Notes under the pieces: generated by a model | Told to the model about the DNA's origin: nothing | The model's input: only the letters and a program-made list of their open reading frames with translations | Database searches by the model: none | Made by a program: the position numbers and the translations under genes | Sequence record: NC_042116.1 | Reading direction: 5' to 3' (one strand) | Length of the DNA: 64,000 nucleotides | Part shown: in pieces, positions 1 through 64,000 of the stretch | Position numbering within the stretch: the first letter of the stretch is position 1 | Layout: every line of letters begins with the position of its first letter

Positions 1-74
1 AATCAGTGCCTTCTCTTTTGACAAATGGATTTGTAAATTTTATTACAGTAAACAACAACAAAGGTAGAAGACGT

Positions 75-1406
75 ATGAGCGAAAACATTAAAACTGATAG
101 TCTAAATTATAACTTAAAACCATCTCAAGTTTTTGAAGCAATGCAAGTTGCAGATATAGTTGGTGATAGTTTAATGATTTGGGGTTCTCCTGGTATTGGT
201 AAATCTGCAATTGCCCGTCAATATGCGAAAGAAATGTATCCATTGTATAAAGACAACGTTGGTCAGTTAGAATTTTTGCTACAACGTGCACAAAATGAAG
301 ATGATACGTTAGTTACTATGAATGATTATTTGGATTTTAAAAATTCATTACTAGATCAAGAAACCAATTTTATTGATTTTCGTTTATCACAGATTGAGCC
401 ATCGGATCTTCGTGGTATTCCAATTCCAGTAAAAATGTATTATGATTTAGCAGGAAATCAGATTCTAGAATCTGAATTAGATAAACATCCAATTTATCAA
501 ACTGATACTTCAGTTGTATGGGCTGCTCCAGATATTCTTAAATTGAATCCTAGCTGGAAAGGTGTAATCTTATTTGATGAAATTAACTCTGCAATGCCAA
601 TTGTTCAAGCTGCTTCATATCAGTTAATTTTAGACCGTTGTGTCGGAGAACTAATACTTCCATCAACTGCATTGATTCTTGCAGCAGGAAACCGTGAAAC
701 TGATGGTGGTGTAACATTTAGTTTAGCAACTCCATTGCGTGACCGAATGACTCACGTAGAAATGATTCCAGACTATATGGATTGGATTGAAAATTATGCA
801 ATTCCTAATCGGCTAAATGCTGGTACTATTGCTTATATTAAAGAAACTGGTTCTAAAAACTTTAATACATTAAGCCCTAAAGATACTAGTCATTCTGGCG
901 GTTCTTCACCACGTTCATGGACTCGTGTATCAGAAATCGAAACAGTACGTAAACAATTAGGTACTTCTTCTCAAGTTTACAAAGCATTAATTGCTGGTCG
1001 AGTTGGTAATATAGCTGCAATTGATTATGTAACTTATATTGAAAATATGGCAGGTCTTCCAGATGTAATGGATATTATGAATGGATTAGTAACTGATTTT
1101 AGTGAACATGTTGAAGAAATATCAAAAAATTATTTCATTGTATTAAATTTAGTATATAAAATTATTGAATTTTTCAGTAAAAAAGTTGAAGGTTCTATTA
1201 CATTAGAACAATGGCGTTCTTATTGTACAAATTTCTTAACGTTTATCGATACTAATTTTGCTTCAACACAAACTGAATTAATTGTTCATGCAGTTCGAAC
1301 TTTCACTGACGCAAATGTTAATATTTCATATGCAGAAGTTCCAGTGTTTAAATCGTTTGTTACCAAATATGGTCCATTACTACGTAAGTGCCGAACAATA
1401 AAATAA
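75..1406 (+). CDS. MoxR-like AAA+ ATPase
   Basis: Walker A GSPGIGKS, DLRGIP, Walker B ILFDEIN, LRDRMTH; adjacent to a VWA gene. Start moved to MSENIK (ATG 75, AAGGTAG upstream). Confidence 0.85.
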   Translation: MSENIKTDSLNYNLKPSQVFEAMQVADIVGDSLMIWGSPGIGKSAIARQYAKEMYPLYKDNVGQLEFLLQRAQNEDDTLVTMNDYLDFKNSLLDQETNFIDFRLSQIEPSDLRGIPIPVKMYYDLAGNQILESELDKHPIYQTDTSVVWAAPDILKLNPSWKGVILFDEINSAMPIVQAASYQLILDRCVGELILPSTALILAAGNRETDGGVTFSLATPLRDRMTHVEMIPDYMDWIENYAIPNRLNAGTIAYIKETGSKNFNTLSPKDTSHSGGSSPRSWTRVSEIETVRKQLGTSSQVYKALIAGRVGNIAAIDYVTYIENMAGLPDVMDIMNGLVTDFSEHVEEISKNYFIVLNLVYKIIEFFSKKVEGSITLEQWRSYCTNFLTFIDTNFASTQTELIVHAVRTFTDANVNISYAEVPVFKSFVTKYGPLLRKCRTIK

Positions 1407-1413
1407 TTATAAT

Positions 1414-1436
1414 AAGGGACATTTTATATGTCCCTT
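1414..1436 (+). terminator. Hairpin between the AAA and VWA genes
   Basis: AAGGGACAT/ATGTCCCTT 9-bp stem with a short T tail. Confidence 0.5.
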
Positions 1437-1455
1437 TAATTGTATGAGAGGTTAT

Positions 1456-2772
1456 ATGAATACACCATATGTTGTATCAAAAGAATATGCTGATGAATGT
1501 CATGATAGAATTATAGTTGCTCGAACTTCAATGATAATGGGATGTCCATTTTTTGGAATACTTGCAGCTAGATTAAAATTAGTACCAAATAATACATGGT
1601 GCCGTACTTTAGCGGTTGATGGAAAACATTTATATTATAATGTTGAATTTATCATGGGTATTGAAGATCCATTACGCCGACAAGAATATGAAGATAAACT
1701 TAAAACTACAATTGATGATTTAACTACCGAACAAATTAAAGATGCATTGGATGGATTGAGTCATCAGAATTTAGTTGCAGCTATATGTCATGAAATTCTT
1801 CATTGTGCATATAATCATTTTTTACGCCGTGGATCTCGTAATCCAAAAAAATGGAATAAAGCTGCTGATTATGCAATTAATCAAATTATCAATCGCGATA
1901 AGAAAATGGGATTAATTAAAAAATCATGGCTATATAATTCTGATTATGAAGGTAAAGCTGCGGAAGAAATTTATAATATTTTAGAAGAACTAGGTGATAG
2001 TGATGGTGGCGGTGGTGGCACATTAGACCAACACGATATTCCACAACAGGACTCTAATGATAATGAAGATGAATCTGTTCCAAAATTTACTAAAGATGAA
2101 TTAGAATCATTTATGGATTCTTTTAAAGATGCAATGTTAAGTGCAGCTTTAGCCGATGGTGCACCTAAAGAAATTCGAGATATGATTGAAGAGTTTAAAA
2201 CTCCAACAATTGATTGGCGTTCAAAATTAAACAGAACTATCAGATCTTTGATTAAAAATGACGTATCATATATGATGCCAAGTCGTAGATCATGGAGCAC
2301 CGGATTTGGGAGTACTGGATCATATTATGGTTCTCCTATATATCCAGGATTAAAACCAGATTTAGATATTGATATATGCGTAGCATTAGATGCATCTGGT
2401 AGTATCAGTACTGAAATGTTAAAAGACTTCTTATCTGAAGTTATTGGGATGACTAAACAATTTAGTCAATTCAAAATTAGAATTCTTACTTTTGATACTT
2501 CTGTTTATACTGTACGAGATTATGTAACTGGAGAAGAAAAGAAGATTCTAGAATATCCAGTTGTCGGCGGTGGCGGCACGTTGTTTACTGCGGTATATGA
2601 TTATATGAAAAATGATAATTATTGTCCTAAGCAATTAGTTATGTTTACTGATGGTGAACCGTGGGGTTCTTGGGGAGATAGTAATTATTGTGAAACCTTA
2701 TTTGTAATTCATTCTAATCCAAAAAAAGAAGCCCCTTTCGGCACTACTGTGCATTATAATATTGGTGAATAA
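1456..2772 (+). CDS. DUF2201-type metallopeptidase-VWA protein (MoxR partner)
   Basis: HEILH zinc motif; C-terminal VWA MIDAS DASGS...GGGT...FTDG. Start 1456 follows GAGAGG. Confidence 0.85.
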   Translation: MNTPYVVSKEYADECHDRIIVARTSMIMGCPFFGILAARLKLVPNNTWCRTLAVDGKHLYYNVEFIMGIEDPLRRQEYEDKLKTTIDDLTTEQIKDALDGLSHQNLVAAICHEILHCAYNHFLRRGSRNPKKWNKAADYAINQIINRDKKMGLIKKSWLYNSDYEGKAAEEIYNILEELGDSDGGGGGTLDQHDIPQQDSNDNEDESVPKFTKDELESFMDSFKDAMLSAALADGAPKEIRDMIEEFKTPTIDWRSKLNRTIRSLIKNDVSYMMPSRRSWSTGFGSTGSYYGSPIYPGLKPDLDIDICVALDASGSISTEMLKDFLSEVIGMTKQFSQFKIRILTFDTSVYTVRDYVTGEEKKILEYPVVGGGGTLFTAVYDYMKNDNYCPKQLVMFTDGEPWGSWGDSNYCETLFVIHSNPKKEAPFGTTVHYNIGE

Positions 2773-2785
2773 CTATAATAAATAA

Positions 2786-2808
2786 AAGGTCACCATTATG
2801 GTGGCCTT
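2786..2808 (+). terminator. Intrinsic terminator
   Basis: AAGGTCACCA-TTA-TGGTGGCCTT followed by ATTCTTTT. Confidence 0.65.
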
Positions 2809-2815
2809 ATTCTTT

Positions 2816-2844
2816 TGGAACAGGCCATAATTTTATGGTATAAT
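2816..2844 (+). promoter_or_regulatory. Hybrid promoter A (TGGAAC-N17-TATAAT, extended TG)
   Basis: TGGAAC 2816-2821, TGG-TATAAT 2836-2844; same geometry at four other sites. Confidence 0.8.
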
Positions 2845-2878
2845 ATATATAATTAAAAAATACATGGAGTGTATAATT

Positions 2879-3109
2879 ATGAGTAATGAAGTTGAATTTA
2901 ACAGTGATGTTGTTGGCCCACAATTAGAATTCATTGATATTATCAATGCTACAAAAATCATGGAAGCCGCGATTGAACGTAAGGCATTTTCAATTAAAGA
3001 ATTAGGAGAAGTTGCCCCTATTGTAGCACGTTTCCAAGATTTTTCACAAGCAATTCTTGAAGAACAATCTAATTCTCCTGAGATTAAATCAGAAGGAGTT
3101 GCAGAATGA
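2879..3109 (+). CDS. Hypothetical small acidic protein
   Basis: ORF after promoter A; GGAG 2866-2869 favours ATG 2879. Confidence 0.65.
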   Translation: MSNEVEFNSDVVGPQLEFIDIINATKIMEAAIERKAFSIKELGEVAPIVARFQDFSQAILEEQSNSPEIKSEGVAE

Positions 3110-3753
3110 GTATTATTAGACATTGTGGAGTAGTTCGCAGTACTGGATCTCGTGTGTTTGTTGTTTGGCGTCAACTTGAGAATGATTCACGCCATTGTTT
3201 AGTGATTTATCGTGATTCATTACCAGAAGCTTATGTAACTAAAGTATCTGATTTAGTACTTAATCAAGGACAAAGCTCAATTGAACTTTGGGATGTTATT
3301 GATAAAATTGGTACACTTGAAGGTGCTAATATGTTAACCGTTTTACATAAAATGGGTTATATTCGTAAGCAAAGTACTTTAGATATTGATATGCATGTTG
3401 GTGGTAATAATAAAATTCCTTTGAATATTTTAAATGATGAAATTAATTCTGCACCAGAAATGGTTGCTGGAACTGTAAAAGATTTCAATCCATTTAAATC
3501 TCAAAATGTTCAATATCCAGAACAAAATACAGTAGTAACTCATCTATTAGATGATGCAAATAAGTATCAGCAATTAGCTAATGAAAGCTTTGAGCGTGCT
3601 TATAATTTAGATCCAAGTTTACGTCCTCAATCAGTTACTGGTGAAAATAAAGATGATGATTTAATTCATCTAAACATCGATCCTTCAATGTCACAAGCTA
3701 AAGCAATTGAGTTAGTTAAAAAGGCATTAAAGGAACATAAAGATGCAAAATAA
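3106..3753 (+). CDS. Hypothetical phage protein
   Basis: 215-aa ORF with ATGA overlap to the previous stop, in a co-oriented operon. Confidence 0.75.
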   Translation: MSIIRHCGVVRSTGSRVFVVWRQLENDSRHCLVIYRDSLPEAYVTKVSDLVLNQGQSSIELWDVIDKIGTLEGANMLTVLHKMGYIRKQSTLDIDMHVGGNNKIPLNILNDEINSAPEMVAGTVKDFNPFKSQNVQYPEQNTVVTHLLDDANKYQQLANESFERAYNLDPSLRPQSVTGENKDDDLIHLNIDPSMSQAKAIELVKKALKEHKDAK

Positions 3754-4051
3754 AATCACTAGGGAACAAATAATCAATTTGATTATTGAGGAACGCTTAA
3801 AACAAATGAGCAATCCAAATACCTTAGCTGACCATCTTAAAACCAAGAATGATTGGACAGGTTTAGCTGGATATTACTTATTTGAAAGTGCATCTAGACC
3901 TGATAAACATGTTTCTTTTGATGAATTTAGACTATCATTAATTAAAGCAGCAGCAGTAATACTTGCTGCTTTAGAAACAAGTTTTTCATTAGATGACAAT
4001 GATATTAAAGAATTATTATCCAAATTGGAAGATAAAAATGACACTAACTGA
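3743..4051 (+). CDS. Possible MazG-like all-alpha NTP pyrophosphatase-fold protein
   Basis: EERLKQ...NDW...LIKAAAVILAALE resembles phage MazG-like helical proteins; the acidic EExxE motif is not clear. Confidence 0.4.
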   Translation: MQNKITREQIINLIIEERLKQMSNPNTLADHLKTKNDWTGLAGYYLFESASRPDKHVSFDEFRLSLIKAAAVILAALETSFSLDDNDIKELLSKLEDKNDTN

Positions 4052-4625
4052 TATATCAACTATGTTGGATCAGTTCGAAAATGTATGTTTTAGTGGCGGT
4101 GCAGCAGGAGCTGACCGCCTTTTTGGTTTGTGGGCAGCATCAAATGGACATGAAGAAGTCCATTTTTCATTTAAAGGTCATAAATCACATGTACCACCTG
4201 AAACTGTTTTGGAATTACCAATAGATCTATTAACTAGTACGGAAATTGTACAAAAATTAAAAACAGCTAATAAAACACTAGAAAGAAGTGTACCTAAATT
4301 TGGGTACGTATATTATTTGTTAGCTAGAAATAGTATGCAAATTTATAGTTCTGAACGGTTGTATACAATGGGAATACTAGTTTCTCCCTCACAATTGGAT
4401 GGTGGAACTGCATGGGCTGTTCAAATGTACTTAGATCAAGAATCCGAGAATAAAGAAATATATCATTATGATATAGTTGATAAAAAGATATATTCATATG
4501 ATAATATACTAAAACAATTCATAGAAGTGCAATCTGTACCTAAACCACATGGTAAGTGGACAGGTATTGGATCTCGTAAAGCGACCGAAGATGATATGAT
4601 TTCATTTTCTTCTAAATTTGAGTGA
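4038..4625 (+). CDS. SLOG-superfamily (YspA-like) nucleotide-binding protein
   Basis: N-terminal CFSGGAAGAD, later DGGTAWAV and TGIGSR. Start moved to ATG 4038. Confidence 0.6.
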   Translation: MTLTDISTMLDQFENVCFSGGAAGADRLFGLWAASNGHEEVHFSFKGHKSHVPPETVLELPIDLLTSTEIVQKLKTANKTLERSVPKFGYVYYLLARNSMQIYSSERLYTMGILVSPSQLDGGTAWAVQMYLDQESENKEIYHYDIVDKKIYSYDNILKQFIEVQSVPKPHGKWTGIGSRKATEDDMISFSSKFE

Positions 4626-4969
4626 AAACTATGACTGAATTTGAATGTGAAGAGTTTAGACGTGAAATTTACAATGATGGTTATCAAGATGGTTTGGAAT
4701 GGGGCATTGAACGTGGAAATATTGATGGATACCAAAAAGGTTCTGAAGACACACGTAACGAATTGGAATCCGAACATGAAAACCAACTTGAAAAAGAATA
4801 CAAACATGGATTCAATGATGCAGAATCTACGTATTCAAGAGATATAGAAAATATACAATATAATATGGAACAAACTATACATTCGTTAAATTCTAAAATA
4901 TTAGATCTGAAACGAACTATATACAATCTAAGGAAAGAAAATGCAGCAATTACTAGATCTATACAATAA
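4622..4969 (+). CDS. Hypothetical protein with GxxxG (FliH-like) repeats and coiled coil
   Basis: YNDGYQDGLEWGIERGNIDGYQKG; GTGA overlap with the previous gene. Confidence 0.6.
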   Translation: MKTMTEFECEEFRREIYNDGYQDGLEWGIERGNIDGYQKGSEDTRNELESEHENQLEKEYKHGFNDAESTYSRDIENIQYNMEQTIHSLNSKILDLKRTIYNLRKENAAITRSIQ

Positions 4970-5879
4970 AGTTCTTGAATTTGGCGAACTTAGTACTGAT
5001 AGAACCGGTGTTGGTACAATAAAATTAATTTGTCAAACAATGAGATTTAATCTACAAGACGGTTTCCCTGCACCAACAACAAAACGATTAGCATGGAATG
5101 CAATGCTATCAGAGTTGATTTGGTTTATTGAAGGTTCACATGACGAACGTAGATTGTGTGAAATTTTATACGAAACTCGTGATGAATCTAAAAAAACTAT
5201 TTGGACTGCAAACTATCTAAATCAAGGGGTTTCATTGGGATATACTGACGGTGAACTTGGTCCAGTTTATGGTAAACAATGGCGGGAATGGATTGATATT
5301 CAATGTGAACAAAATATTTATGGTCATGATCCTTTAACTTATTTAAATTCTGGTTATGAGCAGATAGGTTATGATGATAAAAGTGATTATTACTTTTATA
5401 AAAGAACTATTGACCAGCTTTCAGTACTTATTGATGGATTAAAGAATGAACCGGATAGTCGTAGACATATTTTAACTTCATGGAACGTAGGTGAATTAGA
5501 TAAGATGTCATTAGCCCCATGTCATGCCTTTTCTCAATTTTTTGTAATAGATGGAAAGCTATCTTGTTCACTATATCAACGTAGTGCTGATTTATTTTTG
5601 GGAGTCCCATTTAATATTGCATCGTATTCTTTGTTAACACATATGTTAGCACAAGTTTGTGGATTAGATGTTGGTGAATTTATTTGGATGGGTGGTGATG
5701 TTCATATCTATCAAAACCACATCGACCAAGTAAAAGAGCAATTACAACGTACCCCACGCGAATTACCTACACTATGGATGGATACCAGTATTACTAATAT
5801 TGAAGATTTTAAAATGGATTCGGTTAGATTGGAAGGATATAATCCAGATGGTGTAATTAAAGCACCTATGGCAGTATGA
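4941..5879 (+). CDS. thyA: Thymidylate synthase
   Basis: DRTGVGT, LGPVYGKQWR, LAPCH catalytic Cys, YQRSADLFLGVPFNIASY, GDVHIYQNH. Confidence 0.97.
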   Translation: MQQLLDLYNKVLEFGELSTDRTGVGTIKLICQTMRFNLQDGFPAPTTKRLAWNAMLSELIWFIEGSHDERRLCEILYETRDESKKTIWTANYLNQGVSLGYTDGELGPVYGKQWREWIDIQCEQNIYGHDPLTYLNSGYEQIGYDDKSDYYFYKRTIDQLSVLIDGLKNEPDSRRHILTSWNVGELDKMSLAPCHAFSQFFVIDGKLSCSLYQRSADLFLGVPFNIASYSLLTHMLAQVCGLDVGEFIWMGGDVHIYQNHIDQVKEQLQRTPRELPTLWMDTSITNIEDFKMDSVRLEGYNPDGVIKAPMAV

Positions 5880-5884
5880 TAATG

Positions 5885-5911
5885 AAAAAGGAGCCATTGG
5901 CTCCTTTTTTT
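5885..5911. terminator. Bidirectional terminator at a convergent junction
   Basis: AAAAAGGAGCC-ATT-GGCTCCTTTTTTT. Confidence 0.8.
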
Positions 5912-7910
5912 ATTGATATTGCACTATTACTCTACCATTAAATCTCAAATCAGGAGTTGATGGTATAGAAATAACTGCATTAGTTGCCGATATTACAATA
6001 CTATCAACATCAACTGGACTGTAATTTGAACCAGTTAATTCTTGCACTGAAATTTGTTGAATATTTGGATTAGATATAGTATAAGTATAATTTGAACCAT
6101 TTAATACCCAATTTGCAATAGTAAATGTAGTAACTACGCCACCACCTGAACCTACCGTTGTCCATGAACCATTTGTTTTTTGAACTACAGTTGCACGTTC
6201 TGTACTATATGCAATCATACCATCAACACCAACGGCATCATCAATTGGATTAAGTACTGGTAGTTGTATTCCGTATCTATTAAATTTAGTACGTAATGCT
6301 GCACCATCATATATTGAAATATCATGGAATGCACCCATATTAAATCGCAATTCAGTAGATGTTTTAGTTATAGTTGCAGTACTTGTTCCTTCAAATGATA
6401 ATACTGCTGCTGGAGAAAAAACTGCACCTAATGCAAAACGATTTGTTGCATTACTGAATAATGTAGTCCCTACAAAAGTACTAGCAGCATTGACAGTTAA
6501 TGTGTCAGTTCCTGCATCCCCTAAAATAGTATTTCCATTAACAGTTGCATTACCTTTCATTAATGTGTTTAGGTCAATAGTATTATTACCATGTATTACT
6601 ACATTACCATCAACTTCTTCGTTTGCATCAATCTTAACAGACCCATGAAAACTACTTAGTGCATTTGTTAATTCAACTTGTACAATATTATTAGTACTAA
6701 AACTGAATGTATTGTTTAATGCAGTAATTCCTAAGTTGTTAGTATTTCCAGTTCCAATAAATTGAACAGTGGCTGCGGTTGCAGGACTTGCTGTATTATA
6801 TTGTATAATTTTTAGTATCTGTGGTTCAACACGAAGTCTTTCAGTACCATTTGAGGTAAAACCAATTGCTCCAGCAATAGGTCTGAAAATACCAGTTTGT
6901 GTATCAGACCATTTACCAGGATCATTTCCTGGATTAGTAATTGGGTCAAATGGATTGGAATTAAACGCAATAGAAGGGGCTGTAGCGGTTCCATATACTA
7001 ACCCTAACCTTCCTTCACCTATTGTTCCATCGTCATACATGGAGTCACCCGTGCGGCGTAATCCATCCATTATAAGGTTATCAATGATAGTCTGAACTGT
7101 TCCGGCTGAACTTAAAAATGATCTATTAGTACTAGTCATTAATGTTCTATCAAAGGTAACTGCCCCTGCACTTATACTAACTCTATTTTGTCTTAATCGT
7201 TGTTGTTTAATGCCATCTGAAATAATCCAATCGCTATCAGATAACGCCAATTCTAATGATCTATCATTAGTATTTGTAAATGCAGCAGTCAGTACTGAAT
7301 CTGTAGCTAATGATAATAATCCTTCATGTCCAGTACTTGGTATATTATCTATAATTATTCTACCAAATGCTGCAACCACAACAAACTGTGATGGTGTAAC
7401 TGGATCAATATCAAAATAATATTTTATTTCAATCCAATTATTAGCAGCACTAGGATTTGTTGGTGTAAAAATAACTGGAGAAGTACTTGGTGTATTTGCT
7501 TTATAATGTGCTTGTGCAGTATCATATAATCCTCTAACAATATAGTATTGTCCAGAATTATCAATAGTTGGTACTGGTAAATTGTCATATTGTCCAGCAA
7601 CAATTGGTGGATCTATATCATCAGTAATTGGAGCATAAGTTCCGATATATTGCATACCGCTAGTCACTGAATCTGGTAATTGAGATGTTAACAATTGACC
7701 ATTTTCATCAAGATTAGCAAATCGACGATAACTAACCGATCCATCATCGAATTCAAGTACACCTTCAAATGCTTTCCATTCTGAGTTGTAGCGGATCATA
7801 CCTTTGCGTTCAGCATAGGTTGTTGTTTTAGTTTGTGCTTTTGGTAATTCTAAGAAATAATTACTATCTAGAACTACACCTTCTGCACCTTTAATTCTAT
7901 ATGCACTCAT
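5910..7910 (-). CDS. Virion fibre/structural protein
   Basis: 666 aa, Thr/Gly/Asn-rich, beta-repeat GNTILGDAGTDTLTVNA shared with the 1545-aa fibre; late promoter upstream. Confidence 0.65.
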   Translation of the reverse strand: MSAYRIKGAEGVVLDSNYFLELPKAQTKTTTYAERKGMIRYNSEWKAFEGVLEFDDGSVSYRRFANLDENGQLLTSQLPDSVTSGMQYIGTYAPITDDIDPPIVAGQYDNLPVPTIDNSGQYYIVRGLYDTAQAHYKANTPSTSPVIFTPTNPSAANNWIEIKYYFDIDPVTPSQFVVVAAFGRIIIDNIPSTGHEGLLSLATDSVLTAAFTNTNDRSLELALSDSDWIISDGIKQQRLRQNRVSISAGAVTFDRTLMTSTNRSFLSSAGTVQTIIDNLIMDGLRRTGDSMYDDGTIGEGRLGLVYGTATAPSIAFNSNPFDPITNPGNDPGKWSDTQTGIFRPIAGAIGFTSNGTERLRVEPQILKIIQYNTASPATAATVQFIGTGNTNNLGITALNNTFSFSTNNIVQVELTNALSSFHGSVKIDANEEVDGNVVIHGNNTIDLNTLMKGNATVNGNTILGDAGTDTLTVNAASTFVGTTLFSNATNRFALGAVFSPAAVLSFEGTSTATITKTSTELRFNMGAFHDISIYDGAALRTKFNRYGIQLPVLNPIDDAVGVDGMIAYSTERATVVQKTNGSWTTVGSGGGVVTTFTIANWVLNGSNYTYTISNPNIQQISVQELTGSNYSPVDVDSIVISATNAVISIPSTPDLRFNGRVIVQYQ

Positions 7911-7941
7911 TAAAATGTCCTCAGATAATGGTTATATTAAC

Positions 7942-7949
7942 TATTTATT
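7942..7949 (-). promoter_or_regulatory. T4-late-like promoter AATAAATA
   Basis: 32 nt upstream of the 7910 start. Confidence 0.6.
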
Positions 7950-7967
7950 CAGTACTTTCAAAAACAA

Positions 7968-7990
7968 AAGGCCAACAAAAAGTTGGCCTT
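7968..7990 (-). terminator. Intrinsic terminator
   Basis: AAGGCCAAC/GTTGGCCTT stem downstream of the 8006 stop. Confidence 0.7.
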
Positions 7991-8005
7991 ATTTTTATTA
8001 ATAAA

Positions 8006-8644
8006 TTATAGTGGTTCATTATCCCATTTTGCAGCAGCACGAATATCTTCATACGTTACTGCGGATTCAATATTGCTTCTAATTTGACGAGACTTAATAT
8101 ATAAGCCTCTAGTAAAATCAGCTAATGCAACAATAAATTGTTTAAACGTTGCTAAATCCATTGGTACTAAAGTTCCGTCAATAGCTTCCCATTGTAAATC
8201 ATTTGGAAAATTGGCATCATCATTTAATGCATATGATAACATTAATTGAATATTAACTCTGCTAGTTGTTCCTGAATCAAAAGTATTACCATTGAATTCA
8301 AAACCAGAATAATACAAATTATCACGCTTGGATTCCACACGACTACGAAAGTCATTGCGAATATCAGCCAATGGCATTAATTCATAAATGTAGGTATTAG
8401 TTACTTCAACTGCCACTTCATCAAATTCAACAGTTTTTTCTTTAAAAATCATAAACTCGCCTGTGTTTAAATAAACATCATTTTGAGTCCAGAATCCTTC
8501 ATCACGGCGAGTATCCAAATCTAATTTAGTAATATCACCATATGTATTTCCAGTTTTGTTACCACGAACGTTAATTGGATAGGTGATTGTTTTAATAATC
8601 ACCCAATCACCACTTTCATTTTTTATTACTGATAGATATATCAT
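8006..8644 (-). CDS. DUF4376-type tail fibre assembly protein
   Basis: C-terminal RDNLYYSGFEFNGNTFDS...WEAIDGTLVPMD...FIVAL pattern; directly after the long fibre gene. Confidence 0.65.
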   Translation of the reverse strand: MIYLSVIKNESGDWVIIKTITYPINVRGNKTGNTYGDITKLDLDTRRDEGFWTQNDVYLNTGEFMIFKEKTVEFDEVAVEVTNTYIYELMPLADIRNDFRSRVESKRDNLYYSGFEFNGNTFDSGTTSRVNIQLMLSYALNDDANFPNDLQWEAIDGTLVPMDLATFKQFIVALADFTRGLYIKSRQIRSNIESAVTYEDIRAAAKWDNEPL

Positions 8645-8655
8645 TTTATCTCCTA

Positions 8656-11600
8656 TTATGGTCTTTGTGCAATGAACACATCATATTTAGAACCAATACC
8701 ACAATAAACTACTTGACAAATGCTTACTGCATTAGCAGCAGTATTAACTTCACCACCAATGATAGAGTAAGTATTATCCCAAGTTACTGCGTGTCCACCA
8801 GTTGCGTCTTGTGTTACATAAATGAACCAAGAACCTGCACCATTCACACCAGTAATTGGTTGAATAGAAGTATTTGCAGTTACTGAAACGTTATAAACGT
8901 TTGAAGTTCCATCTGGTGTCCATGTAGAAGTACTGATAGATTCAGCAGCATGTTGTGCTACAAAATATGTTCCAGTTTTGAATGAAGTAGTTACCAATGA
9001 AGATAAGTTAGCATTCAAAGTACCAGTAACGGTTAAGTTATTAACTGTAGTCAAACCAGTAACACCTAAAGTACCTGATAAAGTAGTATTTCCAGTAACA
9101 CCTAGAGTACCAGAAGCAGTAATATTAGTTGCAGAAACAGCAGCTAATGTACTTGCACCTGATGCACTTAATGTACCAGTAATTGCATGATTACCAGAGT
9201 TTAGACCTGCTAAAGTAGTTAATCCAGTTACACCAAATGTACCAGAGACTGTTGCACTACCATTAATTGAAGCATTACCAGTAATTCTACCAGTTGAACC
9301 TAACACTAAGGCAGCAGCACCACCAATATGAACATCACCAGTTGTTGTAGTAATACTTTTTACAGTAATATCTGAAGTACTTTGGTCTAATGTACCTATA
9401 ATTAATCCAGTAACAGTGAAGTTACCAGTAGTAGTTACATTACCATTAACTTGTAAGTTATTATTAGTACTACCACTTGCACCAATTATTGCTGTTGCAG
9501 CAGTTAATGAAGTTCCTATAGTAGCTGAACCAGTAGATGATATATTACCACTAGCAGTTACGTTACGTGGTGAAATATCACGTGAAGTTAAATCAATCTG
9601 TGCATTAATAACACCAGTTACATCCAAGTCACCAGTAATTGTGGTGTTACCAAATACATTCAACGCTTTATCAGCAACTGGAGTACCAGTACCTACTTGT
9701 AATAATTGAATTTTAGAAGTTCCAACACCATTAACAGTTAATGTACCAGTTAATGTACTGTTTCCAGTAACACCTAGAGTACCAGAAGCAGTAATATTAG
9801 TTGCAGAAACAGCAGCTAATGTACTTGCACCTGATGCACTTAATGTACCAGTAATTGCATGATTACCAGAGTTTAGACCTGCAAGAGTTGTTAAACCTGT
9901 TACACCTAAAGTAGTACCTACAGATACTGCACCAGTAGTAGTTACAGAAGCCACATTTAATGCTGCTGCTCCTAAGTTTAATCCACCAGTTGGTGTTAAT
10001 GTACCATTAACTGTTACATTATTAGCAAATGTACTTGTTGCGTTAACAGTTAGAGTATCAGTACTTGCATCACCTATTGTAGTATTACCATTAGCAGTTA
10101 ATGCACCAGTTATGGTTGCAGATGCTAATGTTGCTAAACCAGAAGTACCCAAAGTACCCAAAGTACTTGTACCAGTAACACTTAATGTTGTAGTAACAGA
10201 AGCACTGTTTAAAGTTGCTAAACCAGAAGTACTTAATGTACTTAATGTACTTGTACCAGTAACATTTAATGTACCAGAAACTTTAGGAGATCCAGTAATA
10301 TTACCAGTAGTTAATACTAAGTTAGTTCCTACTGTTGTAGTACCTGAACTTTCTAATGAAGCAGCTACTAAATTAGTGGCACTTAAATCAAACACACCAT
10401 CAACTGTTAAATCACCTTCAATATGAGCATTGCCAGAAGATGTAATAGCAGCTACTGTTACGTTAGCAGTACTTAAATCTACAGAACCTGGTGTTAATGT
10501 ACCTGAAACTGTTAAATTACCAGTTATTGAAGTATTTTTTATAATTGCTACAGTAGCATTTGCACTAGTAATATTACCATTTAGAGTTGTAACACCAGAT
10601 ACAGTTGCAGAGCTTGCGGTTAATCCAGCTAAAGTAGTTGCACCAGTAACACCTAATGTTCCACTAGCAGTAACACCAGCTAATGCACTTACACCAGTAA
10701 CAGAAAGACTTGTTACATTTGCTGTTCCGATTGTAGCAGTTGTTGAACCTAAAATTGGAAGAGTTGAAGCTTCAGTTGCAGTTATTGATTTAACAGCTAC
10801 ATCAGATGCACTTAAATCAAACGTACCATCAACTACTAAATCGCCACCAACATTAACATTTCCAGTAGTAGTTAACGATACTGAAGTTATATTTGCTGAA
10901 CTTAAATCTAAACCACCAGCAGGAGTAAACACACCAGTTACAGTTAAAGCTTTATCCATAGTTACATTATCTGCAAAATGAATAGTACCGTCTGCTGGGC
11001 TTGAACTAATTATTCCAGATACAGTTACGTCAGCTAAATTCATTGTACTAGTAACACTTAATGTTCCAGCAGTTAAACTTGTAATATCAGCAGAGCTAGC
11101 TGCAACTGAGAATGGAGAAATTTCTTGTCCATTAACAATTTTATGAACATTAGCACCATATAAATTACCATTAACTGTTAAATTACCAGTGGTTGAAACT
11201 GGATTCTCAAAGTTAGTATTAGCTGAAACAGTTAAAATACCAGATGTTGTTTTAACATCTAATGTATCTGTTTTTAATATAGTACCAACAGTTATTCCTT
11301 CAGTACTTACTACTGATTTTGGAGCAATATCTAAACCATCAACATTAGCTTCAGCAGTAACACCAGTTGTTGTTCCAGTAACTATTAAATCTTTGATTGT
11401 TGCGGTTTCAGTAACTGTTGCATTACTAAAAGTACTCAATCCTTCAATATCAAGTGTTCCAGAAACATTTAGATTTTCCAGTTGGCTTGTACCAGATGAA
11501 TTAATTCCAACAAAATTACTTGGACCAGTTGCTGTAATGGTAGTTGCATTTAGTGAACCAGTACCTATAATTCCTGCGGTAACACCAGAATTAAAGGTTA

Positions 11601-13293
11601 CGCCACCATCAAATACTGCATCTTGTGATGCTGTGAAGATTCCACCAACTGTTACATCACCAGTACTTTCTATTGTTGCAGGTTTAATATCTAAACCGTC
11701 AACATTAGCTTCAACAGTAACACCAGTTGTTGTTCCAGTAACTATTAAATCTTTGATTGTAGTTGTTTGACCATTGACAGTAACATTACCAGTAAATGTA
11801 CTTGAACCAGTAACACCTAAAGTACCACTTAATGTAGTATTTCCAGTAACACCTAATGTTGTTCCAACAGTTGTTCCAGCAGTACTATGTAAAGTTGCAG
11901 CTTCAATATTAGCAGTTGCGGTAACACTATTTGGTGTAATATCTTGACCAGCTACATCAGCAGAAATACCAGTTGTTGTTCCAGTAACTACTAAATTGTT
12001 AACAGTTGTGGTAGCACCTAAAGTACTTGAACCAGCTACAGTTAATTGTGGTCTAGAAGTTCCGGTAGTACTATTACCGACAATATCCAAATAATCAATA
12101 CTTGATTTACCTTTAGAGGTTAAACCGTAATCGGCAAATGTTACATCACCAAAAGTACCACGTGAAATGGTTGATTTTTGTCCTTGGAATTCGCTAGAAC
12201 TTATTTTATATGGTTCAATAGCTGATTTAATATCGGAAGGACGTGCTGGGTCATTATAGTTAAATTGAATGATACCAGAAGCACCAGCCACATTATAAGT
12301 TTGTAAAGTAGCTGAGCTTGTTGTTCCTGTTAAGTTACCATTTAAAACAACGCTGTTTAAAGTACTTTGACCAGTAACTGTAATGGTTGTGAAATTACCG
12401 TTTGTAATAGAATAATCACCACTTAGTGTACCATTTATAACTACATCTTCAAATGTAGCAGTAGTTCCAGTACCCATTGATAGATTACTATTTAAATTTG
12501 TACTTCCTTCAACAACTAAACTTTCCAATGTGGTTTCGCCAGTAGCGTGTAAATCACCTTGAATATCGGTTGTTGATTTTATTGTTAAAGTATCAGATGA
12601 ATCTGAGCCAATTGCTACATTATTATTAAAATTAGAGGTAGAATTAACAGTTAGAATATCAGTACTTAAATCACCAATAGTTACGTTATTTTTGAAATCA
12701 GCGGTTGAATTAACAATCAAAGAATCAGTACTTGCGTCACCAATGGTTACATTATTATTTAAATTGGTATTTGAATTAACTGCTAGTACATCAGCAGAAG
12801 TTTCACCAATCGTTACATTATTTTTGAAATCTGTAGTAGAATTCACAGTCAATGTATCAGCAGCAGCATCACCAACAATAACATTGTTGTTAAAAGTAGC
12901 TGGAGCAACAAATGTTGAAGTTGCATTAACAGTTAGTGTATCTGTACTAGCATTTCCTATTACAGTGTTTCCTTCAATTGATACATCACTATGTGCAGTG
13001 ATTGGAGCATTAAAAGATGAGGTTCCATTTACAGTAACAGTATTGGTATCGGAATTACCAATTGTGGTGTTACCAGAAATTGTAACGTCTTTTAGTGCAG
13101 CAGTACCAGTAGAGTTAACATCAGCAAGGTTTGATGGACCAGTGATCGTGATCTGTGTAAATGTCGCCTCTGCAAAAGTAATCGTACCATTTACAGTAAG
13201 ATTATTTGCAACGACTGCATTACCATTAACCAAAAGATCTTTAGAAATCGTTTGATTACCAGATACATCAAGATCAGTCTTTATAGAATACAT
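8656..13293 (-). CDS. Long repetitive fibre protein (beta-helix-like repeats)
   Basis: 1545 aa, extremely T/G/V/S-rich, 22-aa tandem repeats, internal DNA duplications. Confidence 0.8.
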   Translation of the reverse strand: MYSIKTDLDVSGNQTISKDLLVNGNAVVANNLTVNGTITFAEATFTQITITGPSNLADVNSTGTAALKDVTISGNTTIGNSDTNTVTVNGTSSFNAPITAHSDVSIEGNTVIGNASTDTLTVNATSTFVAPATFNNNVIVGDAAADTLTVNSTTDFKNNVTIGETSADVLAVNSNTNLNNNVTIGDASTDSLIVNSTADFKNNVTIGDLSTDILTVNSTSNFNNNVAIGSDSSDTLTIKSTTDIQGDLHATGETTLESLVVEGSTNLNSNLSMGTGTTATFEDVVINGTLSGDYSITNGNFTTITVTGQSTLNSVVLNGNLTGTTSSATLQTYNVAGASGIIQFNYNDPARPSDIKSAIEPYKISSSEFQGQKSTISRGTFGDVTFADYGLTSKGKSSIDYLDIVGNSTTGTSRPQLTVAGSSTLGATTTVNNLVVTGTTTGISADVAGQDITPNSVTATANIEAATLHSTAGTTVGTTLGVTGNTTLSGTLGVTGSSTFTGNVTVNGQTTTIKDLIVTGTTTGVTVEANVDGLDIKPATIESTGDVTVGGIFTASQDAVFDGGVTFNSGVTAGIIGTGSLNATTITATGPSNFVGINSSGTSQLENLNVSGTLDIEGLSTFSNATVTETATIKDLIVTGTTTGVTAEANVDGLDIAPKSVVSTEGITVGTILKTDTLDVKTTSGILTVSANTNFENPVSTTGNLTVNGNLYGANVHKIVNGQEISPFSVAASSADITSLTAGTLSVTSTMNLADVTVSGIISSSPADGTIHFADNVTMDKALTVTGVFTPAGGLDLSSANITSVSLTTTGNVNVGGDLVVDGTFDLSASDVAVKSITATEASTLPILGSTTATIGTANVTSLSVTGVSALAGVTASGTLGVTGATTLAGLTASSATVSGVTTLNGNITSANATVAIIKNTSITGNLTVSGTLTPGSVDLSTANVTVAAITSSGNAHIEGDLTVDGVFDLSATNLVAASLESSGTTTVGTNLVLTTGNITGSPKVSGTLNVTGTSTLSTLSTSGLATLNSASVTTTLSVTGTSTLGTLGTSGLATLASATITGALTANGNTTIGDASTDTLTVNATSTFANNVTVNGTLTPTGGLNLGAAALNVASVTTTGAVSVGTTLGVTGLTTLAGLNSGNHAITGTLSASGASTLAAVSATNITASGTLGVTGNSTLTGTLTVNGVGTSKIQLLQVGTGTPVADKALNVFGNTTITGDLDVTGVINAQIDLTSRDISPRNVTASGNISSTGSATIGTSLTAATAIIGASGSTNNNLQVNGNVTTTGNFTVTGLIIGTLDQSTSDITVKSITTTTGDVHIGGAAALVLGSTGRITGNASINGSATVSGTFGVTGLTTLAGLNSGNHAITGTLSASGASTLAAVSATNITASGTLGVTGNTTLSGTLGVTGLTTVNNLTVTGTLNANLSSLVTTSFKTGTYFVAQHAAESISTSTWTPDGTSNVYNVSVTANTSIQPITGVNGAGSWFIYVTQDATGGHAVTWDNTYSIIGGEVNTAANAVSICQVVYCGIGSKYDVFIAQRP
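9089..9882. repeat. Exact 122-bp direct repeat (9089-9210 and 9761-9882)
   Basis: Base-by-base identity, offset 672 bp (in frame). Confidence 0.9.
11326..11760. repeat. 75-bp near-identical direct repeat (11326-11400 and 11686-11760)
   Basis: Two mismatches, offset 360 bp; encodes TIKDLIVTGTTTGVTxEANVDGLDI. Confidence 0.85.
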
Positions 13294-13354
13294 ATATGTA
13301 ATCCCTCCGTTGGATTTAATTATGGAAAAACTTATCCCAAATCATTATTTCAAG

Positions 13355-13362
13355 TATTTATG
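13355..13362 (-). promoter_or_regulatory. Late-like promoter CATAAATA
   Basis: Upstream of the 13293 start. Confidence 0.55.
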
Positions 13363-13396
13363 ACTATACTATATAATGACAATACATTATAATAAA

Positions 13397-13426
13397 AAAA
13401 ATCCAGAAACTGATTTCTGGATTTTT
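13397..13426 (-). terminator. Intrinsic terminator
   Basis: AAAAATCCAGAAA-CTGA-TTTCTGGATTTTT. Confidence 0.7.
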
Positions 13427-13433
13427 ATTTTAT

Positions 13434-14294
13434 TTATTTACCACTTAAAACAACTTTACCACTGAAGGTTACATTAGTTTTAAGAGTTACATTACCAGAA
13501 CTATCAATTGCAGTTTCAACTGCAACTAAAGAATATGGTGAAGTACTTGTTGCAGAATCAACAGTATTTTGATATACTGTTATAAAAATTGCACCAGGAG
13601 CTTGACCATGAACTGATTGTGGAATAGATAATGCGAATTCACTACCAGATGTTGTCCAATCTGATTTATTAATCAATTGGCTATACGGCGTGGTCATATT
13701 AGTTTCTCCTATAATTACTACGTTGACATTTGATGTTGGGACTGTGCCAACAGATACTGTAATATTACCCGAACTATCTACTACTACATCAGCATTTTCT
13801 ACTGAACCATTTGTACCTTGTAATTGAATCATAATATTATTACCACGACCGTGCTCAGTTGCAGGTAATGTATAAACATAGTTTGACCCAACTTGTGTAA
13901 ATTCTGCTGGTGTAGCAGAAATTGTGGTTACATATGGTGTATCCGTTGTTTGTGAATTAAAAGGTTTCCAGATTCCTAAATCTTTTACATATATTTGTAA
14001 TATGTTAGTTGCGTCAACCTTATAATATACATCACCGTCTACGCCTAAGCTTGGGTCTGGATCTGTAGTTCCACGTAATGCTGAACCTGATCCACCTCCA
14101 CTATGTGCATTAAAATATGCTAGAGTAACTAGGTGTGTACCGTCAGATGGGTCTGCCGCACTGATTGGAATAAGATTTGTTCCTTGATAGTTATATGCTT
14201 TAACTGCACCATTTTCATATGCTAGTTTTGAACCATTTTTACCAAGGATAAAAGTCTTTTTCATGGTTCCTTCTAAATTAGAAAAAACTGCCAT
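13434..14294 (-). CDS. Putative virion structural protein
   Basis: 286 aa; GTTDPDPSLGVDGDVYY fibre-type module; late promoter upstream. Confidence 0.6.
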   Translation of the reverse strand: MAVFSNLEGTMKKTFILGKNGSKLAYENGAVKAYNYQGTNLIPISAADPSDGTHLVTLAYFNAHSGGGSGSALRGTTDPDPSLGVDGDVYYKVDATNILQIYVKDLGIWKPFNSQTTDTPYVTTISATPAEFTQVGSNYVYTLPATEHGRGNNIMIQLQGTNGSVENADVVVDSSGNITVSVGTVPTSNVNVVIIGETNMTTPYSQLINKSDWTTSGSEFALSIPQSVHGQAPGAIFITVYQNTVDSATSTSPYSLVAVETAIDSSGNVTLKTNVTFSGKVVLSGK

Positions 14295-14326
14295 CGATAC
14301 TTTCTCCTAAGAATGTTTGTTTCTTG

Positions 14327-14334
14327 TATTTATG
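14327..14334 (-). promoter_or_regulatory. Late-like promoter CATAAATA
   Basis: Upstream of the 14294 start, after the terminator hairpin at 14349-14366. Confidence 0.55.
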
Positions 14335-14372
14335 AACCCTATAAAAAAGGGAGAATAGTTTCTCCCAATTTT

Positions 14373-15491
14373 TTAGATATTGTCTTCAATTGGTGTAATT
14401 GGAAGCTGTTTAGCTATAGTTACAATAATTGTCATTAGTCCAGTACTGCTATTGTTTACAGATTCGTTGAAGATACAAGAAATTATTTCTTCAACTGTAC
14501 TAACTTCGTGATTAACTTCGTTAACTATATAACGATTAGCAATATTAATATCAAAATAATCTGCTGGTGCAATGATAGTACCACCAATTTCAGATTGTGC
14601 GGTTCCACCAAAACGTACTTCTAAATCAGTAACTGGTGCATTGTATGCAGTACTAATATCAACTTCAATATTAGTTACCAAATATCCTGCTGGACACTTA
14701 CCAATTACAAGTAATGCGTTTTCGTATGAAGTATCAATAACATTTTTAATTGCATAAATGTTATTTGCATCAGAACCAGCAGGTCCAGGATCACCATCGT
14801 CCCCTTTTAGTCCTTGTGGACCACGGAATAAAATTCCAGGACTCCAAGATTTTTGACCATTAGATGCTTCAATTACATAATATAAAAAACCAGTTTCTGT
14901 ATTATAGAAAGTATATCCAGGATCTAAATTTGTAATTGTTGGGAAAGTATCTCCCTGTGAATTAATTATAAATTGTCCTTGAAGTCCTCTATCACCTTTA
15001 AATTGATAAGGTCCATTCCATACTGTATTATCTAAATCATATATCCAAATTGTACCATCAGTTGTTTTATAGAATGTATAGTTATCAACCAATCCAGTTG
15101 TTGGGAAAGTAGTTCCTGAAGAATCAATAGTAAATGATTTTCCAGCAATACCTTGTTGTCCTTGTCCAAAAGGTGCACTTATCCAAGTTGAAGTAGGTTG
15201 ATTAGCATCATTAGTTTTAAAATATAAAGATACTGGATCAGTTAAACTTAGATATGTCCAACCTTGAGGTTTATCAGTATTAAAAGATGAGTTTGGAACT
15301 ACAAAACCGATTTCGTTAGGATAAAAGTTTGTTCCATCAGCACCATTTTGACCAACCACAAGACCCAAATCTTCAATAGTATTATCATCATATGTTACTA
15401 TTAAATGTCCTGCATTATTAATAACTAAATTCTTAATACCTGAGCAATTTGAGCAGGATGATGAAGACCCATTATTAAATGAAATTGTCAT
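14373..15491 (-). CDS. Collagen-like repeat structural protein
   Basis: Gly-X-Y runs (GPQGLKGDDGDPGPAGSD, GDRGLQG, GQQGIAG) separating three small repeated domains. Confidence 0.7.
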   Translation of the reverse strand: MTISFNNGSSSSCSNCSGIKNLVINNAGHLIVTYDDNTIEDLGLVVGQNGADGTNFYPNEIGFVVPNSSFNTDKPQGWTYLSLTDPVSLYFKTNDANQPTSTWISAPFGQGQQGIAGKSFTIDSSGTTFPTTGLVDNYTFYKTTDGTIWIYDLDNTVWNGPYQFKGDRGLQGQFIINSQGDTFPTITNLDPGYTFYNTETGFLYYVIEASNGQKSWSPGILFRGPQGLKGDDGDPGPAGSDANNIYAIKNVIDTSYENALLVIGKCPAGYLVTNIEVDISTAYNAPVTDLEVRFGGTAQSEIGGTIIAPADYFDINIANRYIVNEVNHEVSTVEEIISCIFNESVNNSSTGLMTIIVTIAKQLPITPIEDNI

Positions 15492-15525
15492 AGTTCATTC
15501 CTTTTTTGTTATGCCATATTACCAA

Positions 15526-15564
15526 TATTTATCCTCTAATTTTACAATCACGGTACTATAAATA
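15526..15564. promoter_or_regulatory. Divergent late-like promoters: GATAAATA (-, 15526-15533) and TATAAATA (+, 15557-15564)
   Basis: Between divergent genes starting at 15491 and 15597. Confidence 0.65.
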
Positions 15565-15596
15565 AGATAAAGTTCATTATAGAGGACTATAAGACT

Positions 15597-16094
15597 ATGG
15601 CTTTAAGATCAAAGAATTTTCTTTTTAGAAGAATAGGAAAAGATGGAAGAGAAATGGATTTTCAAGATAGTGATTCATGGTATAATACCAATAATGATTA
15701 TCATTGGAATGAAGTCTCATTACCATTAGCTGCTGGTGGATACTATGGAAGTACTACTGGTTTACATACACTTGCATTTACATTACGTAATTTCATTGGA
15801 AGAATTTATGTAGAAGCAACTTTAGCAAGTGAACCTACCGCAATTGATTGGTTTCCAATCAAATTCGAAGAAAGTTGCAAATTTTATCTAGAATTTACCG
15901 ATACAAAAATTTACAACCCTGATTCAGAACAAACCATTTATCAACATGGCGTAACTGGAACATTTGCAGAAAATGTTATCGGAAACTTTACATATTTGCG
16001 TGTCGGAATTCAACGTGATTATATCGCAGTTGAACCATCATTGCTTCAAAAGCAAATGGCAGGTAAATTAGAAGAAATACAAATAAACTACTAA
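15597..16094 (+). CDS. Putative virion structural protein
   Basis: 165-aa ORF, GAGG RBS, perfect late promoter upstream. Confidence 0.6.
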   Translation: MALRSKNFLFRRIGKDGREMDFQDSDSWYNTNNDYHWNEVSLPLAAGGYYGSTTGLHTLAFTLRNFIGRIYVEATLASEPTAIDWFPIKFEESCKFYLEFTDTKIYNPDSEQTIYQHGVTGTFAENVIGNFTYLRVGIQRDYIAVEPSLLQKQMAGKLEEIQINY

Positions 16095-16104
16095 GGGATT
16101 AGAA

Positions 16105-16713
16105 ATGAATAACAAAATCGAAATACCAAGACTATTTGTTAAAGGACATGTGCTAATCACTGATATTACTGACCCTGATAATGTATCAATAGTTGTGGAT
16201 AAATCAAACGCAATCCATCCTGAAAATATGAGTCAGGCAATTGCAAATTCATTAGCAGCAAATATGGATTCATTAGGTATTAGTTTAGGTGCAATCTCTG
16301 AAATGAGATTTGGTAATGGCGGTACTGTTGTTCTTAGTACTGGTCGCGTTACTTATAAAACTCCACGTATTAGTTCTTTTGGTGGATTATACTCTGAAAC
16401 TTATTCTAAAAAAATTAATGCTAATGTTAATGCTGGAGTAGAATCAGAATATAATAATGTAACAACAGTACATATTCCAGGTCAAGTTTATACTGATATA
16501 GTATGTTTGTGTACTTTAGGATTGGGTGAACCATCTGACCAAAATGTTAGTAGTACTACTGATATGGAAGGGAACTATGTATTTGATGAATTGGGCTTGT
16601 ATACTGATGGAAATTCAGGAATGGCATTATCACATATTATATTCCATCCAGTTGAAAAAAGTGCAAACAGAATATTACAAATAAAATATACCGTTCGTGT
16701 TCAGTTGCAATAA
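16105..16713 (+). CDS. Putative virion (tail/baseplate-associated) protein
   Basis: FDELGL...FHPVEKSANR...YTVRVQ pattern recalled from large-phage structural proteins; co-operonic. Confidence 0.55.
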   Translation: MNNKIEIPRLFVKGHVLITDITDPDNVSIVVDKSNAIHPENMSQAIANSLAANMDSLGISLGAISEMRFGNGGTVVLSTGRVTYKTPRISSFGGLYSETYSKKINANVNAGVESEYNNVTTVHIPGQVYTDIVCLCTLGLGEPSDQNVSSTTDMEGNYVFDELGLYTDGNSGMALSHIIFHPVEKSANRILQIKYTVRVQLQ

Positions 16714-16723
16714 GGAGATATAA

Positions 16724-17830
16724 ATGATAAACTATATTATTAAACGTAGTAATGGTAAAATTTATGCCTCTATTCCAAATAACGTCATTCTCGGCCCAAA
16801 TCAACCAAACCAAAATCCAGTACCAATTAATTTAGTTGGTCGAGATAAAGTAGGATATGGTCAAGCCTTAAATGAAAACTTTCTTTGGATGACAGAACAT
16901 TTCTCTGGACAAATAGCACCTAAAGGTTCTGTTCCAGGGCAAATTTGGTATAAAAATACATCCGGTACTGGTGAACTTCTAATTTCTTTAGTTGATTCAG
17001 CAAGACAACCAGATAATACCAATCCAGATACTGAATTGGATTGGGCTAGTATTCCAATGATTACATTATTCAATACAGTACCGGATGGTGATACCTCTGT
17101 TATGGGTAGAATGGTACTAACAAATAATGGTGATTCATTAAAAGTACTAATGAAAAATAAAGAATGGCGGGAAATACAAACGACTAGACCTGTTAATAAA
17201 CAATTTGAATCATTATTGGATATTAATTACGACACTGGTGTAAAATATATTGCATTCACCCAATCAACTTCAACAAAAACTATTGCATATTTTAACTTAG
17301 GTGGTGCATCAATAACAGATGCTAATGGATGGGTAACTTTCCAAAATGGTGAAAGTGTATTACAATTCGGATCAAACTATTTTTATGAATTAAGAATAAT
17401 GGGTCGTCAAGTAAATTTAGATACAGAAGGTAATGTAGTTGCATTTCCTAGTGTATATACAACTTGGATGATTAAAGGTTCATTTTACGTAGATAATATT
17501 GGTACAATTGTTCCAGGAGTAACTACAGCGAGTCAAATACCAGATCCACGAAGAATAAACACACTTACTCAAATAGTTGATACTATAGATAGTATTGATC
17601 AATCATGGGGAATAAATGTTGTTATCAATGGTGCAGATCCAACATTACCAAATCCTAATGGTATTACCAAAACAGATTATAATAACTATGTAACGGCTGC
17701 ATTGAATAGTCCAAAGCATTTGGGATTTAGAATAGATGGAAATATTAATGGATTAAGTACTGGACAAACAACACTAACCCAATGGTCAGTGTTGCTTCAG
17801 TTGACAGGTATACCACCTGTGGGGGTCTAA
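16724..17830 (+). CDS. Putative virion structural protein
   Basis: 368 aa; GYGQALNENFLWMTEHF...PGQIWY N-terminus resembles fibre/baseplate anchors. Confidence 0.55.
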   Translation: MINYIIKRSNGKIYASIPNNVILGPNQPNQNPVPINLVGRDKVGYGQALNENFLWMTEHFSGQIAPKGSVPGQIWYKNTSGTGELLISLVDSARQPDNTNPDTELDWASIPMITLFNTVPDGDTSVMGRMVLTNNGDSLKVLMKNKEWREIQTTRPVNKQFESLLDINYDTGVKYIAFTQSTSTKTIAYFNLGGASITDANGWVTFQNGESVLQFGSNYFYELRIMGRQVNLDTEGNVVAFPSVYTTWMIKGSFYVDNIGTIVPGVTTASQIPDPRRINTLTQIVDTIDSIDQSWGINVVINGADPTLPNPNGITKTDYNNYVTAALNSPKHLGFRIDGNINGLSTGQTTLTQWSVLLQLTGIPPVGV

Positions 17831-17844
17831 TGGTAGGGTGATTT

Positions 17845-17890
17845 AATAAATAGAATGGTAGAGAGTTTATATTCTCTATCATTTTTTTTT
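17845..17890 (+). terminator. Terminator hairpin (17855-17882 plus T8) immediately after late-like AATAAATA (17845-17852)
   Basis: ATGGTAGAGAG/TTCTCTATCAT stem with G-U pairs followed by a T run. Confidence 0.65.
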
Positions 17891-17914
17891 AATTAAACTG
17901 AAAAGGAACTTCAT

Positions 17915-19069
17915 ATGAAAATAACATTAGATTTAGAATGTATACCCAAAAAATATTATAATGGTAAAGAATATTATGATTGGGGGAAATCAATTGGTAT
18001 GAATATAAATTTTACATATTTTGATAATTCGGGAATTTTAAGTATAAAGGGATATAATAGCTCAAAAAGTACATTAATACTAAACTATAAAAATTGTGAT
18101 ATTAAAATTACAACAACACGATTTGTTAATAAACAAATTGATTTTGTAAATTATTTTAAATTCACCAACCCAGAAGTACTGAAATATTTGGTTAATGAAG
18201 AAGATTCTTTAAAATATAAAAAATTATCAAGTAAACAAATAAAAGTTAAATGTGATAAATGTAATACAGTTTTTAATAGAAAGGTATCTGCATTAACATT
18301 AAGAGGGATCAGTTGTAAAAAATGTGGTGATGGTATTTCTTATCCAGAAAAATTTATGCGTTCGTTATTAACACAATTAAAAAAAGATTTTGTACAACAA
18401 AAGAAAGTACGAATAGATGAAAGTAATAGATTTTATGATTTTGCATTAGAAGATGATAAAATTATTATTGAAATGGATGGTGAATTTCATTATACTCATA
18501 AAGAATATGGATTAAGTATTGAAGATACTCAAAAGATAGATGAATCTAAAAATGAATGGGCTATTAATAACGGTTATAAAATAATTAGAATTGATTCACG
18601 CGAATCAAACCTTGAATACTTAAAAGATAAAGTACTTACATCTGAACTATCAAGATTATTGGACATTAATACAGTTGATTGGTCTAACATTGGAATAGAA
18701 TCTGAAACGAAAACAATGATTGAAGTTTGTAAGTACAAGAAAGAAAACCCAAACACATTTATTTCAGAAATATCTAAAAAATATGGAATTGGGATTACTA
18801 CAACAAGTAGATATTTGAAACGTGGAACTGAAATGGGATTATGTTCTTACATTCCACAAGAAGAAAGAAAACGTCAATATAGTGCAATATCTAAGCCATT
18901 AATTGTATTAGACAAAAATGACAATATTGTTGGTGAATTTAATTCTACTGAAGAATGTGTAAAACTATCATATGATAAATTTGGAGTACAATTTTATGCA
19001 TCTAATGTTACAGCAGTACTTAATAATAGAGCAAAAAGTCATAAAAAATATAAATTCAAATTTAAGTAA
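17915..19069 (+). CDS. Free-standing putative homing endonuclease (Zn ribbon, Vsr/DUF559-like nuclease, NUMOD-like tail)
   Basis: CDKC...CKKC; YDFALEDDKIIIEMDGEFHY; C-terminal GEFNSTEEC...VLNNRAKSHKKYKFKF; very AT- and Lys-rich. Confidence 0.75.
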   Translation: MKITLDLECIPKKYYNGKEYYDWGKSIGMNINFTYFDNSGILSIKGYNSSKSTLILNYKNCDIKITTTRFVNKQIDFVNYFKFTNPEVLKYLVNEEDSLKYKKLSSKQIKVKCDKCNTVFNRKVSALTLRGISCKKCGDGISYPEKFMRSLLTQLKKDFVQQKKVRIDESNRFYDFALEDDKIIIEMDGEFHYTHKEYGLSIEDTQKIDESKNEWAINNGYKIIRIDSRESNLEYLKDKVLTSELSRLLDINTVDWSNIGIESETKTMIEVCKYKKENPNTFISEISKKYGIGITTTSRYLKRGTEMGLCSYIPQEERKRQYSAISKPLIVLDKNDNIVGEFNSTEECVKLSYDKFGVQFYASNVTAVLNNRAKSHKKYKFKFK

Positions 19070-19111
19070 AAAAATTAAAGAGCATTAAGTACTTAATGCT
19101 CTTTAATTTTT
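19070..19111. repeat. Perfect 42-bp palindrome, probable bidirectional terminator
   Basis: AAAAATTAAAGAGCATTAAGT|ACTTAATGCTCTTTAATTTTT with no spacer, between convergent stops. Confidence 0.9.
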
Positions 19112-19577
19112 AGATATGATATGGCAGACTGTTTTCAAATGGTCTGCCATTTTTTATTGATTCCCATAAAGAATTAAAATCGGTAACAATATTAGTATTA
19201 TATAAAGTACTCTTAGCTCCTGGATGTAATGGTTTAGGCCAATTCCCTATTTTTACCCATGAATATCCAGCACTTTCATCATTAAGTTCAGGTATAAATT
19301 CATCCTGTATAACTACTATAAATGAATAGTACTTGAATTTTTCATTTTTTGTACAAAACACATCAAATGGTATTATATCTTCAATTGGGGGTATTGAATC
19401 CCCCAATTCTTCAAACATTTCTCTATATAAAGCTTCGATTGCAGTTTCTTTGTTTTCAATTTTACCACCAACAAAGCCCCAATTGTTAGGGTACGTAACG
19501 GTTTCTGAACGAAGATTAAGCATCATTCGTCCGGTACGTTTTGATAAAAATATAGCACCTACTGCTTCGTTAGTCAT
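19110..19577 (-). CDS. Nudix hydrolase
   Basis: Nudix box GGKIENKETAIEALYREMFEELG. Confidence 0.9.
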   Translation of the reverse strand: MTNEAVGAIFLSKRTGRMMLNLRSETVTYPNNWGFVGGKIENKETAIEALYREMFEELGDSIPPIEDIIPFDVFCTKNEKFKYYSFIVVIQDEFIPELNDESAGYSWVKIGNWPKPLHPGAKSTLYNTNIVTDFNSLWESIKNGRPFENSLPYHI

Positions 19578-19585
19578 AAAAGTCC

Positions 19586-20923
19586 TTATGCATTTTTAAA
19601 TGCAATTCTCCAATACCCTTGTCTGTATTTGTTCATTACTGATTGATGCCAACCAAAAACAGAATTATATCTATAAAAGTGGGTATCATTACCATTATAT
19701 ACATAATTTGTTATGGTACTTGGATCTGTTAACTCTGCACCAGTATTTGTAATTTTTGCCATATAATTAGGTGGAATTATAGTATCTTTGTATTGTATAT
19801 TTCTTTCAGAAATATTAATGAATTTATCTTCCGGTAATGCAGAAAGTAAATCAGTAGGTTCTGAAATAAAATTGTTAATAGTACCGAAAAGTGAGTATAA
19901 TGATGTATCAACTTGTACTATTAATTTATTTGGATGTTCTTCAGTTGGTTTTTGTATTACATCTCCACGAATTGGATTTTCTTCTTCGATTCCTTGTTGA
20001 AATTTTAAATACAAATCCTTTTCCATAAAATCAGGTTCAAGATATTCTAGATAACGATTCCATGAATATATATTTCCAGTATTTGAAATTGGATTTAAAC
20101 TTGAACTTACTAAAGTTACTTCATATGTTTCTATTGAATTTGATTTTTCCAATCTATCAACTAAAATACACATATTCTTAGGAGTATAAACATCAGTTAT
20201 AACATCATTAAAATTAGATAAATCTATATCTAGTTCATCTTTAGCAGTATTGATATTAGTTATTATTTGTTGTATAAGCTTAGGTTGTTGTACCGTTGCA
20301 GGTAAACTTAACCATATTGGACATTTGAAAGTTATTACCATAATATCCAAATCAGTATCAGTACCTTGTGGAAATCCTCTAGTACTGAATTGACAATCTG
20401 TTAATTCAATATCAATAACACCTGTCCAATCAATTGGATTTTCACTTAATTGTAATTGTACTGATGGATTAAAAAGTGTTACTATTTGTTCAAATAGTTC
20501 CATCTTATTAGTTAATGTTGTTGTCCATATATTAACATTAAACACTAATTCCCAAGGAGTAGGATTATAACGAGTTATCTGATACTGTTGGTCTAATTCT
20601 TTTGTATATTCATTTTCTTTAGGAGAGACATTCGTACCCATTACCATTGTATGAGACATTGGTGAACGCATATTAGGTCTGTCCGGTTTTAGTGATTGAA
20701 CATTTATCGTGATCAATGGAGCTGATGGTAACACGTTTTCAGAACCACCTGCAATAATATAAGCTGCCATGCGAGATATATCTGCATATCTGGCAGGGAC
20801 AGTTTTATATTTTTGTAAACCGTTTTCATCAATTCCATTTTTTACTTGAAATTCACCAAAAACTCTGATAAGATGTTTTAAAAGACGGCGAAATTGGCCG
20901 TCATAGTAATAATTAATTTTCAT
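19586..20923 (-). CDS. Tail terminator / sheath stabiliser (T4 gp15-like)
   Basis: YYYDGQFRRLL...FGEFQV, ELFEQIVTLFNPS; position after the neck gene. Confidence 0.6.
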   Translation of the reverse strand: MKINYYYDGQFRRLLKHLIRVFGEFQVKNGIDENGLQKYKTVPARYADISRMAAYIIAGGSENVLPSAPLITINVQSLKPDRPNMRSPMSHTMVMGTNVSPKENEYTKELDQQYQITRYNPTPWELVFNVNIWTTTLTNKMELFEQIVTLFNPSVQLQLSENPIDWTGVIDIELTDCQFSTRGFPQGTDTDLDIMVITFKCPIWLSLPATVQQPKLIQQIITNINTAKDELDIDLSNFNDVITDVYTPKNMCILVDRLEKSNSIETYEVTLVSSSLNPISNTGNIYSWNRYLEYLEPDFMEKDLYLKFQQGIEEENPIRGDVIQKPTEEHPNKLIVQVDTSLYSLFGTINNFISEPTDLLSALPEDKFINISERNIQYKDTIIPPNYMAKITNTGAELTDPSTITNYVYNGNDTHFYRYNSVFGWHQSVMNKYRQGYWRIAFKNA

Positions 20924-20931
20924 GTTTCACC

Positions 20932-22422
20932 TTAGTCTTTCTTTCTATAAACGATGTTAGGTTTAACAACGTCTTGTATGGAAACTCTGTTAGGACTATT
21001 AATAAAGTTTGTTTGTTCGATATTTGCACCAGTCCAAGGCAATCTACCACCGTAATCAAATTGTTTCCAAGAACTATTTTCTTCTGAATATTGCCATAAT
21101 GTTACTGGCTTATAATCAGTTCTATAATAATATTCACCATCTTGTGGATCGGTTGGGAACATGTCACCTTCCTCTACAGTACCCCTTGCAGGTGGTATAG
21201 AAGGTCTAATGTCGTCATGAGCAGTTCTGTTCGCCGCAATATCCTTTGTGGTAAACGGCACGTTAGAATGCGATTCAGGAGGAATTACCCATGTTATACC
21301 ATCATCCTCAACTTGATAAAGTTGTGGGTTTGTGTAAAATCCATAGAAATCTTCAGCATTCTCTGGTACAATATTTGTATCTGTGTATGGAAGTATGCAT
21401 GTTAACCATTTTTTATCTGTTGCATAATATTGATATAATGTGTATCCTGAAACTTCAGATGAGTTTTCTAGGAAAAAGAATGAAAAATCTTCTGCCTTTC
21501 TAGGTAAGATAGAACCATATTGTGTATCAACAATGCTCCAGTTACCATTTTCATCTTTTTCATAAAGTACTGGTAATGTTAATTTAATAAAGAACATATT
21601 TTTAGATGGTAGTGCTGGAAAATCATATCCACTTATGATATAACGTGCTAATTCATTTATATCAGTTAAATCATTATAGATATGTTCATTTGTCCAATGA
21701 ATATATGGAACTTCTGAATCAGCTTGTTGTATGATTCTATTCATTATATCTAGTTCTGTACTTCCAGTACTGTTACCACCACCTGAACCATTACCGTTCC
21801 CGTTGTTAGGATCGTCTGGATTGTCAGGGAAAATATTATTTTCTGGATCAGTAATTTCCGAGAATTCAGGTGAATCCGTTAATGGTTTTACCCGAAGTTT
21901 AAATATATGATGTTGCCAAGTTGCTGAGTAACCTTCAGAGGTTCTAAAAGCATCTTGTACTACATAAAATCGGTTCAATCCAACATCACGACCAGTTACA
22001 TCAAAATCTCTAAGGTTAGGCAATTCTAATACATCACCAGGCATAATTTTTCTTCCTACACGCTGCATCATTGTGTTATAATGAACTGTGATGTCCATTG
22101 TATCGAAATTGAAGAATAAACCTGGTATTTTTAAATCAGGAGTTGCTTCTTGTACTTGATATACGGCTGATAATGTGATAGCCTGTATGTTGTACGAACG
22201 TTGTGTAACTTCACCGAAAACGTAGTCAGAAAGACTTGACAAATTACCCTTACCAGTGCTATAATCTGGTAATGTATCGTCAGTACTTCCATCGTTACCT
22301 TTTGGTCCTTGGTAAGTATATAACCACATATCGACGCCACCAATATTATATTGTTCAGCGATAGCACCGTCGATAAATTTATAGTCGTCGTAACGACCTT
22401 TTTTCCACATTTTGTATGACAT
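20932..22422 (-). CDS. Neck / head-closure protein (T4 gp14-like) with C-terminal repeats
   Basis: IAEQYNIGGVDMWLY, GRKIMPGDVLELP. Start moved to MSYKM (22422, GGAGA upstream). Confidence 0.6.
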   Translation of the reverse strand: MSYKMWKKGRYDDYKFIDGAIAEQYNIGGVDMWLYTYQGPKGNDGSTDDTLPDYSTGKGNLSSLSDYVFGEVTQRSYNIQAITLSAVYQVQEATPDLKIPGLFFNFDTMDITVHYNTMMQRVGRKIMPGDVLELPNLRDFDVTGRDVGLNRFYVVQDAFRTSEGYSATWQHHIFKLRVKPLTDSPEFSEITDPENNIFPDNPDDPNNGNGNGSGGGNSTGSTELDIMNRIIQQADSEVPYIHWTNEHIYNDLTDINELARYIISGYDFPALPSKNMFFIKLTLPVLYEKDENGNWSIVDTQYGSILPRKAEDFSFFFLENSSEVSGYTLYQYYATDKKWLTCILPYTDTNIVPENAEDFYGFYTNPQLYQVEDDGITWVIPPESHSNVPFTTKDIAANRTAHDDIRPSIPPARGTVEEGDMFPTDPQDGEYYYRTDYKPVTLWQYSEENSSWKQFDYGGRLPWTGANIEQTNFINSPNRVSIQDVVKPNIVYRKKD

Positions 22423-22453
22423 GTTTTCAATCTCCAAATAGAAATTCATATAG

Positions 22454-22461
22454 TATTTATT
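22454..22461 (-). promoter_or_regulatory. Late-like promoter AATAAATA
   Basis: Upstream of the neck gene, back to back with promoter B. Confidence 0.6.
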
Positions 22462-22463
22462 TT

Positions 22464-22492
22464 TGGAACAAACAAAAAAAATCTGCTATAAT
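22464..22492 (+). promoter_or_regulatory. Hybrid promoter B (TGGAAC-N17-TATAAT)
   Basis: TGGAAC 22464-22469, TGC-TATAAT 22484-22492; upstream of clpA. Confidence 0.8.
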
Positions 22493-22528
22493 ATATAAGT
22501 GCAGACAAATTAAACGAAGGAGAGCACA

Positions 22529-24826
22529 ATGAGCTATAGTTTCGAAGACTTTTACCAAGAAGGCGAATCGCTTGCACGTTCTATGGGTCATAGCATAATG
22601 ACAATAGATCATTTGAGTGTTGTAACACTTGGTATTCCTAGTGTTGCAGAGTTTTTGGCTGAACATGAACTAGATGCGAATAAAATTAAAAATCGCATCA
22701 CTGATTATTTAAAGAATATGGAATTTCCAGTTCTTCCTTTTTCAGTTGAAGAACAAATTAGTGCTGACCTAACACCAGTATCTTCTATGATTTCTAAAAT
22801 CATGATTGAATTGGAAAAAAAATCAGTTATTCAACAGTTAAAAGCTAATGATTATACAATTGAAGCATATTTCATTTTATTTGAATGTTTGTCATTCCCT
22901 AATACTGCATTGGATATTGCACTAAGCGAAATCGGTTTCAGCCGTACTGCTGTTGCACGTGATTTGCAAAACTATATGACAAGTAAAAATTACGATGTAG
23001 ACCTACGTAGTAGTACTTCTGATGAAGAACCAGAACAAGATGAAAAACAAAGTACTCGTCGTGGTGAACCAGCACGTCCATCACGTGATGCAAAACGTAC
23101 TATTGAAAGCTTTACTACTAATTTAACTGAATTGGCATCAAAAGGTAAACTTGATCCCCTAATCGGTCGTAATGTTGAATTGGAAGATTTAGTTCAGATT
23201 CTATCACGTAAAACTAAAAAGAATGCTGCACTAGTAGGTGATCCAGGGGTTGGTAAAACTCAAATCATTGATGGTTTGGCACAACGTATTGTTGATGGTA
23301 ATGTTCCTGATACAATGAAAGGTGTTGAAATTTTATCATTGAATATGGGTGCATTCACTGCTGGTACTAAGTATCGTGGTGAGTTTGAAGAACGTGTTGA
23401 AAATCTACTTTCAGAATTGAAAGGCCGTGATGATGTGATTCTTTTCATTGATGAGATTCATACAATTATGGGTGCTGGTGCTGCAAGTACTGGTTCATTA
23501 GATATGAGTAATATGTTAAAACCTGCGTTGTCTCGTGGAGAAATCCGTGTGATTGGGGCAACTACATATGAAGAATATCGTAAACATATTGAAAAAGATG
23601 CGGCATTGTCTCGTCGCTTTATGAAAATTGATATTTTAGAACCTACATTAGATGAAACTCGTCAAATTGTAAATGGACTTAAAGCAACATATGAAAAGTT
23701 CCATAATACAAAATACTCAGCAGAGGCAATTAATGCAGTACTAGAACTATCATCAAAGTTCTTACAAAATAAACGTTTCCCTGATAAAGCAATCGATCTA
23801 TTAGATGCATCAGGTGCACGTAACCGTACCAAAGCTAAACCAGCTAAAATGATTCAACGTTCCGATATTGAAAGTGAAATTGCACGTATTGCAAATTTAC
23901 CATTAGAAGTTGTTTCATGTGCTGAAAGTGATCGTATGTTATCATTAGCTGACAATCTATCTAAACGTGTATTTGGTCAAGAAGATGCAGTTAATAAATT
24001 AGTTGAGAATGTAATGGTTGCACGAGCTGGCTTGCGTGGTAAAAGTACGATCCAAGGTGCCTTTATGTTTGTAGGTCCATCAGGTACAGGTAAAACTGAA
24101 ATAAGTAAAGCACTTGCTGATTCAATGGGTGTTGAGTTGATTCGTTTTGATATGTCAGAATATGCTCAAGAGCATAATGTATCTAAATTAATTGGTTCAC
24201 CTCCAGGTTATATTGGTCATGATTCAGGTAATGGTGCACTACTTGATAAAGTTGAATCTAATCCTAACTGCGTATTATTACTAGATGAAATTGAAAAAGC
24301 AAATAGTAAAGTACTTCTAACTTTCTTACAAGTTATGGATGAAGGACGGCTAACTGGTTCACACGGTAAAACAGTTTACTTTAATAACGTAACTATTATT
24401 ATGACAACCAACTTAGGTGCTCGTGATTCTTCAGTACTTGCATTGGGTATGGATTCATCAGGTGATGATGGCATGGATACTGCAATTAAAAATCATCTAC
24501 CACCAGAATTCTTAAACCGTGTCGATGCTGTAGTTAAGTTCAATGAACTTGGACATGATGTTATTCTAAGTGTGGTTGATAAATTTATTGGCGAATTGAA
24601 TGCAGACATTGAATCACGTGGTGTTGTTGTTGAGTTAACAGACGCAGCAAAAGAAGTACTTGCTAAGCGTGGTGTAACTCCAGGAATGGGTGCTCGTCCA
24701 ATGAAACGTATTATCAATGATACAATTCGTGTACCGTTAGCTAAAGAAATGTTAATTGGTTCTTTAGCCAAAGGTGGAAAAGCAGTATTTGATGTTGAAA
24801 ATGATGTTATCGTACTACAAAAATAA
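22529..24826 (+). CDS. clpA: ClpA-like ATP-dependent Clp protease ATPase subunit
   Basis: Two AAA modules ([15 protein letters not shown] and [17 protein letters not shown]), [11 protein letters not shown], no ClpB middle coiled coil. Confidence 0.88.
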
Positions 24827-24833
24827 CAAAAAC

Positions 24834-24860
24834 AAAGGGAGCCTAATGGCTCCCTTTTTT
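24834..24860. terminator. Bidirectional terminator
   Basis: AAAGGGAGCC-TAAT-GGCTCCCTTTTTT at a convergent junction. Confidence 0.8.
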
Positions 24861-24861
24861 A

Positions 24862-27800
24862 TTATAGTAATTGTCCAATCTGTGAACCAGATACTACCAA
24901 TCCAGTACTAAACGTATCTAAAGGTATTTGAGGATAATTATTTCTGTAAACTTCCATATTATCTTCTAATCCTAAAACTACAGCTTGTTCAGTATAGGTT
25001 GTTCCTAACACAAAATTATTTTCAACTGTACCATGTATTCCTCGTGCCATATGATTATTATTTCGTAGTTCAACTAATTCACTACTAACTGCAATAATAT
25101 AATCATTGTTACTTGGTGTGATATTCATAACTCCATCCAAAATGGTAGCTTGTGAAATAGCTAATGGTTTAACTACAAATTCACGTTTTTCTATAGTATC
25201 AATATATGCAACTACTAGAGATGCATTATTGCTATCTATGTAAACATTATCAATCAATGCAGAACTATAAGACCAAGTATTTCCTGATTTAACAGGATTA
25301 ATCTCAGACACATTATATTCATACACAAATATTTGTAGACTATCATCCATCTTAGTATTAACTAGCTCACTAAGAACGCCTTTGCCATAGATTGGTGAAT
25401 AAAAACCATGATCAACTTCAGTTCCATTAATATCAACAATCTCATTAGACACATACCAGTTATCATAATCATCATCTGTATAATTATCAGTATATTGATT
25501 ACTAATTAACATTCTGTCATAGAACAAATCATAATCAAGAATACTAATTCTATATGAACGTTCAGTACTGTATAAGTTTACTCCATTAGACACAAACTCA
25601 TTATCAGTAAATGATGTTATACGAACAATATTAATTGATATTGCTTTTCCAGAATCCATTAAGATATCAGACTGACTATCATAAGTACTGTTAAAGTTTA
25701 ATCCACCTATACGTATAGTATCTCCATTTACAGCCGATACAGTAAAGATACGTGGTCTTGTTCCATTTTTTATGTTATTAACAGGTAATATAGTGTTCCA
25801 TGTATTATCAAGCATTAAGATATCATAATCTTCAGTTTCTGGTGTAAACACCATCACCTTTTCACCAACTTTGAAATCATTTTTCTGTACTAATCTAATA
25901 GTGCCAGTTGTATTAATCACATCTTTAACTTGATATGAATAATTGATTTCATTTTTAGATATTAGATTTCTACTCATATACTCAATTGCTTGTGTATATC
26001 TTGGAATACTAACAATGGCTTCTTTTCTATTGTAAGGATTTTGTAATACAAGTCCTTCTATTTGGAAATTACCTTGTGAACGTAGTTGTGTATTACCAGA
26101 GGTATCATAACTATATCCATTTACAGTAAATCTCATTTGAGCTGCATCTAATCCTAGTGGATTTATATCAGTTACATCTACAAATATAGGGTCTTGTGTT
26201 AAATTAACAACACCGGACGCAAAATAAACCATATCTTGTGTTTGCGATTCTAAACCTAAACTATCGAATGCATTCATATCATCATAGTATTGTAAGTTAT
26301 TCATACCAGTAATAACATTTTGTATATTACTATACAATGGACTGTTAATATCTAATGGTAAATCATTAAGATTCGGCTCTGCTAATGAAACTACATCACC
26401 ACTGATGAATGCCAACTCCATAAAATCTTTTAAACTTACATCACTTGGTACTGTTAAGAATTCTCTAGTATCAACATTAAGTACATATGCCATTTTTCTT
26501 GGAATCATTACCATGCAATACATATCTACAGTAGGTAATGCTAAAATTTGTTTAGAAATTTCATATTGATCCAAATTATCTGGATTATATAGATTTCTCA
26601 TTGATGTTAGTACATATAAAGTGTCTAGATATACTTTACCAATGTGATTTCCATCTTCATCCATCTCTTCTAAATCATATTTCCAAGGATATAAACCATA
26701 TTCATACATTAGGTAATCATTAATTTGACTATCAGTAAATGTTGGGTTATTGTTTTTAACAATATCAACATATTTCTCATATAATGCATAACTGTACATG
26801 ATATAACCATAAGTTTCCCAATTACTACCAGAATAACCAAATGGTAAACGTGTATTAGTATTGTCATTCAATACTCTTCCTTTGAATGGACATTTCATTT
26901 CTTGAGAAATTGAACTGTTACTTAATGAAGTATACAATCTTCTTCTATTAGCTAATGTATTATACTGATTATATTGAGTCGCAATACCAACAGATGAATT
27001 AGATTCATAAGTTTGTTTTGATATTTGTTCTAATCTTGACTCGAATAGATTAGTTGCATCTATATCAGTACCTAATAGTTTAAGTTGTTTATCAATTTCA
27101 GTTTGAACTTCACCATTATCATCCATATCTGGATAAAATGCACTCATTCCTGATAGTACTGCTCGGTTAATGGATACATAATCAATTTGAGGATATGTAT
27201 ACGAGTAACGTTGTAGTTTATAATGACTTCCTGCTGGTAAAATATCATTTGCATTAGTCATAAATGAATTATTAACACCTTCTAGAACCAATCTATTTCC
27301 TAAATTATCATCAGGTGTACATTGGAAGTTATCATATACCAAAGTTTCATAAGATTCTTGGAATCTTCTATTAGGGTATACGAAATCAGCAGGTAATGAC
27401 CCATGAACTTCCCATTTATTAGTTATTGGGTTAAATTGAGCGTACTCAACATCCCAAATATCATCTTGTGTCTTAATCCATGTACCATTTACAAATACAT
27501 ATCCATTAGGATCTAAATCATTCAATAATCCATTCATTTCATCAGTATTTGATGTTTTTTGTTCAATCTGAGAACGAATTTTAGTACGATATGGCTTAAC
27601 TTCTTCAAAATAATCAACAATTTGGTTTATTAAATTATCATTAACGTAATTCTGTTGTAATGATTGTTCTAATCCAATAACATAAATGTAAGATGTTTTG
27701 AAAACCCAATCTACTACCGTTTGTTCAGTATGAACATAATGAACCATATCAAATACTAGTCTACTTTGATAAGAATAGAATGAATTTTTAAACAATGCTA

Positions 27801-30800
27801 GTGCTTTACGAACGTTTATTTCAACATTAGTTAAAGTACCATCAGATTTGTATTGTTCATATCCATAATAAAGTTGATTATTTAAAGCTACAGTACTATT
27901 CTGTCTTGCAACAGCTTGCCATATAACAACATTTCGTGAAAGAGTCTTAGTATATAATGTCCATGTACCATCAGCATCAGTAATTCTAATTACATCACCT
28001 TCTTGATAGTTTTTCTGGTTAGCAGATTCGATACTAACTTCATCAGTATACGATGTATTCTCACTATAACCAACATCATACCAATCAGCTAATGTCCAGT
28101 ACTGTGTCATGTCTAATGATGTACCTAATGATTCAATATAATCTGATTGTTTAATCATTTTATGTTGACCTTCTCCGCGATTTTCTAAAGTAATATAAAC
28201 CGCTGTACCACCAGTACTTGGTGAATTCATCAAGTGGATATAGTTGTTTTCATCAAAATGTACAAAGTACACAGTTGTAGAATTTAATGGAGATGGTAGT
28301 GTACCATTAGTACTTACCAATACGGCATCATTTTCAACAAATACATCTACACTAGGATTGATAACCAATTCATTATTATAATTTAGTACTTTGAAACTTA
28401 TAAGATTTGGATTTTGTTCTTCAGTTTTTACATTGAAAACATCATTCATAACAACTGTATTGGTTGTCATGTTCACCGTTTTATAAATTGCGTTTGCAGA
28501 ATCTACAAATGTTCTACGAGCTTCAATAACATCTTTGAACCACGTTTCATTTGGTAAAATACCAGTGTCATTTGTTGGATAATGTAATTCTTGAACCGTA
28601 CCATTAGGTAATGTTTCTTGAGACATTAGAGAATTCCACATTGAATCCCAAATTATAGGATTGAAATTATAATCCATACCTTCTCTACATAATTGGAACT
28701 GTTCATGTTTAACCACTTCAGTTGCATTATTTTGATACGTAATGGATAAAATACTCTTATCATCAGTTATATCTTGTTGTAATCCACTTATAATAAATGA
28801 ATTTTGGCTAATTGGTGCAAACCAAGGAGCATTTAATAATGAAGGATTTTGTATAGTACGAGATAATTCATTACAAGGTCTGTTTCTATTTTTAACTTTA
28901 GGAACATAAATTGTATTCTTAACCCAAAAATAATATACAGTCTTATAAGAATCAGTACTGTCATCATATTCTTGAAATTCAGAATAGAAATCATCAACCG
29001 CTTCACCACTTGGAACCCACGCTGTGCTGTCTTTATTCAATTTAGATTGACGAACGCAGTATTTTTCCCATTCATATGGAAGTACTGGAGAAGCAACCCA
29101 TTCTAAAATATTAATTTCAGAATTTGGTAACAATTTACCCCAATTATAACGTTTATATTCATTTGTTGCAGTAATATCAACATTTCCATTTCCATCATAT
29201 AATGGGCGTGTATAATCCATAAAGAATGCATTTGTAGTATTCCACCACACTAATCCAACTTTTTCTGAACCCCATGCTTGTGTTTTTTCATCTTCACTAT
29301 TATACTTAGCCGGATCTACAGTACTTACATATGTAATATCAGCCATAATAGAACCAGGAATAACACCATTTATTGGATCAAATGTATTCATGTACAATTC
29401 AGTTACATTAGATGTACGATTATAAGTTGTTGGTCTAACAAATAAAGTACTTTCTGGTGCATCAAATGAATATTTTTTAGAAATATATGCATCTTTATCT
29501 GCACTTGAACTGAATCGATTTATGTAACGGTATAAAACAGGTTTTCCATCAGTAAATGAAATATTGTTAGTTACATCAAGTGGAATAACAAAACTAGTAG
29601 GATCAGAACCTGTTGTGAAATATTGTGTCTCTGCTTTTAATAAATCAGGCATATATTCGGATTTGTCAACAAAGAAGAAATAATCTCCGTCTTCCATACC
29701 ATGTGCTGCACTAAGTTGTAGAGTACAATGATTCCCTGGATAGTTTTCACCATCTCCAATTGGAATAATTGATTCCAATGTAATTCCAGTATTATCAAGT
29801 TCAAAAATATTCCAATTATTATCCATATCGCGAAGAACCCATACTGAAGTTGGGGTGTTACCTGTATCATTGATATAATTTAATCTATCAACATATGCAG
29901 TTGTAAAATCACGAGTACTGTATGAAACTTCATTTAATGTAACTGGACCAATATCAGGAAGATTAATATTCTCACTTTTTCCAGAACGCATTGGGAATGC
30001 AAACTGGCCTAATGGTCGAGTAATCCAACGTGAATCTACACCTTGTGTTCCATAATAAATTATGTTATTATTATCAGTGTCAGAAGTTGCATTTTGATCA
30101 AATGTAAACAATTGAGGTTCTTGTGCAAATTCATTATTAATCAATTGGAATTGTAAATGTTTTTTACCATAGATATTACCATATTCACCAATTTTAAATG
30201 CCCATTCTTGTAACGCTTTATAGTTGTCTGTATTATAAGATTTAGAAACGCGAAGTACTCTTTCAAATACTTGGTTAGTCCCTTTATCTCTAATATATCC
30301 TTTATAAAAATCAACTTGTGATGTATCACTAGTAATCATTTGAGAAATGTAATCACGTGTTTGGAAGCCAATAACATGACGTGATAAATTGCGTAATGTT
30401 ACATTATCAACTGGATTATCATTATCATAATAATGTTTAAAATCATCAACTAGTTTTTCAAAGTTTGGTAATGTGCCAGATTCTAAAATAATGAAACCTT
30501 TAGCTTCCAAACGACCATTCCATGAACCAGTTACATATCCATACATTTTTAACATTTCATGCACTGAACCATATTTTGGAACATATAAATCATTACCAAA
30601 AATTGTTCTATTATCAAATATAACAGCATGTTCATAAGCTACTACGCTAACACGAAGTAATGCCATTCGTTTATCTGAACTATCATCAATTCTAACGCTA
30701 AACACATTACCAATACGTGAAGTATCAATTTCAAATGGACGTATACCAGTGTTAGTATCATCTAGTAATGACCATACTCCACCATTGAATTGTGTAATAG

Positions 30801-33800
30801 AAAGTACTGATCCAAATGCAGTTCCAAATTTTGCATTTTTTGTGCTTGGAGATACTGAAATAAAATCACCTACTGCTGGATTTGTAGAACTCCAAGATAT
30901 AAAATCTTTTCCAATTACTGTCCAATCTTGTGTTACACCATCATCATTAACATCTTCAAAAATCCATCCATTATCTTCAAGGTATTGACCATATCCACAT
31001 AAGAATGTATATACTTCTTGGAAAGTTTTTAATAATGTTCCATATTCATACGATTCATATTCATTTAAGTAATCACTATAATGAATTACTGAACGCTTAC
31101 CAACTGTAACTGATGTTCTTCTACCAGTTTTATTAGGTAATTTATAAGTTAATGTTGCACCTACTAAATCATAACCACTAATAGAATAACCAGAACCAGT
31201 CCATTGAATTTTTATTGCACTCATAGTTTCATCACGGAATGATGAACTCTTAACTAAACCAATATGTTGGTTCTCTTGTGAAATTAATCCAAATGAATCA
31301 GAACTAAATGTTAGCTGATCTTCTTTAGTATATCCACCAATTCTATGTCCTACATTTACATATGATGAACGTAAAATATCACCATAGTTAGTTGTAACAT
31401 TTTTATTTTGGTATATTAAATAATCACTTACCCATGTTTGATATCCTAGTATACGTTGATTATTTTCAGAGTTAACTAAAGTAGTACTGTTAAAGTTTAA
31501 ACGTAGATTAGAATCTCCATATAAGAATTGTTTTCCATCATTGGTAATAGTTTGTATAGTACTTCCTTTTGTATCATAGAAGTAGTTTGCAAATTGTCCA
31601 GGTTTAGCACGTAACAATGCCATTGCATTATCATATGCGTACATTACTGTATTCATATATGTGAATTCCATGTCACCCATGTCACCATATGACCAAGGTT
31701 CACTTATATGATTTAATGCTCCACTAACTAATCCTAAGACTTCTGGAGCAATAAGAGTTAGTTCACTTATTTCTTCACCATCAGTTGCAAAGTTTCCAGT
31801 ACCAGTTATTTTAAATGGTTGTGTACCAAAACGTTTATATCTATCATACTGACCAGCACGATTACCATGTAAAATAGTACCAGTACTAGCATCACCTTGT
31901 AATCCGGTAGTATCCCATAATCCACTAGGAACTAAATCACCATGTTCATCTGTTACATATGCTTCATATACATAAACATATTCAGATGTACCTTGGCCTA
32001 ATCTAACTTTAGTAGGTTCATATTCCTGATTGAACCAATCTGGACGTTGTGAGAACCCAAACATTTCCCAAGGATGGGTATGTGGGCGATATGTACCGAA
32101 CATGTCAGTATAAATTGCTCTCCATGAGCCACGAGCTGGTATATTAGTAGGTTGACCATCAACAACATAAGTTGAACCTGTATAGTTCCATGTCATCCAA
32201 TTAGATTGATCATAATCATGAGTACTGTTATCAATTCCATTGGTTGCAATGAAGTTTACATAACCACGCAATTCTAATTTTATATATTCATCTAAACTAT
32301 ATTCAGTATTATTGAAATATGGAGTTGGTGAAAGTAAATCTTTATCCATTGGTGGTTGGTAATCGATAGATTTAAATGTATTGTCTATACTATTAAAAAT
32401 TCTGTTCTCTAATTCATAGATAACATCATCCATTAGGTCAACACCGTTTATTACTCTATATGCTTTACTAATAATTCCCATATGGTCGATATTATAACAA
32501 CTCATTTCTCTACCTGCTTGAAGATAGGTAGATTTTTCTGGACGATATGCTTTTAACAATCCTAAAAATTGTGGAGTTGGTGGAATAAAGGTTTTAGTAA
32601 CAGTTGAATTAGAACCTACATTATCTAATGCAAATGGGAAAGAATTATCTTTACCTAAATTAATTATTCCAAAAATAGTATCAACAATATTTGATGCACT
32701 GTCAGTAATGAATGCTTCTGGATTTTTATTATATAAATTCATCATTTGTGTGTTGAATTTATTTTTAAATCTAAAATATTCATATTGAGTAAAGATAATT
32801 GCTTCAAATAAATCTAGATTTTCATTAGCACTGTGTAACATCAATGGTAATAAAGATGTTTCATTTTGAATAATTTTAGTACCAACTGAATTATCAACCA
32901 ATCCCAATGATAAACGTTCTTCATAGTTGTTTAAATCATTTACAGAACCTTCAGTTATGTTTTTACCAATTATATCCAAGAAGTGTGGAGTATAATAACC
33001 TTGATGAATAAAATCAATAAACTCATTATGTGGGTTATTTTGTAAATTAATTGGTATTTGATACGTTCCTAATTTTGGATCAGGAATTTTAGTTGGGCTA
33101 TATGTAACAATTTCAATAATACTATCTTCATTGATACTTACATCCGAATTAAACACAACATTTTGTACATTTCCATCAGAATTCAGTACTGTAGTGTACT
33201 TAAATGTTTTTTCACCATCAAAAAATACTTCTAAACTTTCAGACGTGTCTAATGGATTGATCTTTTGTGCCAATTCATATGTATGTTGGAATCTATCTGA
33301 TTGTACCGCATCATTTGTTGTTAAATTCCATTTCATGAATGTTGAATTTGTTGGTTTATAGTACTGATAGGTATTATCAGTAGATACAACATATGCATAC
33401 ATCCCTTCTATTGGATTTTTAAATGTATTCATTTCGTTAATAGTATTGAATACACGATACATTGACATTTTATCAACTTCTGGTACTTGTCTAACATATT
33501 GTTTAGATTGTTCTTCACTTCTTACCCAATCGGATTTAAGATTTTGTACTAAATCACCATCGGTATTTTTACTTATAACATTATAGAAATATAAACCTTG
33601 AATTTCTGTGATTGCACCTGCTTTGGAATAAGAATATCTAATAGTTTGTAAGAAGTTTTCAAAAATATAATAATTATAATCACTTAATTCTACATGTTTA
33701 TTGTAAATCTTATCTTCACCGTAGTTAAAATTGATTTTTAGACCAAATAAACTTGAACCGTTGAAAGTACTGCTAGGATATACGGTAGTGTTGTTAAGTT

Positions 33801-34881
33801 TGAAGCCATGTTTATCATATAATTGAAATAATGGGAACGTGTTTGTTCCAGGTTTAGCTTGAGCAGCTACCCAATTTCTACCATTCCAATAAACTGATGT
33901 ATTTCCATACATGTTACCACTTTTTATTAATATAACATCGCCATTTAATGGTTCACCTGTTGGACGTTCAGTTGTTTCTTCATCTTCGTCTAGTACTAAA
34001 CCATAAACTCTAGATCCATCAGACATTTGCTTGATGAAAACTTTATATATACGGTTATTTTCCCCAGGGTTACCAATACTGGTGAATAAAATTCTGTCCC
34101 CAGCTTGTAATATGTTACCATCAACACGAACATTATTACTAACATCTTTTTGTACTATATCTTCTGGCTTAACTGAATCAGAAAGATAGTCTACAACCCC
34201 ACGGAATTGAGTTCCGTAGTTCATTAATTCGATATTTGTATTAAATTCGATAATTGGTGCTTGTGCACGACGAAAACGACCACTTGTTGCTAATTGTTCA
34301 GTAACAATAGTACCATCTGGTAGTGATTGTCCAATTGTGTACCAGAAATTTTGCAATGACCAAGTATTACCATTTAAGGCACCTCTTTGCATTACTATAT
34401 AATCTGGTTCAATACCATATTCGTTTTCAGAATCCCATAGATAGGAGCTAAAATTTTGTAATTTGTTTGGATTTATCGGTGGAGTCCATGAGTAGAACTT
34501 ACCACTTAATAAACGTGCTTGGTTATCGGTTAATGCACCGTAATGCCCCAAATAACCAACTAAATCTGGATAGAATTGGATCGAACGAACACTTGTATCT
34601 GCATTTCTTGAAACATATGCAGTACTAAATTGATAATCCTGACGTTCTAAATCTAATTCGTGTAGGAATATCTTTCCTGCTGCTGCTGGTGAACCACGAT
34701 CACCAATATAACCATCAATGATAGTTTCGTCTGAAGGATTAAACCATTGTTGGATAATATCATCACAGAACATTTGAATTTGTTCTAGACCTTGCATCCA
34801 TTCAGGCAATCTCTTTATGAACAACTTCTGATTAACAGCTTCGGTTACTTTTGTAAGCTGAAATTTAAATTCGTTCGCCAT
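24862..34881 (-). CDS. Very large baseplate/virion protein (positionally gp7-like)
   Basis: ~3340-aa uninterrupted ORF directly downstream of the gp6-like gene. Start MANEF (34881) with GGAGA; late-like CATAAATA at 34920-34927. Confidence 0.6.
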   Translation of the reverse strand: MANEFKFQLTKVTEAVNQKLFIKRLPEWMQGLEQIQMFCDDIIQQWFNPSDETIIDGYIGDRGSPAAAGKIFLHELDLERQDYQFSTAYVSRNADTSVRSIQFYPDLVGYLGHYGALTDNQARLLSGKFYSWTPPINPNKLQNFSSYLWDSENEYGIEPDYIVMQRGALNGNTWSLQNFWYTIGQSLPDGTIVTEQLATSGRFRRAQAPIIEFNTNIELMNYGTQFRGVVDYLSDSVKPEDIVQKDVSNNVRVDGNILQAGDRILFTSIGNPGENNRIYKVFIKQMSDGSRVYGLVLDEDEETTERPTGEPLNGDVILIKSGNMYGNTSVYWNGRNWVAAQAKPGTNTFPLFQLYDKHGFKLNNTTVYPSSTFNGSSLFGLKINFNYGEDKIYNKHVELSDYNYYIFENFLQTIRYSYSKAGAITEIQGLYFYNVISKNTDGDLVQNLKSDWVRSEEQSKQYVRQVPEVDKMSMYRVFNTINEMNTFKNPIEGMYAYVVSTDNTYQYYKPTNSTFMKWNLTTNDAVQSDRFQHTYELAQKINPLDTSESLEVFFDGEKTFKYTTVLNSDGNVQNVVFNSDVSINEDSIIEIVTYSPTKIPDPKLGTYQIPINLQNNPHNEFIDFIHQGYYTPHFLDIIGKNITEGSVNDLNNYEERLSLGLVDNSVGTKIIQNETSLLPLMLHSANENLDLFEAIIFTQYEYFRFKNKFNTQMMNLYNKNPEAFITDSASNIVDTIFGIINLGKDNSFPFALDNVGSNSTVTKTFIPPTPQFLGLLKAYRPEKSTYLQAGREMSCYNIDHMGIISKAYRVINGVDLMDDVIYELENRIFNSIDNTFKSIDYQPPMDKDLLSPTPYFNNTEYSLDEYIKLELRGYVNFIATNGIDNSTHDYDQSNWMTWNYTGSTYVVDGQPTNIPARGSWRAIYTDMFGTYRPHTHPWEMFGFSQRPDWFNQEYEPTKVRLGQGTSEYVYVYEAYVTDEHGDLVPSGLWDTTGLQGDASTGTILHGNRAGQYDRYKRFGTQPFKITGTGNFATDGEEISELTLIAPEVLGLVSGALNHISEPWSYGDMGDMEFTYMNTVMYAYDNAMALLRAKPGQFANYFYDTKGSTIQTITNDGKQFLYGDSNLRLNFNSTTLVNSENNQRILGYQTWVSDYLIYQNKNVTTNYGDILRSSYVNVGHRIGGYTKEDQLTFSSDSFGLISQENQHIGLVKSSSFRDETMSAIKIQWTGSGYSISGYDLVGATLTYKLPNKTGRRTSVTVGKRSVIHYSDYLNEYESYEYGTLLKTFQEVYTFLCGYGQYLEDNGWIFEDVNDDGVTQDWTVIGKDFISWSSTNPAVGDFISVSPSTKNAKFGTAFGSVLSITQFNGGVWSLLDDTNTGIRPFEIDTSRIGNVFSVRIDDSSDKRMALLRVSVVAYEHAVIFDNRTIFGNDLYVPKYGSVHEMLKMYGYVTGSWNGRLEAKGFIILESGTLPNFEKLVDDFKHYYDNDNPVDNVTLRNLSRHVIGFQTRDYISQMITSDTSQVDFYKGYIRDKGTNQVFERVLRVSKSYNTDNYKALQEWAFKIGEYGNIYGKKHLQFQLINNEFAQEPQLFTFDQNATSDTDNNNIIYYGTQGVDSRWITRPLGQFAFPMRSGKSENINLPDIGPVTLNEVSYSTRDFTTAYVDRLNYINDTGNTPTSVWVLRDMDNNWNIFELDNTGITLESIIPIGDGENYPGNHCTLQLSAAHGMEDGDYFFFVDKSEYMPDLLKAETQYFTTGSDPTSFVIPLDVTNNISFTDGKPVLYRYINRFSSSADKDAYISKKYSFDAPESTLFVRPTTYNRTSNVTELYMNTFDPINGVIPGSIMADITYVSTVDPAKYNSEDEKTQAWGSEKVGLVWWNTTNAFFMDYTRPLYDGNGNVDITATNEYKRYNWGKLLPNSEINILEWVASPVLPYEWEKYCVRQSKLNKDSTAWVPSGEAVDDFYSEFQEYDDSTDSYKTVYYFWVKNTIYVPKVKNRNRPCNELSRTIQNPSLLNAPWFAPISQNSFIISGLQQDITDDKSILSITYQNNATEVVKHEQFQLCREGMDYNFNPIIWDSMWNSLMSQETLPNGTVQELHYPTNDTGILPNETWFKDVIEARRTFVDSANAIYKTVNMTTNTVVMNDVFNVKTEEQNPNLISFKVLNYNNELVINPSVDVFVENDAVLVSTNGTLPSPLNSTTVYFVHFDENNYIHLMNSPSTGGTAVYITLENRGEGQHKMIKQSDYIESLGTSLDMTQYWTLADWYDVGYSENTSYTDEVSIESANQKNYQEGDVIRITDADGTWTLYTKTLSRNVVIWQAVARQNSTVALNNQLYYGYEQYKSDGTLTNVEINVRKALALFKNSFYSYQSRLVFDMVHYVHTEQTVVDWVFKTSYIYVIGLEQSLQQNYVNDNLINQIVDYFEEVKPYRTKIRSQIEQKTSNTDEMNGLLNDLDPNGYVFVNGTWIKTQDDIWDVEYAQFNPITNKWEVHGSLPADFVYPNRRFQESYETLVYDNFQCTPDDNLGNRLVLEGVNNSFMTNANDILPAGSHYKLQRYSYTYPQIDYVSINRAVLSGMSAFYPDMDDNGEVQTEIDKQLKLLGTDIDATNLFESRLEQISKQTYESNSSVGIATQYNQYNTLANRRRLYTSLSNSSISQEMKCPFKGRVLNDNTNTRLPFGYSGSNWETYGYIMYSYALYEKYVDIVKNNNPTFTDSQINDYLMYEYGLYPWKYDLEEMDEDGNHIGKVYLDTLYVLTSMRNLYNPDNLDQYEISKQILALPTVDMYCMVMIPRKMAYVLNVDTREFLTVPSDVSLKDFMELAFISGDVVSLAEPNLNDLPLDINSPLYSNIQNVITGMNNLQYYDDMNAFDSLGLESQTQDMVYFASGVVNLTQDPIFVDVTDINPLGLDAAQMRFTVNGYSYDTSGNTQLRSQGNFQIEGLVLQNPYNRKEAIVSIPRYTQAIEYMSRNLISKNEINYSYQVKDVINTTGTIRLVQKNDFKVGEKVMVFTPETEDYDILMLDNTWNTILPVNNIKNGTRPRIFTVSAVNGDTIRIGGLNFNSTYDSQSDILMDSGKAISINIVRITSFTDNEFVSNGVNLYSTERSYRISILDYDLFYDRMLISNQYTDNYTDDDYDNWYVSNEIVDINGTEVDHGFYSPIYGKGVLSELVNTKMDDSLQIFVYEYNVSEINPVKSGNTWSYSSALIDNVYIDSNNASLVVAYIDTIEKREFVVKPLAISQATILDGVMNITPSNNDYIIAVSSELVELRNNNHMARGIHGTVENNFVLGTTYTEQAVVLGLEDNMEVYRNNYPQIPLDTFSTGLVVSGSQIGQLL

Positions 34882-34935
34882 TATAATCTCCAATAAAAAA
34901 TTCTTTTTCTCATTTGTTTTATTTATGGAAGAACA

Positions 34936-34957
34936 AAGGGCATCCTAAGATGCCCTT
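34936..34957 (-). terminator. Intrinsic terminator
   Basis: AAGGGCATC-CTAA-GATGCCCTT. Confidence 0.7.
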
Positions 34958-34960
34958 ATT

Positions 34961-37900
34961 TTATTTTCCAATATTAATGTTGCTTTTTGCTAAAGAGTTA
35001 ACTATAATAACGTTATCAACTGAAGCAGTGTTAATAAAGAGTTGATCTGACTCACACGGAATTTCAAACAGCTCTCCAAACTTAGAACTTGGATTTTGTG
35101 GAACAATCACCACAGATGCAATCTCTGTACTTAAATTTATATGAATATAAGTTGCTAATTCAGTAAAATAGAAGCTTTCACCAAAATCCCAATTATCAAC
35201 ACCAAAGAAATCATTAGTAATTGATATAACACGTTGTCTAATTTCATCATCACTCAATGTACTGTTAGGTAATTTAATAACTTTAAAATCAGCACGGTAA
35301 TCTGCATCAGCAGTATCACCAAATAATTTAAGATAATTCGCACTATGCCATATAGTACTATCACTTATGACAATTTTATTATCTACATCAACAAACATCT
35401 CTTTTAATTCAGTACTTGTTGGTGGTTTAGGGAAATCTGTACCATTTGCTTGTTTTAACCATATATCAACTTCAGTTTTATATGAATTAGTTAATACATA
35501 CATATCAATTAAGTTAGTTTTACTTGGATCTATTCTATTATCATCTGGTGCATAATGTTTCCAATGATAATTCAATGCAACACGTGCATCTTTTCGTATA
35601 AAGAATGAAGTACTAACATCTTCATATCCATAAAAATCTAATTTAACAGTTTCATCTGCATTTTCATCACTCATATTAACTATTGCTCTAGTAAATGCTT
35701 CTTCAACAGTTATTGGTCTTTCATCAGATGGTAAAGTCATATTTGATAAGAAGTTATTCAATCTATCATTATTATTTCCAACAGTTTGTTTAATAAAATA
35801 GGTTGAACCATTATATTCATATCCAATTACAAATCCAGAACCTTTAGAATATAAATCAGTCATTGAAGTACTTCTAATATTAACATTACGCAATAAAGCT
35901 GCTTTTCTATATGCAACAACTTCAGTATTTGCTTGTGCAGCAGTATAAATCCACGAAGTATCTAATAATGTAAACGTATTATTTGATGGCTCTATAACAT
36001 CAATGGTAAAATCGGAATTTTCTTGGAAGAAGATCCACTGTTCGTATTTTATTTTGTCTTCACCAGTCCATTGTGGTACAATTTTTCTAAATTGATTTGG
36101 ACTTAATGGAATACCATTGGTGTCCCGTTCTGAACTAGTAATTATAACACGAGAACCATCAATATATCCATTTTCCTGATTAACAGTTTTAATTATTTGG
36201 AATGATTCATCATTAGTATAACCAGAATTATTAATAAAATTAGTATTGTAAGATAATACAACGATTTTATCAGATTGAACTGTTCCAGTACTAATATCAC
36301 TTATATTTTCAGTACTAACAAAATAAAAACGAACTTTTTCACCACCAACAAAAATATAATCCACTCCATTTGAAACAAAATCCCAAGATTCAGAAGTATA
36401 AGAAGAATTTATTAATATTGGATATGATACGTTATTATAAACAATAGTATTAGTAGTATAAGTTCCTTCTATTGGAATCCATGTCAAAGTATTAGGATCA
36501 TAAATCAAAACGAAATCAGTTTTCTTATCTAAAGTACTTGCTATAGTTTGTACTTCAACATTAGAAAATTTTACACGGAATGGTTTAATAAACTCAGTAC
36601 ATAATTGATTACTACCAATTGGTAATGATAATACTAGAAAATCACCAATAACATCTATAACTGATGTCCATACATCAACACCAGCAGATGTTGAAAAATT
36701 CAACAAAGTACCAATATCATATATTACAGGAATACCAGAAGATATCAATCTACCATATGTATTAGATGTATAACTAGAATTAAATTCAGGTGTCCATTCT
36801 TGATTAGTAATTACAGAAACTGTATTTGATGGAAATTCTTGATATAATTGAATTACAGAATTATCACCAATCAATGGTTGAATACTATCAATAACAATTG
36901 AGGTATTAGATTTCGAAGAAGGTAATAGTACTGAATTTAATGATCTAATTTCTTCTCTATAAACACCACCATCATCAGTAAAGATATCAGTATTTTGATA
37001 TTTTCCAGTTGGGTCGTTAATATCTATAAATCTTGATTGACCTGAATATATTCTATTAATTGCTTTAGCTTTAAGTACTGTGTTTCCCAACATTAAAGGT
37101 GCAATATTATAATCTTCCCCATTCACAAAACGGTTTTGAGTATAATATAATTGTGGTGCACGGTCTTTAATTTGTTCTAATGTTTCTCTTGATTGAGCAC
37201 GTGAAGATTGGAATTGTAAGCTAAATTTAATATCCAAAGTACTACTTTCAAATTCAGATTGTGAATCTGTTCTATATACATATTTTATAGATTTATTTTG
37301 AATATCAGTAGTTTTTATTGTGTAAGTTTCTCCATTACTAACTCTATACCATATTCTATATGACCCACGTGGCACTTGTCCACTTCGAGCATCAGGAAAT
37401 TTAAGTGTTATTTGGTCATTATCACGAGTTGTTACTGAATAAATATTTTTCAATCGACGGTCAACTGAGTTATATGCAATTGATTCCATTGCTGGAACTC
37501 TAGTCCATTTTGTTCTAACTAAACCGTCCTCTGTAATTTCCTGTACCCATACGTCAATTTCATTAATATTGTTTGTATCAATATTTTGTACACGGTTTTC
37601 TATTCTCTGGTCATATTGGAAATCACTGAATGTTAAATTTCCTTGTTTGAAATATACAAAAAAACCAGTATTTGGTGATTCAAATCCATTACCATCATTA
37701 CTATATATAATATGTTTTTGTTCTTGTGGCTGTGGATGTCTTTCTTCAGCTACACCAGTACTTGATAAATCAGGATTAACAACTTCAAATGTTACTGATT
37801 CACCATTAATATTTGCAGTGAATGGAATATTTGGAGAACTCATTGGTATTGTATTCATTCTATATAAATGATTAGTTATACCATTTACTGTTACTTTTTT

Positions 37901-38422
37901 GACTGGATATCCAAATTGGTTAGTATTAATTAATATACTATTCATTACTAATATAAAATTTTCATACCAGTTATTATCACTTTGGTCATTCCAACGTATA
38001 GTTTGGTTTTTTAGTGAAGTACCAAAACTATTTTTAATTTCTTGGTTAGTTTTAACTTCAGTTACTTTAGCAAGTGCACGGCCTGGATATGCACGTTTTG
38101 GTGCATATGAAATCATTTTTGCTAATTTCAGTACTGAAGCTCTACGTTCTGCTGTATCTAAAAAGTTTTCTCTACTATTGAGATCCATTCTAAATGCTAA
38201 ATTCTGACCTATTAATGCAATTGTATCTAAAATAAAAATGAATTCATCATTTTCAATCCAGTCATTAAATGAATCAGGATAGGTTAATCTTAAGTAGTTA
38301 ACCATACTTTCACGTATTGTATCAAAATCGTATGCAGTAAGATTGATTTGAGCGAAAGACTCATAAACTTGTTTCCAATCTTCAGCAGCATACAAATTTG
38401 ATTGTCTTTTTTGTTGTGCCAT
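34961..38422 (-). CDS. Baseplate wedge protein (T4 gp6-like)
   Basis: DFDTIRESMVNYL, RENFLDTAERRASVLKLAKMISY, QNRFVNGEDY. Start MAQQK (38422) with GAGGTG. Confidence 0.8.
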   Translation of the reverse strand: MAQQKRQSNLYAAEDWKQVYESFAQINLTAYDFDTIRESMVNYLRLTYPDSFNDWIENDEFIFILDTIALIGQNLAFRMDLNSRENFLDTAERRASVLKLAKMISYAPKRAYPGRALAKVTEVKTNQEIKNSFGTSLKNQTIRWNDQSDNNWYENFILVMNSILINTNQFGYPVKKVTVNGITNHLYRMNTIPMSSPNIPFTANINGESVTFEVVNPDLSSTGVAEERHPQPQEQKHIIYSNDGNGFESPNTGFFVYFKQGNLTFSDFQYDQRIENRVQNIDTNNINEIDVWVQEITEDGLVRTKWTRVPAMESIAYNSVDRRLKNIYSVTTRDNDQITLKFPDARSGQVPRGSYRIWYRVSNGETYTIKTTDIQNKSIKYVYRTDSQSEFESSTLDIKFSLQFQSSRAQSRETLEQIKDRAPQLYYTQNRFVNGEDYNIAPLMLGNTVLKAKAINRIYSGQSRFIDINDPTGKYQNTDIFTDDGGVYREEIRSLNSVLLPSSKSNTSIVIDSIQPLIGDNSVIQLYQEFPSNTVSVITNQEWTPEFNSSYTSNTYGRLISSGIPVIYDIGTLLNFSTSAGVDVWTSVIDVIGDFLVLSLPIGSNQLCTEFIKPFRVKFSNVEVQTIASTLDKKTDFVLIYDPNTLTWIPIEGTYTTNTIVYNNVSYPILINSSYTSESWDFVSNGVDYIFVGGEKVRFYFVSTENISDISTGTVQSDKIVVLSYNTNFINNSGYTNDESFQIIKTVNQENGYIDGSRVIITSSERDTNGIPLSPNQFRKIVPQWTGEDKIKYEQWIFFQENSDFTIDVIEPSNNTFTLLDTSWIYTAAQANTEVVAYRKAALLRNVNIRSTSMTDLYSKGSGFVIGYEYNGSTYFIKQTVGNNNDRLNNFLSNMTLPSDERPITVEEAFTRAIVNMSDENADETVKLDFYGYEDVSTSFFIRKDARVALNYHWKHYAPDDNRIDPSKTNLIDMYVLTNSYKTEVDIWLKQANGTDFPKPPTSTELKEMFVDVDNKIVISDSTIWHSANYLKLFGDTADADYRADFKVIKLPNSTLSDDEIRQRVISITNDFFGVDNWDFGESFYFTELATYIHINLSTEIASVVIVPQNPSSKFGELFEIPCESDQLFINTASVDNVIIVNSLAKSNINIGK

Positions 38423-38454
38423 ATGTTTATACACCTCATATAATAATATAGTAA

Positions 38455-38462
38455 TATTTATA
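38455..38462 (-). promoter_or_regulatory. T4-late promoter TATAAATA (perfect)
   Basis: Upstream of the gp6-like gene, after a hairpin at 38471-38491. Confidence 0.7.
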
Positions 38463-38489
38463 CAAAAAGAAAGGCACCCAATGGATGCC

Positions 38490-38879
38490 TTATGCTGCAT
38501 TAATAAATGCCATTCGTTGTTGCGATCTGTTGTCAAATACTAGAGATAATGTTTCAACTGTTTCTAATTGAACATATCTTAATCTCATATCTAACTGATA
38601 ACCATAAGCAACATTTTGTACTTGAATTGATATCAACAATAATCTTGGATCTTGTGATACTATATTTCTAGCATCAGCTTCTAATAACTGTGCATTACCA
38701 GGTCTATCTAGCTCGAATAATAAATCCCAACCAATAAAACCATAATCAACATCCATGACCCTTTCACCCTTTCTTGTATTAAAGTGATTAATAAGATCTT
38801 GTTTTACCAATTCAGCATCGTATAGTACTACAGTTTTGCCAACTATTGGAGATGCAAAACCTTTAAATGTCACAGCCAT
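38490..38879 (-). CDS. Baseplate wedge protein (T4 gp25-like)
   Basis: VKQDLINHFNTRKGERVMDVDYG...DPRL gp25/GPW motif. Confidence 0.85.
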   Translation of the reverse strand: MAVTFKGFASPIVGKTVVLYDAELVKQDLINHFNTRKGERVMDVDYGFIGWDLLFELDRPGNAQLLEADARNIVSQDPRLLLISIQVQNVAYGYQLDMRLRYVQLETVETLSLVFDNRSQQRMAFINAA

Positions 38880-38889
38880 ATTTTATTCC

Positions 38890-39378
38890 TTATAGCGATT
38901 CAACAATTTTTGCTAATTTCTCAGCACGTGATGTTGTTTGTTTATACCATGCAGAATTTCTCATTCCTGCTGCTGCACCTTTATAATCACCACGACCCAT
39001 ACATGAAAGAGTATTTTTGAATTGTGATACTTTACCTTTACCCATTTGGAATACCATTTGAGTTAGTACTTTTTGTAATTCAATTCCACCAGTCATATTA
39101 TATTGTTCGTATAATGATTTTGCATCAGCAACTTTAGAAGCTAAATCCTTAGCTAATAGTTCATTTGCTTGGCTTTCGGTTAAACCTGTTTTAAAGTTTT
39201 CACCTTCAGTTAATAAATGTCCATACCCAATTGTTGGATATCCTAAACTATCTTTATAAGTCCAAAACTTATTATCCTTATAATAACCCAATTTAGATTG
39301 ATAAGATATAGTTCCTTCATATAATTTAATATCACTTAATAGATTAGGATCAGAACTTTTTAAAACCCAATTACTCAT
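38890..39378 (-). CDS. T4-type (GH24) lysozyme
   Basis: YEG...YKDSLGYPTIGYGHLL, MVFQMG, SAWYKQTTSRA; own late-like promoter AATAAATA at 39411-39418. Confidence 0.88.
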   Translation of the reverse strand: MSNWVLKSSDPNLLSDIKLYEGTISYQSKLGYYKDNKFWTYKDSLGYPTIGYGHLLTEGENFKTGLTESQANELLAKDLASKVADAKSLYEQYNMTGGIELQKVLTQMVFQMGKGKVSQFKNTLSCMGRGDYKGAAAGMRNSAWYKQTTSRAEKLAKIVESL

Positions 39379-39413
39379 AATAATTACCTCCTATTGATAA
39401 TCAGTACAAGTAT

Positions 39414-42095
39414 TTATTCACATGCCTCAACTCGTCTAGCCATAACTTCAGCACGTCTAGGTGTTTGACTATACCATGCAGAATTTCTTATACCTGCCGC
39501 TGCACCTTTATAATCACCACTTGCTAATGCTGCTAAAGTATTTTTAAACTTAAGTACTTTACCTTTACCCATTTGGAATACCATTTCAGTTAGTACTATT
39601 TGTACAATATAAGGTGTTTTCATATTATATTGTGCATATATTGATTGTGCATCTCTAACAGTTCTTACTAAGTCCTTTTGTAATAAAGCATCAGCAGTCG
39701 GTTCATCGATACCACCAGGGAAATTATCATTTGCAGTTATTAAATGACCATATCCTATTGTTGGATAACCTAAACTATCTTTATATATCCAGAATCTACC
39801 ACCACGGAAATAACCGATAGCTGTTTGATATTGAATTGTTCCTTCAAATTCTTTAACTTCTTCAATCAATTTTCCATCAGATGCAGTTACCTTCCAATCT
39901 ATAGAAGTTTTATCAAGTGATGACAAATCCTCGGCTGGTGCTCTAGCAGTACTATTCGTATTTCGTTTAGTTGTGCTAGTTCTTCGTGGAACATGTCTAG
40001 AACCACGTTGTGAATACACTGAACCAATACTGTTAACCGTAGTGATAACAACTAATTCAGAACTATTTTCAGAATATCCAGTTACTGGTGCAGGATTTAA
40101 ATTGGATGGTTTACCCGCAATTAAACTTTTATTTGCTGCACTTGCTCCCTTTCCTGTTACAGTACTATAAAATAATCCAGGATCTACTGTTCCACTAAAA
40201 CCATAAATGTTTGCAGATTGTAAACGTATTTCAAAATCAAATACTCCATTTGCAGTACCAATTTTTTGACCTTTAGTTACAGTATCTTTATTATTAACCG
40301 TAATGTTAATATCATAAAATACAGATTTGTATCCAGTAGGATGTGTTATTATCAAACCACCTGTTGAAATTTTAGTAACTAATCCACCATCTGGTGCAAC
40401 AACATCACCTTTAGCTTGGATAATCCATCCATTACGATTTGTGGTTGAACCGGATTGTGTAGGAACTCCTTTCCCCCAATAACCAAATTCACGAATTGTT
40501 CCAGTACAAGGCATAAACATTTGCAAACCTTCGTATGTTGTGGTATAACTAACTGTTGTATTATCTTCACCACCATCACTAACAACTAAATCTTGAGAAA
40601 GTACTTGACCTACTTCAGAAGTACTGTTAACATGCTGTACAGTCTCTTGTGCTTGCTGTTGTGGGGCTTCAGGAGCCACGTCATTAGCAGGTTCAGCCGT
40701 AGCAGGGGCATCGGCACTACTGTTTCCACCGCCCTGTACAGGGGGTGCCATTTGATCACTATGGTTACTAGCATCAACAAATGATTGGTGTAAATGAATA
40801 TGGTCAGATAAACCAACTGATGGAGTTTTAAAATCAGGTGCACCCATTGGTGCAGTACTTGCAGTACTATCACCCTTAATGGTTAAGTTATTGCCGCCAC
40901 CACCGATATTAACGGCTGAACCTTTAATATCAACAGTACTTGATGCAGTTATTGCAGTATTTGAACCTGAAGTAATATTAGTACTTGAACCTGATTGTAC
41001 TCGAATACTTGCACCAGCAACTAGACGTAAATCTGCCCCAGCATTTATAACAACTTGACCATTAACGATAGCATCCAATTTACCAACTAGATTAAGTTTA
41101 GTATCTCCTTGAATGCTCATATTTAAATTTCTACCTGCTTCAAAGTTAATATCACGAGAAGCAGTAAAGTTAAAATCTTCTTCAGTTCTAAAAGTAATAC
41201 TTTTAGTAGCATGAACCAAAATTTGTCCATCAACTGTCATTTCAAAACGTGCAGTACCATCTCGATTTATTAAAAATACGTTACCATCACTTTCTGATAG
41301 TAAAAACTGTGCACCACTACGTGTTCTAAGTATTATTCCTTCATTTTTTCGAGTCCCAACTGCTGTATCGTTTACTGGATTATTAAATTGAGTATTTTGA
41401 TAACTATCTTGGTCATCATCCCAATTTGGAGCAGTTAATTCGGCATCAGTATATCCATCATCCATTACAAACGTATTACCACGTGGAGAAGCCATTCCAT
41501 ATGTAGTACTGATAGTTTGTCTAGTACTACTTCTGTTTGGTACACCTTTTTGTGCATCATAAAGAAGATTTTGTTTTTTCAAACCTTCCACTAATGGAAC
41601 GTTTACATATTTTTGGTCTAATTGTGTTTGTATTGTATTTCTATCATAATCAGTTATTGGTACTGGCATATCATAACCACTATTTGGCATATTTTGTGAT
41701 GCAGCACCAGGAACCATTGTATTCATTCGGTCATCATAACCACATGCGAACCACCAACATTCATGAATATTACCATTAGCAAAGAAAATTGCGACTGTTA
41801 CACCAACATCAGGTGGTACAGCCCAAAATCCATAGCCTTTTGGAAATTGTTGATATGATTCAGCTCCTGGTGTTCCTGGTGTTCTTCCAGCGAATGGTGA
41901 AAGATATGATGCAGTAAGCCATGAACCTTTTGAATCCTTATCACTTTGAGAATTTTGTACCCAAACTTTCAATTTACCAGTTTTTGTAGGATCACGATTG
42001 TCCATAACAGTTGCTAACTGAACAAATTGTGGATTAAATCTGGCATTCTGATTTTTAGAAAACTCCATACTTTTGCTAGTGCTATTATCACCCAT
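39414..42095 (-). CDS. Baseplate hub/spike (T4 gp5-like) with degenerate M23 domain and C-terminal lysozyme
   Basis: OB-fold DNRDPTKTGKLKVWV...GFWAVPPDVG, beta-helix spike repeats, HIH apex, GH24 domain at the C-terminus. Confidence 0.85.
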   Translation of the reverse strand: MGDNSTSKSMEFSKNQNARFNPQFVQLATVMDNRDPTKTGKLKVWVQNSQSDKDSKGSWLTASYLSPFAGRTPGTPGAESYQQFPKGYGFWAVPPDVGVTVAIFFANGNIHECWWFACGYDDRMNTMVPGAASQNMPNSGYDMPVPITDYDRNTIQTQLDQKYVNVPLVEGLKKQNLLYDAQKGVPNRSSTRQTISTTYGMASPRGNTFVMDDGYTDAELTAPNWDDDQDSYQNTQFNNPVNDTAVGTRKNEGIILRTRSGAQFLLSESDGNVFLINRDGTARFEMTVDGQILVHATKSITFRTEEDFNFTASRDINFEAGRNLNMSIQGDTKLNLVGKLDAIVNGQVVINAGADLRLVAGASIRVQSGSSTNITSGSNTAITASSTVDIKGSAVNIGGGGNNLTIKGDSTASTAPMGAPDFKTPSVGLSDHIHLHQSFVDASNHSDQMAPPVQGGGNSSADAPATAEPANDVAPEAPQQQAQETVQHVNSTSEVGQVLSQDLVVSDGGEDNTTVSYTTTYEGLQMFMPCTGTIREFGYWGKGVPTQSGSTTNRNGWIIQAKGDVVAPDGGLVTKISTGGLIITHPTGYKSVFYDINITVNNKDTVTKGQKIGTANGVFDFEIRLQSANIYGFSGTVDPGLFYSTVTGKGASAANKSLIAGKPSNLNPAPVTGYSENSSELVVITTVNSIGSVYSQRGSRHVPRRTSTTKRNTNSTARAPAEDLSSLDKTSIDWKVTASDGKLIEEVKEFEGTIQYQTAIGYFRGGRFWIYKDSLGYPTIGYGHLITANDNFPGGIDEPTADALLQKDLVRTVRDAQSIYAQYNMKTPYIVQIVLTEMVFQMGKGKVLKFKNTLAALASGDYKGAAAGIRNSAWYSQTPRRAEVMARRVEACE

Positions 42096-44457
42096 TGTTA
42101 CTTCCTTCCGTGTTATCTGTATAATTTTCTTTACGTCTTAATGAACGAATTACTAAACCACCAGTTATTTGTTGTGTAAATGTTCCATTACTATTGAATT
42201 CACTTACAACTTTATTAACTCTATATAATGTTTGTGCAAATACTGATGTTTGATTGATTTCTAATATACCAGTACTATCACTAATAGCTACTATTGGTTT
42301 TAGATTCAATAATAAGTAAGTTTCAGATGTAAGATAGTTTGCAAAATGAACATCACTAGGATCTGGTTTAATATCTTCACCTTGTACAGCACGTTTTAGA
42401 TATTTCATGAATGAATAATCACCCCAACCTAACCAGAACGGGTCACCTAGTACTTTCATGTCTAGTTTAGCTAAAAATGATCGATTATAATAATTATCAC
42501 GAACTAATCTACGTTCAAGTTCGTCATCTGAGCTATTATCACCCTTAGTACCAGAGTTTGTTTGTTTTATATTGGTAGGTTCAACTGGAATACTATTAAC
42601 CTTTGGAATACCTATACCATTAGTCCCATCTACTGTTAAATCGAAGTCTTTTCTAAAATCTTCAATATATTTTGGCAAAGATGGTGATAATGATAGGTTA
42701 TATTCGTCTTGATCTTCATCTCCTTCAGTTGGTGTTTGCTTTTCTTGAGCTAAATTTTGTGCATCTCGAATGAATTGACGTTCTTCATCATTTAAAGTTC
42801 TACCATTTTCTTGATCATGTTCCAAACTTCTTGATTTTTTCCAAATATCACTAAAACCATCAGCGGTATTGTATTGTTGACCCGCAAGTTCTAATAATTC
42901 GGCTTTATGTGTACCAGCGGAGTTATCTTGGTCAATTTGTGATTGTGGATTACGAACAACTGCTAAATTAAATCCCTGATCGAATTTTAAATCCAAATTA
43001 ACAATTTCATTGTTCAAACCACTAAATTGATAATCATATCTCTTAGCATTAATCTTTGGAATTTTTGATTGGTCAGTTTCATCTATAATTTTGTCAGCAT
43101 TTTGCCTAAAGTACTCTAAATTGAACCGTTCTTCATGCAAATCGTCTTTTGAGGTTACATCACCGATTTTATATTTTAAAACATAGAAATAACTTTTAAA
43201 TGCAGATGTATTTCTGATATTATCATATCCAACATATCTTGATACTGGTATAATGTTCACAAACTGTCTACGTTTATCAGTACTATCATGTAATGGCATA
43301 CAACAATCTAATACATCATCAATTACTCGTGATACTGCTAAACTAGCTGCCCATGAGAATTGTTTTGCTGCATCTTGTCCGTTTCCAGTTTGATTAACTT
43401 CTGGACTTTGTTTGGAATCATAGTTAATTGTCATATTAGCTAATTCATTTGGACATGAAAGCTCAAAAAATTTATTATCTGCAAAAGCTGCATATTTAAA
43501 TCGTAAGTATCCGTATTGATCGGTTGCTATTTTATTTAAATGGTCTTCTAATTGTTGTAAAAATCCACCAAACGTTGCAGTAGTACAAGTATAAGGTTCC
43601 ATTAACGTCCAATCTTTATTTTCCATAATACCACCACGAGTACTTGTCATAGTGAAGGTATAATTCATAGTACCGCCTGATGGAGATGCAGAACCTGATA
43701 TAGTATTGATTCTCATACCCCATTTTCGATTTAAACCTGGTATAATCATTGGTTCGCCTGATACCCCATCATAACCAACGAAATTAAGTTCCATTACTAA
43801 TGGAACATCCATAAATTTATTATATCCAAGTTCATTTGATAGTACTACTAGGTCATCAAATAAACTCATACCTCCATTTTCTTGAACTTCCATAGTACAT
43901 GAGTTTAATGAATAGTTAGAGGTAAGTCCAGGTGTTGCTGGACCAGCAGATGTGATTTTAACACTATTAATACTATATTTTCCGGTTACACCACTTTGTG
44001 CAATTACATATTTTGATATTGCTGCATCAGAGTTTTCAAAAAATAATTCATATTCTTGATGATTCATTGTATATAATGAAAAATTCCATGTATAATTATG
44101 ATATTGTTGTAAAGGGTTATCATATGGTAAAATCATTTCATTTAAATTTAAATTTGAATATGTTCCATCAGGAGCATTAAATGATTTTTGTTTTTCCTCG
44201 GTAGCTCTTAGTACATAACCATTAGGTGTACCAGGAATCATCCCTTTTACTTTAGCAGAAGTAGTATCAGCAGCATTTTTAATAGTATTAACAGCAGCAT
44301 TACTAGCAGTTACTGCATTATTTTTAACATTTTGTGCAGTTGTTCCTATATCATCAGCAGTTAATAATAATTGGTCGATTGTACCTTCAACGTTGTCTTG
44401 AGCTGCTTGAACTTTTCCATTAGTTGCTTTATTAACTATATTATTAATAGACGCCAT
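42088..44457 (-). CDS. Baseplate hub protein (gp27-like)
   Basis: 789 aa immediately upstream of gp5; DMKVLGDPFWL and YRVNKVVSEFNSNGTFTQ typical of hub C-termini. Confidence 0.55.
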   Translation of the reverse strand: MASINNIVNKATNGKVQAAQDNVEGTIDQLLLTADDIGTTAQNVKNNAVTASNAAVNTIKNAADTTSAKVKGMIPGTPNGYVLRATEEKQKSFNAPDGTYSNLNLNEMILPYDNPLQQYHNYTWNFSLYTMNHQEYELFFENSDAAISKYVIAQSGVTGKYSINSVKITSAGPATPGLTSNYSLNSCTMEVQENGGMSLFDDLVVLSNELGYNKFMDVPLVMELNFVGYDGVSGEPMIIPGLNRKWGMRINTISGSASPSGGTMNYTFTMTSTRGGIMENKDWTLMEPYTCTTATFGGFLQQLEDHLNKIATDQYGYLRFKYAAFADNKFFELSCPNELANMTINYDSKQSPEVNQTGNGQDAAKQFSWAASLAVSRVIDDVLDCCMPLHDSTDKRRQFVNIIPVSRYVGYDNIRNTSAFKSYFYVLKYKIGDVTSKDDLHEERFNLEYFRQNADKIIDETDQSKIPKINAKRYDYQFSGLNNEIVNLDLKFDQGFNLAVVRNPQSQIDQDNSAGTHKAELLELAGQQYNTADGFSDIWKKSRSLEHDQENGRTLNDEERQFIRDAQNLAQEKQTPTEGDEDQDEYNLSLSPSLPKYIEDFRKDFDLTVDGTNGIGIPKVNSIPVEPTNIKQTNSGTKGDNSSDDELERRLVRDNYYNRSFLAKLDMKVLGDPFWLGWGDYSFMKYLKRAVQGEDIKPDPSDVHFANYLTSETYLLLNLKPIVAISDSTGILEINQTSVFAQTLYRVNKVVSEFNSNGTFTQQITGGLVIRSLRRKENYTDNTEGSNNG

Positions 44458-44469
44458 GTTGTTTTATCC

Positions 44470-44784
44470 TTAAGAAATATTTCTAGAACCATTTAACCAA
44501 TTTTGCACACGCTGTAATGTTGGTATTAAAATTGTTGTCCCACTTTTAAAATCATAAATTGGATCAACTAAAAGATTAGGGTTTAAAAGTGCAAATACAT
44601 AATATAAGCGTTCATTACCATATAAATTTTTAGCTAATCTCCAAGGTTGTTCATCATACTGATTCGGAATTGTATATTCAATATCGGAATCAGCCGGATA
44701 TAAAGGTGCAGGTAAATTATACTCTAGATACCATGTTTGTGTAGTTTTAGCATACGGAGAGTACTGACTGTATTTTGATGCCAT
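44470..44784 (-). CDS. Baseplate wedge protein (gp53-like, LysM-like)
   Basis: PWRLAKNLYGNERLYYVFALLNP...IYDFKSG pattern. Confidence 0.7.
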   Translation of the reverse strand: MASKYSQYSPYAKTTQTWYLEYNLPAPLYPADSDIEYTIPNQYDEQPWRLAKNLYGNERLYYVFALLNPNLLVDPIYDFKSGTTILIPTLQRVQNWLNGSRNIS

Positions 44785-45521
44785 TAGATAAATCCTCCTT
44801 TACGTAATAATTCACCACGTTTAAATGCATTCAAATTAAATTTGTTAGTCATATAATCTGGTGTAGGTTGTTGTTCCAGTTGAATAGTGATTGACATTTT
44901 CTGAGGAACCCATACTTCATTTTCTGGATTTACTGTTCCAATATCTCTTATATTTTCAAAGTACTGACGTGTTGTTTTATCAGAAAAGTCAAATCCATCA
45001 ATAGATGAATCAACTGGTACTTGAATATAAGAAACATCATCTGGATAACTAAATGAATATGATTTAACAATAACAGGAATATCATTATATATGTATCTTC
45101 CATAACCACTTAATATTAATATTGGTGGTGGTGCACCAACTACTGCAAAATCAGGATTTTGTGAATTTGCAGCTTGTCGTCCGAAGTCCATCAATGTTAC
45201 TGAACGTAGGAAATGCATACATGCTAATGTATACATTGCTTCCATTGCTGTTCCAGCATAGAAAGTACCTTGTATTGTTATTACAGTATTTGATGTATTT
45301 TTATAATTATTATAGCCACTATTAGTATGTACTGGCTGATCCATTTCGTAATTTACGTTTCGTTGTTCCGAAATAACAGGAGTATAGTTCCATACCATAC
45401 CATTAGTTACACGAAGCATTGATAAAATGGAAGGTTGATGTTGTTGACCAGTACCAAAATCACCATATACATAGTTTGCAGCAGCATCTTTTGGTCTTAA
45501 TCTCATTCTACGATCTATCAT
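44784..45521 (-). CDS. Baseplate tail-tube initiator/cap (gp48/gp54-like)
   Basis: HFLRSVTLMDFG...GAPPPILILSGYG...VIVKSYSFSYPDDV; late-like AATAAATA at 45550-45557. Confidence 0.55.
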   Translation of the reverse strand: MIDRRMRLRPKDAAANYVYGDFGTGQQHQPSILSMLRVTNGMVWNYTPVISEQRNVNYEMDQPVHTNSGYNNYKNTSNTVITIQGTFYAGTAMEAMYTLACMHFLRSVTLMDFGRQAANSQNPDFAVVGAPPPILILSGYGRYIYNDIPVIVKSYSFSYPDDVSYIQVPVDSSIDGFDFSDKTTRQYFENIRDIGTVNPENEVWVPQKMSITIQLEQQPTPDYMTNKFNLNAFKRGELLRKGGFI

Positions 45522-45560
45522 ATACATTCTCCAAGAAAATATTATGAAGTATTTATTAGA

Positions 45561-45589
45561 TGGAACGTTTTAGAAAATTGTGGTATAAT
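45561..45589 (+). promoter_or_regulatory. Hybrid promoter C (TGGAAC-N17-TATAAT)
   Basis: TGGAAC 45561-45566, TGG-TATAAT 45581-45589; upstream of the gp55-47-46 operon. Confidence 0.8.
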
Positions 45590-45636
45590 ATAGAGGTAAA
45601 ACAAGGATCGTTTTATAATAAAACATGGAGATTTTT

Positions 45637-46500
45637 ATGGCAGTTAAACCTAAACGCAAGAAGTATTTGAACAACGCGGATTTGCTACGAGAGATTCATA
45701 TCAGTAAAATGTCATACTGTTGGGTACTAGACGATGCTTACAGTATGTACGATTATATCGTCTTTGACGAGTCCGAAATTACTGAAGAATTAATTGAAAT
45801 TGCATCAGCAGAGCGAATTAAACGTTTAAATTCAAATACGTTAGATATTATTCGTGTGAGTAATGGATTTACTACAAAGAAAGCCAAAGAACATGCAGAA
45901 GAACATGGACTACTTATTAGTACTGTTCCTATTGATGAAGTTGTTATAAGAGTTATTAACAACGAGCATATACCGTTCATTGAAAACACGTTAGTTGAAA
46001 AGAAAGTACGTACAAATTTTGAACCATTTAAACACTATATAGTAGATGATAGTGGTGAATTATATGAAGTAGCACGTTCTCATTGGAAAGGTAATTTAGA
46101 TGAAGGTGATTTTTCATTAACTCATGGAAGAATGACAAATGAACTTGGTAAAATGTTCATTAAACTAGCAGAAGAAATTTCACATAAACCAAACTATCGT
46201 AACTATACATATTTGGATGAAATGATGGGAGATGCTAGAATTCAATTGGTTAAAAATGCATTACTTTTTAATGAAAGTATATTGTATAAGAAAATAAAAC
46301 CAGCAGTTCAACTTAACCCTTTCGCATATTACACCTCATTTGTTAATAATGCATTTCGTTCAGTACTTAATGCTGAAAAAAATGTACGTAACATTCGTGA
46401 TGACCTATTGGAAATTCAAGGGTACAATCCGAGTCATACAAGACAAATTGAAATTGAGATGAAAATGCTAGAAAGGAAGCAAACTAATGGCACTGTTTGA
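45637..46500 (+). CDS. gp55: Late-transcription sigma factor (T4 gp55-like)
   Basis: YLNNADLL, LAEEISHKPNYRNYTYLDEMMGDA, NPFAYYTSFVNNAF; precedes gp47/gp46 as in T4. Confidence 0.8.
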   Translation: MAVKPKRKKYLNNADLLREIHISKMSYCWVLDDAYSMYDYIVFDESEITEELIEIASAERIKRLNSNTLDIIRVSNGFTTKKAKEHAEEHGLLISTVPIDEVVIRVINNEHIPFIENTLVEKKVRTNFEPFKHYIVDDSGELYEVARSHWKGNLDEGDFSLTHGRMTNELGKMFIKLAEEISHKPNYRNYTYLDEMMGDARIQLVKNALLFNESILYKKIKPAVQLNPFAYYTSFVNNAFRSVLNAEKNVRNIRDDLLEIQGYNPSHTRQIEIEMKMLERKQTNGTV

Positions 46501-47521
46501 TAAAGCAATTACATTTACTGATATTCATTTAGGATTAAAAAATAACAGTAAAGAACATAATATTGATTGCGTGAACTTTGTTAAGTTCATGATTGAAGAA
46601 GCAACTAAACGAGATATAAAAATATGTATTTTTATGGGAGATTTTTTTCATAATAGAAGTAATGTTAATATTAATACATTAAATTATGGTTTAGAAATAA
46701 TGACTATACTGAATAATCATTTCGATAAAACATATTTTCTTGTTGGAAACCATGATATGTATCATAAAAATAAACGTGACATAACCAGTATTAATATGGC
46801 ACGTGTATTTGAAAAGATACATTTTATAAACAACATAGAAACCATTGATGATTGTACGTTTATTCCTTTTATGGTTGATGATGAATATCAACAACTACCA
46901 AATTTAAAAAGTAAGTATGTTTTTGGACATTTAGAACTTCCTGGATATCTTTTAAACAAAATGATTGAAATGCCAGATCATGGAAAAGAAACTGAAGAAT
47001 CATTTGGTGGATGTGATTATGTGTTTAGTGGTCATTTTCATAAACGACAAGCAAAAGTAACTACTAAAGGTACAAAAGTACTATACACTGGTAATTGTTT
47101 TCCACATAACTTCTCAGATACATGGGATGACGCACGTGGAGTAATGATACTAGTTCATGGACTTGAACCTGAATTTATTATGTGGCCTAATGCACCACGT
47201 TATAGAACATTTTCATTATCAGAGATGTTATCTGAACCAACATATTATCTTGAAGATAATGTGGTTGCAAAAATACAAATTGATATCCCAATTACAATGG
47301 ATGAAATTAGTTTTATACGAGAAACTTTTTGTAAGCTATATAATATAAGAGAATTCAATATCATACCAAGTAATAAGTCACTACAAAATGACTTTAGTGG
47401 TAATGATATTGCAACTACAACAGAATCAGTTGATGATATTGTTATTTCTCAAATTAAAGAAAACAAATCAAATATAATCGACAATGATTTATTAATACAA
47501 ATTTATTTTTCACTATCATAA
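46487..47521 (+). CDS. gp47: Recombination nuclease subunit (gp47 / Mre11-SbcD-like)
   Basis: Phosphoesterase motifs DIHLG, GDFFH, GNHD, GHLE, GHFH. Confidence 0.92.
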   Translation: MALFDKAITFTDIHLGLKNNSKEHNIDCVNFVKFMIEEATKRDIKICIFMGDFFHNRSNVNINTLNYGLEIMTILNNHFDKTYFLVGNHDMYHKNKRDITSINMARVFEKIHFINNIETIDDCTFIPFMVDDEYQQLPNLKSKYVFGHLELPGYLLNKMIEMPDHGKETEESFGGCDYVFSGHFHKRQAKVTTKGTKVLYTGNCFPHNFSDTWDDARGVMILVHGLEPEFIMWPNAPRYRTFSLSEMLSEPTYYLEDNVVAKIQIDIPITMDEISFIRETFCKLYNIREFNIIPSNKSLQNDFSGNDIATTTESVDDIVISQIKENKSNIIDNDLLIQIYFSLS

Positions 47522-47534
47522 AATGGAGGCAAGA

Positions 47535-49676
47535 ATGCTATCTATAAAACGTATTTCAATGCGTAATTTCTTTTCTTTTGGTAATGCTCCACAAGTTGTG
47601 GATTTAGATAGTACTGACATATCTCTAATTTTAGGTCAAAATAATGATGCTGCACCAGGAGATGATAATTCTGGTCGCAGAAATGGAGTAGGTAAGTCAG
47701 CTATTAACCAAGCAATTGTATTTGGATTGTATGGAAAAAGTATTGGGAATGATATTAAAATTCCAAACTTAGTTAATAAAATTAACTCAAAGAATTGTGA
47801 AGTTATTATTGATTTTGAAAAAGATGGTGTAGAATATAGAATAGAACGTGGGAGATCTCCCACGTTTTTTAATTTCTATCGACTAGATGAGAATAATAAC
47901 GTATCTGATGAATCTCGTGGAGAAAAGAAAGATACACAAGAAGATCTAACCGAAATATTAGGAATATCACAGTTACTATTAGAACATATTGTTATATTGA
48001 ATGCGAGTGTAGAACCATTTTTATCACTTTCACAACAAAAACAACGTGAAATTATAGAAGAACTTCTTGGAATTACACAACTAACAGAAAAAGCAAATCT
48101 ATTAAAAGATATGTACAAAGAAACTAAACGATTAGCAGATCAAGAAAAATTCAAAATTGAAACAATAACTGAATCTAACAAACGTATAGAACAAAGTATA
48201 GAAACTTTACAATTAAGAGCTAATGAATTCGAATCTAAAAAAATAAAAACAATACAAGAATTAAATGAACATTTGGAAGATTTTAAAGATGTAGATTTCG
48301 ACCATTTATTAAAAATTGCAGAAGAAATGGCATCAGCAATTGCACATAATAATTCTCGTAGTAATCTTGAAACTAGAGTAACACAACTAGTGGCTAAGCA
48401 TGAAGAATACTCAAATTCATTACAATCAAAGAAAAATACTTTAATTAACAGTATTAATGAATTAAGTACTTTTAATATTTCATCTGAACTTAAATTGCAT
48501 GAAGATTTAGAATCATGGAATTCATTAAATCAATTATTAAAAGAAACATTGAACACTAAACGATTTAAAGAACAACAATTAAAATCGATTTCTGATAAAA
48601 TTATGTTACAGGAACGTTCATTAATAGCTGAACAACAAAAATTAGATGATATAGCAAATAGTAAATGTCCATTATGTAAAAATTCACTTCAACATGATGA
48701 AAATCATGAAAATATGAAACATAAGTCTGAAAATGAAGTTGAAAAACTACTTTCTACTATAGAAATACTAAAAAATGAACAACAAAGTACACAACTTGAA
48801 ATAAGTTCATTGGAAATTTACGAAATGCCAACTAAACCAGTTACATATTATAGTTCTGTGTCTGAAGCTAAGTTGCATGAACATAAATTAGAGGAACTAA
48901 CTAAGAAAAGTACTGAAGAAGATATTAACATTTATGATGAAGAACTTTTAACTGTATACTCTGAATTAGAAAGTACTGAAATTAAAGATGTTATTGAATG
49001 GTATAGTATTGATGAAGTGAAAGAACTTCAACATTCATATAATTCATACATTTCGTCATTAGAACGTGAATCAAATTCACAAAATCCTTATTTTGACCAA
49101 ATTGAAACACTTAAACATAACTCATTACAGTCAGTTGATTATGATGAATACAACAAATTAACAAAACTTGCTGATCATCAAGATTATTTGACTAAATTAT
49201 TGATGAATAAAGATTCATTTGTTCGTCGCCGCATCATTGAACAAAATATATCATTCTTGAACTCTAGATTGCAGTACTGGATTGATAAATCAGGTTCACA
49301 ACATACGGTTGAATTCCTAAATGACCTAAGTGTAGACATAAACCTAAATGGTCAGTCATATGATTTCAAACAATTATCTCGTGGTGAAAGAACTCGTGTA
49401 ATTCTATCATTGAATTTAGCATTTCGTGACACATATGAGTCATTGTACCAAAATATTAACATTATGTTTGTTGATGAATTACTAGACAATGGTCTAGATA
49501 GTGGTGGTATAGAAAGTGCATGGCATATGTTACAAGATTTGAGTGCAGTTAGAGGAAAAAACATCTTCGTAGTATCACATCGTGAAGAATTAGTCAATAG
49601 AGCTAATTCCATATTACGAGTAGTTAAAGAAGATAGCTTTAGTACTGTAGAGTACTGTGATGTACTTGATTTATAA
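47535..49676 (+). CDS. gp46: Recombination ATPase subunit (gp46 / Rad50-SbcC-like)
   Basis: NGVGKS Walker A, coiled coil with CPLC hook, LSRGE signature, MFVDE Walker B, VVSH. Start after GGAGG. Confidence 0.92.
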   Translation: MLSIKRISMRNFFSFGNAPQVVDLDSTDISLILGQNNDAAPGDDNSGRRNGVGKSAINQAIVFGLYGKSIGNDIKIPNLVNKINSKNCEVIIDFEKDGVEYRIERGRSPTFFNFYRLDENNNVSDESRGEKKDTQEDLTEILGISQLLLEHIVILNASVEPFLSLSQQKQREIIEELLGITQLTEKANLLKDMYKETKRLADQEKFKIETITESNKRIEQSIETLQLRANEFESKKIKTIQELNEHLEDFKDVDFDHLLKIAEEMASAIAHNNSRSNLETRVTQLVAKHEEYSNSLQSKKNTLINSINELSTFNISSELKLHEDLESWNSLNQLLKETLNTKRFKEQQLKSISDKIMLQERSLIAEQQKLDDIANSKCPLCKNSLQHDENHENMKHKSENEVEKLLSTIEILKNEQQSTQLEISSLEIYEMPTKPVTYYSSVSEAKLHEHKLEELTKKSTEEDINIYDEELLTVYSELESTEIKDVIEWYSIDEVKELQHSYNSYISSLERESNSQNPYFDQIETLKHNSLQSVDYDEYNKLTKLADHQDYLTKLLMNKDSFVRRRIIEQNISFLNSRLQYWIDKSGSQHTVEFLNDLSVDINLNGQSYDFKQLSRGERTRVILSLNLAFRDTYESLYQNINIMFVDELLDNGLDSGGIESAWHMLQDLSAVRGKNIFVVSHREELVNRANSILRVVKEDSFSTVEYCDVLDL

Positions 49677-49677
49677 C

Positions 49678-49705
49678 AAAAAGGAGCCATTAGGCTCCTT
49701 TTTTT
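49678..49705. terminator. Bidirectional terminator
   Basis: AAAAAGGAGCC-ATTA-GGCTCCTTTTTTT. Confidence 0.8.
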
Positions 49706-50184
49706 ATTTGTGTCATGTCTAAATCACCAGATTTGATCAGTTTTCTTGCTTGATTCGCTCTCTTGGCTGTGTTAGACTCTGGTACTACATTAAATGATTC
49801 TAAAATAGAACATTGTTGAGCAGAGGGCAATGATTTGAACTTTCTAACATCAACAGTTAATGCAGTATGGTGTATAACTTGTTCATCTTCTGGTATATTA
49901 TTATTTTTTTCTAAGTAATCAGCCAATTTTCTTAATACTTCATGAATAGGCTTGTCGGTTAAATGCCCCAAACAGCGTTTAAATGAGTTTACAACTCGAC
50001 CTTCCCACCCGTTAACTTCATTTTGTAATACTTCACGGCAATGCTGATTGTCGGCATGAAGATGGTCTAAAACAGGTTTTGTTATAGGAATACCAATAAT
50101 AGGATCTATACCTTTTTGTTTTTTTAACAATTCGTTGCGATATACTGCTGCTTCTTTTGAATTTTTTAATCTTTGTCGTTTCAT
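49690..50184 (-). CDS. Recombination endonuclease VII (gp49-like)
   Basis: QKGIDPI...VLDHLH...CREVL...NGWEG...LADYLE. Start MKRQR (50184) with GAGGT. Confidence 0.75.
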   Translation of the reverse strand: MKRQRLKNSKEAAVYRNELLKKQKGIDPIIGIPITKPVLDHLHADNQHCREVLQNEVNGWEGRVVNSFKRCLGHLTDKPIHEVLRKLADYLEKNNNIPEDEQVIHHTALTVDVRKFKSLPSAQQCSILESFNVVPESNTAKRANQARKLIKSGDLDMTQIKKGA

Positions 50185-50226
50185 ATATACCTCTAAAGTC
50201 TTTATATAATTGTATTTAACGAAATA

Positions 50227-50255
50227 TGGAACAGATAAAAATAATTTGGTATAAT
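50227..50255 (+). promoter_or_regulatory. Hybrid promoter D (TGGAAC-N17-TATAAT)
   Basis: TGGAAC 50227-50232, TGG-TATAAT 50247-50255; points into an ORF-free region. Confidence 0.8.
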
Positions 50256-50261
50256 AAGATA

Positions 50262-50761
50262 GTAAAACCCTGTTTGGCAATACATATATGTATTGACAGT
50301 TAATAATCCTGATCTAGTCGAAAAGTAGACAGCAGATGAGAAGTTCAAACAGTTCGTTGTGCAAAAGAAACCCGTTAGAAGTACGTGCAGTCAATCAAAT
50401 GAGACATAAGACACCGAGATCACGGCAATGCGGCACATTAAAGAAGTACACTAGGCAAATAGTACTTCCTCGATAGACATATAAGGATCGCACCTTACAA
50501 AGTAGCTAAGGGAGTTTTTCTGAATAAGAAAATTGCGATTGATTTATATACAATATAGATCCGTCAAAAATTCAGAAGAATAAGTATTAAGATTGATTGT
50601 ATAGTCTTAATATTAGTGTGGTAAGCCCACGACCGTTACTATATGAACAGTGATAGAGAGAAACAGAGTAACCCGCTTTCGTTCTAGTTATAGAAATTCA
50701 CTATACAATTAATCGATGACCATCATCGTCAGAAAATTAATACCTTAACTGGTATTTTTTT
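50262..50761 (+). ncRNA. Candidate ~500-nt structured non-coding RNA (family unknown)
   Basis: No ORF of 60 aa or more; bounded by promoter D and a hairpin plus T-run at 50739-50761; many stems with G-U pairs. Confidence 0.45.
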
Positions 50762-50934
50762 ACGCATTCATTCCCCTGCGGGGGGATGGTATAATCTCAA
50801 CAAATCTCGTCAGTATTATAGTATTGAACATAGAAAGAAATGAATTGAGTTGTTTCAGTACAAACGAAGTGAAGTACAGAACAACGAAAATTCTTTGACA
50901 TTCTTCGAATGTCAAATTCAATTAAGGATAAAAA

Positions 50935-51741
50935 ATGAATATTAATTTAATGAATGGTAATTGTATTGATCTAATGAAGAATATTCCTGATAATTCAATA
51001 AATTTAGTTCTTACAGATCCTCCTTATGGAACAACTGCCTGTTCATGGGATATTGTAATTCCATTTGAAGATATGTGGAATGAATTGAATAGAATAATAG
51101 CACCATGCGGTTCTATTTGCTTATTTGGTTCAGAACCATTTAGTTCTTTATTGCGAGTAAGTAATATGAATGCATTTAAATATGATTGGATATGGTCTAA
51201 AAATAAAGGAACTGGTCATTTAAATGCTAAAAAAATGCCTATGAAATATCATGAAATTGTTTCAGTATTCTCTAATACTCCAATAACATACTATCCTCAA
51301 ATGACTGAAGGGCATAATCCTATGAATTATGCAAAAAATAAGCAAAATAATATAAATTCAAGTCATGGAAGTGTTGTAAATAATGCAGGAAGTACCTTAC
51401 GAAATCCAAGATCTATACTTGAATATAAAACCGTCAATAATGATGGAAGTACCGATGGTGGTAGATTTCACCCATCACAGAAACCAGTATCATTATTGGA
51501 ATATTTTATAGAAACTTATACTAAAGAAAATGATACAGTATTAGATTTTACAATGGGTAGTGGTAGTACTGGAATTGCAAGTGTAAACTTGGGAAGAAAT
51601 TTTATTGGTATTGAAATGGACGAAAATTATTTTAAAATAGCAACTGACCGCATTAATAATGCAATAGATATTAAAAGTAGTAATACTGTGGATTGTGATG
51701 ACAAAAAATCAACTGATGAACCTGATTTTTTTGAATGGTAA
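50935..51741 (+). CDS. Beta-class DNA amino-methyltransferase (probably N6-adenine)
   Basis: Motif IV DPPY precedes motif I LDFTMGSGSTG; HPSQKPVSLLEYFI. Confidence 0.9.
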   Translation: MNINLMNGNCIDLMKNIPDNSINLVLTDPPYGTTACSWDIVIPFEDMWNELNRIIAPCGSICLFGSEPFSSLLRVSNMNAFKYDWIWSKNKGTGHLNAKKMPMKYHEIVSVFSNTPITYYPQMTEGHNPMNYAKNKQNNINSSHGSVVNNAGSTLRNPRSILEYKTVNNDGSTDGGRFHPSQKPVSLLEYFIETYTKENDTVLDFTMGSGSTGIASVNLGRNFIGIEMDENYFKIATDRINNAIDIKSSNTVDCDDKKSTDEPDFFEW

Positions 51742-51767
51742 AAAAAGCCGCTAAAAGCGGCTTTTTT
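51741..51767. terminator. Bidirectional terminator
   Basis: AAAAAAGCCGC-TAAAA-GCGGCTTTTTT. Confidence 0.85.
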
Positions 51768-51771
51768 GTTA

Positions 51772-51948
51772 TTATTTTTTGTTTTCACGTTTGATCTTTT
51801 TATTATATTGCTTCACCATCAAATCTTTGTCATTGACTGGCATATTCAATAGCATTTCATATGAAGTATTAGGTATATGAACTGCTACTTCCATTAAAGA
51901 GTTTTTAATTTCTTCACAATTGAACCGCAAATCAGATATTTCCTTCAT
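51772..51948 (-). CDS. Small gp51-like hub assembly / tail chaperone ORF (58 aa, absent from the ORF track)
   Basis: MKEISDLRFNCEEIKNSLMEVAVHIPNTSYEMLLNMPVNDKDLMVKQYNKKIKRENKK; TAATG overlap with the gp26-like stop; frame open back to a slippery site. Confidence 0.7.
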   Translation of the reverse strand: MKEISDLRFNCEEIKNSLMEVAVHIPNTSYEMLLNMPVNDKDLMVKQYNKKIKRENKK

Positions 51949-52823
51949 TACTTCGTCTGGTTCTGAGATGAGAAGCTTGATACGAAAAAACTGCTTGGAT
52001 CAAATTGAAGATTTTCTAATTTCCATTCATGTCCACATTTAGAACATCCCACATCCATTTCATGAGTTACTCCAACATTATTAATATAATCAGATTTTTC
52101 ACGAATTTGTTTTAAAATAAATGCTGGTTGTTTTCCTAACCAATCGTTAATAAATTCTCTTTCAGTAACTACAATTTGGTCTACAGTTTCAATAGATTCA
52201 ATATTTGCAACTATCATATCAAAACTTAATTGAGTCATACTTTCAAATACTGAAGTAAACTGTTTAATTTTATCATCATCAGATAAATCAGCTCCTTCCA
52301 ATAATTGAGCTTTCTTTTGCTCTTGAAACATTTTAAGCCCAAACTCTGAATGTTCTTTCCATGTATGAGGCTTAAATTTCAACATTAATCCACCAACATC
52401 TTCAAGTACTAACGTAGGTTGTTCTTCTATAAGTTCAGCACTATCAATTAAGTACTGCAAATTCCTTTCAAATGCCCCATGATGATCACATTCTGGACAA
52501 TTTACTTCTATTTGATATTCTGTTTCTTTTGTGGCTAGTTTAATTCCTATTAAAAGTAATTCAACATCAGGAACAAACAATTCACGAGCATTTGCTATAT
52601 TTGGTACACAATTCTGAATAACATTAACTACTGCTTCACCATTCATAAGTGCATCAGGATTGTTAAACATCAATTCATCTCGTGCCGACCGTGCACAAAT
52701 ACCACATTCTACTGTATTATTAACTAACACACCAGCAGGGTATTTTATTACATCATTACTTACTAATTTTGTATATAAAGTTTCTACTTTAGTATACTTT
52801 GATAAAGGGTTCATTTGATTCAT
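51948..52823 (-). CDS. Baseplate hub assembly protein (gp26-like)
   Basis: NPLSKY, ARDELMFNNPDALMNGEA, DVELLLIGIKLAT, CPEC and CSKC, FDPSSFF; late-like CATAAATA at 52869-52876. Confidence 0.75.
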   Translation of the reverse strand: MNQMNPLSKYTKVETLYTKLVSNDVIKYPAGVLVNNTVECGICARSARDELMFNNPDALMNGEAVVNVIQNCVPNIANARELFVPDVELLLIGIKLATKETEYQIEVNCPECDHHGAFERNLQYLIDSAELIEEQPTLVLEDVGGLMLKFKPHTWKEHSEFGLKMFQEQKKAQLLEGADLSDDDKIKQFTSVFESMTQLSFDMIVANIESIETVDQIVVTEREFINDWLGKQPAFILKQIREKSDYINNVGVTHEMDVGCSKCGHEWKLENLQFDPSSFFVSSFSSQNQTK

Positions 52824-52887
52824 ACTGACTCCATAATAAATACGTCTATACTATATTTTGTATAGAGTTATTTATGAGGGAAAATAC

Positions 52888-55035
52888 ATGGCAGGACTTA
52901 GCTCAGATTACATCTTACAATCGATTTTGGATCAAAATGTTACTGCAAATGATAATTTATCTGCAATGCGTGAACTTCTTTCAAGTATCAATAAAGGTGT
53001 AAAAAATGGTAGTGGTTCTGGTGATTCATCAGGATCTGGTAGTGGAAATAATAATAGAAGACCACCACCAAAGAAAGATAGTAATGCATTTGGAAAAGCA
53101 TTTAAAGATTTATTTGGAGAAGCTAAAAATATTGGTGGTACTGTTCTTGGTAATAATGGTTCTATTCAAAACACGGTAGGTGCAGTATCTACATCAGCAA
53201 AAACACTACAATCATCATTAGGAAAATTACCAGGTCCAATTGGATTAGCTGCTAATGCATTTTTATCAATAATTCAAGTTGGTGGAATGGTTTATGACTA
53301 TTTGAATGACCAATTGAATATGTACAATCAACTTAATAGTGCAGGACTATCATTAGCTGATGGTATGTTAACTGTACGTAAAGGTGCATCAGGTGCATTT
53401 TTAAGTATTAATGAATATTCAAAAGTATTAGAGAAAAACAGTGATGCTATTGCTGCAATGGATGGACAGTATGGCGATGGTGTTGAACACTTTGGTAAAT
53501 TACTAAATACCGTCCAACTAACACAAGAAAAAATTGGATTATATGGAGTATCCCAGCAACAATTAGCAGATATTGCTGCAAAGAATTTCAAATTTGAAAA
53601 AATGTATTCAGGTCAATCACAATTGCGTAGTATGACTGAATCTCAAAGTACTGAAAAATTTGTCGGTACTATGACATACTTAAGTAAGACTGTTGGTAAA
53701 AGTGTAGATGAATTAATCACTAAGTTTAGTGATATGAGTCAAAACCTTGATACTGGTTTATCACAAGATGCGTTGATGACTTATTATGGATTAACTGAAG
53801 ATAAAGCATCACAAGTTACCAAAAGTATGAACTCAATATTTGCAAGTATGGGTGAAGCTGGTTCTCAATTACAAAAATTAAATGCTAGTAAATTACAAAC
53901 TGGTGCATTACCAGAAGAATTCAATAACCAATTTACTCAAATGTATACTGATAGGATAACACAGTTACAAGCTGCTGGAATAACTGATGAAAAACAACTT
54001 CGTCGTGCTATGTCGAAGTATGTTAAGGATCATAAAAAACAGTTAGATGATGAAATACGTTATCAGAATCTAGCAGGGAATACTACTGCATCAGCATGGT
54101 TAAACCAACTTAGAAATATTGAAAACACATTGAATGATCCTAAAAATCAACCAAGTCCAATAATTGAAAATTTCACTAATAGATTTAACTTATGGATAGG
54201 AAAAACATTCACTGAACCATTCAATGCATTTTATGCAAAAACTGCCGAAGGTGCAGTACAGTACTTGTCGGATTTAGCAGATAGAAGTACTGACTCATGG
54301 GATTTCATGGCTAATTTAGTTTCTGATGCATTTACTAAGTTTGATGCAGGTATGCTTGGGCCATTTGGTGCGTTAATAGAACTTCCAAAAAAATTAATGA
54401 ATATAATTTTTGGAGATTCATGGAATAAAGTCACTGATGCTTTTACTAATTTAGGTGGAGATCTTGTACAAATTCCAGTACGTATTGGTAAATTAATATG
54501 GGAAATGTTCACTGGTTCCAGTGATGAAGTAGACCAAGCAGGGAAAGAATTAGCGGGGTCAATAAAAAGAGTATTTGCATCAGTAGGTAATGCTTTTGAT
54601 AATATAACTAAGTTAGATATTAATATGGATGATGTTAAAAATAAATTTTTAGATGCATTTAATTCATTAAAAAGTAAATTATCATCAGTATGGAGCAAAA
54701 TGAAATCTTGGTGGAGTGATGCAGATGATTCACCATCTGATAAATCTAAACCTGAAACTAAAAAACCACCTACACCAATAGCAAATCAACCAAAAACATC
54801 AGGACAACAAAAAGTAACTTCTCCCGCAGAATATACTAAACCTGAACAGATAGAACAATCAGAACCACCTTCAATGACAGAGGTTCAAACAGCACAGAAT
54901 AGTACTACAGATCCTACAAATAAGATACTTTCTGCAATACTAAATAACTTAGAAAGTCAAGGACAGGCAAACAGTCAAGCCGCGATTATTTTAAGACAGA
55001 TTGCTGATAATACAGAACCTGCTCGAAATGTATAA
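52888..55035 (+). CDS. Tape measure protein (gp29-like)
   Basis: Ala/Gly/Ser/Lys-rich helical protein just before the portal. Start MAGLS after GAGGG; late-like AATAAATA at 52835-52842. Confidence 0.65.
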   Translation: MAGLSSDYILQSILDQNVTANDNLSAMRELLSSINKGVKNGSGSGDSSGSGSGNNNRRPPPKKDSNAFGKAFKDLFGEAKNIGGTVLGNNGSIQNTVGAVSTSAKTLQSSLGKLPGPIGLAANAFLSIIQVGGMVYDYLNDQLNMYNQLNSAGLSLADGMLTVRKGASGAFLSINEYSKVLEKNSDAIAAMDGQYGDGVEHFGKLLNTVQLTQEKIGLYGVSQQQLADIAAKNFKFEKMYSGQSQLRSMTESQSTEKFVGTMTYLSKTVGKSVDELITKFSDMSQNLDTGLSQDALMTYYGLTEDKASQVTKSMNSIFASMGEAGSQLQKLNASKLQTGALPEEFNNQFTQMYTDRITQLQAAGITDEKQLRRAMSKYVKDHKKQLDDEIRYQNLAGNTTASAWLNQLRNIENTLNDPKNQPSPIIENFTNRFNLWIGKTFTEPFNAFYAKTAEGAVQYLSDLADRSTDSWDFMANLVSDAFTKFDAGMLGPFGALIELPKKLMNIIFGDSWNKVTDAFTNLGGDLVQIPVRIGKLIWEMFTGSSDEVDQAGKELAGSIKRVFASVGNAFDNITKLDINMDDVKNKFLDAFNSLKSKLSSVWSKMKSWWSDADDSPSDKSKPETKKPPTPIANQPKTSGQQKVTSPAEYTKPEQIEQSEPPSMTEVQTAQNSTTDPTNKILSAILNNLESQGQANSQAAIILRQIADNTEPARNV

Positions 55036-55052
55036 ATGGAGTTATATAAAAA

Positions 55053-56786
55053 ATGAGTTGGAAACGACATATGACAATGGGGCGTTCGAAAATTTCGAAT
55101 TCCAATAGAAATAATTCAACACCAATACAGTCTTCAGGAGCAAAAACTAATTTTTCCTCTTACTTACCTGCTGTATATACAGGATTGTCAAATCGTATTG
55201 ATCGATATAGACAATACGACCAAATGGATCAAGATCCAGAAATTAGAACTGCACTTAATATAATCGCAGATTTTTGTACCCAAAGTACACAAGATTATGG
55301 ATTACCATTTAAGATTCAGTATAAAGATACAATGGGAGATACTGAAGTTACCACATTAGAAGATAGATTAGAATCATGGGCTGACCAAAATCAATTTAAA
55401 ATACGAATTTACGATATTATTCGTGGTATTTTAAAATATGGGGATCAGTTCTTTATTCGTGATCCAGAAACATTTGAATGGTATTGGGTAAATCCAATGA
55501 ATGTAGATAAAGTGGTAGTTAATGAAAGTACTGGTAAAAATCCAATCATTTATTATATTCGAGATGTTTCATTGAATATGCGTGATAAAGTAATGAGTAA
55601 TTTACAATTAGGATTTGATAAAATGGCTTATCCAGGATCATTACCTAATTCGTTAGCTGGATCTGGACAACAATATGGTTCTGGTGGTGGAGCAGGAGCA
55701 GATAGTTCTAATCCATTCGGTACTAATGGACAATTAGATGTATTACCAGTTGCCGCTGAGCATGTTATTCACTTATCACTAAACTCTGGACAAGATCCAT
55801 TTTGGCCTTTTGGTACTAGTATTCTTGAAAATATTTTTAAAGTATATAAACAAAAAGAGTTATTAGAAGATAGTATAATAATTTATCGTGTACAACGTGC
55901 ACCAGAACGTCGTGTTTTTAAAATAGACGTAGGTGATATGCAACCACACCAAGCTATGGCATTTGTTGAAAGAGTTAAAAATGATATACATCAACGTAGA
56001 ATACCTTCTAATAAAGGTGGAAGTACTTCATTAATGGATGCAGCATATAACCCATTAAGTATATTAGAAGATTACTTTTTCCCACAAACTGCTGATGGTC
56101 GAGGATCATCGGTTGAAACACTACCAGGTGGTGATAATTTAGGGCAAATTGATGATTTACGTTATTTTAATAATAAATTGATACGTGGATTACAAATTCC
56201 AGCATCATATCTACCAATGGGGCCAGATGATGGTGGTGTTGCGTTATTCGGTGATGGTGCAACACAAGCTATGGCAAGTGAATTACGTTTTAATAATGAA
56301 TGTATGCGTTATCAGAGAATTATTTCTCGTATTTTTGATGATGAATTTAAACGTTATATGCTTAAAAATGGATATAACATAAGTGCTTCATCATTTGAAG
56401 TGACATTTAATCCACCAATGAACTTTGCAGCGAATCGTAAAGCAGAAATGGATGCTAAATTAATACAAACTTATATGCCATTAAATGATCTAAAATACTT
56501 CTCTAAACAGTTCATTATGAAGCAAATGGGCTTCGAACAAGATGATATTGTTGAGAATGAACGTTTATGGATGCAAGAAAATCCAGAAGCAATTAAAAAT
56601 AGTAATACTAATGAAACTGGTGCAACTGCTGGATTACAATCAGTTGGACTAGAAGCACCTAATAATCCAGAAACGGATTTAGGAATGGATGAAGATGGAA
56701 ACTTAGAAAGTGCTGATGCAGAATATGAAAACCAAAATGGTGGAAATTCTGGATTTGATCCTAATAGTTTAGGTAATTCATTTTAA
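55053..56786 (+). CDS. gp20: Portal protein (T4 gp20-like)
   Basis: LLEDSIIIYRVQRAPERRVFKIDVG, EDYFFPQTADGRGSSVETLPGG. Confidence 0.95.
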   Translation: MSWKRHMTMGRSKISNSNRNNSTPIQSSGAKTNFSSYLPAVYTGLSNRIDRYRQYDQMDQDPEIRTALNIIADFCTQSTQDYGLPFKIQYKDTMGDTEVTTLEDRLESWADQNQFKIRIYDIIRGILKYGDQFFIRDPETFEWYWVNPMNVDKVVVNESTGKNPIIYYIRDVSLNMRDKVMSNLQLGFDKMAYPGSLPNSLAGSGQQYGSGGGAGADSSNPFGTNGQLDVLPVAAEHVIHLSLNSGQDPFWPFGTSILENIFKVYKQKELLEDSIIIYRVQRAPERRVFKIDVGDMQPHQAMAFVERVKNDIHQRRIPSNKGGSTSLMDAAYNPLSILEDYFFPQTADGRGSSVETLPGGDNLGQIDDLRYFNNKLIRGLQIPASYLPMGPDDGGVALFGDGATQAMASELRFNNECMRYQRIISRIFDDEFKRYMLKNGYNISASSFEVTFNPPMNFAANRKAEMDAKLIQTYMPLNDLKYFSKQFIMKQMGFEQDDIVENERLWMQENPEAIKNSNTNETGATAGLQSVGLEAPNNPETDLGMDEDGNLESADAEYENQNGGNSGFDPNSLGNSF

Positions 56787-56841
56787 GGTTCATAAATAAT
56801 GTTGATTCGTTCAATGAACGATTGAATAATAAGGATAGGTT

Positions 56842-57075
56842 ATGTTAGATGAAATTTTTGAAGCTAAAGATGACTCTATGTACGACCCTGAAGATGATCA
56901 GACAGTATATAAGTTGACTGACACTCGGAAACCTAAATTGACATTACAAATTCTCAATAACTTAAGAAAGTATAGAGAATTTAAAAAGAATGAGGCTGCT
57001 AAGCGTGATGCAATTGTTGCTATAGTATATGCACAATCTTCTGGTGATGATCAAGCTGGTGGTGGAATGATGTAA
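56842..57075 (+). CDS. Small head-module protein
   Basis: DTRKPKLTLQILNNLRK; between portal and core genes; late-like CATAAATA at 56791-56798. Confidence 0.65.
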   Translation: MLDEIFEAKDDSMYDPEDDQTVYKLTDTRKPKLTLQILNNLRKYREFKKNEAAKRDAIVAIVYAQSSGDDQAGGGMM

Positions 57076-57183
57076 TTATTAATGAAAAGTACTGTTTTTA
57101 AGCTTTTTTGAAAATGGTATTTTTATTAATAATAAATAATGACATACCAAAATAAAATTTTGTATATCTGTTTGGAGGATATA

Positions 57184-58023
57184 ATGGCAAATATGAAACT
57201 ATTGCAAGAAGCTATCCAAGCTTTTGCTAATGGCAACAACGAAATCGCTGATAAAAAAATGCGTAAATATTTCGTTGAGCAAGCTCAAGAAATTAATAAG
57301 AAACTAGAAGAAGAAATGGAAGAAGAAGTATGTGAAGATATTAATTCTGATCCAGAAGAAGATATGACTGATGAAATTGGTTATAAGCTTAATGAAGGTG
57401 GTTTCGAATTTGATGATGGTCGTGGTTCAGATGGTTGGGAACCAGAAGATGATCATTCAATGAATGAAGAAGAAGAAGAAGATTTTGATATTGAATCTGA
57501 CGATGGCGATGTAGAAGTTTCTGCTTCTAGTACTGCACCTGATGCTGATCAATGGGAAACAATTAAAACTGCATTCGAAGATTTAGAACGTATGTTTGAT
57601 GAAATCGAAGGTGGTTCAGTTGATTTTGAAGATGATGAATCTAATGATTTCGGTAATGAAGAAGAAGAAGTTGAAGATGAATTCAGTGATGTTCAGTTCG
57701 GTGATGAACAAGTTGGTGAAGCTTTCCAAATGAAGAAAGTATCTGAACCAGAAAAAACTGAAAAAGCAGGAGTTAATAAGAAGTCTGTAGTTGCTCCTAA
57801 TGCTAAATCTCCAGTTGATGGTGTTAAACCAGTAACTATTAAAGACGGTACTGTTGATGCAACTGATGATAAGTTTGAAAACTCTGATGCTATGACAGTT
57901 AAAGTAGAAGATAACAATAATGTTATGGATAACGGTAAACACGTTATGAAACCTGCTAAAACTCCAAAAAATACTGCTGAGAAATCACGTTCACCATTAC
58001 CAAAAAGTCAACCAAAATTATAA
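57184..58023 (+). CDS. Acidic prohead core protein
   Basis: Very Glu/Asp-rich. Start MANMK after GGAGG; late-like AATAAATA at 57131-57138. Confidence 0.6.
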   Translation: MANMKLLQEAIQAFANGNNEIADKKMRKYFVEQAQEINKKLEEEMEEEVCEDINSDPEEDMTDEIGYKLNEGGFEFDDGRGSDGWEPEDDHSMNEEEEEDFDIESDDGDVEVSASSTAPDADQWETIKTAFEDLERMFDEIEGGSVDFEDDESNDFGNEEEEVEDEFSDVQFGDEQVGEAFQMKKVSEPEKTEKAGVNKKSVVAPNAKSPVDGVKPVTIKDGTVDATDDKFENSDAMTVKVEDNNNVMDNGKHVMKPAKTPKNTAEKSRSPLPKSQPKL

Positions 58024-58045
58024 TAATATATGAAGGAGATCATTT

Positions 58046-58675
58046 ATGAGTATGCTTAGGGAATGGTCTTCATTCAATGATTCTAAAATAATACTAGAGT
58101 ATAAAGAGGATCAACTAACTGGACGTAAGAATTGCTATCTTAAAGGGATAGCAATTCAAGCTGATCGTAGAAACTTAAACGAACGAGTTTATCCTTTTGC
58201 TGAGATTGCTAGAGCAGTTAATAATATGGCAGAAAGAATTTCTAAAGGTGAAAGCATTTTATGTGAATGTGATCATCCAGAAACATTGACCGTAAACTTA
58301 GATAGAGTTGTTGGTATGATTACTAGTGTATGGATGGAAGGTGCTAATGGTATGGCTACTATTATGCTTCTTGATACAACATTAGGAAAAGATATCAGAA
58401 CTATGATTGAAAGTGGTGTTAAGTTAGGTGTTAGCTCTCGCGGTTCAGGTAATGTTGACCACAATGGTGTGGTATCTGAATTTGAAATAGTAACAATTGA
58501 TATTGTAGCACAACCAAGTGCTCCAGATGCATATCCACAAGCGGTATTTGAATCTCTCAATAATAAGTACGGTGCACCTATGACTGGCACAAACCGTGTG
58601 TTTGAGTCATCTAATAGTTCTTATAATAAAGTTGATGATGAAATTCACCAATTTTTTAAGAATTTAAAAGGTTAA
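58046..58675 (+). CDS. gp21: Prohead protease (T4 gp21-like)
   Basis: RNLNERVYP, ECDHP, GVSSRGSG, DIVAQPSAPDAYP. Confidence 0.92.
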   Translation: MSMLREWSSFNDSKIILEYKEDQLTGRKNCYLKGIAIQADRRNLNERVYPFAEIARAVNNMAERISKGESILCECDHPETLTVNLDRVVGMITSVWMEGANGMATIMLLDTTLGKDIRTMIESGVKLGVSSRGSGNVDHNGVVSEFEIVTIDIVAQPSAPDAYPQAVFESLNNKYGAPMTGTNRVFESSNSSYNKVDDEIHQFFKNLKG

Positions 58676-58686
58676 TAAAATAAAAT

Positions 58687-58694
58687 TATAAATA
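58687..58694 (+). promoter_or_regulatory. T4-late promoter TATAAATA (perfect)
   Basis: Upstream of the scaffold gene. Confidence 0.7.
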
Positions 58695-58744
58695 TCTGTA
58701 TATCAAGAGTGCAGATATTATCAGTACTTTAAAGGAGAAAACAA

Positions 58745-59869
58745 ATGTCAAAATTGGATAAGTTTCTAAACGAATCATCTCTTTCTGACGAAGCTAAAAA
58801 GCTAATTCAGGAAGCATGGAATGAAGAAAAAGCTAATGTAGCTGCTGAAATGCGTGAAGAAATGAAAAGTCGTTACCAAGAAGACTTAGCACGTTTAACT
58901 GAAGGATTAGACAAAATGATGGCTGAAGTAATCAGCGAACAAATGTCTGATGTATATGCTGAAAAGCGTAAGTTAGTTGAAGACCGTGTTAAACTTCGTA
59001 AAACATTGGGTAATTTTTCAGATTTCGCAAACACAGTACTAGCTGAAGAAGTTAAATCAATGCGTCAAGAACGCACACATCTAAATGAAAGTCTTAATAA
59101 ATTCATGGGATTCAGTAATCATATCCTAGCAGAAGAACTTAAAGATTTCCATGAAGAAAAACGTCAACTAGTTGAATCTCGTGTAAAACTAATTGCAGAA
59201 GGAAGTAAGCAAATTGCGGAAGCACGTGCAAACTTCATTAAACGTACTGCTGAAAGTGCAGCAACATATATTGCTGAAACTACAGAACGAAATTTAACTG
59301 TACTTAAGGGTGAACTAGTCGAAGCTAAACAAAATATGTTTGGTCGTAAAATTTTTGAAGCTTTTGCTAATGAATTCTACAGTAAGCAATATAACGAAAG
59401 TTCTATTCTACGTGAATTAAATGAATCAATCAAGTCAAAAGAAAATGAAGTTATGGTTTCAAATGTTGCTTTAAAAGAAGCAAAAGATAAAGCAGATGCT
59501 GCTGAACGTAAAGTTCGAATCATGGAAGATAAACATGCACGAATTGCAATCATCGCTGAATTAACAAAACCACTTACTGCTCAACAAAAACAAATTATGG
59601 AATCATTACTTTCAGTAACTCCAACCGAGAAACTAAAAGAAGATTTCACTAAGTACCATAAGTCTGTACTTAAAGGTACTGTAAATGAATCTGCTGCAAA
59701 TCATAGCCGTCCAGCAGTTAATACTAAGGCTAAAAATACTTTGACGGAAAGTAAAATTGTTACTGGAAACCGTGAAAGTAATTTCATTAAAGACGCAGAA
59801 CTTGATGCTGAAGACTTGGATTTCTTAGATGAAATCTCACGTTATGCAGGAATTAAGAAAAAACGTTAA
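58745..59869 (+). CDS. gp22: Prohead scaffold (T4 gp22-like)
   Basis: Coiled-coil Glu/Lys/Ala-rich, between protease and capsid; FGRKIFEAF. Confidence 0.75.
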   Translation: MSKLDKFLNESSLSDEAKKLIQEAWNEEKANVAAEMREEMKSRYQEDLARLTEGLDKMMAEVISEQMSDVYAEKRKLVEDRVKLRKTLGNFSDFANTVLAEEVKSMRQERTHLNESLNKFMGFSNHILAEELKDFHEEKRQLVESRVKLIAEGSKQIAEARANFIKRTAESAATYIAETTERNLTVLKGELVEAKQNMFGRKIFEAFANEFYSKQYNESSILRELNESIKSKENEVMVSNVALKEAKDKADAAERKVRIMEDKHARIAIIAELTKPLTAQQKQIMESLLSVTPTEKLKEDFTKYHKSVLKGTVNESAANHSRPAVNTKAKNTLTESKIVTGNRESNFIKDAELDAEDLDFLDEISRYAGIKKKR

Positions 59870-59946
59870 TTATTAAATGCTAATTTTTCTGTAAGATAAA
59901 TAAAAGCATACAGAAAAGCAAAAAATATCTTTTTAAGGAGATTATA

Positions 59947-61122
59947 ATGTCACAACTATTAACTGAATCTAAATGGGCTGCTGTAAAGGATAAGCTTGTT
60001 GAAGGTCTAAATGGTAATCGTAAAACTGTAATGGAAGCAGTTCTAGATAACCAACGTAAAGTAATGTTACGTGAAAGTGCAACTGCTGGTGCAACATCTG
60101 CTGGTAACATTGCAACACTAAACAAAGTAATTCTTCCAATTATTCGTCGTGTTATGCCAACCGTTATTGCTAACGAAATCATTGGTGTTCAACCTATGAC
60201 TGGTCCAGTTGGACAAATTCATACACTACGTGTACAATATGCTGATAATGCTCCAGGTGTTATTGCTGGTGAAGAAGCTCTATCTCCATACAAGATTGCA
60301 AAATCTTATACTGGTGAGATTAATTCTGATAATACCGCACCACGTGCCGCTCCAACTTCTCAACTAGAAGGTGTAATGGGTCGTCGTGTTAACATCCGTA
60401 TTCTACGTGAAACCGTAGAAGCACAATCTCGTCGTCTATCTGCTCGTTGGACTGTTGAATCTGCACAAGATGCTCAAGCACAACACGGTATTGATGTAGA
60501 AGCTGAATTGATGGCTGCTATTGCACAAGAAATTACTACTGAAATTGACCAAGAACTATTAGCTCGTCTACGTGCACTTCCAGGTGCGGCTGCTGTTGTT
60601 TATGACCAATCTAAAGTAACTGGTGTTGCTACCTTCGTAGGTGACGAACATGCTGCTTTGGCAACTCTAATCAACCGTCAAGCAAACGAAGTTGCTCGTC
60701 GTACCAAACGTGGTGCAGCGAATTGGGCTGTTGTTTCACCAACTGCTCTAACCATTCTACAGTCTGCAACTACTTCTAGTTTTGCACGTACTACTGAAGG
60801 GACTTTCGAAGCTCCAACTAACGTTAAATTCGTTGGTGTATTGAACTCAACTATGCGTGTATATGTAGATACCTATGCTGATGACAGTACTGATGTACTA
60901 ATCGGTTATAAAGGTAACCAAGAAACTGATGCTGGTGCATTCTATTGCCCATACATCCCATTGATGGCTTCTGGTACTGTAATGGACCCTAACACTGGTG
61001 AGCTAGTAACTAGCTTCTTAACTCGTTATGGTTATGTACAGTTAACAGATAGTACTTCATCTCTAGGTAACGCTGCTGACTACTACAGCAAAATTGCTAT
61101 CCGCAACGTAACCTTCATGTAA
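59947..61122 (+). CDS. gp23: Major capsid protein (T4 gp23-like)
   Basis: IGVQPMTGPVGQIHTLR, AQHGIDVEAEL, EITTEIDQE, FYCPYIPL, TRYG; late-like GATAAATA at 59895-59902. Confidence 0.96.
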   Translation: MSQLLTESKWAAVKDKLVEGLNGNRKTVMEAVLDNQRKVMLRESATAGATSAGNIATLNKVILPIIRRVMPTVIANEIIGVQPMTGPVGQIHTLRVQYADNAPGVIAGEEALSPYKIAKSYTGEINSDNTAPRAAPTSQLEGVMGRRVNIRILRETVEAQSRRLSARWTVESAQDAQAQHGIDVEAELMAAIAQEITTEIDQELLARLRALPGAAAVVYDQSKVTGVATFVGDEHAALATLINRQANEVARRTKRGAANWAVVSPTALTILQSATTSSFARTTEGTFEAPTNVKFVGVLNSTMRVYVDTYADDSTDVLIGYKGNQETDAGAFYCPYIPLMASGTVMDPNTGELVTSFLTRYGYVQLTDSTSSLGNAADYYSKIAIRNVTFM

Positions 61123-61166
61123 TTGAAGACCTATTTTAGATTAATTAATCTGAAAGTTAATAAAAG

Positions 61167-61190
61167 AAAAGGACGCTTAGGCGTCCTTTT
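61167..61190 (+). terminator. Terminator after the capsid gene
   Basis: AAAAGGACGC-TTAG-GCGTCCTTTT. Confidence 0.85.
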
Positions 61191-61229
61191 CGCATTTCTA
61201 ATATCTATAAAGTAAATATCAAAGTAGAA

Positions 61230-61258
61230 TGGAACGTTTTATATAATTATGGTATAAT
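61230..61258 (+). promoter_or_regulatory. Hybrid promoter E (TGGAAC-N17-TATAAT)
   Basis: TGGAAC 61230-61235, TGG-TATAAT 61250-61258. Confidence 0.8.
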
Positions 61259-61273
61259 CATGGAGATTAAAGT

Positions 61274-61705
61274 ATGATAATTAAACCAAATGCAACCGTT
61301 GTGGTTTATACTAACACACAACAAAAGTACTTACCAAGTGTTTATAGTAAATTTGAAGGATTAGTACAAGAATATAAGATTGTTGCTTATATAGAAGAAT
61401 TAGGAGTGCTATGTTATGGTAATGATACCTATTTTTATGATATGAATCGATATGTAAATGATATTATGAGCACTGATTTCATTGAAATGACTTATAACCA
61501 GTATATTATTGGTCATAATGAAAAACTAGTTCGTGAAAACCCTGATGCCCCTATGTTGAATTCAATGCCACCTATGATGCAAGGTGTACAAATGAATGAA
61601 CACGGCACAAATGCACCTATTTTGCGTGAAATTATTCATAATAACAATCCAGTACTAACAAATTTAAGCAATCGAGGTGTAAAAGTGCAGATTTTGAAAG
61701 GATAA
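61274..61705 (+). CDS. Hypothetical protein
   Basis: 143-aa ORF with GGAG RBS directly after promoter E. Confidence 0.7.
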   Translation: MIIKPNATVVVYTNTQQKYLPSVYSKFEGLVQEYKIVAYIEELGVLCYGNDTYFYDMNRYVNDIMSTDFIEMTYNQYIIGHNEKLVRENPDAPMLNSMPPMMQGVQMNEHGTNAPILREIIHNNNPVLTNLSNRGVKVQILKG

Positions 61706-61732
61706 ATACCCCACTTAATAAAGGGGTGATGT

Positions 61733-62044
61733 ATGTCTAAACAAATTTGCTATGTAATAATTAATCCAGCATGGCCTGAATGGGTTAAAATCGGTTTTAC
61801 ATCTAAAGAAGAAATGAAAACACGATTAAGTACCTATCAAACCGGTTCTCCGTTTAGAGATTATGAAGTTTATCATGAAGTTTATTTTGATGATGCTAAA
61901 GCAGCCGAAAAAGAAGTTAATAAGCGTTTAAAACAAATGAACGCAACACAAGGTACTGGAAAAGAATGGTATAAAATGCCTAAATCAATCGCATCCAATA
62001 TGATTGATTCAGTACTAGATGATTTAGAAGAAGGTTCGCTATAA
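61733..62044 (+). CDS. T5orf172/MUG113-type GIY-YIG-family protein
   Basis: CYVIINPAWPEWVKIGFTS...RLSTYQTGSP...AEKEVNKRL; late-like GATAAATA at 61701-61708. Confidence 0.8.
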   Translation: MSKQICYVIINPAWPEWVKIGFTSKEEMKTRLSTYQTGSPFRDYEVYHEVYFDDAKAAEKEVNKRLKQMNATQGTGKEWYKMPKSIASNMIDSVLDDLEEGSL

Positions 62045-62046
62045 TA

Positions 62047-62054
62047 TATAAATA
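62047..62054 (+). promoter_or_regulatory. T4-late promoter TATAAATA (perfect)
   Basis: Upstream of the S74 fibre gene. Confidence 0.7.
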
Positions 62055-62088
62055 TCTCTATAATATATAAACTTGAGGACTGATTTAT

Positions 62089-63723
62089 ATGAGTATAAGA
62101 TTTAATCATGCCAGTAATACTGTTACTGGTACAGATGTAATAACTTTAGTTGTTGAAGGAGGTTCACCAAGTTCTCCACGACCACTTAGAATTAATTCAT
62201 CATCTGTGGTAATGCCAAATAAACAATTACCAGTTGGTGAATCTGGTGCTGTTGTTTTTGACATGAATTCAAAGACGTTAAAATATCATAATGGTATACA
62301 ATGGGTAGAACTTTTATCACAAGATGATATACTTGCACCTATACAGATATCATTAACTGATATTTACAACCAATTAGCTAACCGTGTAAGTACTGTAACT
62401 TATAGTACTAGTAATATACCAACTGCATCCGTAATTGGAACAAACTTAAATATTGTATTCCCAACTTCTGGTGGTGGCGGTAGCACCGCAATTCCTGGAT
62501 TGTTTACATCTTCACCTCCAGGAAGTATAATGCAATATTCATTAATTTCTGGACAAAGTGTTTCATCAATTCGTGAACAACTTAGTGGTGAATCTGGTGG
62601 TCAAGCTGGTCGTGACGGAAGTTCATCTTCACCTTTTGTAACAAAAACTGGTTGGTGTTTTGGTGATGGGTTGTATTGGACATGGAATGGTGAAGGTGGA
62701 TCTATAACAAAATTAGTTCCTAATTTAAACCAAAATGCATATCTTAAAGGAATTACAACAACTGGAATTACAAAAACTGATGCAACTATAGCAGGTTCTG
62801 GTAGTATAAGTTCAACTTCAATAACTGCACCACAACATTATCATGGGACTGGTATGATGTTGGGGTTATCTGGTCAAGTTGCTGATGATGCTATGTTCAT
62901 AAGTAATAGAGTATGGAATGATGGAATTCAATACCAAGGTGTTCAAATAACAGGTGATGTTCAAAGTAGAGTTGTAGGAAATGTAAATGGTTCGGATTCA
63001 AGAACAGCATTAAGTACCACATTGGCTATATATACAGGTTCTGACACAACATCCCATACACATACATTAACTAACAACGATGTTGCACATTTTAATGTTG
63101 CAATGGTATATAATATTGCTGAACCAAGTTTAGCACTTAATCAAACTGCTGGTGATGCTAGATATGTACTTAAAGCTGGTGATATAATGACAGGTTCATT
63201 AACTATTGCTAACTCTGCAACAATATCTACCAATGATACTAGTAATATATTATGGTTTAGAAACGCAGCAGGTCTAGAACGTGCGGCTATATATCATAAT
63301 TCAACAACTAATACACTTAGATTAAGAAGTAATGGTGGTAATGAAGTTACTATTAATCAGGTAGGAAATTTAACTGCACCTACCTTGACAGTAACTGGTG
63401 TTGCAGCAACAGGGCCATTAACCGTAACTGGTAGAATAGTAGCATCTGACGATATATGGGCGTTTTCTGATATTAGATTGAAAGAAAATATGATTCCAAT
63501 TGATAGTGCACTTGATAAATTGGAAAAAATTACTGGATATATTGGTAATATGATAGGTGAAGATACTAAACGTTCTATGGTAAGTGCACAAGAACTTCAA
63601 CAAGTATTACCTGAAGCGGTAAGTACTAAAGATGAGTATTTGACAGTTAACTATTCTGCTATTATACCTCTATTAATTCAAAGTATTAACGAATTAAGAG
63701 AAGAAGTAAGGAGTAAAAAATAA
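62089..63723 (+). CDS. Tail fibre with C-terminal intramolecular chaperone (peptidase S74)
   Basis: AFSDIRLKEN...ALDKL...SAQELQQVLPEAV...VNYSAIIPLLIQSINEL. Confidence 0.85.
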   Translation: MSIRFNHASNTVTGTDVITLVVEGGSPSSPRPLRINSSSVVMPNKQLPVGESGAVVFDMNSKTLKYHNGIQWVELLSQDDILAPIQISLTDIYNQLANRVSTVTYSTSNIPTASVIGTNLNIVFPTSGGGGSTAIPGLFTSSPPGSIMQYSLISGQSVSSIREQLSGESGGQAGRDGSSSSPFVTKTGWCFGDGLYWTWNGEGGSITKLVPNLNQNAYLKGITTTGITKTDATIAGSGSISSTSITAPQHYHGTGMMLGLSGQVADDAMFISNRVWNDGIQYQGVQITGDVQSRVVGNVNGSDSRTALSTTLAIYTGSDTTSHTHTLTNNDVAHFNVAMVYNIAEPSLALNQTAGDARYVLKAGDIMTGSLTIANSATISTNDTSNILWFRNAAGLERAAIYHNSTTNTLRLRSNGGNEVTINQVGNLTAPTLTVTGVAATGPLTVTGRIVASDDIWAFSDIRLKENMIPIDSALDKLEKITGYIGNMIGEDTKRSMVSAQELQQVLPEAVSTKDEYLTVNYSAIIPLLIQSINELREEVRSKK

Positions 63724-64000
63724 TGGCAATACCTTGTACTGGCACAATAAAAGCTTCTGATATAAATGTCGAGTTGGGACGTCCAACAAATGGTACATTT
63801 AAAATTGGAAGTCCAGATGAACGTGCATTAGCAGGTAAACCATCTGGTTTAATTAAATTTAGTGATTTTTATTGTAAATCTGCCGCAGATCCATTACCTT
63901 GGAATGCATTCTCTTTACAAACAATTGGTGGTCGCCCTATTAGTGGTGGTGTAGCACAATTATGGAACATTGATGGTAGTACTATTGGTATATGGGGTGG
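63723..64000 (+). CDS. Partial ORF, probable fibre tip/adhesin partner (runs off the window)
   Basis: TAATG overlap; MAIPCTGTIKASDINVELG...GLIKFSDFYCKS, a motif that often follows S74 fibres. Confidence 0.6.
   Translation, partial: MAIPCTGTIKASDINVELGRPTNGTFKIGSPDERALAGKPSGLIKFSDFYCKSAADPLPWNAFSLQTIGGRPISGGVAQLWNIDGSTIGIWG

Follow-up and report, generated by a model that had tools for sequence, protein, structure and literature searches.

The palindrome AGTACT is maintained by selection at the DNA level in Yersinia phage fHe-Yen9-04, whose 354-kb genome contains 1,008 copies (2.84 per kb), 8.3 times the mononucleotide expectation (8.33x). The enrichment is conserved across the clade of jumbo phages to which this phage belongs, with turnover of the individual sites, and an unrelated prophage lineage has converged on the same word, with a reversal in one of its members. 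We infer that something other than the DNA methyltransferase encoded in the analysed region reads AGTACT on phage DNA. Short palindromes are expected to disappear from phage genomes, and 22 of them are completely gone from fHe-Yen9-04, yet this phage carries AGTACT at eight times chance and pays for it with a measurable cost in its protein sequences. A literature search found no paper describing AGTACT enrichment.

The window, by which we mean the whole stretch of 64,000 nt that was analysed, contained 149 copies by exact counting against 21.9 expected from base composition, a 6.8-fold excess. The first-pass annotation had estimated an excess of about 5-fold throughout the window, which was borne out and found to be stronger, and its expectation of 3.4 copies per 10 kb was right. 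It had listed 18 copies in positions 1-10,000, all of them correctly placed, but had missed the one at 3255, so that the actual number is 19, and its figure of about 22 copies in 50,001-64,000 compares with an exact count of 23. Its statement that the copies occur in different frames, in genes of both strands and in intergenic DNA also held: the counts for frames 0/1/2 were 67/7/21 in the minus-strand genes and 30/4/16 in the plus-strand genes, and the 4 copies that were non-coding according to our own ORF calls (7951, 19088, 57088, and 58723) were exactly those that it had named as intergenic. The features of the word in the window are as follows.

1..64000, no strand: AGTACT-enriched phage DNA with 149 copies, 2.3 per kb, 145 of them in genes.
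1..2310, no strand: right-hand part of the largest AGTACT-free gap in the genome (genome 123572-126311).
7951..7956, no strand: intergenic AGTACT adjoining a GC-rich hairpin and T-run, flanked by two minus-strand genes (from the sequence context).
19070..19111, no strand: bidirectional intrinsic terminator between convergent genes, with a 19-bp stem and AGTACT at the apex (19088-19093).
57088..57093, no strand: intergenic AGTACT located 13 nt past the stop codon of the upstream plus-strand gene (from the sequence context).
58723..58728, no strand: intergenic AGTACT located 22 nt upstream of a start codon, directly 5' of an AAGGAG ribosome-binding site (from context).

The terminator at 19070..19111 had a minimum free energy of -20.4 kcal/mol (z = -7.8), and none of 200 shuffled sequences folded as well. 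The largest gap is situated in genes that are conserved in all four jumbo genomes and therefore reflects protein constraint rather than recent acquisition. Recent acquisition was also rejected as a source of the AGTACT deserts in general, since the deserts lie in core genes and the accessory genes are as rich as the core (2.7 to 3.1 copies per kb in lineage-specific genes versus 2.5 per kb in core genes).

AGTACT was the top hexamer of the fHe-Yen9-04 genome, and under a dinucleotide model its excess was 11.7x. The excess increased from 2.2x for GTAC to 4.0x for AGTAC and 8.3x for AGTACT, and sub-word frequencies therefore do not explain it. When synonymous codons were shuffled within genes, the coding sequences of the window were expected to contain 35.7 +/- 5.0 copies against the 145 observed (z = 21.9), and the corresponding values for the whole genome were 201 +/- 12 against 858 (z = 54). 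The outcome that the first-pass annotation had named as refuting, a loss of the excess under such codon and sub-word controls, thus did not occur. The genome copies were distributed as 451/105/301 over frames 0/1/2, with 151 in intergenic DNA. An explanation by composition or coding, in which codon usage, the content of Ser-Thr or Val-Leu, repeats or a side-effect of purging other palindromes creates the excess, can draw on the observation that AGT-ACT or GTA-CTN codon pairs make up 60% of the coding copies. Ser-Thr was the most over-represented dipeptide and was spelled AGT-ACT in 451 of 750 cases. Furthermore, a 4th-order Markov model, alone among the models, absorbed the excess (1.18x), although this model already contains AGTAC and GTACT. 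However, neither of the codon-shuffle controls reproduced the excess, the density was higher still in intergenic DNA (4.0 versus 2.7 per kb in coding DNA), a single tandem array contributed only 9 of the 1,008 copies, and the purged palindromes could have supplied just tens of copies each. We consider an artefact of this kind to be already refuted by these controls and give it practically no credence.

The preferred bases extend beyond the hexamer to T-N-H-AGTACT-D-N-A, with CAGTACTG as the best form. This form occurred 12 times in the window against 0.71 expected, a number that was reached in none of 100 shuffles, and it accounted for 26% of the AGTACT sites in jumbo phage G004 and for 5% to 13% in the other genomes. 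The intergenic copies had the same flank bias as the other copies (G at -1 in 8%, C at -1 in 29%, and T at -3 in 45%).

The four complete genomes of the jumbo clade contained AGTACT at 7.2-8.3x. In 7t3, G004, and GAP32 the excess was 7-8x, as in fHe-Yen9-04, and GCGC was totally absent; phages BF and CBB were likewise rich in AGTACT. The AGTACT-rich phages have purged all GCGC along with 22 other palindromic hexamers. In the relatives of fHe-Yen9-04, AGTACT sites were conserved 1.6-2x better than average hexamers, and the density stayed at 81 to 116 copies per 46 kb in seven relatives. The nearest outgroups, XacN1 (385 kb) and RB49 (164 kb), contained 0 copies versus 127 and 79 copies of the control word. 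Six host genomes contained only 0.07 to 0.12 copies per kb versus 2.84 per kb in the phage, that is, 25-40 times fewer, and the word was present in the host chromosomes at 0.33-0.55 of the control word. With about 1 copy per 350 bp in the phage and 1 per 8-14 kb in the host chromosomes, the word distinguishes phage from host DNA.

Searching viral contigs for three clustered copies of AGTACT mostly retrieved tandem Ser-Thr repeats, but it also brought up an unrelated family of Enterobacteriaceae prophages of about 34 kb. In this family AGTACT was enriched 7.99x versus 8.33x in fHe-Yen9-04 and GTACTG 8.6x versus 7.3x, and GCGC was absent from both. The member in Mangrovibacter is a sharply bounded island of 36% GC within a chromosome of 51% GC, and the density of AGTACT changes in a sharp step at the provirus borders. 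No replication or repressor genes were recognisable in the island. In one member, G370, the half-site AGTAC was kept at 2.8x while AGTACT was present at merely 1.6x, and only 1 of 22 orthologous sites was retained versus 19 of 51 between two rich members. A contrast of gene contents found no gene family that the rich members have and G370 lacks. The same level in unrelated prophages, the removal in one member and the absence from the nearest relatives of the jumbo phages point to strong, switchable selection on one DNA word.

The jumbo clade and the prophage family are not fully independent. In a cross-search with profile HMMs, a lysis cassette was the sole family common to all members of both lineages, and an orphan methyltransferase in the prophage G012 had 60% identity with GAP32_519, compared with only about 27-30% with g080 of fHe-Yen9-04. 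Given the shared cassette and the exchanged orphan methyltransferases, a gene for a protein that reads AGTACT could also have moved between the lineages.

We also considered a mutational origin, whereby a biased polymerase, template switching or mismatch repair makes AGTACT without any benefit for the phage. The placement of the sites is compatible with such a drive: the gaps between them are essentially Poisson-distributed (CV 0.94, variance/mean 1.13), which led us to reject a regular spacing, and the level is even across frames, spacers, and gene age classes. However, neighbours of AGTACT at one mismatch were not depleted (0.95-2.4x), on which grounds a VSR-like repair drive was rejected, no other palindromes were enriched, and the sites are conserved above background. 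Nor are replication and repair genes common to both lineages, the prophage island having none at all, and G370 reversed the trait with the same set of genes while related phages have exactly zero copies. A mutational drive is consequently very improbable in our judgement.

The first-pass annotation had proposed that AGTACT may be the target of the DPPY methyltransferase encoded in the window:

50935..51741, plus strand: g241 (MT2), a beta-class DNA methyltransferase of the N6-adenine type (268 amino acids, DPPY motif, PF01555).

The gene for MT2 itself contains just one AGTACT, and its nearest relatives of solved structure in the PDB (CcrM, M.RsrI, M.MboIIA, and DpnA) have other targets. Relatives with at least 99% identity were found only in records of fHe-Yen9-04, while five others had 60-80% identity. 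The PF01555 domain gave one match each in BF, CBB, and GAP32, located at the locus of a second methyltransferase, MT1 (SPPY motif, genome 86906-87763), and none in 7t3 and G004, indicating that MT2 is missing from all five. Since these five genomes are all enriched 7-8x, the lineage-specific MT2 is not the cause of the enrichment, and the proposal was not upheld. M.ScaI is an N4-cytosine enzyme; conservation of an SPPY-type N4-cytosine methyltransferase together with the trait, as in ScaI-type modification, was not seen either, MT1 being present in BF, CBB, and GAP32 and absent from 7t3 and G004.

More broadly, AGTACT could be a methylation target in the manner of HIP1, recognised by an orphan methyltransferase (the PF05869 protein g050 in the jumbo clade and NPPF enzymes in the proviruses), so that methylation turns the word into an epigenetic mark or timer by which, for example, parental and newly replicated DNA are told apart at early promoters. 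Consistent with this, g050 was the only methyltransferase found in all five relatives tested (46-88% identity), and orphan N6-adenine enzymes of two families were present in four AGTACT-rich proviruses and in neither of the AGTACT-poor ones. An AGTACT-rich genome must moreover be immune to AGTACT-specific restriction, evidently the driver of avoidance in XacN1 and RB49, and promoters that are sensitive to methylation are a known principle, as in Dam-regulated promoters. However, the phages with the closest homologues of g050 lack the excess (0/7.4, 0/10.5, and 6/8.2 copies observed/expected), and a search of the provirus fragments and of the entire Mangrovibacter genome revealed no PF05869 gene. 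RB49, which has no AGTACT, encodes the NPPF enzyme as well, and the AGTACT-rich prophage G099 has no methyltransferase-like ORF. For MT1, MT2, and g080 alike, there are several AGTACT-rich genomes that lack the gene. Protection would also leave the sites neutral rather than favoured, and a methylation-coupled repair drive is not indicated by the one-mismatch neighbours, which are undepleted. Because none of the five methyltransferase-like genes of fHe-Yen9-04 matches the distribution of the trait over both lineages, and AGTACT is lacking or avoided where their closest homologues occur, these genes were rejected as a common cause. We regard a methylation mark as improbable, and the selective agent is not a usual restriction-modification pair.

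Across four jumbo genomes, 31 early promoters of the sigma70 type were identified that contain two AGTACT sites, one of which abuts the -35 hexamer while the other fills the spacer directly upstream of the -10 element. The spacing between the sites is 20 or 21 bp in 29 of the 31 promoters, and the second site ends 1 nt before the -10 element in 25. A form with a single site was found 15 to 22 times on the plus strand versus 0 to 4 times on the minus strand per genome. As in a sigma70 early-promoter element, the geometry is fixed, oriented with the downstream genes and conserved across relatives. The pairs resemble the operators of phage repressors and Dam-sensitive promoters in that two helically phased copies occupy the -35 flank and the spacer; each genome has about 20 early promoters of this kind. 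Operators are, however, normally confined to few promoters, whereas the promoter role covers about 2-3% of the AGTACT copies and at least 97% lie elsewhere, mostly inside genes.

These pairs, whose spacing fits cooperative binding by a phage regulator, raise the prospect that an early or virion protein of the phage binds AGTACT genome-wide, shuts the early promoters and marks or protects the phage DNA. A phage DNA-binding or packaging protein had also been suggested by the first-pass annotation, as an alternative to the methyltransferase. Cooperative binding would also fit an array of nine sites phased at 20 bp (genome 353537-353702), although relatives do not share this array. On this view, the prophages would either encode an analogue too diverged to be recognised or live as hitch-hikers or satellites that have adapted to a jumbo-phage helper and that, in order to pass as phage DNA, need the same tag and must be free of GCGC. 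The island has exchanged genes with the jumbo phages, lacks recognisable replication and repressor genes, resembles the jumbo phages and not its own host in composition, and matches them quantitatively in both enriched and purged words. It has, however, no excess of the late-promoter word of the clade, TATAAATA (4 versus 4.2 expected), or of the middle-promoter words, and a satellite with promoter words of the helper type was therefore rejected. Pfam and PHROG scans found no DNA-binding domains in the immediate-early genes behind the dual-site promoters, and these genes are not conserved between genomes, for which reasons they were rejected as regulators. Even profile HMMs revealed nothing beyond the lysis cassette that all members have in common, and the purge of AGTACT in G370 was not accompanied by the loss of any gene of the family. 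The 'DNA condensation proteins' of Rak2-like phages were also rejected as readers, being virion proteins with RCC1 repeats and not sequence readers. On balance, a phage-encoded reader seems unlikely, if less so than the explanations above.

The reading that we tentatively prefer, without giving it an even chance, is that AGTACT is a selected word for recognition of phage versus host DNA and that its reader is a dimeric DNA-binding factor which these phages do not encode and which probably comes from the host. AGTACT would be recognised on double-stranded DNA and maintained by selection, and the reader would bind it as a symmetric dimer, as suggested by the palindromy and the symmetric flank preferences. 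Neither the phage nor the prophage genes would supply the factor, which would most likely be a product of the enterobacterial host, since no candidate reader gene is shared and the word is kept or purged without a change in gene content. In the jumbo clade the word would be wired into the early promoters as a phased pair on which the bound factor acts as at an operator, and binding would provide protection or self-marking in addition to early-promoter control.

That the reader is a protein, that the host encodes it and what its binding achieves are all deduced indirectly. The immediate-early scans, the HMM cross-search and the gene-content contrasts yielded no dedicated candidate and no reader gene common to both AGTACT-rich lineages. 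The host assignment derives from this missing shared gene, and a small, fast-evolving DNA-binding protein could escape detection by HMMs. No enterobacterial protein of such a specificity is known to us, and it is difficult to see why a repressor from the host should occupy the early promoters of the phage. Furthermore, the C/G flank preference differs in strength between the AGTACT-rich lineages, a difference that is not an obvious consequence of one conserved reader in the host.

It is conceivable, but doubtful enough to be put forward with reserve, that AGTACT is the tag of a sequence-based system for self/non-self discrimination whose reader is either encoded by the host or passed among phages. 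If the reader treats AGTACT-saturated DNA differently, phages of Enterobacterales would be driven to one of two stable states, with no AGTACT or with about 1 copy per 350 bp, and unrelated lineages would have converged on the saturated state and on the loss of GCGC. Naming the reader could reveal a new mode of phage DNA recognition, protection or regulation in enteric bacteria and would explain the design of the early promoters in Rak2/GAP32-like jumbo phages, and AGTACT would offer a simple signature for recognising such elements in genomes.

The first-pass description of AGTACT as a HIP-like iterated signal is a fair one, in that the word is a palindrome found genome-wide, independent of frame, selected and conserved across the clade. 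Like HIP1 (GCGATCGC) of cyanobacteria, it is a short iterated palindrome that occurs in all frames and spacers as a clade trait with turnover of sites and without an established function. The genome-wide excess after controls (8.3x, 11.7x under the dinucleotide model, and codon z = 54) and the frame-independent distribution, with non-coding copies that have the same flanks (451/105/301 and 151 intergenic), are both of the HIP1 type. HIP1, however, is found in cellular chromosomes and co-occurs with a cognate methyltransferase, whereas AGTACT is found in viruses, is rare in the host chromosome and all-or-none between related phages, and none of the five methyltransferase genes tracks it in both lineages.

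The enterobacterial nucleoid occlusion protein SlmA binds a palindrome as a dimer, and its site, for which we take the consensus to be GTGAGTACTCAC, has AGTACT at the centre; to our knowledge, it is the only enterobacterial protein site of which this is true. The SlmA site, however, has G at -1, which is the base most disfavoured in the phage (6-8%). No full SlmA sites were found, GT.AGTACT.AC occurred 4 times and the half-site GT.AGTACT 39 times versus 54 expected, so that SlmA sites were rejected. Avoidance of restriction sites, as of AGTACT systems of the ScaI/Eco255I type, likewise exerts strong selection on AGTACT in phages that infect these hosts, but with the opposite sign, as the word is here enriched eight-fold instead of depleted.

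Chi, DUS/USS, and KOPS, which are read by RecBCD, the uptake machinery, and FtsK, respectively, are similar to AGTACT in having hundreds to thousands of dispersed copies under weak selection per site that mark 'self' for a protein machine. The higher density in own DNA that is typical of Chi and DUS was also seen for AGTACT (2.84 per kb versus 0.07-0.12 in the six hosts), and as with USS, some copies are located within terminator hairpins. Those words differ from AGTACT in being asymmetric, biased in orientation and provided with known readers, whereas AGTACT is palindromic and marks phage versus host DNA. It was also noted that true Chi (GCTGGTGG) is separately enriched in the jumbo clade, by 10-20x, and not in the proviruses.

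Yersinia phage fHe-Yen9-04, a jumbo myovirus (genus Eneladusvirus) of the Rak2/GAP32-like type, has a genome of 354,378 bp with 31.6% GC; the window corresponds to its bases 124001-188000 and contains its tail, baseplate, and portal region. The palindrome AGTACT was found 149 times in the window versus 21.9 expected, which bears out the claim of the first-pass annotation that it is over-represented throughout this stretch. The whole genome contained 1,008 copies, whereas base composition predicts 121 and a dinucleotide model 86. AGTACT was by a wide margin the most over-represented hexamer of the phage, and the excess rose stepwise from 2.2-fold for GTAC to 4.0-fold for AGTAC and 8.3-fold for AGTACT. 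The sister words GGTACC and CGTACG were absent from the genome, and neighbors at one mismatch were not depleted. There was a weak flank preference, T-N-H-AGTACT-D-N-A, the extended form of which, CAGTACTG, was enriched 28-fold in the genome and occurred 12 times in the window (0.71 expected).

According to our own longest-ORF gene calls, which were used throughout, 451 of the genomic copies were located in frame 0 (AGT-ACT), 301 in frame 2, 105 in frame 1, and 151 in non-coding DNA, where the density was higher than in genes. Shuffling of synonymous codons within genes yielded 201 ± 12 copies in the genome versus 858 observed (z = 54), and 35.7 ± 5.0 versus 145 in the window alone, while permutation of whole codons yielded 118 in the genome. 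The enrichment persisted after codon shuffling, which had earlier been named as a possible refutation, and with this z-score the probability that it is a coding artefact is negligible. ST was the top over-represented dipeptide of the proteome (1.54-fold) and was encoded as AGT-ACT in 451 of 750 cases versus 118 expected. The flank preferences were identical in intergenic and coding copies, and the spacing along the genome was approximately random. Selective pressure therefore targets the DNA word itself, and its strength suffices to distort the encoded proteins.

The word was enriched 5.2- to 7.6-fold in the syntenic 46-kb regions of BF, pEa_SNUABM_12, CBB, GAP32, XbC2, Kaldavass, and Salmonella phage 7t3, and 7.2- to 8.3-fold in the complete genomes of 7t3, GAP32, and G004, a 345,809-bp IMG/VR record. 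GCGC was missing from these three genomes (218 to 358 expected) and from fHe-Yen9-04 (222 expected), in which 22 palindromic hexamers had no copies. Orthologous AGTACT sites were retained 1.6 to 2 times as often as average hexamers, and many turned over while the overall density remained constant. Lineage-specific and core genes were equally rich, and the few deserts were located in conserved core genes. The clade pattern is one of many interchangeable, weakly selected sites. It was also noted that G004 contained 247 copies of CAGTACTG (83-fold) and, unlike its relatives, which had none, tolerated GGTACC (49 copies, 1.9-fold).

For hosts and outgroups, TCATGA, which has the same composition as AGTACT, served as the control word. 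The 385-kb Xanthomonas phage XacN1, which on the basis of its portal is the closest outgroup to the jumbo clade, contained 0 AGTACT versus 127 control copies, and the 164-kb coliphage RB49, in which GCGC was at a normal level, contained 0 versus 79. Related phages thus either have the word in abundance or lack it altogether. In six host chromosomes, AGTACT occurred at 0.33 to 0.55 of the TCATGA frequency, or once per 8 to 14 kb; the two lowest values belonged to hosts of AGTACT-poor elements, a weak trend in few genomes.

Five methyltransferase-like genes (METHYLTRANSFERASES) were identified in fHe-Yen9-04:

g050, PF05869 'Dam' family
g080, gamma-class, NPPF
genome 73639-74382, NPPF enzyme
MT1, genome 86906-87763, PF01555, SPPY
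MT2 (g241), window 50935-51741, plus strand, PF01555, DPPY

MT2, the DPPY enzyme that the first-pass annotation had suggested as the writer of the signal, was confined to fHe-Yen9-04, whereas the trait is clade-wide, and it was rejected as the cause. MT1 was absent from 7t3 and G004, and g080 and the 73639-74382 enzyme were sporadic; RB49-like phages carry the latter yet have 0 AGTACT. The g050 gene was present throughout the jumbo clade, but the phages with its closest homologs showed no excess, and it was absent from a second, AGTACT-rich provirus lineage and the genome of that lineage's host. None of the five genes explains the trait; a methylation mark on the word is possible but unlikely.

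The 73639-74382 gamma-class enzyme gave only weak MTS/Methyltransf_25 matches in Pfam. Its identity was 48% to 49% among fHe-Yen9-04, GAP32, and a Mangrovibacter provirus (G013:C14:84108-84833), and the provirus copy was about 61% identical to those in RB49-like T4 phages; it appears to be an orphan enzyme that is mobile. MT2 is flanked by the gene for endonuclease VII on one side and a baseplate-hub gene on the other. The locus looks like a recurrent insertion slot, because BF, CBB, GAP32, and XbC2 have a stretch of about 800 bp without annotated genes in its place (window 50100-50935; L003 40154-40958).

A provirus family with the same signature was found among viral contigs and was present in 12 to 13 of 401 sampled Enterobacteriaceae species genomes. 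The island of about 34 kb encodes a serine recombinase and a terminase-to-tail-to-lysis module, with no recognizable replication or repressor genes. In Mangrovibacter plantisponsor it forms a sharply bounded block of 36% GC in a 51% GC chromosome, with about 12 AGTACT and 0 GCGC per 4 kb versus 0 to 2 and about 20 in the flanks. Pooled over five members, with counts based on elements of 20 to 40 kb, AGTACT was enriched 7.99-fold (8.33-fold in the phage), GTACTG 8.6-fold (7.3-fold), and AAGTAC 3.8-fold (4.1-fold); GCGC was absent and most other GC-containing palindromes were purged, as in the phage. The two lineages are unrelated in the sense of having no profile-HMM-level similarity outside the lysis cassette. 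When 39 provirus families and 461/466 jumbo-phage families were searched against each other with profile HMMs, the only proteins common to all members were a lysozyme and a small membrane protein encoded next to it, and no candidate reader gene was common to both lineages. Two orphan methyltransferases were sporadically shared, one of which, in the G012 provirus, was 60% identical to GAP32_519. The shared lysis genes and methyltransferases show that the lineages have met in the same cells. The Mangrovibacter island also encodes five paralogous membrane proteins of about 110 amino acids with a conserved N-terminal 'IWPPVIYY', at its left border and inside (G013:C14:50072-51452, 58684-59004).

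Most provirus members were AGTACT-rich and GCGC-free, and the two features were both present or both absent in all elements except G370. The G318 member had normal GCGC and depleted GTAC. The G370 member was GCGC-free and retained the half-site AGTAC at 2.8-fold, with AGTACT at only 1.6-fold because T followed AGTAC in just 16% of cases, versus 57% in the Mangrovibacter element. With DNA divergence matched at 70% in both pairs, G099 shared 19 of 51 AGTACT sites with G325 (37% versus 14% background) and 1 of 22 with G370 (5% versus 12%). The lost sites and the scarcity of T after AGTAC thus indicate that the palindrome was eliminated in G370. No gene family of the rich members was missing from G370, and judged from gene content the agent that sets keeping or purging is external to the element.

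The data require a sequence-specific agent on double-stranded DNA, and a mutational drive is very improbable; the palindromic form of the word and the symmetry of its flanks suggest that the agent is dimeric. We tentatively favor a protein reader that is encoded elsewhere than in the compared phage gene sets, most probably in the host; its binding would make saturation advantageous through protection or self-marking, and it may also serve as an operator-binding factor at early promoters. A phage-encoded reader that escaped detection, including a model of the island as a jumbo-phage hitch-hiker, is rather doubtful.

In the early-gene region, the density of AGTACT was doubled and the copies were paired. 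Across four genomes, 31 dual-site promoters of the form AAA-AGTAC-TTGCAT...AGTACT-N-TATAAT were identified, in which the last T of the first AGTACT doubles as a base of the -35 hexamer. The start-to-start distance was 20 bp in 20 cases and 21 bp in 9, and the second copy ended 1 nt upstream of the -10 hexamer in 25 of the 31. The single-site version occurred 15 to 22 times on the gene strand versus 0 to 4 on the other. The downstream genes, in which no DNA-binding domains were found, varied from genome to genome; the promoter module is conserved and the cargo is not. RpoD-like promoters were listed for CBB without mention of the word (PMC5259590).

Neither promoter version was found in the 64-kb window, and a pair 20 bp apart at 40600-40625 that fits the early-promoter pattern, amid a gene-dense structural region, is probably a chance match. 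The four non-coding copies in the window were next to or within terminators, or in front of a ribosome-binding site, and one of them formed the apex of a bidirectional terminator hairpin with a 19-bp stem. Outside the window, at genome 353537-353702, a tandem array of 8.3 copies of the 20-bp unit AGTACTATCAAGTATAATTG yields nine AGTACT in helical phase, within a non-coding stretch of about 1.9 kb across the record ends. The array was not conserved in 7t3 or GAP32, and G004 had an array of 2.4 copies only.

Other words also deviated. The E. coli Chi octamer GCTGGTGG was enriched 10- to 20-fold in four jumbo-clade genomes (13 to 24 copies on the plus strand and 3 to 8 on the minus strand, about 1 expected) and was not over-represented in the proviruses; either GCT-GGT-GG codon use produces it as a side effect, or it may be a real RecBCD-directed word. 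A 41-kb viral contig (G007, L134-L136; 96% complete, 46% GC) displayed a third type of signature, with all GTAC-containing hexamers enriched (GTAC 2.6-fold, GGTACC 3.7-fold, TGTACA 3-fold, AGTACT 4.2-fold, TACGTA 3.5-fold) and mild GCGC depletion. The T4-type late-promoter word TATAAATA was under-represented 3- to 6-fold genome-wide in fHe-Yen9-04 and three relatives. The remaining copies were mostly on the gene strand, with 13 of 21 plus-strand copies lying in the 80 nt that precede a start codon, a placement that fits a functional late promoter avoided elsewhere.

Follow-up and report, generated by a model that had tools for sequence, protein, structure and literature searches.

Five sites of the form TGGAAC-N17-TATAAT in Yersinia phage fHe-Yen9-04 were found to be members of a genuine, non-chance class of predicted promoters (class-2), defined as TG(A/G)AAC(A/G)-N13-TGnTATAAT and present in about 38 copies in the 354-kb genome. 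We lean slightly towards the reading that this class is phage-specific and is read by g498, a sigma-70-family protein encoded by the phage, within a three-sigma cascade. The window, i.e., the whole stretch of DNA analyzed (64,000 nucleotides), corresponds to bases 124001-188000 of this Rak2-like jumbo phage, the record of which holds no annotated promoters.

Composition and distribution of the promoter class

TGGAAC-N17-TATAAT occurs exactly five times in the window (at 2816, 22464, 45561, 50227, and 61230; all on the + strand), compared with a mean of 0.07 copies expected from dinucleotide shuffles, and none of 100 shuffles reached five. Relaxation of the spacer to 16-18 nt revealed no extra TGGAAC/TATAAT sites. 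TGn lies directly 5′ of TATAAT in all five copies (TGG in four, TGC in one), TTGACA is absent from all five, and each 29-mer is wholly intergenic when the deposited annotation is taken as the reference; since intergenic DNA accounts for 4.3% of the window, all five would fall there by chance with a probability of approximately 1.5e-7. The original prediction, which had described these sites by exact geometry, TGn extension, strand, intergenic placement, and lack of TTGACA, was thus reproduced. It had also named an equal frequency within ORFs as evidence against a promoter motif; the bare TGGAAC hexamer is common (70 copies in the window, mostly within ORFs), whereas the composite is the specific signal.

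A genome-wide scan, proposed as a follow-up, yielded the full set of about 38 sites. The alleles in the same register were 22 TGAAAC, 12 TGGAAC, 2 TGGAAT, and 1 TGAAAT; hence, the five TGGAAC sites in the window are real but carry a minority allele, and the word that defines the class is not TGGAAC alone, since TGAAAC predominates. One TGAAAC class-2 copy lies 74 nt 5′ of the window start. The class-2 consensus is aaAaA-nn-TG(A/G)AAC(A/G)-nnnn-AAAAAA-tT-r-TG(G)-TATAAT-ATA, with a predicted purine start 7 nt past the -10. Among the 94 TGnTATAAT sequences in the genome, TGRAAY is located exactly 14 nt upstream in 37 (a count conditioned on TGnTATAAT alone), and TTGACA or TTGACT occupies that exact register in just five, with a few more displaced by one base. 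Of 41 genome-wide matches to TGRAAY-N17-TATAAT, 39 are on the + strand, including all class-2 sites among them, and about 36 of the 38 class-2 sites, assessed by hand against the annotation, are intergenic or overlap a stop codon only. The TGn extension is present in 38/38 sites. Features outside of the search pattern were also conserved: position -17 is T in 37/38 sites, position +7 is a purine in 35/38, and the spacer contains an A-tract. The 38-site logo places TGRAACR at -36 to -30, followed by the A-tract, and the -35-like word carries ~10 bits of conservation. Immediately 5′ of the TG, 20 of the 38 sites have A and 14 have T, which rules out a TTGAAA element with an 18-nt spacer; the invariant C would also lie beyond such a hexamer.

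By sequence, the predicted class is distinct from TTGACA promoters and from a second, late class, NATAAATA, which was originally proposed to serve the structural genes instead. This proposal held: the window holds 23 NATAAATA copies (both strands counted), 21 of which precede a gene start by 32-145 nt, the distance being 32-70 nt for 19 of these, and the genes behind them are nearly all structural, with g252 and g253 each having its own copy. No gene start in the window has both elements at promoter distance, and the only gene with both is g210, the NATAAATA copy of which lies 102 nt upstream, past an intervening terminator.

The suggestion that the class was undescribed did not survive, as it has already been reported, as an in silico prediction, in sister jumbo phages. 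Buttimer et al. 2017 described “divergent RpoD-like promoters” (“Promoter 1”) in Pectobacterium phage CBB, and their Table S6 has the same 29-nt geometry, TG(A/G)AA(C/T) + 14 nt + TGnTATAAT, including the TGGAAC and TGGAAT alleles and a gp55 promoter, TGGAACGTTTTTTAAAATTGTGGTATAAT (PMC5259590). Cronobacter phage GAP32 (Abbasifar et al. 2014) was stated to share the motif, and the CBB class is a MEME prediction only, for which no reader was proposed (PMC5259590). Because just 100 bp upstream of ORFs were sampled, the CBB prediction missed the tRNA and structured-RNA promoters. In CBB, positional orthologues were identified for four of the five window sites (Porf_218, 235, 244, and 258), based on map position and spacer similarity, and the two phages share 77% DNA identity over 44500-52000. 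In both phages, DNA synthesis and gp55-like sigma genes lie downstream of the class; TGGAAC is more common in fHe-Yen9-04 (12 of ~38 sites). The only related omics paper, on PA5oct, reports TTGAC/TATAATA promoters alone.

Predicted promoters and downstream units in the window

The features of the window are as follows (all on the + strand):
2788..2815, +, terminator-like hairpin GGTCACC-ATTAT-GGTGGCC followed by TTATTCTTTT, identified by eye only
2816..2844, +, predicted class-2 promoter (exact match) before g210-g215, intergenic between g209 and g210
22464..22492, +, predicted class-2 promoter (exact match) before g228 (ClpA-like ATPase), intergenic
45561..45589, +, predicted class-2 promoter (exact match) before g237 (gp55-like late sigma)-g238 (gp47)-g239 (gp46)
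45637..46500, +, g237, gp55-like late sigma (record annotation)
50227..50255, +, predicted class-2 promoter (exact match) before a structured RNA, no ORF
50262..50830, +, member of a multi-copy structured RNA family (paralogues, covariation)
61170..61192, +, terminator-like hairpin AGGACGC-TTAG-GCGTCCT followed by TTT, read from the sequence
61230..61258, +, predicted class-2 promoter (exact match) before g251 (hypothetical), 3′ of the major capsid gene

The downstream units match those first noted, namely the thyA unit, the ClpA-like gene, gp55/gp47/gp46, an ORF-free stretch with the Dam methylase, and the post-capsid g251. The 2816 site (-35-like TGGAACA, extended -10 TGGTATAAT, predicted start A2851) precedes three hypothetical genes, a DprA-like gene, one further hypothetical gene, and thymidylate synthase; its likely positional orthologue in CBB is Porf_218, TGAAACGTACCAAAATTTTATGGTATAAT, and the 2788..2815 hairpin ends the g208-g209 unit directly before it. 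The 22464 site (TGGAACA ... TGCTATAAT; predicted start G22499; CBB Porf_235, TGGAACGACCTAAAAAAATGTGCTATAAT) sits in the divergent g227c/g228 spacer, where the minus strand carries AATAAATA for g227c. The 61230 site (TGGAACG ... TGGTATAAT; predicted start G61265; likely CBB orthologue Porf_258) is separated from the capsid gene g250 by the 61170..61192 hairpin, and a g251 leader beginning at G61265 would be ~9 nt long, cutting into the annotated GGAG ribosome-binding site.

The 45561 site (TGGAACG ... TGGTATAAT; predicted start G45596) aligns with positional orthologues in CBB (Porf_244), Sharanji (TGGGACAaaatgctttttggTGCTATAAT), and 7t3 (TGGGACAaactggaaaaatgTGATATAAT). Since g237 is located under this promoter, class-2 appears to be linked to the late NATAAATA class. 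No Pfam domain was found in g237, and its gp55-like assignment therefore rests on the record annotation and on synteny with gp47/gp46.

The predicted promoter at 50227 (TGGAACA ... TGGTATAAT; predicted start G50262) drives a structured RNA rather than an ORF, and is separated from the Dam methylase gene g241 by an ORF-free stretch of ~680 nt. Conservation of the RNA sets in at the predicted start base, and the RNA runs for ~500 nt, up to a hairpin and T-run at about 50738-50762; beyond these lies a conserved 3′ block with a CCCC(N3)GGGGGG hairpin at 50773-50786. Paralogues lie behind four other class-2 promoters of the same genome, and copies were detected in all sampled lineages, with three to five per genome in 62 jumbo-phage records. 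Covariation analysis revealed that 93% of cells were paired, compared with 35-47% in slid controls, with 51 compensatory pairs, compared with 10-18 in the controls. An Rfam search with the RNA gave no match, even at E<=1.

The -35 word and its candidate reader

Comparison of related phages, another of the proposed follow-ups, showed that the register of the class is retained, but that its -35 word changes with lineage. TGRAAC was found at 42 sites in Yen9-04, BF, CBB, GAP32, and four metagenome genomes, TGRGAY at 12 sites in 7t3-like phages and Sharanji, and TTGAAC at five sites in RaK2, with zero cross-occurrences between lineages. The -10 is the perfect host consensus with the TG extension in every lineage, and host-type TTGACN promoters were also found in every lineage. 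The hosts of these phages have near-identical sigma-70 region 4. On related hosts, the -35 word shifts by lineage but the host-type TTGAC promoters do not, which suggests that the reader is encoded by the phage, in agreement with the original proposal.

Reading by the host sigma-70 holoenzyme alone would make these sites strong promoters of the extended -10 type that fire as soon as infection begins, with TGRAAC being a phage “flavor” of a weak -35 or of the spacer context, similar to the GTTTAC flavor of T4 early promoters. TGnTATAAT in a TRTG context is indeed a near-ideal extended -10, the RaK2 word TTGAAC (17-nt spacer) matches TTGACA at four of six positions, TGGGACA contains GACA when shifted by one base, and some class-2 copies sit among early-type promoters in the tRNA region. 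However, TGAAAC matches TTGACA at only two to three of six positions in any register, a ~10-bit word that differs between lineages is hard to explain by a single host protein, and canonical TTGAC promoters are kept separately in the same genomes, with a different map distribution. We consider this explanation improbable.

Cross-phage comparison suggests that the best candidate reader is g498, a 330-residue sigma-70-family protein encoded at genome positions 332070-333062, outside the window and 208 kb beyond its start. Pfam identified Sigma70_r2 and r3, and the best solved relatives are SigA, RpoD, and RpoS, aligned over residues 68-290, in agreement with a fold search. The HMMER local alignment ends at about residue 290, and an AlphaFold model of modest quality (mean pLDDT 63, pTM 0.33) places C-terminal helices 285-291 and 304-324 at the position of the region-4 helix-turn-helix. 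In a MAFFT alignment of this very diverged sequence with E. coli RpoD, R584 is retained and E585, R586, R588, and Q589 are replaced. Across lineages, the region-4.2 recognition helix varies in parallel with the -35 word: SKATLSRRY occurs with TGRAAC, SRTSLHRCY and SRSSIHRKY with TGRGAY, and VRGTLHYKF with TTGAAC. This correlation comprises three or four independent lineages only and is not specific to g498, since any phage-encoded factor would track lineage alike. Full-length homologues of g498 are confined to this jumbo-phage group, and multi-copy exact motif matches in IMG/VR fall on the same genomes. Genes g497-g498 map to an early-type region and are preceded by a conserved cTTGCAC-N17-TGTTATAAT promoter. 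In reviews and genome papers, such sigmas have been assumed, rather than tested, to serve phage-specific promoters.

The -10 element raises a different possibility. The W433/W434 pair of sigma-70 is missing from g498 (FSTYATTAIRQ), and in the Sharanji and RaK2 sigmas R436 and Q437 are replaced as well; yet the -10 is unchanged, so reading of the -10 by host sigma-70 fits at least as well as reading by the phage sigma. Sigma appropriation without MotA/AsiA homology was considered, wherein host sigma-70 reads TGnTATAAT and a phage protein binds TGRAAC and recruits the polymerase; a factor that remodels sigma-70 region 4 would be optional, and g498 would serve another role. This arrangement predicts the observed split between an invariant, host-like -10 with TG in all lineages and a -35 word that alone varies, and it accommodates phage-sigma region-2 residues, matching the -12 contacts of sigma-70, that vary by lineage while the -10 is constant. 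The logic has a precedent in T4, on the same genes (55, 47, 46, and td). Against it, the 17-nt spacer puts the element precisely in the -35 register, the place of sigma region 4, rather than centered at -30 as in the MotA box, and the conserved early sigma would have no promoter class to serve. Searches with T4 MotA and AsiA against all six-frame ORFs of fHe-Yen9-04 gave nothing at E<=10 with phmmer and chance fragments only with tblastn, although very diverged homologues could escape. No candidate protein was found in a screen that left several hundred small early ORFs outside. We regard appropriation as unlikely.

In the favored three-sigma cascade, host RNA polymerase with host sigma-70 would first transcribe TTGAC-type early promoters at the genome ends, including the cTTGCAC promoter before g497-g498. 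The g498 protein (regions 2, 3, and 4) would then join the host core enzyme, with region 2/3 still reading the extended -10 and the diverged region-4.2 helix reading TGRAAC instead of TTGACA. This would switch on the nucleotide-metabolism and replication genes, most phage tRNAs, the structured RNA family, and the gp55-like sigma, which would in turn read NATAAATA before the structural genes. The presence of three promoter classes and three sigmas suggested this one-to-one assignment, and a “middle” timing for class-2 is plausible. The fuller proposal, in which a group-1-like phage sigma has kept the host extended -10 and retargeted region 4 to a lineage-drifting private -35 word, with a regulon that includes an undescribed ~500-nt RNA of these phages only, is held more tentatively, at slightly below an even chance. 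If true, the five sites would be just the visible part of a sigma/promoter co-evolution system not yet characterized, and of a large phage RNA that is new.

Comparison with known promoter systems

The T4 MotA box, (a/t)(a/t)(a/t)TGCTTtA, has its center near -30, at a distance of 11-13 bp from the -10. T4 middle promoters resemble class-2 in combining a host-type -10 with a non-host element in place of the -35, in controlling 55/47/46, td-type, and replication genes, and in their position between the early and late programs. They differ in that TGRAAC occupies the -35 register with a 17-nt spacer, no TGCTT is present in the 38-site logo, and fHe-Yen9-04 carries a full sigma-70-family gene, whereas T4 does not. 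The originally proposed distinction from the MotA system is therefore upheld.

The companion analogy with sigmaE was found to be weak. GGAAC is the -35 core of sigmaE and TGAAAC is the -35 of B. subtilis sigmaW, and class-2 shares with ECF promoters an “AAC”-containing -35 word, the typical ECF core. A host sigmaE or phage ECF sigma reading GGAAC is nevertheless highly improbable: the -10 is a perfect group-1 TATAAT with TG extension and not of the ECF type, the majority of copies are TGAAAC rather than GGAAC, and sister lineages infecting related hosts have TGGGAC or TTGAAC instead. Additionally, the sole phage sigma-70-family gene found has region 3, unlike two-domain ECF sigmas (regions 2 and 4), and best matches group 1/2 sigmas.

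Class-2 is similar to sigma-70 extended -10 promoters in that every copy has TGnTATAAT, and T at -17 provides the TRTG context. A conserved -35 is dispensable for classical extended -10 promoters, whereas class-2 has a near-invariant, lineage-specific word of 6-7 nt at a fixed distance. In the SPO1 cascade, gp28 and then gp33/34 replace the host sigma on the host core. Similarly, gp36 of phiEco32 and 7-11 is an early phage sigma-70-family protein that takes the place of the host sigma and redirects host core to phage-specific middle or late promoters (PMC8948821). Compared with the sigma-promoter pairings of SPO1 and phiEco32, that of g498 with class-2 is a candidate. Both promoter elements are non-host in SPO1, phiEco32, and 7-11, whereas in fHe-Yen9-04 class-2 only the -35 word is non-host and the -10 is ideal.

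The class-2 promoters in the window and across the genome

Source of the window and relatives
Yersinia phage fHe-Yen9-04 (genus Eneladusvirus, 354,378 bp), bases 124001-188000, 100% identity: source of the window
Serratia BF; Erwinia pEa_SNUABM phages; Pectobacterium CBB; Cronobacter GAP32: Rak2-like jumbo myovirus relatives
Xanthomonas XbC2; Salmonella 7t3; E. coli 121Q, PBECO4 and Sharanji; Klebsiella RaK2: further Rak2-like relatives

The window contains five copies of the composite TGGAAC-N17-TATAAT (at 2816, 22464, 45561, 50227 and 61230), each on the + strand, compared with a chance expectation of 0.07 copies; none of 100 dinucleotide-preserving shuffles contained five. Allowing spacers of 16-18 nt added no sites in the window, indicating that the geometry is rigid. 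TGn adjoins TATAAT in all five copies, TTGACA is present in none, and the five 29-mers lie wholly within intergenic sequence, which makes up 4.3% of the window in the deposited gene table (chance ~1.5e-7). The five exact-geometry copies of the original prediction were thus confirmed. The bare hexamer TGGAAC is frequent and lies mostly within ORFs (70 copies versus 27.9 in shuffles, a 2.5-fold excess), whereas the composite is intergenic in 5/5 cases, so that only the composite is informative. The excess of the hexamer probably reflects codon or dipeptide usage rather than the promoters. Its minus-strand copies fall within minus-strand gene blocks.

Sites 2816 and 61230 directly follow hairpin-plus-T-run terminators, as read from the sequence, and sites 22464 and 45561 lie in divergent spacers in which the neighbouring structural gene has NATAAATA on the minus strand. 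A further TGAAAC copy, serving g208, is found 74 nt before the window start.

Scans of the whole fHe-Yen9-04 genome recovered 12 copies of TGGAAC-N17-TATAAT, all on the + strand, and 41 of the relaxed TGRAAY-N17-TATAAT, 37 of them with the TGn extension; a few more sites differ by one base in the -10. An unbiased test was conditioned on TGnTATAAT only (94 genome copies), and the upstream word was then recorded. TGRAAY was found exactly 14 nt upstream in 37 of the 94 (TGAAAC 22, TGGAAC 12, TGGAAT 2, TGAAAT 1), TTGACA or TTGACT stood in exactly that register in only five, and the remainder looked random. The proposed word therefore belongs to a real class, TG(A/G)AAC, in which TGGAAC is the less frequent allele. 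A logo built from 38 sites revealed features that the search pattern did not force: the seventh base is a purine, the spacer contains an A-tract, -17 is T in 37/38 sites (giving a TRTG context), the -10 is followed by ATA, and 35/38 sites have a purine 7 nt downstream of the -10, which is likely the transcription start. A sigma-70 reading of the word as TTGAAA with an 18-nt spacer was rejected, since TG is preceded by A in 20 of the 38 sites and by T in 14, and the invariant C would lie outside that hexamer.

By hand check against the annotation, about 36 of the 38 sites are intergenic or overlap a stop codon only. Downstream of the sites lie genes of nucleotide metabolism and replication (e.g., ssb and topoisomerase II), the gp55-like late sigma, several ORF-free stretches, and at least 8 tRNA genes or clusters. 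For many of the latter (Leu, Arg, suppressor, Asn, Pro, Met) the promoter lies 30-50 nt from the tRNA, and two promoters precede tRNA-Glu by ~290 and ~470 nt. We infer the "middle" timing of the class only from this gene content and from gp55 lying downstream.

Class-2 promoters before ssb and tRNAs (genome coordinates)
201561 and 201649: tandem pair before ssb
284550, 291061, 292478, 305577, 305760, 309831, 313524 and 321932 (genome pieces L007/L008): before tRNAs

Two leaders merit separate mention. At 61230, the predicted start G61265 falls within the annotated GGAG ribosome-binding site of g251, leaving a leader of ~9 nt (window 61259-61276); unless the start of g251 or that of its transcript is misplaced, the gene would be translated almost without a leader. 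The gp55-like gene has two leader blocks, ACAAGGATCGT (45600-45612) and ACATGGAG (45625-45632), the second containing the ribosome-binding site, that are kept in fHe-Yen9-04, Sharanji and 7t3, in which the surrounding spacer has diverged, and may form a leader element.

A structured RNA behind the 50227 promoter

Paralogues of the ORF-free stretch behind 50227 (window 50262-50830) occur at 24.5, 260.3 and 334.7 kb of the genome, with a partial copy at 93.3 kb; every one of them is immediately preceded by a class-2 promoter of its own.

RNA copies (L-handles are pieces of the fHe-Yen9-04 genome or of related phage genomes)
L001:24495-25010; L007:22382-22990; L008:46704-47230; L002:43327-43403: RNA copies
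L011:25780-26300; L013:25759-26275: examples in relatives

Copies of the RNA, ~500 nt long, are present in all lineages sampled but RaK2. Their nucleotide identity is 68-75%; the sigma proteins of those lineages are only 35-45% identical. A blastn search of the phage collection located the RNA at 259 places, spread over 62 records with 3-5 in each genome. Every one of these records is a Rak2-like jumbo phage, and the copies are unannotated or covered by tiny "hypothetical" ORFs. In Salmonella phage 7t3, runs of opposite-strand 31-73-aa "hypothetical" ORFs coincide with RNA copies (L013:25649-26587, L014:16089-16617); these ORFs are probably annotation artefacts.

An alignment of 14 sequences displays invariant blocks separated by hairpins with compensatory changes, and RNAalifold predicted 73 pairs, 37 of them with double changes. 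In a 103-pair structure, 93.1% of cells are paired, compared with 35-47% when partners were slid by 1-3 columns; both-side changes occur in 51 pairs versus 10-18 in the slid controls, and the covariation score is 0.333 versus 0.06-0.10. None of 500 shuffles reached the observed covariation values. Rfam 15 yielded no family for the window at gathering scores, nor any match for 50200-50960 even at E<=1, nhmmer found no match to the family in the ncRNA001/002 region of PA5oct, and a literature search on the sequence words of the RNA returned nothing, which hints that the family may not have been described before.

The conserved RNA begins at the predicted start base of its class-2 promoter, providing indirect support that these promoters fire as predicted. 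The conserved 3′ block of the RNA, GGGGGGATGAAAAT, is changed to GGGGGGATGGTATAAT in this copy (window 50773-50795). The change gives rise to another extended -10, not preceded by TGRAAC and located 140 nt upstream of the Dam methylase gene g241, and this may be g241's own promoter.

Candidate readers of the -35-like word

For the lineage comparison, every TGnTAYAAT in the sampled loci was located, and the hexamer 13-15 nt upstream was recorded together with the region-4.2 helix of the phage sigma.

Upstream words by lineage (sampled length; helix; TGRAAC, TGRGAY, TTGAAC, TTGACN)
fHe-Yen9-04: 354 kb; SKATLSRRY; 35, 0, 0, 10
BF + CBB + GAP32: 63 kb; SKATLSRRY; 3, 0, 0, 2
Four metagenome genomes (sigmas 70% identical): 84 kb; SKATLSRRY; 4, 0, 0, 6
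7t3 + two relatives: 108 kb; SRTSLHRCY; 0, 6, 0, 17
Sharanji: 87 kb; SRSSIHRKY; 0, 6, 0, 5
RaK2: 41 kb; VRGTLHYKF; 0, 0, 5, 1

The word is specific to the lineage (TGRAAC, TGRGAY or TTGAAC). At the positionally orthologous gp55 promoter, it is TGGAACG in fHe-Yen9-04, and TGGGACA in Sharanji and 7t3. Among the IMG/VR matches listed for exact TGAAAC-N14-TGGTATAAT, several per contig occur only on 355-371 kb genomes with SKATLSRRY-type sigmas, the exception being one 94-kb fragment from the same sample as those genomes. The host-type promoter class served as internal control in the sampled lineages: a terminator-embedded member, GGTTGACTTCGGTCAGCC(C)TTTT-TGyTATAAT, is retained almost letter-for-letter in all of them. 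The -35 of this promoter lies inside the terminator hairpin (GGTTGAC-TTCG-GTCAGCC(C)TTTT-TGyTATAAT), and the element looks like a combined terminator and promoter module.

Copies of the terminator-embedded promoter
Genome 333574 and 342123 (genome pieces L008/L009)
Sharanji L010, ~29440 and 40054
RaK2 L012, ~39878; CBB L022, ~13003

Because the word is strongly conserved within each genome, something reads it, and because it is specific to the phage lineage, the reader would most simply be phage-encoded. Host sigma-70 acting alone is a rather improbable reader: an extended -10 can function without any -35, but reading by host sigma-70 or a host factor predicts a word common to sister phages on related hosts, and they do not share it. 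The proposal of a phage-encoded switch distinct from MotA gained support and was sharpened by the lineage comparison and by the presence of a phage sigma gene. No detectable homologue of T4 MotA or AsiA was found in fHe-Yen9-04, and a MotA/AsiA reading was set aside.

The sigma-70-family gene noted in the early region of CBB (PMC5259590) has its fHe-Yen9-04 counterpart outside the window.

Candidate reader
Genome 332070-333062: g498, 330 aa

The product of g498 contains the Pfam domains Sigma70_r2 and r3, and its closest solved relatives are SigA, RpoD and RpoS (aligned over residues 68-290); Foldseek returned the same sigmas with the AlphaFold model, which has a moderate mean pLDDT of 63 and C-terminal helices at 285-291 and 304-324, and was used for the order of helical domains only, not for residue contacts. 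The protein retains FSTYAT..IRQ in region 2.3/2.4 and the H455 equivalent in region 3.0, and lacks the W433/W434 pair. In the region-4.2 recognition helix, R584 E585 R586. R588 Q589 of E. coli RpoD align with K A T. S R. Full-length homologues were found in this phage group only, with identities from 87% down to 29%. A host-type promoter, cTTGCACta-N-TGTTATAAT, is conserved upstream of g497-g498 in all close relatives, and the TTGAC-type promoters of the genome are concentrated at 240-354 kb and 0-20 kb, a distribution that would fit early expression of g498.

Reading of class-2 promoters by g498 is the explanation we somewhat favor, judging from sequence comparison. It would match three promoter classes one-to-one with three sigmas, and would explain why the word sits exactly in the -35 register and why the region-4 helix has diverged and differs between lineages. 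The helix and the word are correlated across only three or four independent lineages, and the same pattern would be expected of any factor encoded by the phage. Another arrangement, in which an unknown phage activator reads the word while host sigma-70 reads the -10, is unlikely. It predicts the -10 that is seen, a perfect host consensus everywhere even though the phage sigmas differ both from sigma-70 and among themselves at residues contacting -12 in sigma-70, which is a weak point of the g498 reading; the T4-type factors that could act in this way were not detected. The suggested analogy to ECF sigmas such as sigmaE proved weak: both the -10 type and the sigma architecture are wrong for an ECF factor, and that reading, very improbable, was set aside on these grounds.

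Relation to promoters described in other phages

The original prediction regarded the system as possibly undescribed, but the same motif and orthologous sites are present, in silico, in the CBB paper (Buttimer et al. 2017, PMC5259590). MEME applied there to 100 bp upstream of each ORF gave three motifs. The first comprises 18 RpoD-like promoters that cluster in the early region. The second, likewise with 18 copies, has a classic -10 and TGAAACG replacing TTGACA; 11 copies precede genes of DNA synthesis and one precedes the gp55-like sigma. The third is a late motif, ATAAATA. Table S6 of that paper lists 29-mers of exactly class-2 geometry, including Porf_244 (TGGAACGTTTTTTAAAATTGTGGTATAAT, compared with TGGAACGTTTTAGAAAATTGTGGTATAAT at the gp55 promoter of the window), the ClpA promoter Porf_235 (TGGAACGACC...TGCTATAAT), Porf_218 and Porf_258, so that positional orthologues have been published for four of the window sites, all but 50227. 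That site precedes the non-coding stretch and could not be recovered by a scan limited to ORF upstreams, which the tRNA promoters would escape for the same reason.

A search on TGGAAC in phage promoters returned only noise, and no paper was found that names a factor reading class-2 promoters or puts them to a test. Neither promoters nor sigma are mentioned in the RaK2 genome paper, the promoters described in the PA5oct omics paper are of the TTGAC/TATAATA type only, and the Sharanji paper, the fEgEco12 paper and a 2026 jumbo-phage review only assume a role for the phage sigma.

In jumbo phages that lack their own RNA polymerase, redirection of the host enzyme by phage sigmas is assumed, and in the Rak2-like group the sigma is not known to have been tied to any promoter. 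The group has three natural sigma variants and three natural -35 words. If the sigmas do read these words, they would provide a natural case in which the specificity for the -35 has evolved and the -10 code has stayed the same, pairs of sigma and promoter that are orthogonal and of use in synthetic biology, and a proper temporal map with which to annotate more than 60 sequenced jumbo phages.

The structured RNA may be a more novel object than the promoter class, which is of moderate interest. The class-2 sites are a real promoter class, one already published in silico for CBB, with orthologous sites, and, according to the CBB paper, present in GAP32 with the same motif; it is not new.

Follow-up and report, generated by a model that had tools for sequence, protein, structure and literature searches.

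A predicted gene for a large structured RNA, one of five paralogues in the Yersinia jumbo phage fHe-Yen9-04

The window analysed here, a stretch of 64,000 nucleotides, belongs to the genome of the Yersinia jumbo phage fHe-Yen9-04 (Eneladusvirus, 354,378 bp) and is identical in sequence to record positions 124001-188000. The genes for endonuclease VII (g240c) and for a Dam-like methyltransferase (g241) border a gap of 750 bp (50185-50934), which an initial annotation had singled out as the only long gap of a gene-dense window. It is indeed the sole long ORF-free stretch: if DNA without an ORF of 75 aa or more is counted as ORF-free, the gap contains 654 nt of it compared to 206 nt in the next internal gap. 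The GC content had been estimated at about 35% and thus above that of other intergenic DNA. We obtained 35.0% for positions 50262-50761, compared to 23-30% for the other gaps and 32.4% for the whole window.

The gap is found again in related phages. In the Erwinia pEa_SNUABM and Serratia BF phages it is 90% identical, compared to 84% for the surrounding 7 kb. The identity amounts to 80% in CBB and GAP32, to 74% in Kaldavass and XbC2 and to 68% over 50305-50818 in the 121Q/PBECO4 group (Asteriusvirus). All these relatives have kept the place of the module between the endonuclease VII gene and a baseplate-hub gene. It is there divergent from the former and convergent with a small ORF and the hub genes, i.e. 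it runs against both neighbours and is therefore not their leader. The methyltransferase gene g241 (50935-51741) is absent from this site in all relatives examined, in which a small ORF on the - strand and then the baseplate hub follow instead, and it is probably missing from the corresponding site of fHe-Yen9-03 too. It looks like a recent insertion directly 3' of the module.

Scanning the whole record in pieces revealed five paralogues on the + strand, each located in an ORF-poor gap (A to E, Table 1). They share the promoter motif and long near-identical blocks with variable hairpins in between. Matches were found in 62 phage records at four to five places apiece (only four in Asterius-type phages), while no copy was detected at blastn sensitivity in phages outside these records. 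Pattern scans of IMG/VR followed by nhmmer, together with GenBank loci, provided 66 copies from about 15 jumbo-phage genomes or large contigs. At 97.5% identity 49 of them were non-redundant, and 48 of the 49 had the 3' block as well as a TATAAT box close to the start. A loose pattern, CGACCGTT...AACCCGC, was discarded, as chance matches predominated among the matches listed for viral contigs; tighter patterns worked. In a tree of the copies the orthologous groups A to E are common to Eneladus- and Mimas-type genomes, such that the paralogues must be old and individually maintained. The Asterius-type copies cluster together, yet at least two of them keep syntenic positions. This clustering points to concerted evolution or to separate duplications in that group.

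Homologues also occur in bacteria. Among 185,579 species genomes four full-length homologues were detected (Serratia fonticola chromosome, Serratia sp. 2723, Silvania hatchlandensis and an Enterobacteriaceae MAG), all with the same promoter as the phage copies. A further full-length copy, also with this promoter and present in two of 5,426 complete E. coli genomes, occupies an unannotated 1.4-kb gap of a genomic island adjoining ffs. In Serratia fonticola the RNA is situated beside a large serine recombinase gene and two ParB/RepB-like genes at an element edge next to rof-tilS. The other context is a position between an integrase gene (of serine or tyrosine type) and a CI-like S24 repressor gene, with which the RNA is convergent. 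In the Enterobacteriaceae MAG a TPP riboswitch upstream of thiM (L187, 5385-5481) marks the chromosomal side of the prophage junction. A neighbouring protein common to all contexts was not found, and a blastn search of the PLSDB plasmids (72,556) yielded no copy. A metagenome scan provided 61 full-length copies, mostly on jumbo-phage fragments and including five bacterial ones already known. It also revealed a subtype, type 2, at nine loci (L213, L218, L224, L243, L246, L248, L258, L259 and L270), which has kept the 3' half (pseudoknot domain and GGGGGGAUGG block) but differs in its 5' half, which follows a promoter of its own, TGTTATAAT.

Table 1. Features of the RNA locus and positions of its paralogues. 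Positions are those of the window unless marked as record positions.
Feature	Position	Strand	Basis or remark
Paralogue B	record 24.5 kb	+	record scan
Paralogue C	record 93.3 kb	+	record scan
Paralogue A (gap of the window)	record 174.3 kb	+	record scan
Paralogue D	record 260.4 kb	+	record scan
Paralogue E	record 334.7 kb	+	record scan
Endonuclease VII gene g240c	start 50184	-	left border of gap
Promoter	50227..50255	+	TGGAAC (-35-like, 50227-32), 17-nt spacer, extended -10 TGGTATAAT (50247-55)
5' domain of RNA	50262..50500	+	covariation counts; helices H1 to H10
H1, CUGUUUGG/UCAAACAG	50270-77/50345-52	+	all 8 pairs covary
H2, palindrome hairpin	50278-82/50291-95	+	covariation
H3	50309-19/50328-35	+	covariation
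H4, pseudoknot, encloses 3' strand of H1	50340-42/50353-55	+	covariation
H5	50358-62/50433-37	+	covariation
H6	50372-75/50422-25	+	covariation
H7, pseudoknot, H5/H6 junction with GACAUAU	50428-30/50478-80	+	covariation
H8-9, GAAGTA/TACTTC	50443-48/50463-68	+	covariation
H10, TAAGG/CCTTA	50482-85/50494-97	+	covariation
Junction CUAAGGGAG with AAGGGA core	50506..50514	+	invariant columns in alignment A1
Variable peripheral insertion	50515..50582	+	alignment
Insertion stem TTCTGAAT/ATTCAGAA	50518-25/50570-77	+	alignment
Conserved hairpin-loop module ACAATATAGATCCGTCAAAAATT	50550-72	+	alignment
3' pseudoknotted core domain	50583..50709	+	helices H11 to H17
H11, AGTATTAAGAT/GTCTTAATATT	50583-93/50604-14	+	covariation
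H12, pseudoknot, H11 loop with strand 100 nt downstream	50596-602/50703-09	+	covariation
H13, GTGG/CCAC	50617-20/50628-31	+	covariation
H14, pseudoknot, CGACCGUUR with H16 loop	50635-39/50668-72	+	covariation
H15	50649-53/50698-702	+	covariation
H16	50656-60/50676-80	+	covariation
H17, TTCTA/TAGAA	50683-86/50691-94	+	covariation
Small hairpin CGATGA/TCATCG, ending in motif 1 CGTCAG (50727-32)	50714..50732	+	weak hairpin, limited support
Terminator-like hairpin ATACC/GGTAT and T-run	50740..50761	+	sequence
C-run/G-run hairpin and invariant GGGGGGATG	50772..50788	+	carries GGGGGGAUG
CAAATCTCGTCAG / CAAAUCUCGUCAG, contains motif 2, a copy of motif 1	50801..50813	+	CGUCAG at 50808-13
Downstream block common to many D- and C-type copies	50821..50925	+	alignment; membership in RNA uncertain
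Dam-like methyltransferase gene g241	start 50935	+	right border of gap

A promoter pointing into the gap had been part of the initial annotation, and its extended -10 element belongs to the whole family: a TATAAT-type -10 box lies within the first 200 nt in all 48 aligned non-redundant copies, in nearly all of them at the same aligned place. Bacterial copies retain TGAAAC and TGnTATACT/TATAAT, with TTGAAA-like -35 boxes. A generic sigma-70 and terminator scan missed this phage-type promoter, because its -35 element is not TTGACA-like, and also the weak A-type terminator. The A promoter agrees with the "divergent RpoD-like" class described for CBB and GAP32; in CBB most promoters of this class fall in a part of the genome where genes for DNA synthesis abound (PMC5259590). 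This tie to replication genes is the sole hint at the expression with middle genes that had been inferred before, such that middle expression is only suggested. The extended -10, a form that host sigma-70 holoenzyme should recognise, could equally allow early reading by the host enzyme.

From the position of the -10 box we infer an RNA start at ~50262. The hairpin and T-run that had been taken to close the unit are present and probably form the 3' end of most A-copy transcripts, though without transcript data. The conserved module of the A copy, however, extends beyond 50761 to about 50813. We thus infer an RNA of ~480 nt up to the internal terminator and of ~550 nt with read-through. At the corresponding place types A, C and D have a hairpin with T-run, while in types B and E only a U-rich tract is seen. 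A transcriptome study of these phage genera was not found in the literature. Since transcript data exist for no family member, ends, abundance and timing are merely inferred.

The secondary structure was derived from a MAFFT alignment of 48 copies (A1, 719 columns), of which 94 columns are invariant, many of them in junctions. RNAalifold predicted 65 pairs on A1, 45 with compensatory changes, and a de novo search for covarying columns recovered these helices together with several crossing ones. The resulting consensus model comprises 18 helices with 92 pairs, including four pseudoknot helices. Standard pairs occupy 95.5% of its 4,257 cells, compared to 75.8% after shuffling. Two-sided changes were found at 71 pairs and in 816 cells (53.5 and 224 when shuffled), values that none of 500 shuffles reached. 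The covariation score was 0.526, whereas sliding the 3' partners by 1-3 columns reduced it to 0.066-0.095 with merely 36-41% of cells paired. Compensatory substitutions thus exceed the controls, as expected of a structured RNA gene. In a mixed alignment of phage, bacterial and type 2 copies H13 to H17 and the C-run/G-run hairpin held equally well (94.9% paired; score 0.515 against 0.08-0.19 for controls).

The pairing is also strand-specific. We counted 273 G-U cells but only 31 A-C cells; the + strand is therefore the folded RNA strand, as had been argued from the G-U pairs of single stems. Folding of 50262-50761 alone, a check proposed earlier, gave a modest signal: z was -2.64 for the + strand, which 0 of 100 shuffles equalled, and -1.95 for the - strand. 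A conserved ORF was not found: the longest ORF per copy measures 31-85 aa and varies in strand and place. This bears out the view that the unit is ORF-free and meets, together with the promoter, the generic test for an RNA gene (own promoter and terminator, no conserved ORF), with the reservation that the terminator-like hairpin exists only in types A, C and D. Tiny ORFs have been annotated over RNA copies in public records, such as g047/g048, g159/g160 and g347/g348 at record 24.6, 93.6 and 260.7 kb (L010 24587-25068, L011 44570-44872 and L014 24693-24845). They are probably spurious calls.

Six of the stems proposed earlier reappear as covarying consensus helices (H2, H8-9, H10, H11, H13 and H17). 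The extension of the palindrome by CTGT/ACAG was wrong: CUGUUUGG instead forms H1 with UCAAACAG. The 5' domain is followed by a junction whose AAGGGA core is retained in the type 2 subfamily too, and by a variable insertion. For the long-range stem TTCTGAAT/ATTCAGAA within the latter compensatory changes are visible by eye in A-type orthologues; a formal count was not made, and the stem belongs to a variable part of the molecule. The site of a conserved hairpin-loop module (ACAAUAUAGAUCCGUC.AAAAUU) depends on the type: A, B and E have it in the central insertion (A1 columns of about 385-410), C and D within the H17 loop (about 545-575). Swapping of peripheral tertiary-contact elements in such fashion is known from large ribozymes. 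In the 3' core domain H12 covaries within each copy, and covariation cannot distinguish intramolecular from intermolecular pairing.

In the tail of the module GGGGGATG is invariant in 48 of 48 copies, and within the fHe-Yen9-04 genome GGGGGATG, CAAAYCNCGTCA and ACCCGTTAG are confined to the five copies. The C-run/G-run helix shows C/U changes on one side only. A partner for the G-run at the 5' end or in other C-runs was considered and not adopted, as the positions are invariant or vary one-sidedly and hence carry no covariation information. A small peptide from GGGGGGAUG was likewise rejected, its reading frame differing between copies. Motifs 1 and 2 agree with each other across 93 distinct 3' domains: CGUCAG occurs together with CGUCAG 52 times, CGUCAA with CGUCAA 18 times and CGACAA with CGACAA once, and all nine type 2 copies have CGAAG at both places. 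Once kinship is allowed for, only some four of the double changes are independent. Type 2 has UUCG instead of GACG on the strand 5' of motif 1, such that the small hairpin is kept (UUCG/CGAA). Since the 5' strand compensates the change of the motif, motif 1 is paired locally. The hairpin itself, CGATGA/TCATCG in the earlier list of stems, remains weak, and GACGA/UCGUC was not accepted as a general helix: it has weak support within type 1 and is supported by the between-subtype change only. Motif 2 could compete for the partner strand of motif 1, or one factor could read both motifs, which we leave undecided. As the terminator-like hairpin of types A, C and D stands between the two motifs and before the invariant 3' block, part of this block may act as DNA or in read-through only.

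Further downstream a perfect palindrome, TTTGACATTC-TTC-GAATGTCAAA, lies at 50894-50916; it was scored as a terminator-like site of the - strand, and its membership in the RNA is uncertain. In the equivalent block 3' of other copies the hairpin is kept by compensation (CAUUC-GAA-GAAUG compared to CUAAC-GGA-GUUAG).

The RNA could not be assigned to a known family, which agrees with the failure of the initial annotation to match one. A search of the whole window against Rfam 15, including GOLLD, ROOL, OLE, HEARO, group I/II introns, RNase P, tmRNA, 6S and RNAI, gave nothing at the gathering threshold. At E<=10 only two chance matches appeared in 50100-51000, and these lay off the element or on the - strand. 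The bacterial copies and type 2 loci had no Rfam 15 match either. ARAGORN found no tRNA or tmRNA genes in the window. In an informal comparison, which as a test adds nothing to the Rfam result, the helix order showed no fit to hammerhead, group I/II intron, RNase P or HDV-like architectures. In the literature on jumbo-phage ncRNAs, fHe-Yen9-04 and related genera we found no description of this RNA, and the words "intergenic" and "non-coding" are absent from the CBB genome paper (PMC5259590). For PA5oct, a distant relative, four ncRNAs have been defined by RNA-seq (PMC7318152), and an automated catalogue lists more than 10,000 phage RNA motifs (PMC10690425). The family may sit unnamed in this catalogue, with which no sequence comparison was made. 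Apparently it is undescribed so far, and we place it among the large structured RNAs without known function that phages and mobile elements carry.

On the evidence of the sequences alone we regard it as settled that 50227 to ~50813 on the + strand constitutes a stand-alone gene whose product is a large structured RNA. Strong covariation, G-U asymmetry, the lack of a conserved ORF and the lack of an Rfam match all agree with the new large structured ncRNA that the initial annotation had suspected. The data establish homology, multi-copy spread, the + strand as the RNA strand, a fold with 18 or more helices, the absence of coding potential and a conserved promoter motif. Judged by sequence matches, the carriers are jumbo phages of the Eneladus, Mimas and Asterius types, while prophages and genomic islands of Enterobacterales have one copy each.

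Taken as a whole, we consider it likely that the locus is paralogue A of a self-contained large structured ncRNA gene that acts in trans in mobile elements. Host RNA polymerase, possibly modified by the phage, would transcribe it from the extended -10 promoter. The RNA would fold into a compact core held by many invariant junction nucleotides. In trans it may function as a ribozyme or provide the scaffold for an RNA-protein particle that relies on host factors. The mobile element would benefit from it, probably in its conflicts with the host or with competing elements. The 3' tail with the motif 1 hairpin, the U-tract or terminator, the GGGGGGAUG hairpin and motif 2 may constitute a module for 3'-end formation, processing or switching. 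No neighbouring gene points to the function of the RNA. Its "moron"-like carriage by unrelated mobile elements within a single bacterial order, without a dedicated protein, and junctions conserved like helices fit a trans-acting RNA that works alone, as ribozyme or self-assembling particle, or with conserved machinery of the host. The most economical guess is that it takes part in conflicts of mobile elements with their hosts.

Few bacterial or phage RNAs longer than about 400 nt combine dense covariation with many invariant junction nucleotides. Where the function of such an RNA is known, it is mostly that of a ribozyme or of the core of an essential RNA-protein machine. Only tentatively, and as less likely than not, do we entertain a new class of large functional RNA, be it a ribozyme, a self-assembling particle or a pre-primer of a new origin type, with paralogues that differ in specificity and the 3' CGUCAG pair as a processing or switch device.

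The main rival of a trans-acting RNA holds that each copy is an RNA-primed replication origin, its transcript being a structured pre-primer as in ColE1 RNA II or the R-loops of T4 oriF/oriG. A persistent hybrid at the G-run/CGTCAG block would be processed to prime DNA, with five origins per 354-kb genome and one per excised island or prophage. All five copies point the same way and lie at roughly even distances round the genome, for which a simple circular random-placement model gives a chance of ~0.02 that the smallest gap is this large. This spacing counts effectively as a single observation, because synteny is common to the phages. GC skew follows gene orientation only and is hence uninformative on an origin. 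The promoter class located in CBB mostly near DNA-synthesis genes (PMC5259590) would fit an origin, as would the two ParB/RepB-like genes and the serine recombinase beside the Serratia fonticola copy. The same applies to the invariant G6 run and to the 3' block, which looks like a DNA-level element past a terminator. From start to motif 2 the module measures about 550 nt, similar to the length of RNA II, and GATGCTCGTCAGGGGGG is present in ColE1-type origins. The words shared with these origins were verified but may be chance. Homology to ColE1-type origins was found neither by nhmmer at E<=100 nor by blastn against 72,556 plasmids, and no PLSDB plasmid bears a copy. Furthermore, 94 invariant positions and four pseudoknot helices far exceed the known needs of a primer, and the prophage copies lie between int and cI, outside the replication module. 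We thus hold the origin to be unlikely without discarding it.

Considerably less probable is a cis-acting leader or attenuator for downstream genes. Genes on the + strand do follow within 100-160 nt after the B, C, D and E copies, and the two identical motifs around the terminator could pair alternatively. Yet the downstream genes vary from copy to copy, such that the riboswitch test of a constant downstream class is not met, and the A copy in all relatives as well as the prophage copies, which face the repressor gene, are convergent with the genes ahead. Nor is a precedent known for a pseudoknotted leader of 500 nt that has a promoter and terminator of its own. Very little speaks for a repeat at the DNA level, be it a recombination site, a protein-binding array or a decayed mobile element, with an apparent structure that is merely incidental. 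Such a repeat would account for the multiple copies, their occurrence in several kinds of mobile element and the concerted evolution of the CGTCAG direct repeats, but neither for compensatory changes in 71 of 92 pairs, long-range and pseudoknot helices included, nor for the one-stranded excess of G-U over A-C, and the copies are old and syntenic without recent transposition. Small proteins or a decayed gene, for which one might quote the annotated tiny ORFs or a 46-aa ORF at 50336-50476, can practically be dismissed, as position, strand and frame of the ORFs are all unconserved and the frame of the conserved 3' block differs among copies.

Outside the window, at record 100.1-103.4 kb (L012, 2148-5380), the gene of an "RNA-binding protein" (g176, 508 aa) adjoins an RNA ligase gene (g174), and a polynucleotide kinase and further RNA ligases are annotated elsewhere in the genome. 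The g174/g176 region may be an RNA repair module; a link to the RNA family is not known.

The family is tractable, since it is carried by cultured phages of E. coli, Salmonella, Cronobacter, Erwinia, Serratia and Yersinia as well as by an E. coli island. Four to five old, diverged paralogues per genome represent a rare natural experiment on specificity, and the covariation of the alignment already suffices to guide mutagenesis and cryo-EM. The analysis furthermore corrects genome annotation in several public records, where tiny, probably spurious ORFs had been placed over RNA loci. The orphan RNAs GOLLD, ROOL and OLE each started a research line.

Among known systems GOLLD and ROOL resemble the trans-acting RNA proposed here in their size of several hundred nt, their many covarying helices and their pseudoknots. 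They are likewise stand-alone genes of phages or prophages without an associated protein gene or known function. Both form RNA-only multimers according to cryo-EM (bioRxiv 10.1101/2024.12.08.627333). The pairing of the H12 loop with the 3' strand, which is specific to each paralogue, could in principle be intermolecular as well, although multimer data do not exist for our family. Unlike GOLLD and ROOL, the family has hosts among Enterobacterales rather than Firmicutes and relatives, matches their Rfam models neither in sequence nor in structure, does not adjoin tRNA genes in the fHe-Yen9-04 window and forms four to five diverged paralogues per genome.

ColE1 RNA II is also a promoter-driven structured RNA of ~550 nt from mobile DNA of Enterobacterales, and the G6 run and the CTCGTCAG word near the 3' end recall it. 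There is, however, no homology, the shared words are ordered differently, and the phage RNA does not reside on plasmids, is far more conserved and is pseudoknotted. For an antisense RNA I no Rfam RNAI match was obtained on either strand of 50100-51000. With T4 oriF/oriG the locus shares a promoter aimed into a non-coding stretch and several dispersed copies in a phage with T4-like replication and recombination genes. Neither homology among the T4 origins nor a conserved RNA fold in them is known, whereas in the fHe-Yen9-04 family the fold is the conserved feature. The prohead RNA of phi29 (about 170 nt, single-copy) is not homologous, and the four copies in Asterius-type phages and the single ones in prophages and islands set the family apart from it. 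It is nevertheless a phage-encoded structured RNA whose function needs loop-loop pairing that covaries, and five paralogues would, by analogy only, echo its pentamer.

Follow-up and report, generated by a model that had tools for sequence, protein, structure and literature searches.

A programmed -1 ribosomal frameshift in the gp26-like gene of the Yersinia jumbo phage fHe-Yen9-04 very probably gives rise to two proteins, a short form and a C-terminally extended long form. This reading rests on a slippery site whose position, phase and conservation can be observed directly; the occurrence of the shift, its efficiency and the chaperone role of the products are inferred. The DNA analysed here (the window) is a stretch of 64,000 nucleotides with 32% GC from NC_042116.1, the record of fHe-Yen9-04. 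An earlier note on this DNA had proposed that a -1 shift at T TTT TTC extends the gp26-like protein into a small downstream ORF, a proposal that is now supported by comparison with other phages, with the product itself still unobserved. Long-tailed phages characteristically have a conserved -1 frameshift in their tail assembly chaperone genes, and Xu, Hendrix and Duda are said to have described such a conserved shift in the tail assembly genes of dsDNA phages in 2004. To our knowledge, the T4 superfamily has so far been considered to lack a tail assembly chaperone frameshift. In the literature searched, which did not extend to paywalled texts, we found no prior report of a gp26 frameshift, which is not proof of absence, and no report of protein, ribosome-profiling or reporter evidence for any member of the group.

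The slippery site and its reading frames

The features of the locus are collected in Table 1. The zero frame of the 291-aa ORF reads the heptamer as xxT TTT TTC, and the minus-strand sequence and its three-frame translation agree with the earlier note. Six T's at 51990-51985 are followed by C at 51984, and the -1 frame runs open for 75 codons from 51999 into the 58-aa ORF and ends at the stop 51774-51772. The heptamer is an X XXY YYZ sequence in phase with the upstream ORF, and both tRNAs would be able to re-pair in the -1 frame. The proposed C-terminal extension consists of the 70 codons that follow the two Phe codons of the -1 frame. In the zero frame, translation would end 11 sense codons past the heptamer at a TAA (51950-51948), which overlaps the ATG of the 58-aa ORF (51948) to form the TAATG that had also been pointed out.

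Table 1 Features of the gp26-like locus, with positions in the window
Feature	Position	Strand	Remarks
Hairpin, G+C-rich, flanked by A and T runs	51741..51767		12-pair stem, from consensus scan
58-aa ORF g242c (stop included)	51772..51948	-	Distal part of the proposed -1 extension; phrog_18291, E 4e-36
-1 frame, heptamer to last sense codon	51775..51990	-	72 codons, stop 51772-51774
gp26-like baseplate-hub assembly chaperone gene, zero frame	51948..52823	-	291 aa, RefSeq g243c; proposed short product
Bridge, heptamer to small-ORF ATG	51949..51983	-	Dual-coded with the non-conserved zero-frame tail
Slippery heptamer T TTT TTC	51984..51990	-	X XXY YYZ phase; codons 279-280, Phe-Phe
-1-frame TGA	52000..52002	-	Upstream bound of the open -1 window, three codons before the heptamer
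g244, divergent neighbour	52888..55035	+	Virion structural protein; candidate tape-measure or hub protein

The possibility of a chance heptamer is not negligible, as ORFs of at least 120 aa in the window hold 123 in-phase XXXYYYZ heptamers. A -1 frame open for at least 60 codons follows two of these 123, one being the gp26-like site. The other heptamer, A AAA AAA, is found where the endonuclease VII gene ends; its -1 frame lies antisense to a gp46-like gene and was set aside as chance. The gp26-like site is judged to be more than chance because of the comparative evidence, which we regard as decisive.

Conservation of the site in related phages

The loci of relatives were surveyed with single-protein queries. 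All 35 distinct non-cyanophage genes and 80 of 80 cyanophage-like contigs from IMG/VR have an in-phase slippery heptamer where the gp26 domain ends; this count leaves aside the T-even group and two odd records (IME-SM1 and Bacillus phage HSE3). The -1 frame is open for 59-97 codons in every one of the counted genes and contigs; neither loss of the heptamer nor a stop in the -1 bridge, either of which would have refuted the proposal according to the earlier note, was encountered among them. Conservation of the heptamer reaches down to about 25% protein identity. For example, 14 Rak2-like jumbo phages carry T TTT TTC in phase with a -1 frame open for 72-85 codons, and T TTT TTC or T TTT TTT is present at ~25% identity in Phosso, Atu_ph07, PA5oct, SCTP-2, XacN1, CM1 and RsoM2USA. 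An in-phase site with an open -1 frame also occurs in cyanophage S-BM1, phiM7, Aeromonas phage 65 and the KVP40-like phage ValKK3. Some relatives have longer runs (T7 in phiM7, XacN1 and CM1; T9 in RsoM2USA). Among four distant metagenomic loci, three have T TTT TTC and the fourth (L120) has another in-phase heptamer, A AAT TTT. The two misfit records differ in frame: IME-SM1 has T5 and its extension in the +1 frame, and the extension domain of HSE3 likewise lies in the +1 frame, with its own ATG.

The nucleotides of the site are more constant than the protein would require. Every distinct gene uses NNT TTT TTY (34/34 and 78/78), where codon usage predicts about 0.08, and the codon before Phe-Phe always ends in T, despite encoding eight different amino acids. 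C occupies position 7 of the heptamer in 108 of 112 genes. Past the site, the zero frame stops within 1-15 codons among the relatives, and its tail varies in both length and sequence. The -1 peptide immediately after the site, encoded by the bridge, is conserved in the Rak2-like phages; the three codon positions of the -1 frame have column entropies of 0.77, 0.63 and 1.13, indicating third-position variation in that frame, and all four CGN codons are used among relatives for the Arg that follows the site. Homologous -1 extensions could be aligned in 22 phages. No in-frame fusion was seen in the 97 homologues (all 276-313 aa) retrieved from 5.8 billion proteins, and no in-frame fused jumbo-type homologue was found in 1.84 billion representatives.

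The gp26-like protein, its extension and T4 gp51

The gp26-like protein of the window is 100% identical to fHe-Yen9-04 g243c and matches PF12322 T4_baseplate significantly (E 6e-23, 82 bits against a cut-off of 24.5 bits) over profile positions 36-218 of 219. The end of the profile (218/219) falls at residue 280, that is, at the heptamer. The protein also matches phrog_150 'baseplate hub' (E 9e-30), and a BFVD search with its predicted fold gave 'baseplate hub assembly' proteins. The AlphaFold model of g243c has a pLDDT of 88.7, which drops below 50 for the final 10 residues of the zero frame. The extension is less readily named. It is predicted to form three helices (pLDDT 82.8), and an ORF of the g242c type adjoins a gp26-like gene in 74 phage records. 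The earlier note had labelled the 58-aa ORF 'gp51-like'; this holds only by an indirect link to gp51, since there is no direct Pfam or PHROG match to T4 gp51, and g242c matches only phrog_18291, of unknown function.

The indirect link passes through the T4-like phages. T4 gp51 also belongs to the PF12322 family (E 7.7e-55; T4 gp26 scores E 8.8e-64 against the same profile) and is made up of a PF12322 domain (residues 1-201) and an in-frame tail of ~48 aa. This tail and the -1 extensions of ValKK3, S-BM1, phage 65 and phiM7 share phrog_634 (E 1e-12 to 4e-31), annotated as 'baseplate hub assembly catalyst'. The domains of T4 gp51 are thus arranged as one would predict for the long form, and its tail is collinear with the -1 extensions. 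The fHe-Yen9-04 extension has low identity to the T4 gp51 tail; aligned with the T4-like extensions and that tail, it gives a moderate hhalign result (probability 47%, E 1.9e-4). Homology of the extension to the gp51 tail can therefore be considered shown for the T4-like relatives and, judging from sequence, likely for fHe-Yen9-04.

The two lineages differ in how the proteins would be encoded. The zero-frame product of fHe-Yen9-04 is a gp26 homologue of the PF12322 family, as is T4 gp26. However, the two T4 proteins come from separate paralogues, which lie on opposite strands and have no slippery site, whereas fHe-Yen9-04 has one gene and a proposed recoding event. The gp26 genes of T4 and other T-even phages have neither the heptamer (they read TTC TTT or G TTT TTT) nor an open -1 frame. 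The T-even phages can be seen as a natural control, in which the signal is absent and a separate gp51 gene is present. PMC3004832 lists T4 gp26 and gp51 as chaperones of hub assembly, with gp51 absent from the particle, and still calls their roles in that process unclear. Sullivan et al. (2010) noted that ~200 N-terminal residues are missing from the 'gp51' of cyanophages and vibriophages (PMC3037559); such a 'truncated gp51' is what would be expected of a gp26 frameshift extension.

Alternative explanations

The small ORF might be translated only on its own, by termination-reinitiation or coupling at TAATG, giving two separate proteins and leaving the heptamer as a by-product of Phe-Phe. The earlier note had kept re-initiation as an alternative, and the stop-start overlap is indeed present in fHe-Yen9-04 and BF. 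As a general mechanism it fails, as RaK2, Munch, A4, EJP2, XaC1, Vibrio phage and many cyanophage loci have no start at this position, and the first ATG of the cyanophage set falls anywhere between codon 5 and codon 35; a conserved start codon near the upstream stop is thus not found, the start being absent or displaced in most relatives. RefSeq does list a separate CDS with a weak ribosome-binding site, gene callers everywhere annotate short stand-alone ORFs, and the extension domain of Bacillus phage HSE3 is apparently a gene of its own. However, the -1 peptide is conserved upstream of any start, with third-position variation, and even the 20-nt 'gap' of CBB and GAP32 is open and conserved in the -1 frame. 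Phe-Phe alone does not account for NNT TTT TTY in 112/112 genes, nor for the lack of a heptamer in T4, where the same dipeptide is encoded as TTC TTT. That separate translation is all that happens is thus highly improbable. In addition to frameshifting, g242c may also be translated separately from its own ATG, which the TAATG of fHe-Yen9-04 would allow.

Two further explanations do without a ribosomal shift. RNA polymerase could add one U within the T6 run, so that the frames are fused in some of the mRNAs. The protein product would be indistinguishable from that of ribosomal frameshifting, no RNA stimulator is established, and the site is a homopolymer run that reaches T7 or T9 in some relatives. 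Efficient polymerase slippage typically needs 9 or more T's, and six are short for it. Locus L120, with its ribosomal-type A AAT TTT, has only five T's, and the strict X XXY YYZ phase and the prevalence of C at position 7 (108/112) fit the rules of tRNA re-pairing (PMC4066793). Slippage during transcription is thus considered improbable. Alternatively, the true ORF could be continuous, and T6 could reflect either faulty sequencing of a homopolymer or a hypermutable contingency tract by which the fusion is turned on and off in the population. Homopolymers are error-prone, IME-SM1 has T5, and a 2025 bioRxiv preprint reportedly proposes phage contingency loci at homopolymers. This last explanation is scarcely credible, as the unfused arrangement recurs in over 110 genomes and metagenome contigs that were obtained independently, by many laboratories and on many platforms; the zero-frame stop is kept close behind the site in all of them, and the fused state is absent from 5.8 billion proteins.

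Proposed mechanism

Under the preferred reading, a programmed -1 ribosomal frameshift, most ribosomes would stay in the zero frame and produce the 291-aa short form, a complete PF12322 domain with a short, unconserved and presumably disordered tail. A fraction would shift at T TTT TTC. The P-site and A-site codons, UUU and UUC, would each hold a tRNA-Phe, and the two tRNAs could slip back one base onto UUU UUU and re-pair perfectly. Reading in the -1 frame would then continue for 70 codons to the stop at 51772, yielding a long form of ~350 aa with the predicted three-helix C-terminal extension. By analogy with T4 gp26/gp51 and lambda G/GT, both forms probably cooperate in assembly of the baseplate hub and tape-measure complex, at a ratio that would be set by the efficiency of the shift. 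U_UU.U_UU.C is a frameshift-prone motif in E. coli and is among the heptamers used by IS elements (PMC4066793). The virion mass spectrometry table of phage CBB contains neither CBB_250 nor CBB_249 (PMC5259590), an absence that is expected of non-virion chaperones.

Stimulatory elements are harder to find. RNAalifold predicted no conserved downstream RNA structure on 16 aligned Rak2-like sequences, and no SD-like element upstream of the site was noticed on reading the sequence, without a scan. The 80 nt downstream of the fHe-Yen9-04 site fold no better than shuffled sequences (z +0.64), so a low efficiency of shifting may be possible in this phage. For most relatives, single-sequence folding predicts a hairpin that starts 6-9 nt past the site, a suggestive result, with strong examples in Atu_ph07 (z -7.8) and ValKK3 (z -4.6). 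A 5-bp CUUCU/AGAAG stem proposed by hand is paired in 81%, but shuffles do equally well and there is no covariation.

Comparison with known frameshift systems

Lambda G/GT shares several traits with the gp26-like locus. Both have a first ORF that carries X XXY YYZ in phase near its end and is overlapped by a second ORF in the -1 frame, with short and extended products (proposed, in the case of the gp26-like gene). In both, the arrangement is conserved far beyond sequence similarity, and the lambda G/GT products and T4 gp26 and gp51 alike are assembly chaperones rather than virion parts (T4: PMC3004832). Bacillus phage HSE3 has its PF12322 gene and then the small ORF exactly where G/GT would lie, preceded by the sheath gene and then the tube gene, and followed by the annotated tape measure gene. 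In phiM7 and ValKK3 the gp26-like gene follows a tube-like gene and precedes a 570-660-aa protein of unknown family.

The differences are equally clear. Lambda G has about 140 aa, whereas the gp26-like protein has about 280 aa, belongs to PF12322 and carries zinc-ribbon-like Cys pairs; the lambda slippery site is G GGA AAG, unlike T TTT TTC. The fHe-Yen9-04 gene is divergent from its tape-measure-like neighbour rather than upstream of it, as lambda G/GT is, and the function of gp26 in T4 is tied to the baseplate hub. The gp26-like protein does not belong to a known tail-assembly-chaperone sequence family, as PF12322 is the only Pfam match and no Phage_TAC family was hit. A profile search of the PDB gave no solved-structure relative at E <=1, and the best Foldseek match in the PDB had E 0.25 and TM <0.2. 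Fold kinship with known tail assembly chaperones was dropped after these searches, and the gp26-like gene is not filed as a member of the G/GT family because it has no fold or profile relative in the PDB. The earlier suggestion that gp26 and gp51 are G/GT equivalents thus stands for the organisation, helped by gp51 being a PF12322 protein with a homologous in-frame tail, and does not stand for fold or family; the likeness is one of organisation and probable role.

Among other bacterial systems, the orfA-orfAB genes of the IS3 and IS1 families and E. coli dnaX use the same class of -1 tandem-slippage signal. Their stimulators are documented, be it a pseudoknot, a hairpin or an SD-like element upstream, whereas none is established in the gp26-like gene. 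The dnaX shift also leads to a shorter product, unlike the longer one proposed here.

Implications

A broader reading can be put forward, with moderate confidence: in most T4-like phages and jumbo myoviruses, the gp26- and gp51-type hub chaperones are the short and long products of one gene, made by a -1 frameshift at T TTT TTY as a counterpart of lambda G/GT, and the two genes of T4 are a special state of the T-even phages. This one-gene reading covers cyanophages, KVP40-like vibriophages, Aeromonas phage 65 and phiM7, as well as Rak2-, PA5oct-, Atu_ph07- and XacN1-like jumbo phages. If the signal works as inferred, the locus is mis-annotated in hundreds of phage genomes, which list a 'hypothetical' or 'gp51' mini-ORF standing alone or, as in RaK2, no ORF at all, and the 'truncated gp51' of marine T4-like phages (PMC3037559) is accounted for. 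gp26 and gp51 would be one functional pair with a fixed expression ratio, providing a testable model for how the hub and tape-measure complex assembles in the contractile tails of the superfamily. T TTT TTC would also rank among the most widely conserved frameshift sites of bacterial viruses, in hosts from 31 to about 50% GC, and could be useful to frameshift-prediction tools.

Surroundings of the locus

The tape measure gene had been taken to be the divergent neighbour of the gp26-like gene. g244 is indeed adjacent and divergent, and it matches phrog_14121 'virion structural protein' (E 0); its identity as a tape measure has only weak support (phrog_167 'tape measure', E 1.5e-5). It has no PDB relative, and PHROG and PDB searches on the tape-measure identity of large neighbouring or downstream proteins gave only weak matches or matches of unknown function. 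The RaK2 record notes a similarity of the g244 counterpart to tape measure protein. The CBB orthologue of g244 was detected in virions with 29 peptides (PMC5259590).

On the other side of the locus, the hairpin at 51741-51767 is the sole terminator-like site that a consensus scan found in 51500-53100. It looks like a bidirectional intrinsic terminator that closes the gp26 transcription unit just past the -1-frame stop. Similar hairpins are found 3' of the small ORF in CBB, GAP32 and BF.

A slippery site at the end of the gp26-like gene

Comparative sequence evidence strongly supports a programmed -1 frameshift near the end of the gp26-like gene of Yersinia phage fHe-Yen9-04, as the earlier note had proposed, although this remains unproven at the protein level. 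No earlier description of a gp26 frameshift was found in the literature searched. This jumbo myovirus, with a genome of 354 kb, belongs to the genus Eneladusvirus and the Rak2/GAP32/121Q group; its g243c product has 100% identity to the gp26-like protein of the window (window coordinate = record coordinate - 124000). The heptamer, its phase, the TGA in the -1 frame, the open -1 frame and the zero-frame stop, all read from the sequence in that note, are present in the sequence and its three frames. In the zero frame of the 291-aa ORF the site reads xxT TTT TTC, with codons 279-280 encoding Phe-Phe, and a stop follows 11 sense codons past the heptamer. The -1 frame, after its TGA, holds 75 open codons that run across the 58-aa ORF g242c.

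Gene order and frame features around the gp26-like gene
Feature	Coordinates	Strand	Remark
gp46-like recombination nuclease subunit gene	47523-49676	+	first in local order
-1 ORF after endonuclease VII A AAA AAA	49352-49690	-	117 open codons
A AAA AAA in endonuclease VII gene	about 49690-49710	-	in phase
Endonuclease VII gene		-	
N6/N4 DNA methyltransferase gene	50935-51741	+	
Terminator-like hairpin	51741-51767		12-pair stem, flanking A run and T run
58-aa ORF g242c		-	between hairpin and g243c
-1 frame stop	51774-51772	-	
gp26-like gene g243c	51948-52823	-	
Zero-frame TAA	51950-51948	-	
Heptamer C	51984	-	
Heptamer six T's	51990-51985	-	
-1 frame TGA	52002-52000	-	
g244, 715-aa virion structural protein gene		+	divergent from g243c
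T4-type portal gene		+	after g244

In a single AT-rich genome, the heptamer by itself carries little weight as evidence. Across the window, 123 in-phase XXXYYYZ heptamers occur in ORFs of at least 120 aa, and just two precede at least 60 open -1 codons, the gp26 site being one. The other, A AAA AAA, comes four codons ahead of the endonuclease VII stop codon. Without a comparison of relatives, it was judged a chance occurrence because the -1 ORF that follows it is antisense to the gp46-like gene.

Conservation in jumbo phages

The locus was compared across 14 Rak2-like jumbo phages (Yen9-04, BF, CBB, GAP32, Kaldavass, XbC2, RaK2, Munch, A4, 121Q, EJP2, fEgEco12, XaC1 and Vibrio phage 2.275.O), which share 32-100% identity with the query in the gp26-like protein. 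T TTT TTC is found in all 14, in the same phase and at codon 276-280, and all 14 have a -1 frame open for 72-85 codons. The alignment suggested in the earlier note as a check thus finds both features kept, here and in more distant relatives. The zero frame stops 1 to 13 codons past the site. In CBB and GAP32, for instance, the stop comes 4 codons on, and the 20-nt 'intergenic gap' that separates it from the annotated small ORF is open and conserved in the -1 frame. The small-ORF ATG of Yen9-04 is unconserved, with no Met at that position in RaK2, Munch, A4, EJP2, XaC1 and the Vibrio phage; in the RaK2 record the small ORF is wholly unannotated. Even where the ATG is missing, the -1-frame residues right after the two Phe codons are conserved, namely an Arg, a Leu-Leu pair and an acidic Glu-Glu-Ile/Val patch. 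Column entropy in the bridge between the heptamer and the ATG (51949-51983, -) is 0.77, 0.63 and 1.13 at the three -1-frame codon positions. All four CGN codons are used for the bridge Arg, a variation that is silent in the -1 frame and residue-changing in the zero frame. The Leu-Leu pair, 8 nt past the heptamer (window 51970-51976, -, or 3848-3854 of the Yen9-04 locus L001; 16 relatives), is almost always CTT CTN. Synonymous variation there is far below expectation for Leu, a hint, from sequence alone, that the nucleotides shortly after the shift site are under a constraint of undefined nature.

At about 25% protein identity, T TTT TTC recurs in Phosso, Atu_ph07, PA5oct and SCTP-2, T TTT TTT is found in XacN1 and CM1, and RsoM2USA has a T9 run. 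In these distant jumbo relatives the zero frame stops 1-12 codons on, the +1 frame closes quickly and the -1 frame offers 78-91 open codons.

Slippage, homopolymer effects and separate genes

A mere effect of the homopolymer can be weighed against ribosomal slippage using four divergent metagenomic homologues that were chosen blind to their DNA. Three carry T TTT TTC; the fourth has A AAT TTT in phase before the same kind of -1 extension, and this replacement of the T run favors slippage. It is also the only one of 97 homologues, retrieved from 5.8 billion proteins, whose protein does not end soon after Phe-Phe, the other 96 ending 1-15 residues past it. No in-frame fusion was found among the 97, all of which are 276-313 aa. 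Searching the -1 window alone against 1.84 billion representatives gave free-standing mini-ORFs of 51-67 aa, with varied start positions, and again no fusion; the one other match, of 2783 aa, had no aligned stretch and was treated as spurious. As no in-frame fusion was found, the phages appear to need both the short and the long product and to keep the two frames unfused.

The signal is also present in true T4-like phages, namely cyanophage S-BM1, Sinorhizobium phage phiM7, Aeromonas phage 65 and the KVP40-like ValKK3. It occurs in 80/80 IMG/VR cyanophage-like contigs (50-76% identical to S-BM1 gp26), each with a zero-frame stop exactly one codon past the site and a -1 frame open for 62-70 codons. 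Codon choice was counted in 34 distinct non-cyanophage genes with a C-terminal Phe-Phe and in 78 distinct cyanophage genes. In the former the preceding codon always ends in T (34/34), despite comprising 10 different codons for 8 amino acids. For the Phe pair itself, TTT comes first in 34/34, followed by TTC in 30 and by TTT in 4. All 78 cyanophage genes have NNT TTT TTC. From gene-wide codon usage, a combination of the NNT TTT TTY type would be expected in about 8% of genes.

Two phages depart from the pattern. Stenotrophomonas phage IME-SM1 (L039, 1858-2030) has five T's rather than six and a conserved extension in the +1 frame, its annotated 280-aa CDS continuing into unconserved sequence; the T5 may reflect either genuine variation or an error in assembling the homopolymer. 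Bacillus phage vB_BceM-HSE3 (L034, 1102-2029) has Phe-Phe-Arg in the zero frame and no heptamer; its extension-like domain lies in the +1 frame and has a separate ATG. The phage may represent a lineage in which the two parts turned into separate genes.

Mechanism

At the site, tRNA-Phe would re-pair perfectly on moving from UUU-UUC to UUU-UUU. U_UU.U_UU.C, a motif that occurs in IS elements, is among the heptamers that shift at >0.1% in E. coli without a stimulator, and H_HH.U_UU.Y heptamers are among the most efficient with one (Sharma et al. 2014, PMC4066793). An RNA stimulator has not been established here. No consensus structure was found downstream of the site, nor covariation in the single recurrent short stem. 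Hairpins starting 6-9 nt past the site are predicted in most relatives (z -7.8 in Atu_ph07, -4.6 in ValKK3); the focal phage fold is unremarkable (z +0.64).

Relationship to T4 gp26 and gp51 and to lambda G/GT

The gp26 genes of T4 and other T-even phages end soon after a Phe-Phe coded TTC TTT (or G TTT TTT). These genes lack an in-phase heptamer, and not until 10 nt before the stop does their -1 frame become open, leading into gene 25. T4 gene 51 lies divergently upstream. Its 249-aa product matches PF12322 over residues 1-201 (E 7.7e-55; gp26, E 8.8e-64) and phrog_150 end to end, identifying gp51 as a paralogue of gp26 that carries about 48 additional residues at its C-terminus. This tail (E 7e-11) and the ValKK3, S-BM1, phage 65 and phiM7 extensions (1e-12 to 4e-31) match one and the same region of phrog_634 ('baseplate hub assembly catalyst') and align collinearly from the Phe-Phe position. 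In this sense the label 'gp51-like' in the earlier note is supported; the jumbo-phage extensions are more distant (hhalign against the T4-like set, probability 47%, E 1.9e-4; against gp51 alone, E 0.001). Given this homology, T4 encodes as two genes the short and long forms for which other lineages would use one gene and a frame shift. The gp51 of cyanophages and marine vibriophages has been noted, without explanation, to be only about 20% of the T4 length and to lack the first ~200 residues (Sullivan et al. 2010, PMC3037559). Both gp26 and gp51 are listed as hub assembly chaperones, gp51 being needed for assembly but absent from the particle (Leiman et al. 2010, PMC3004832).

The analogy drawn earlier with lambda G/GT holds for organization. 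As in lambda, an assembly chaperone outside the virion would come in a short form and in a long form extended in the -1 frame, an arrangement conserved far past sequence similarity. HSE3 even places its PF12322 gene (E 1.3e-22) and small ORF in a G/GT-like slot, in the order sheath, tube, PF12322 gene, small ORF, tape measure. However, gp26 does not qualify as a member of the G/GT family, since it is tied to known tail assembly chaperones by neither its sequence nor its fold. That the divergent neighbour g244 is the tape measure gene is only weakly supported.

Predicted proteins and annotation

The zero-frame protein is predicted with confidence (pLDDT 88.7, pTM 0.85), except for the last 10 residues past the site. 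No PDB relative of this fold was found; it is common among myovirus 'baseplate hub assembly' proteins in BFVD. The -1 extension is predicted to form three helices (pLDDT 82.8), without a PDB match. PF12322 T4_baseplate is the only family match of the g243c product (E 6e-23), so its RefSeq name, 'Lead, cadmium, zinc and mercury transporting ATPase; Copper-translocating P-type ATPase', is by this match a mis-annotation. Some metagenome sources name homologues 'ribosomal protein S27E', presumably from Cys-pair zinc-ribbon motifs. The hairpin between the convergent methyltransferase gene and small ORF resembles an intrinsic terminator that would act in both directions. In the BF, CBB and GAP32 records (L002-L004, about 2560-3350), ~800 nt matching the Yen9-04 methyltransferase position have no annotated CDS. 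Escherichia phage CMSTMSU (L013, an UNVERIFIED_ORG record) has its gp26-like gene annotated as two overlapping CDSs, implying one frame break. In T4 record KJ477684.1 (L035), gene 51 is unannotated and its 249-aa ORF is intact (716-1465, -).
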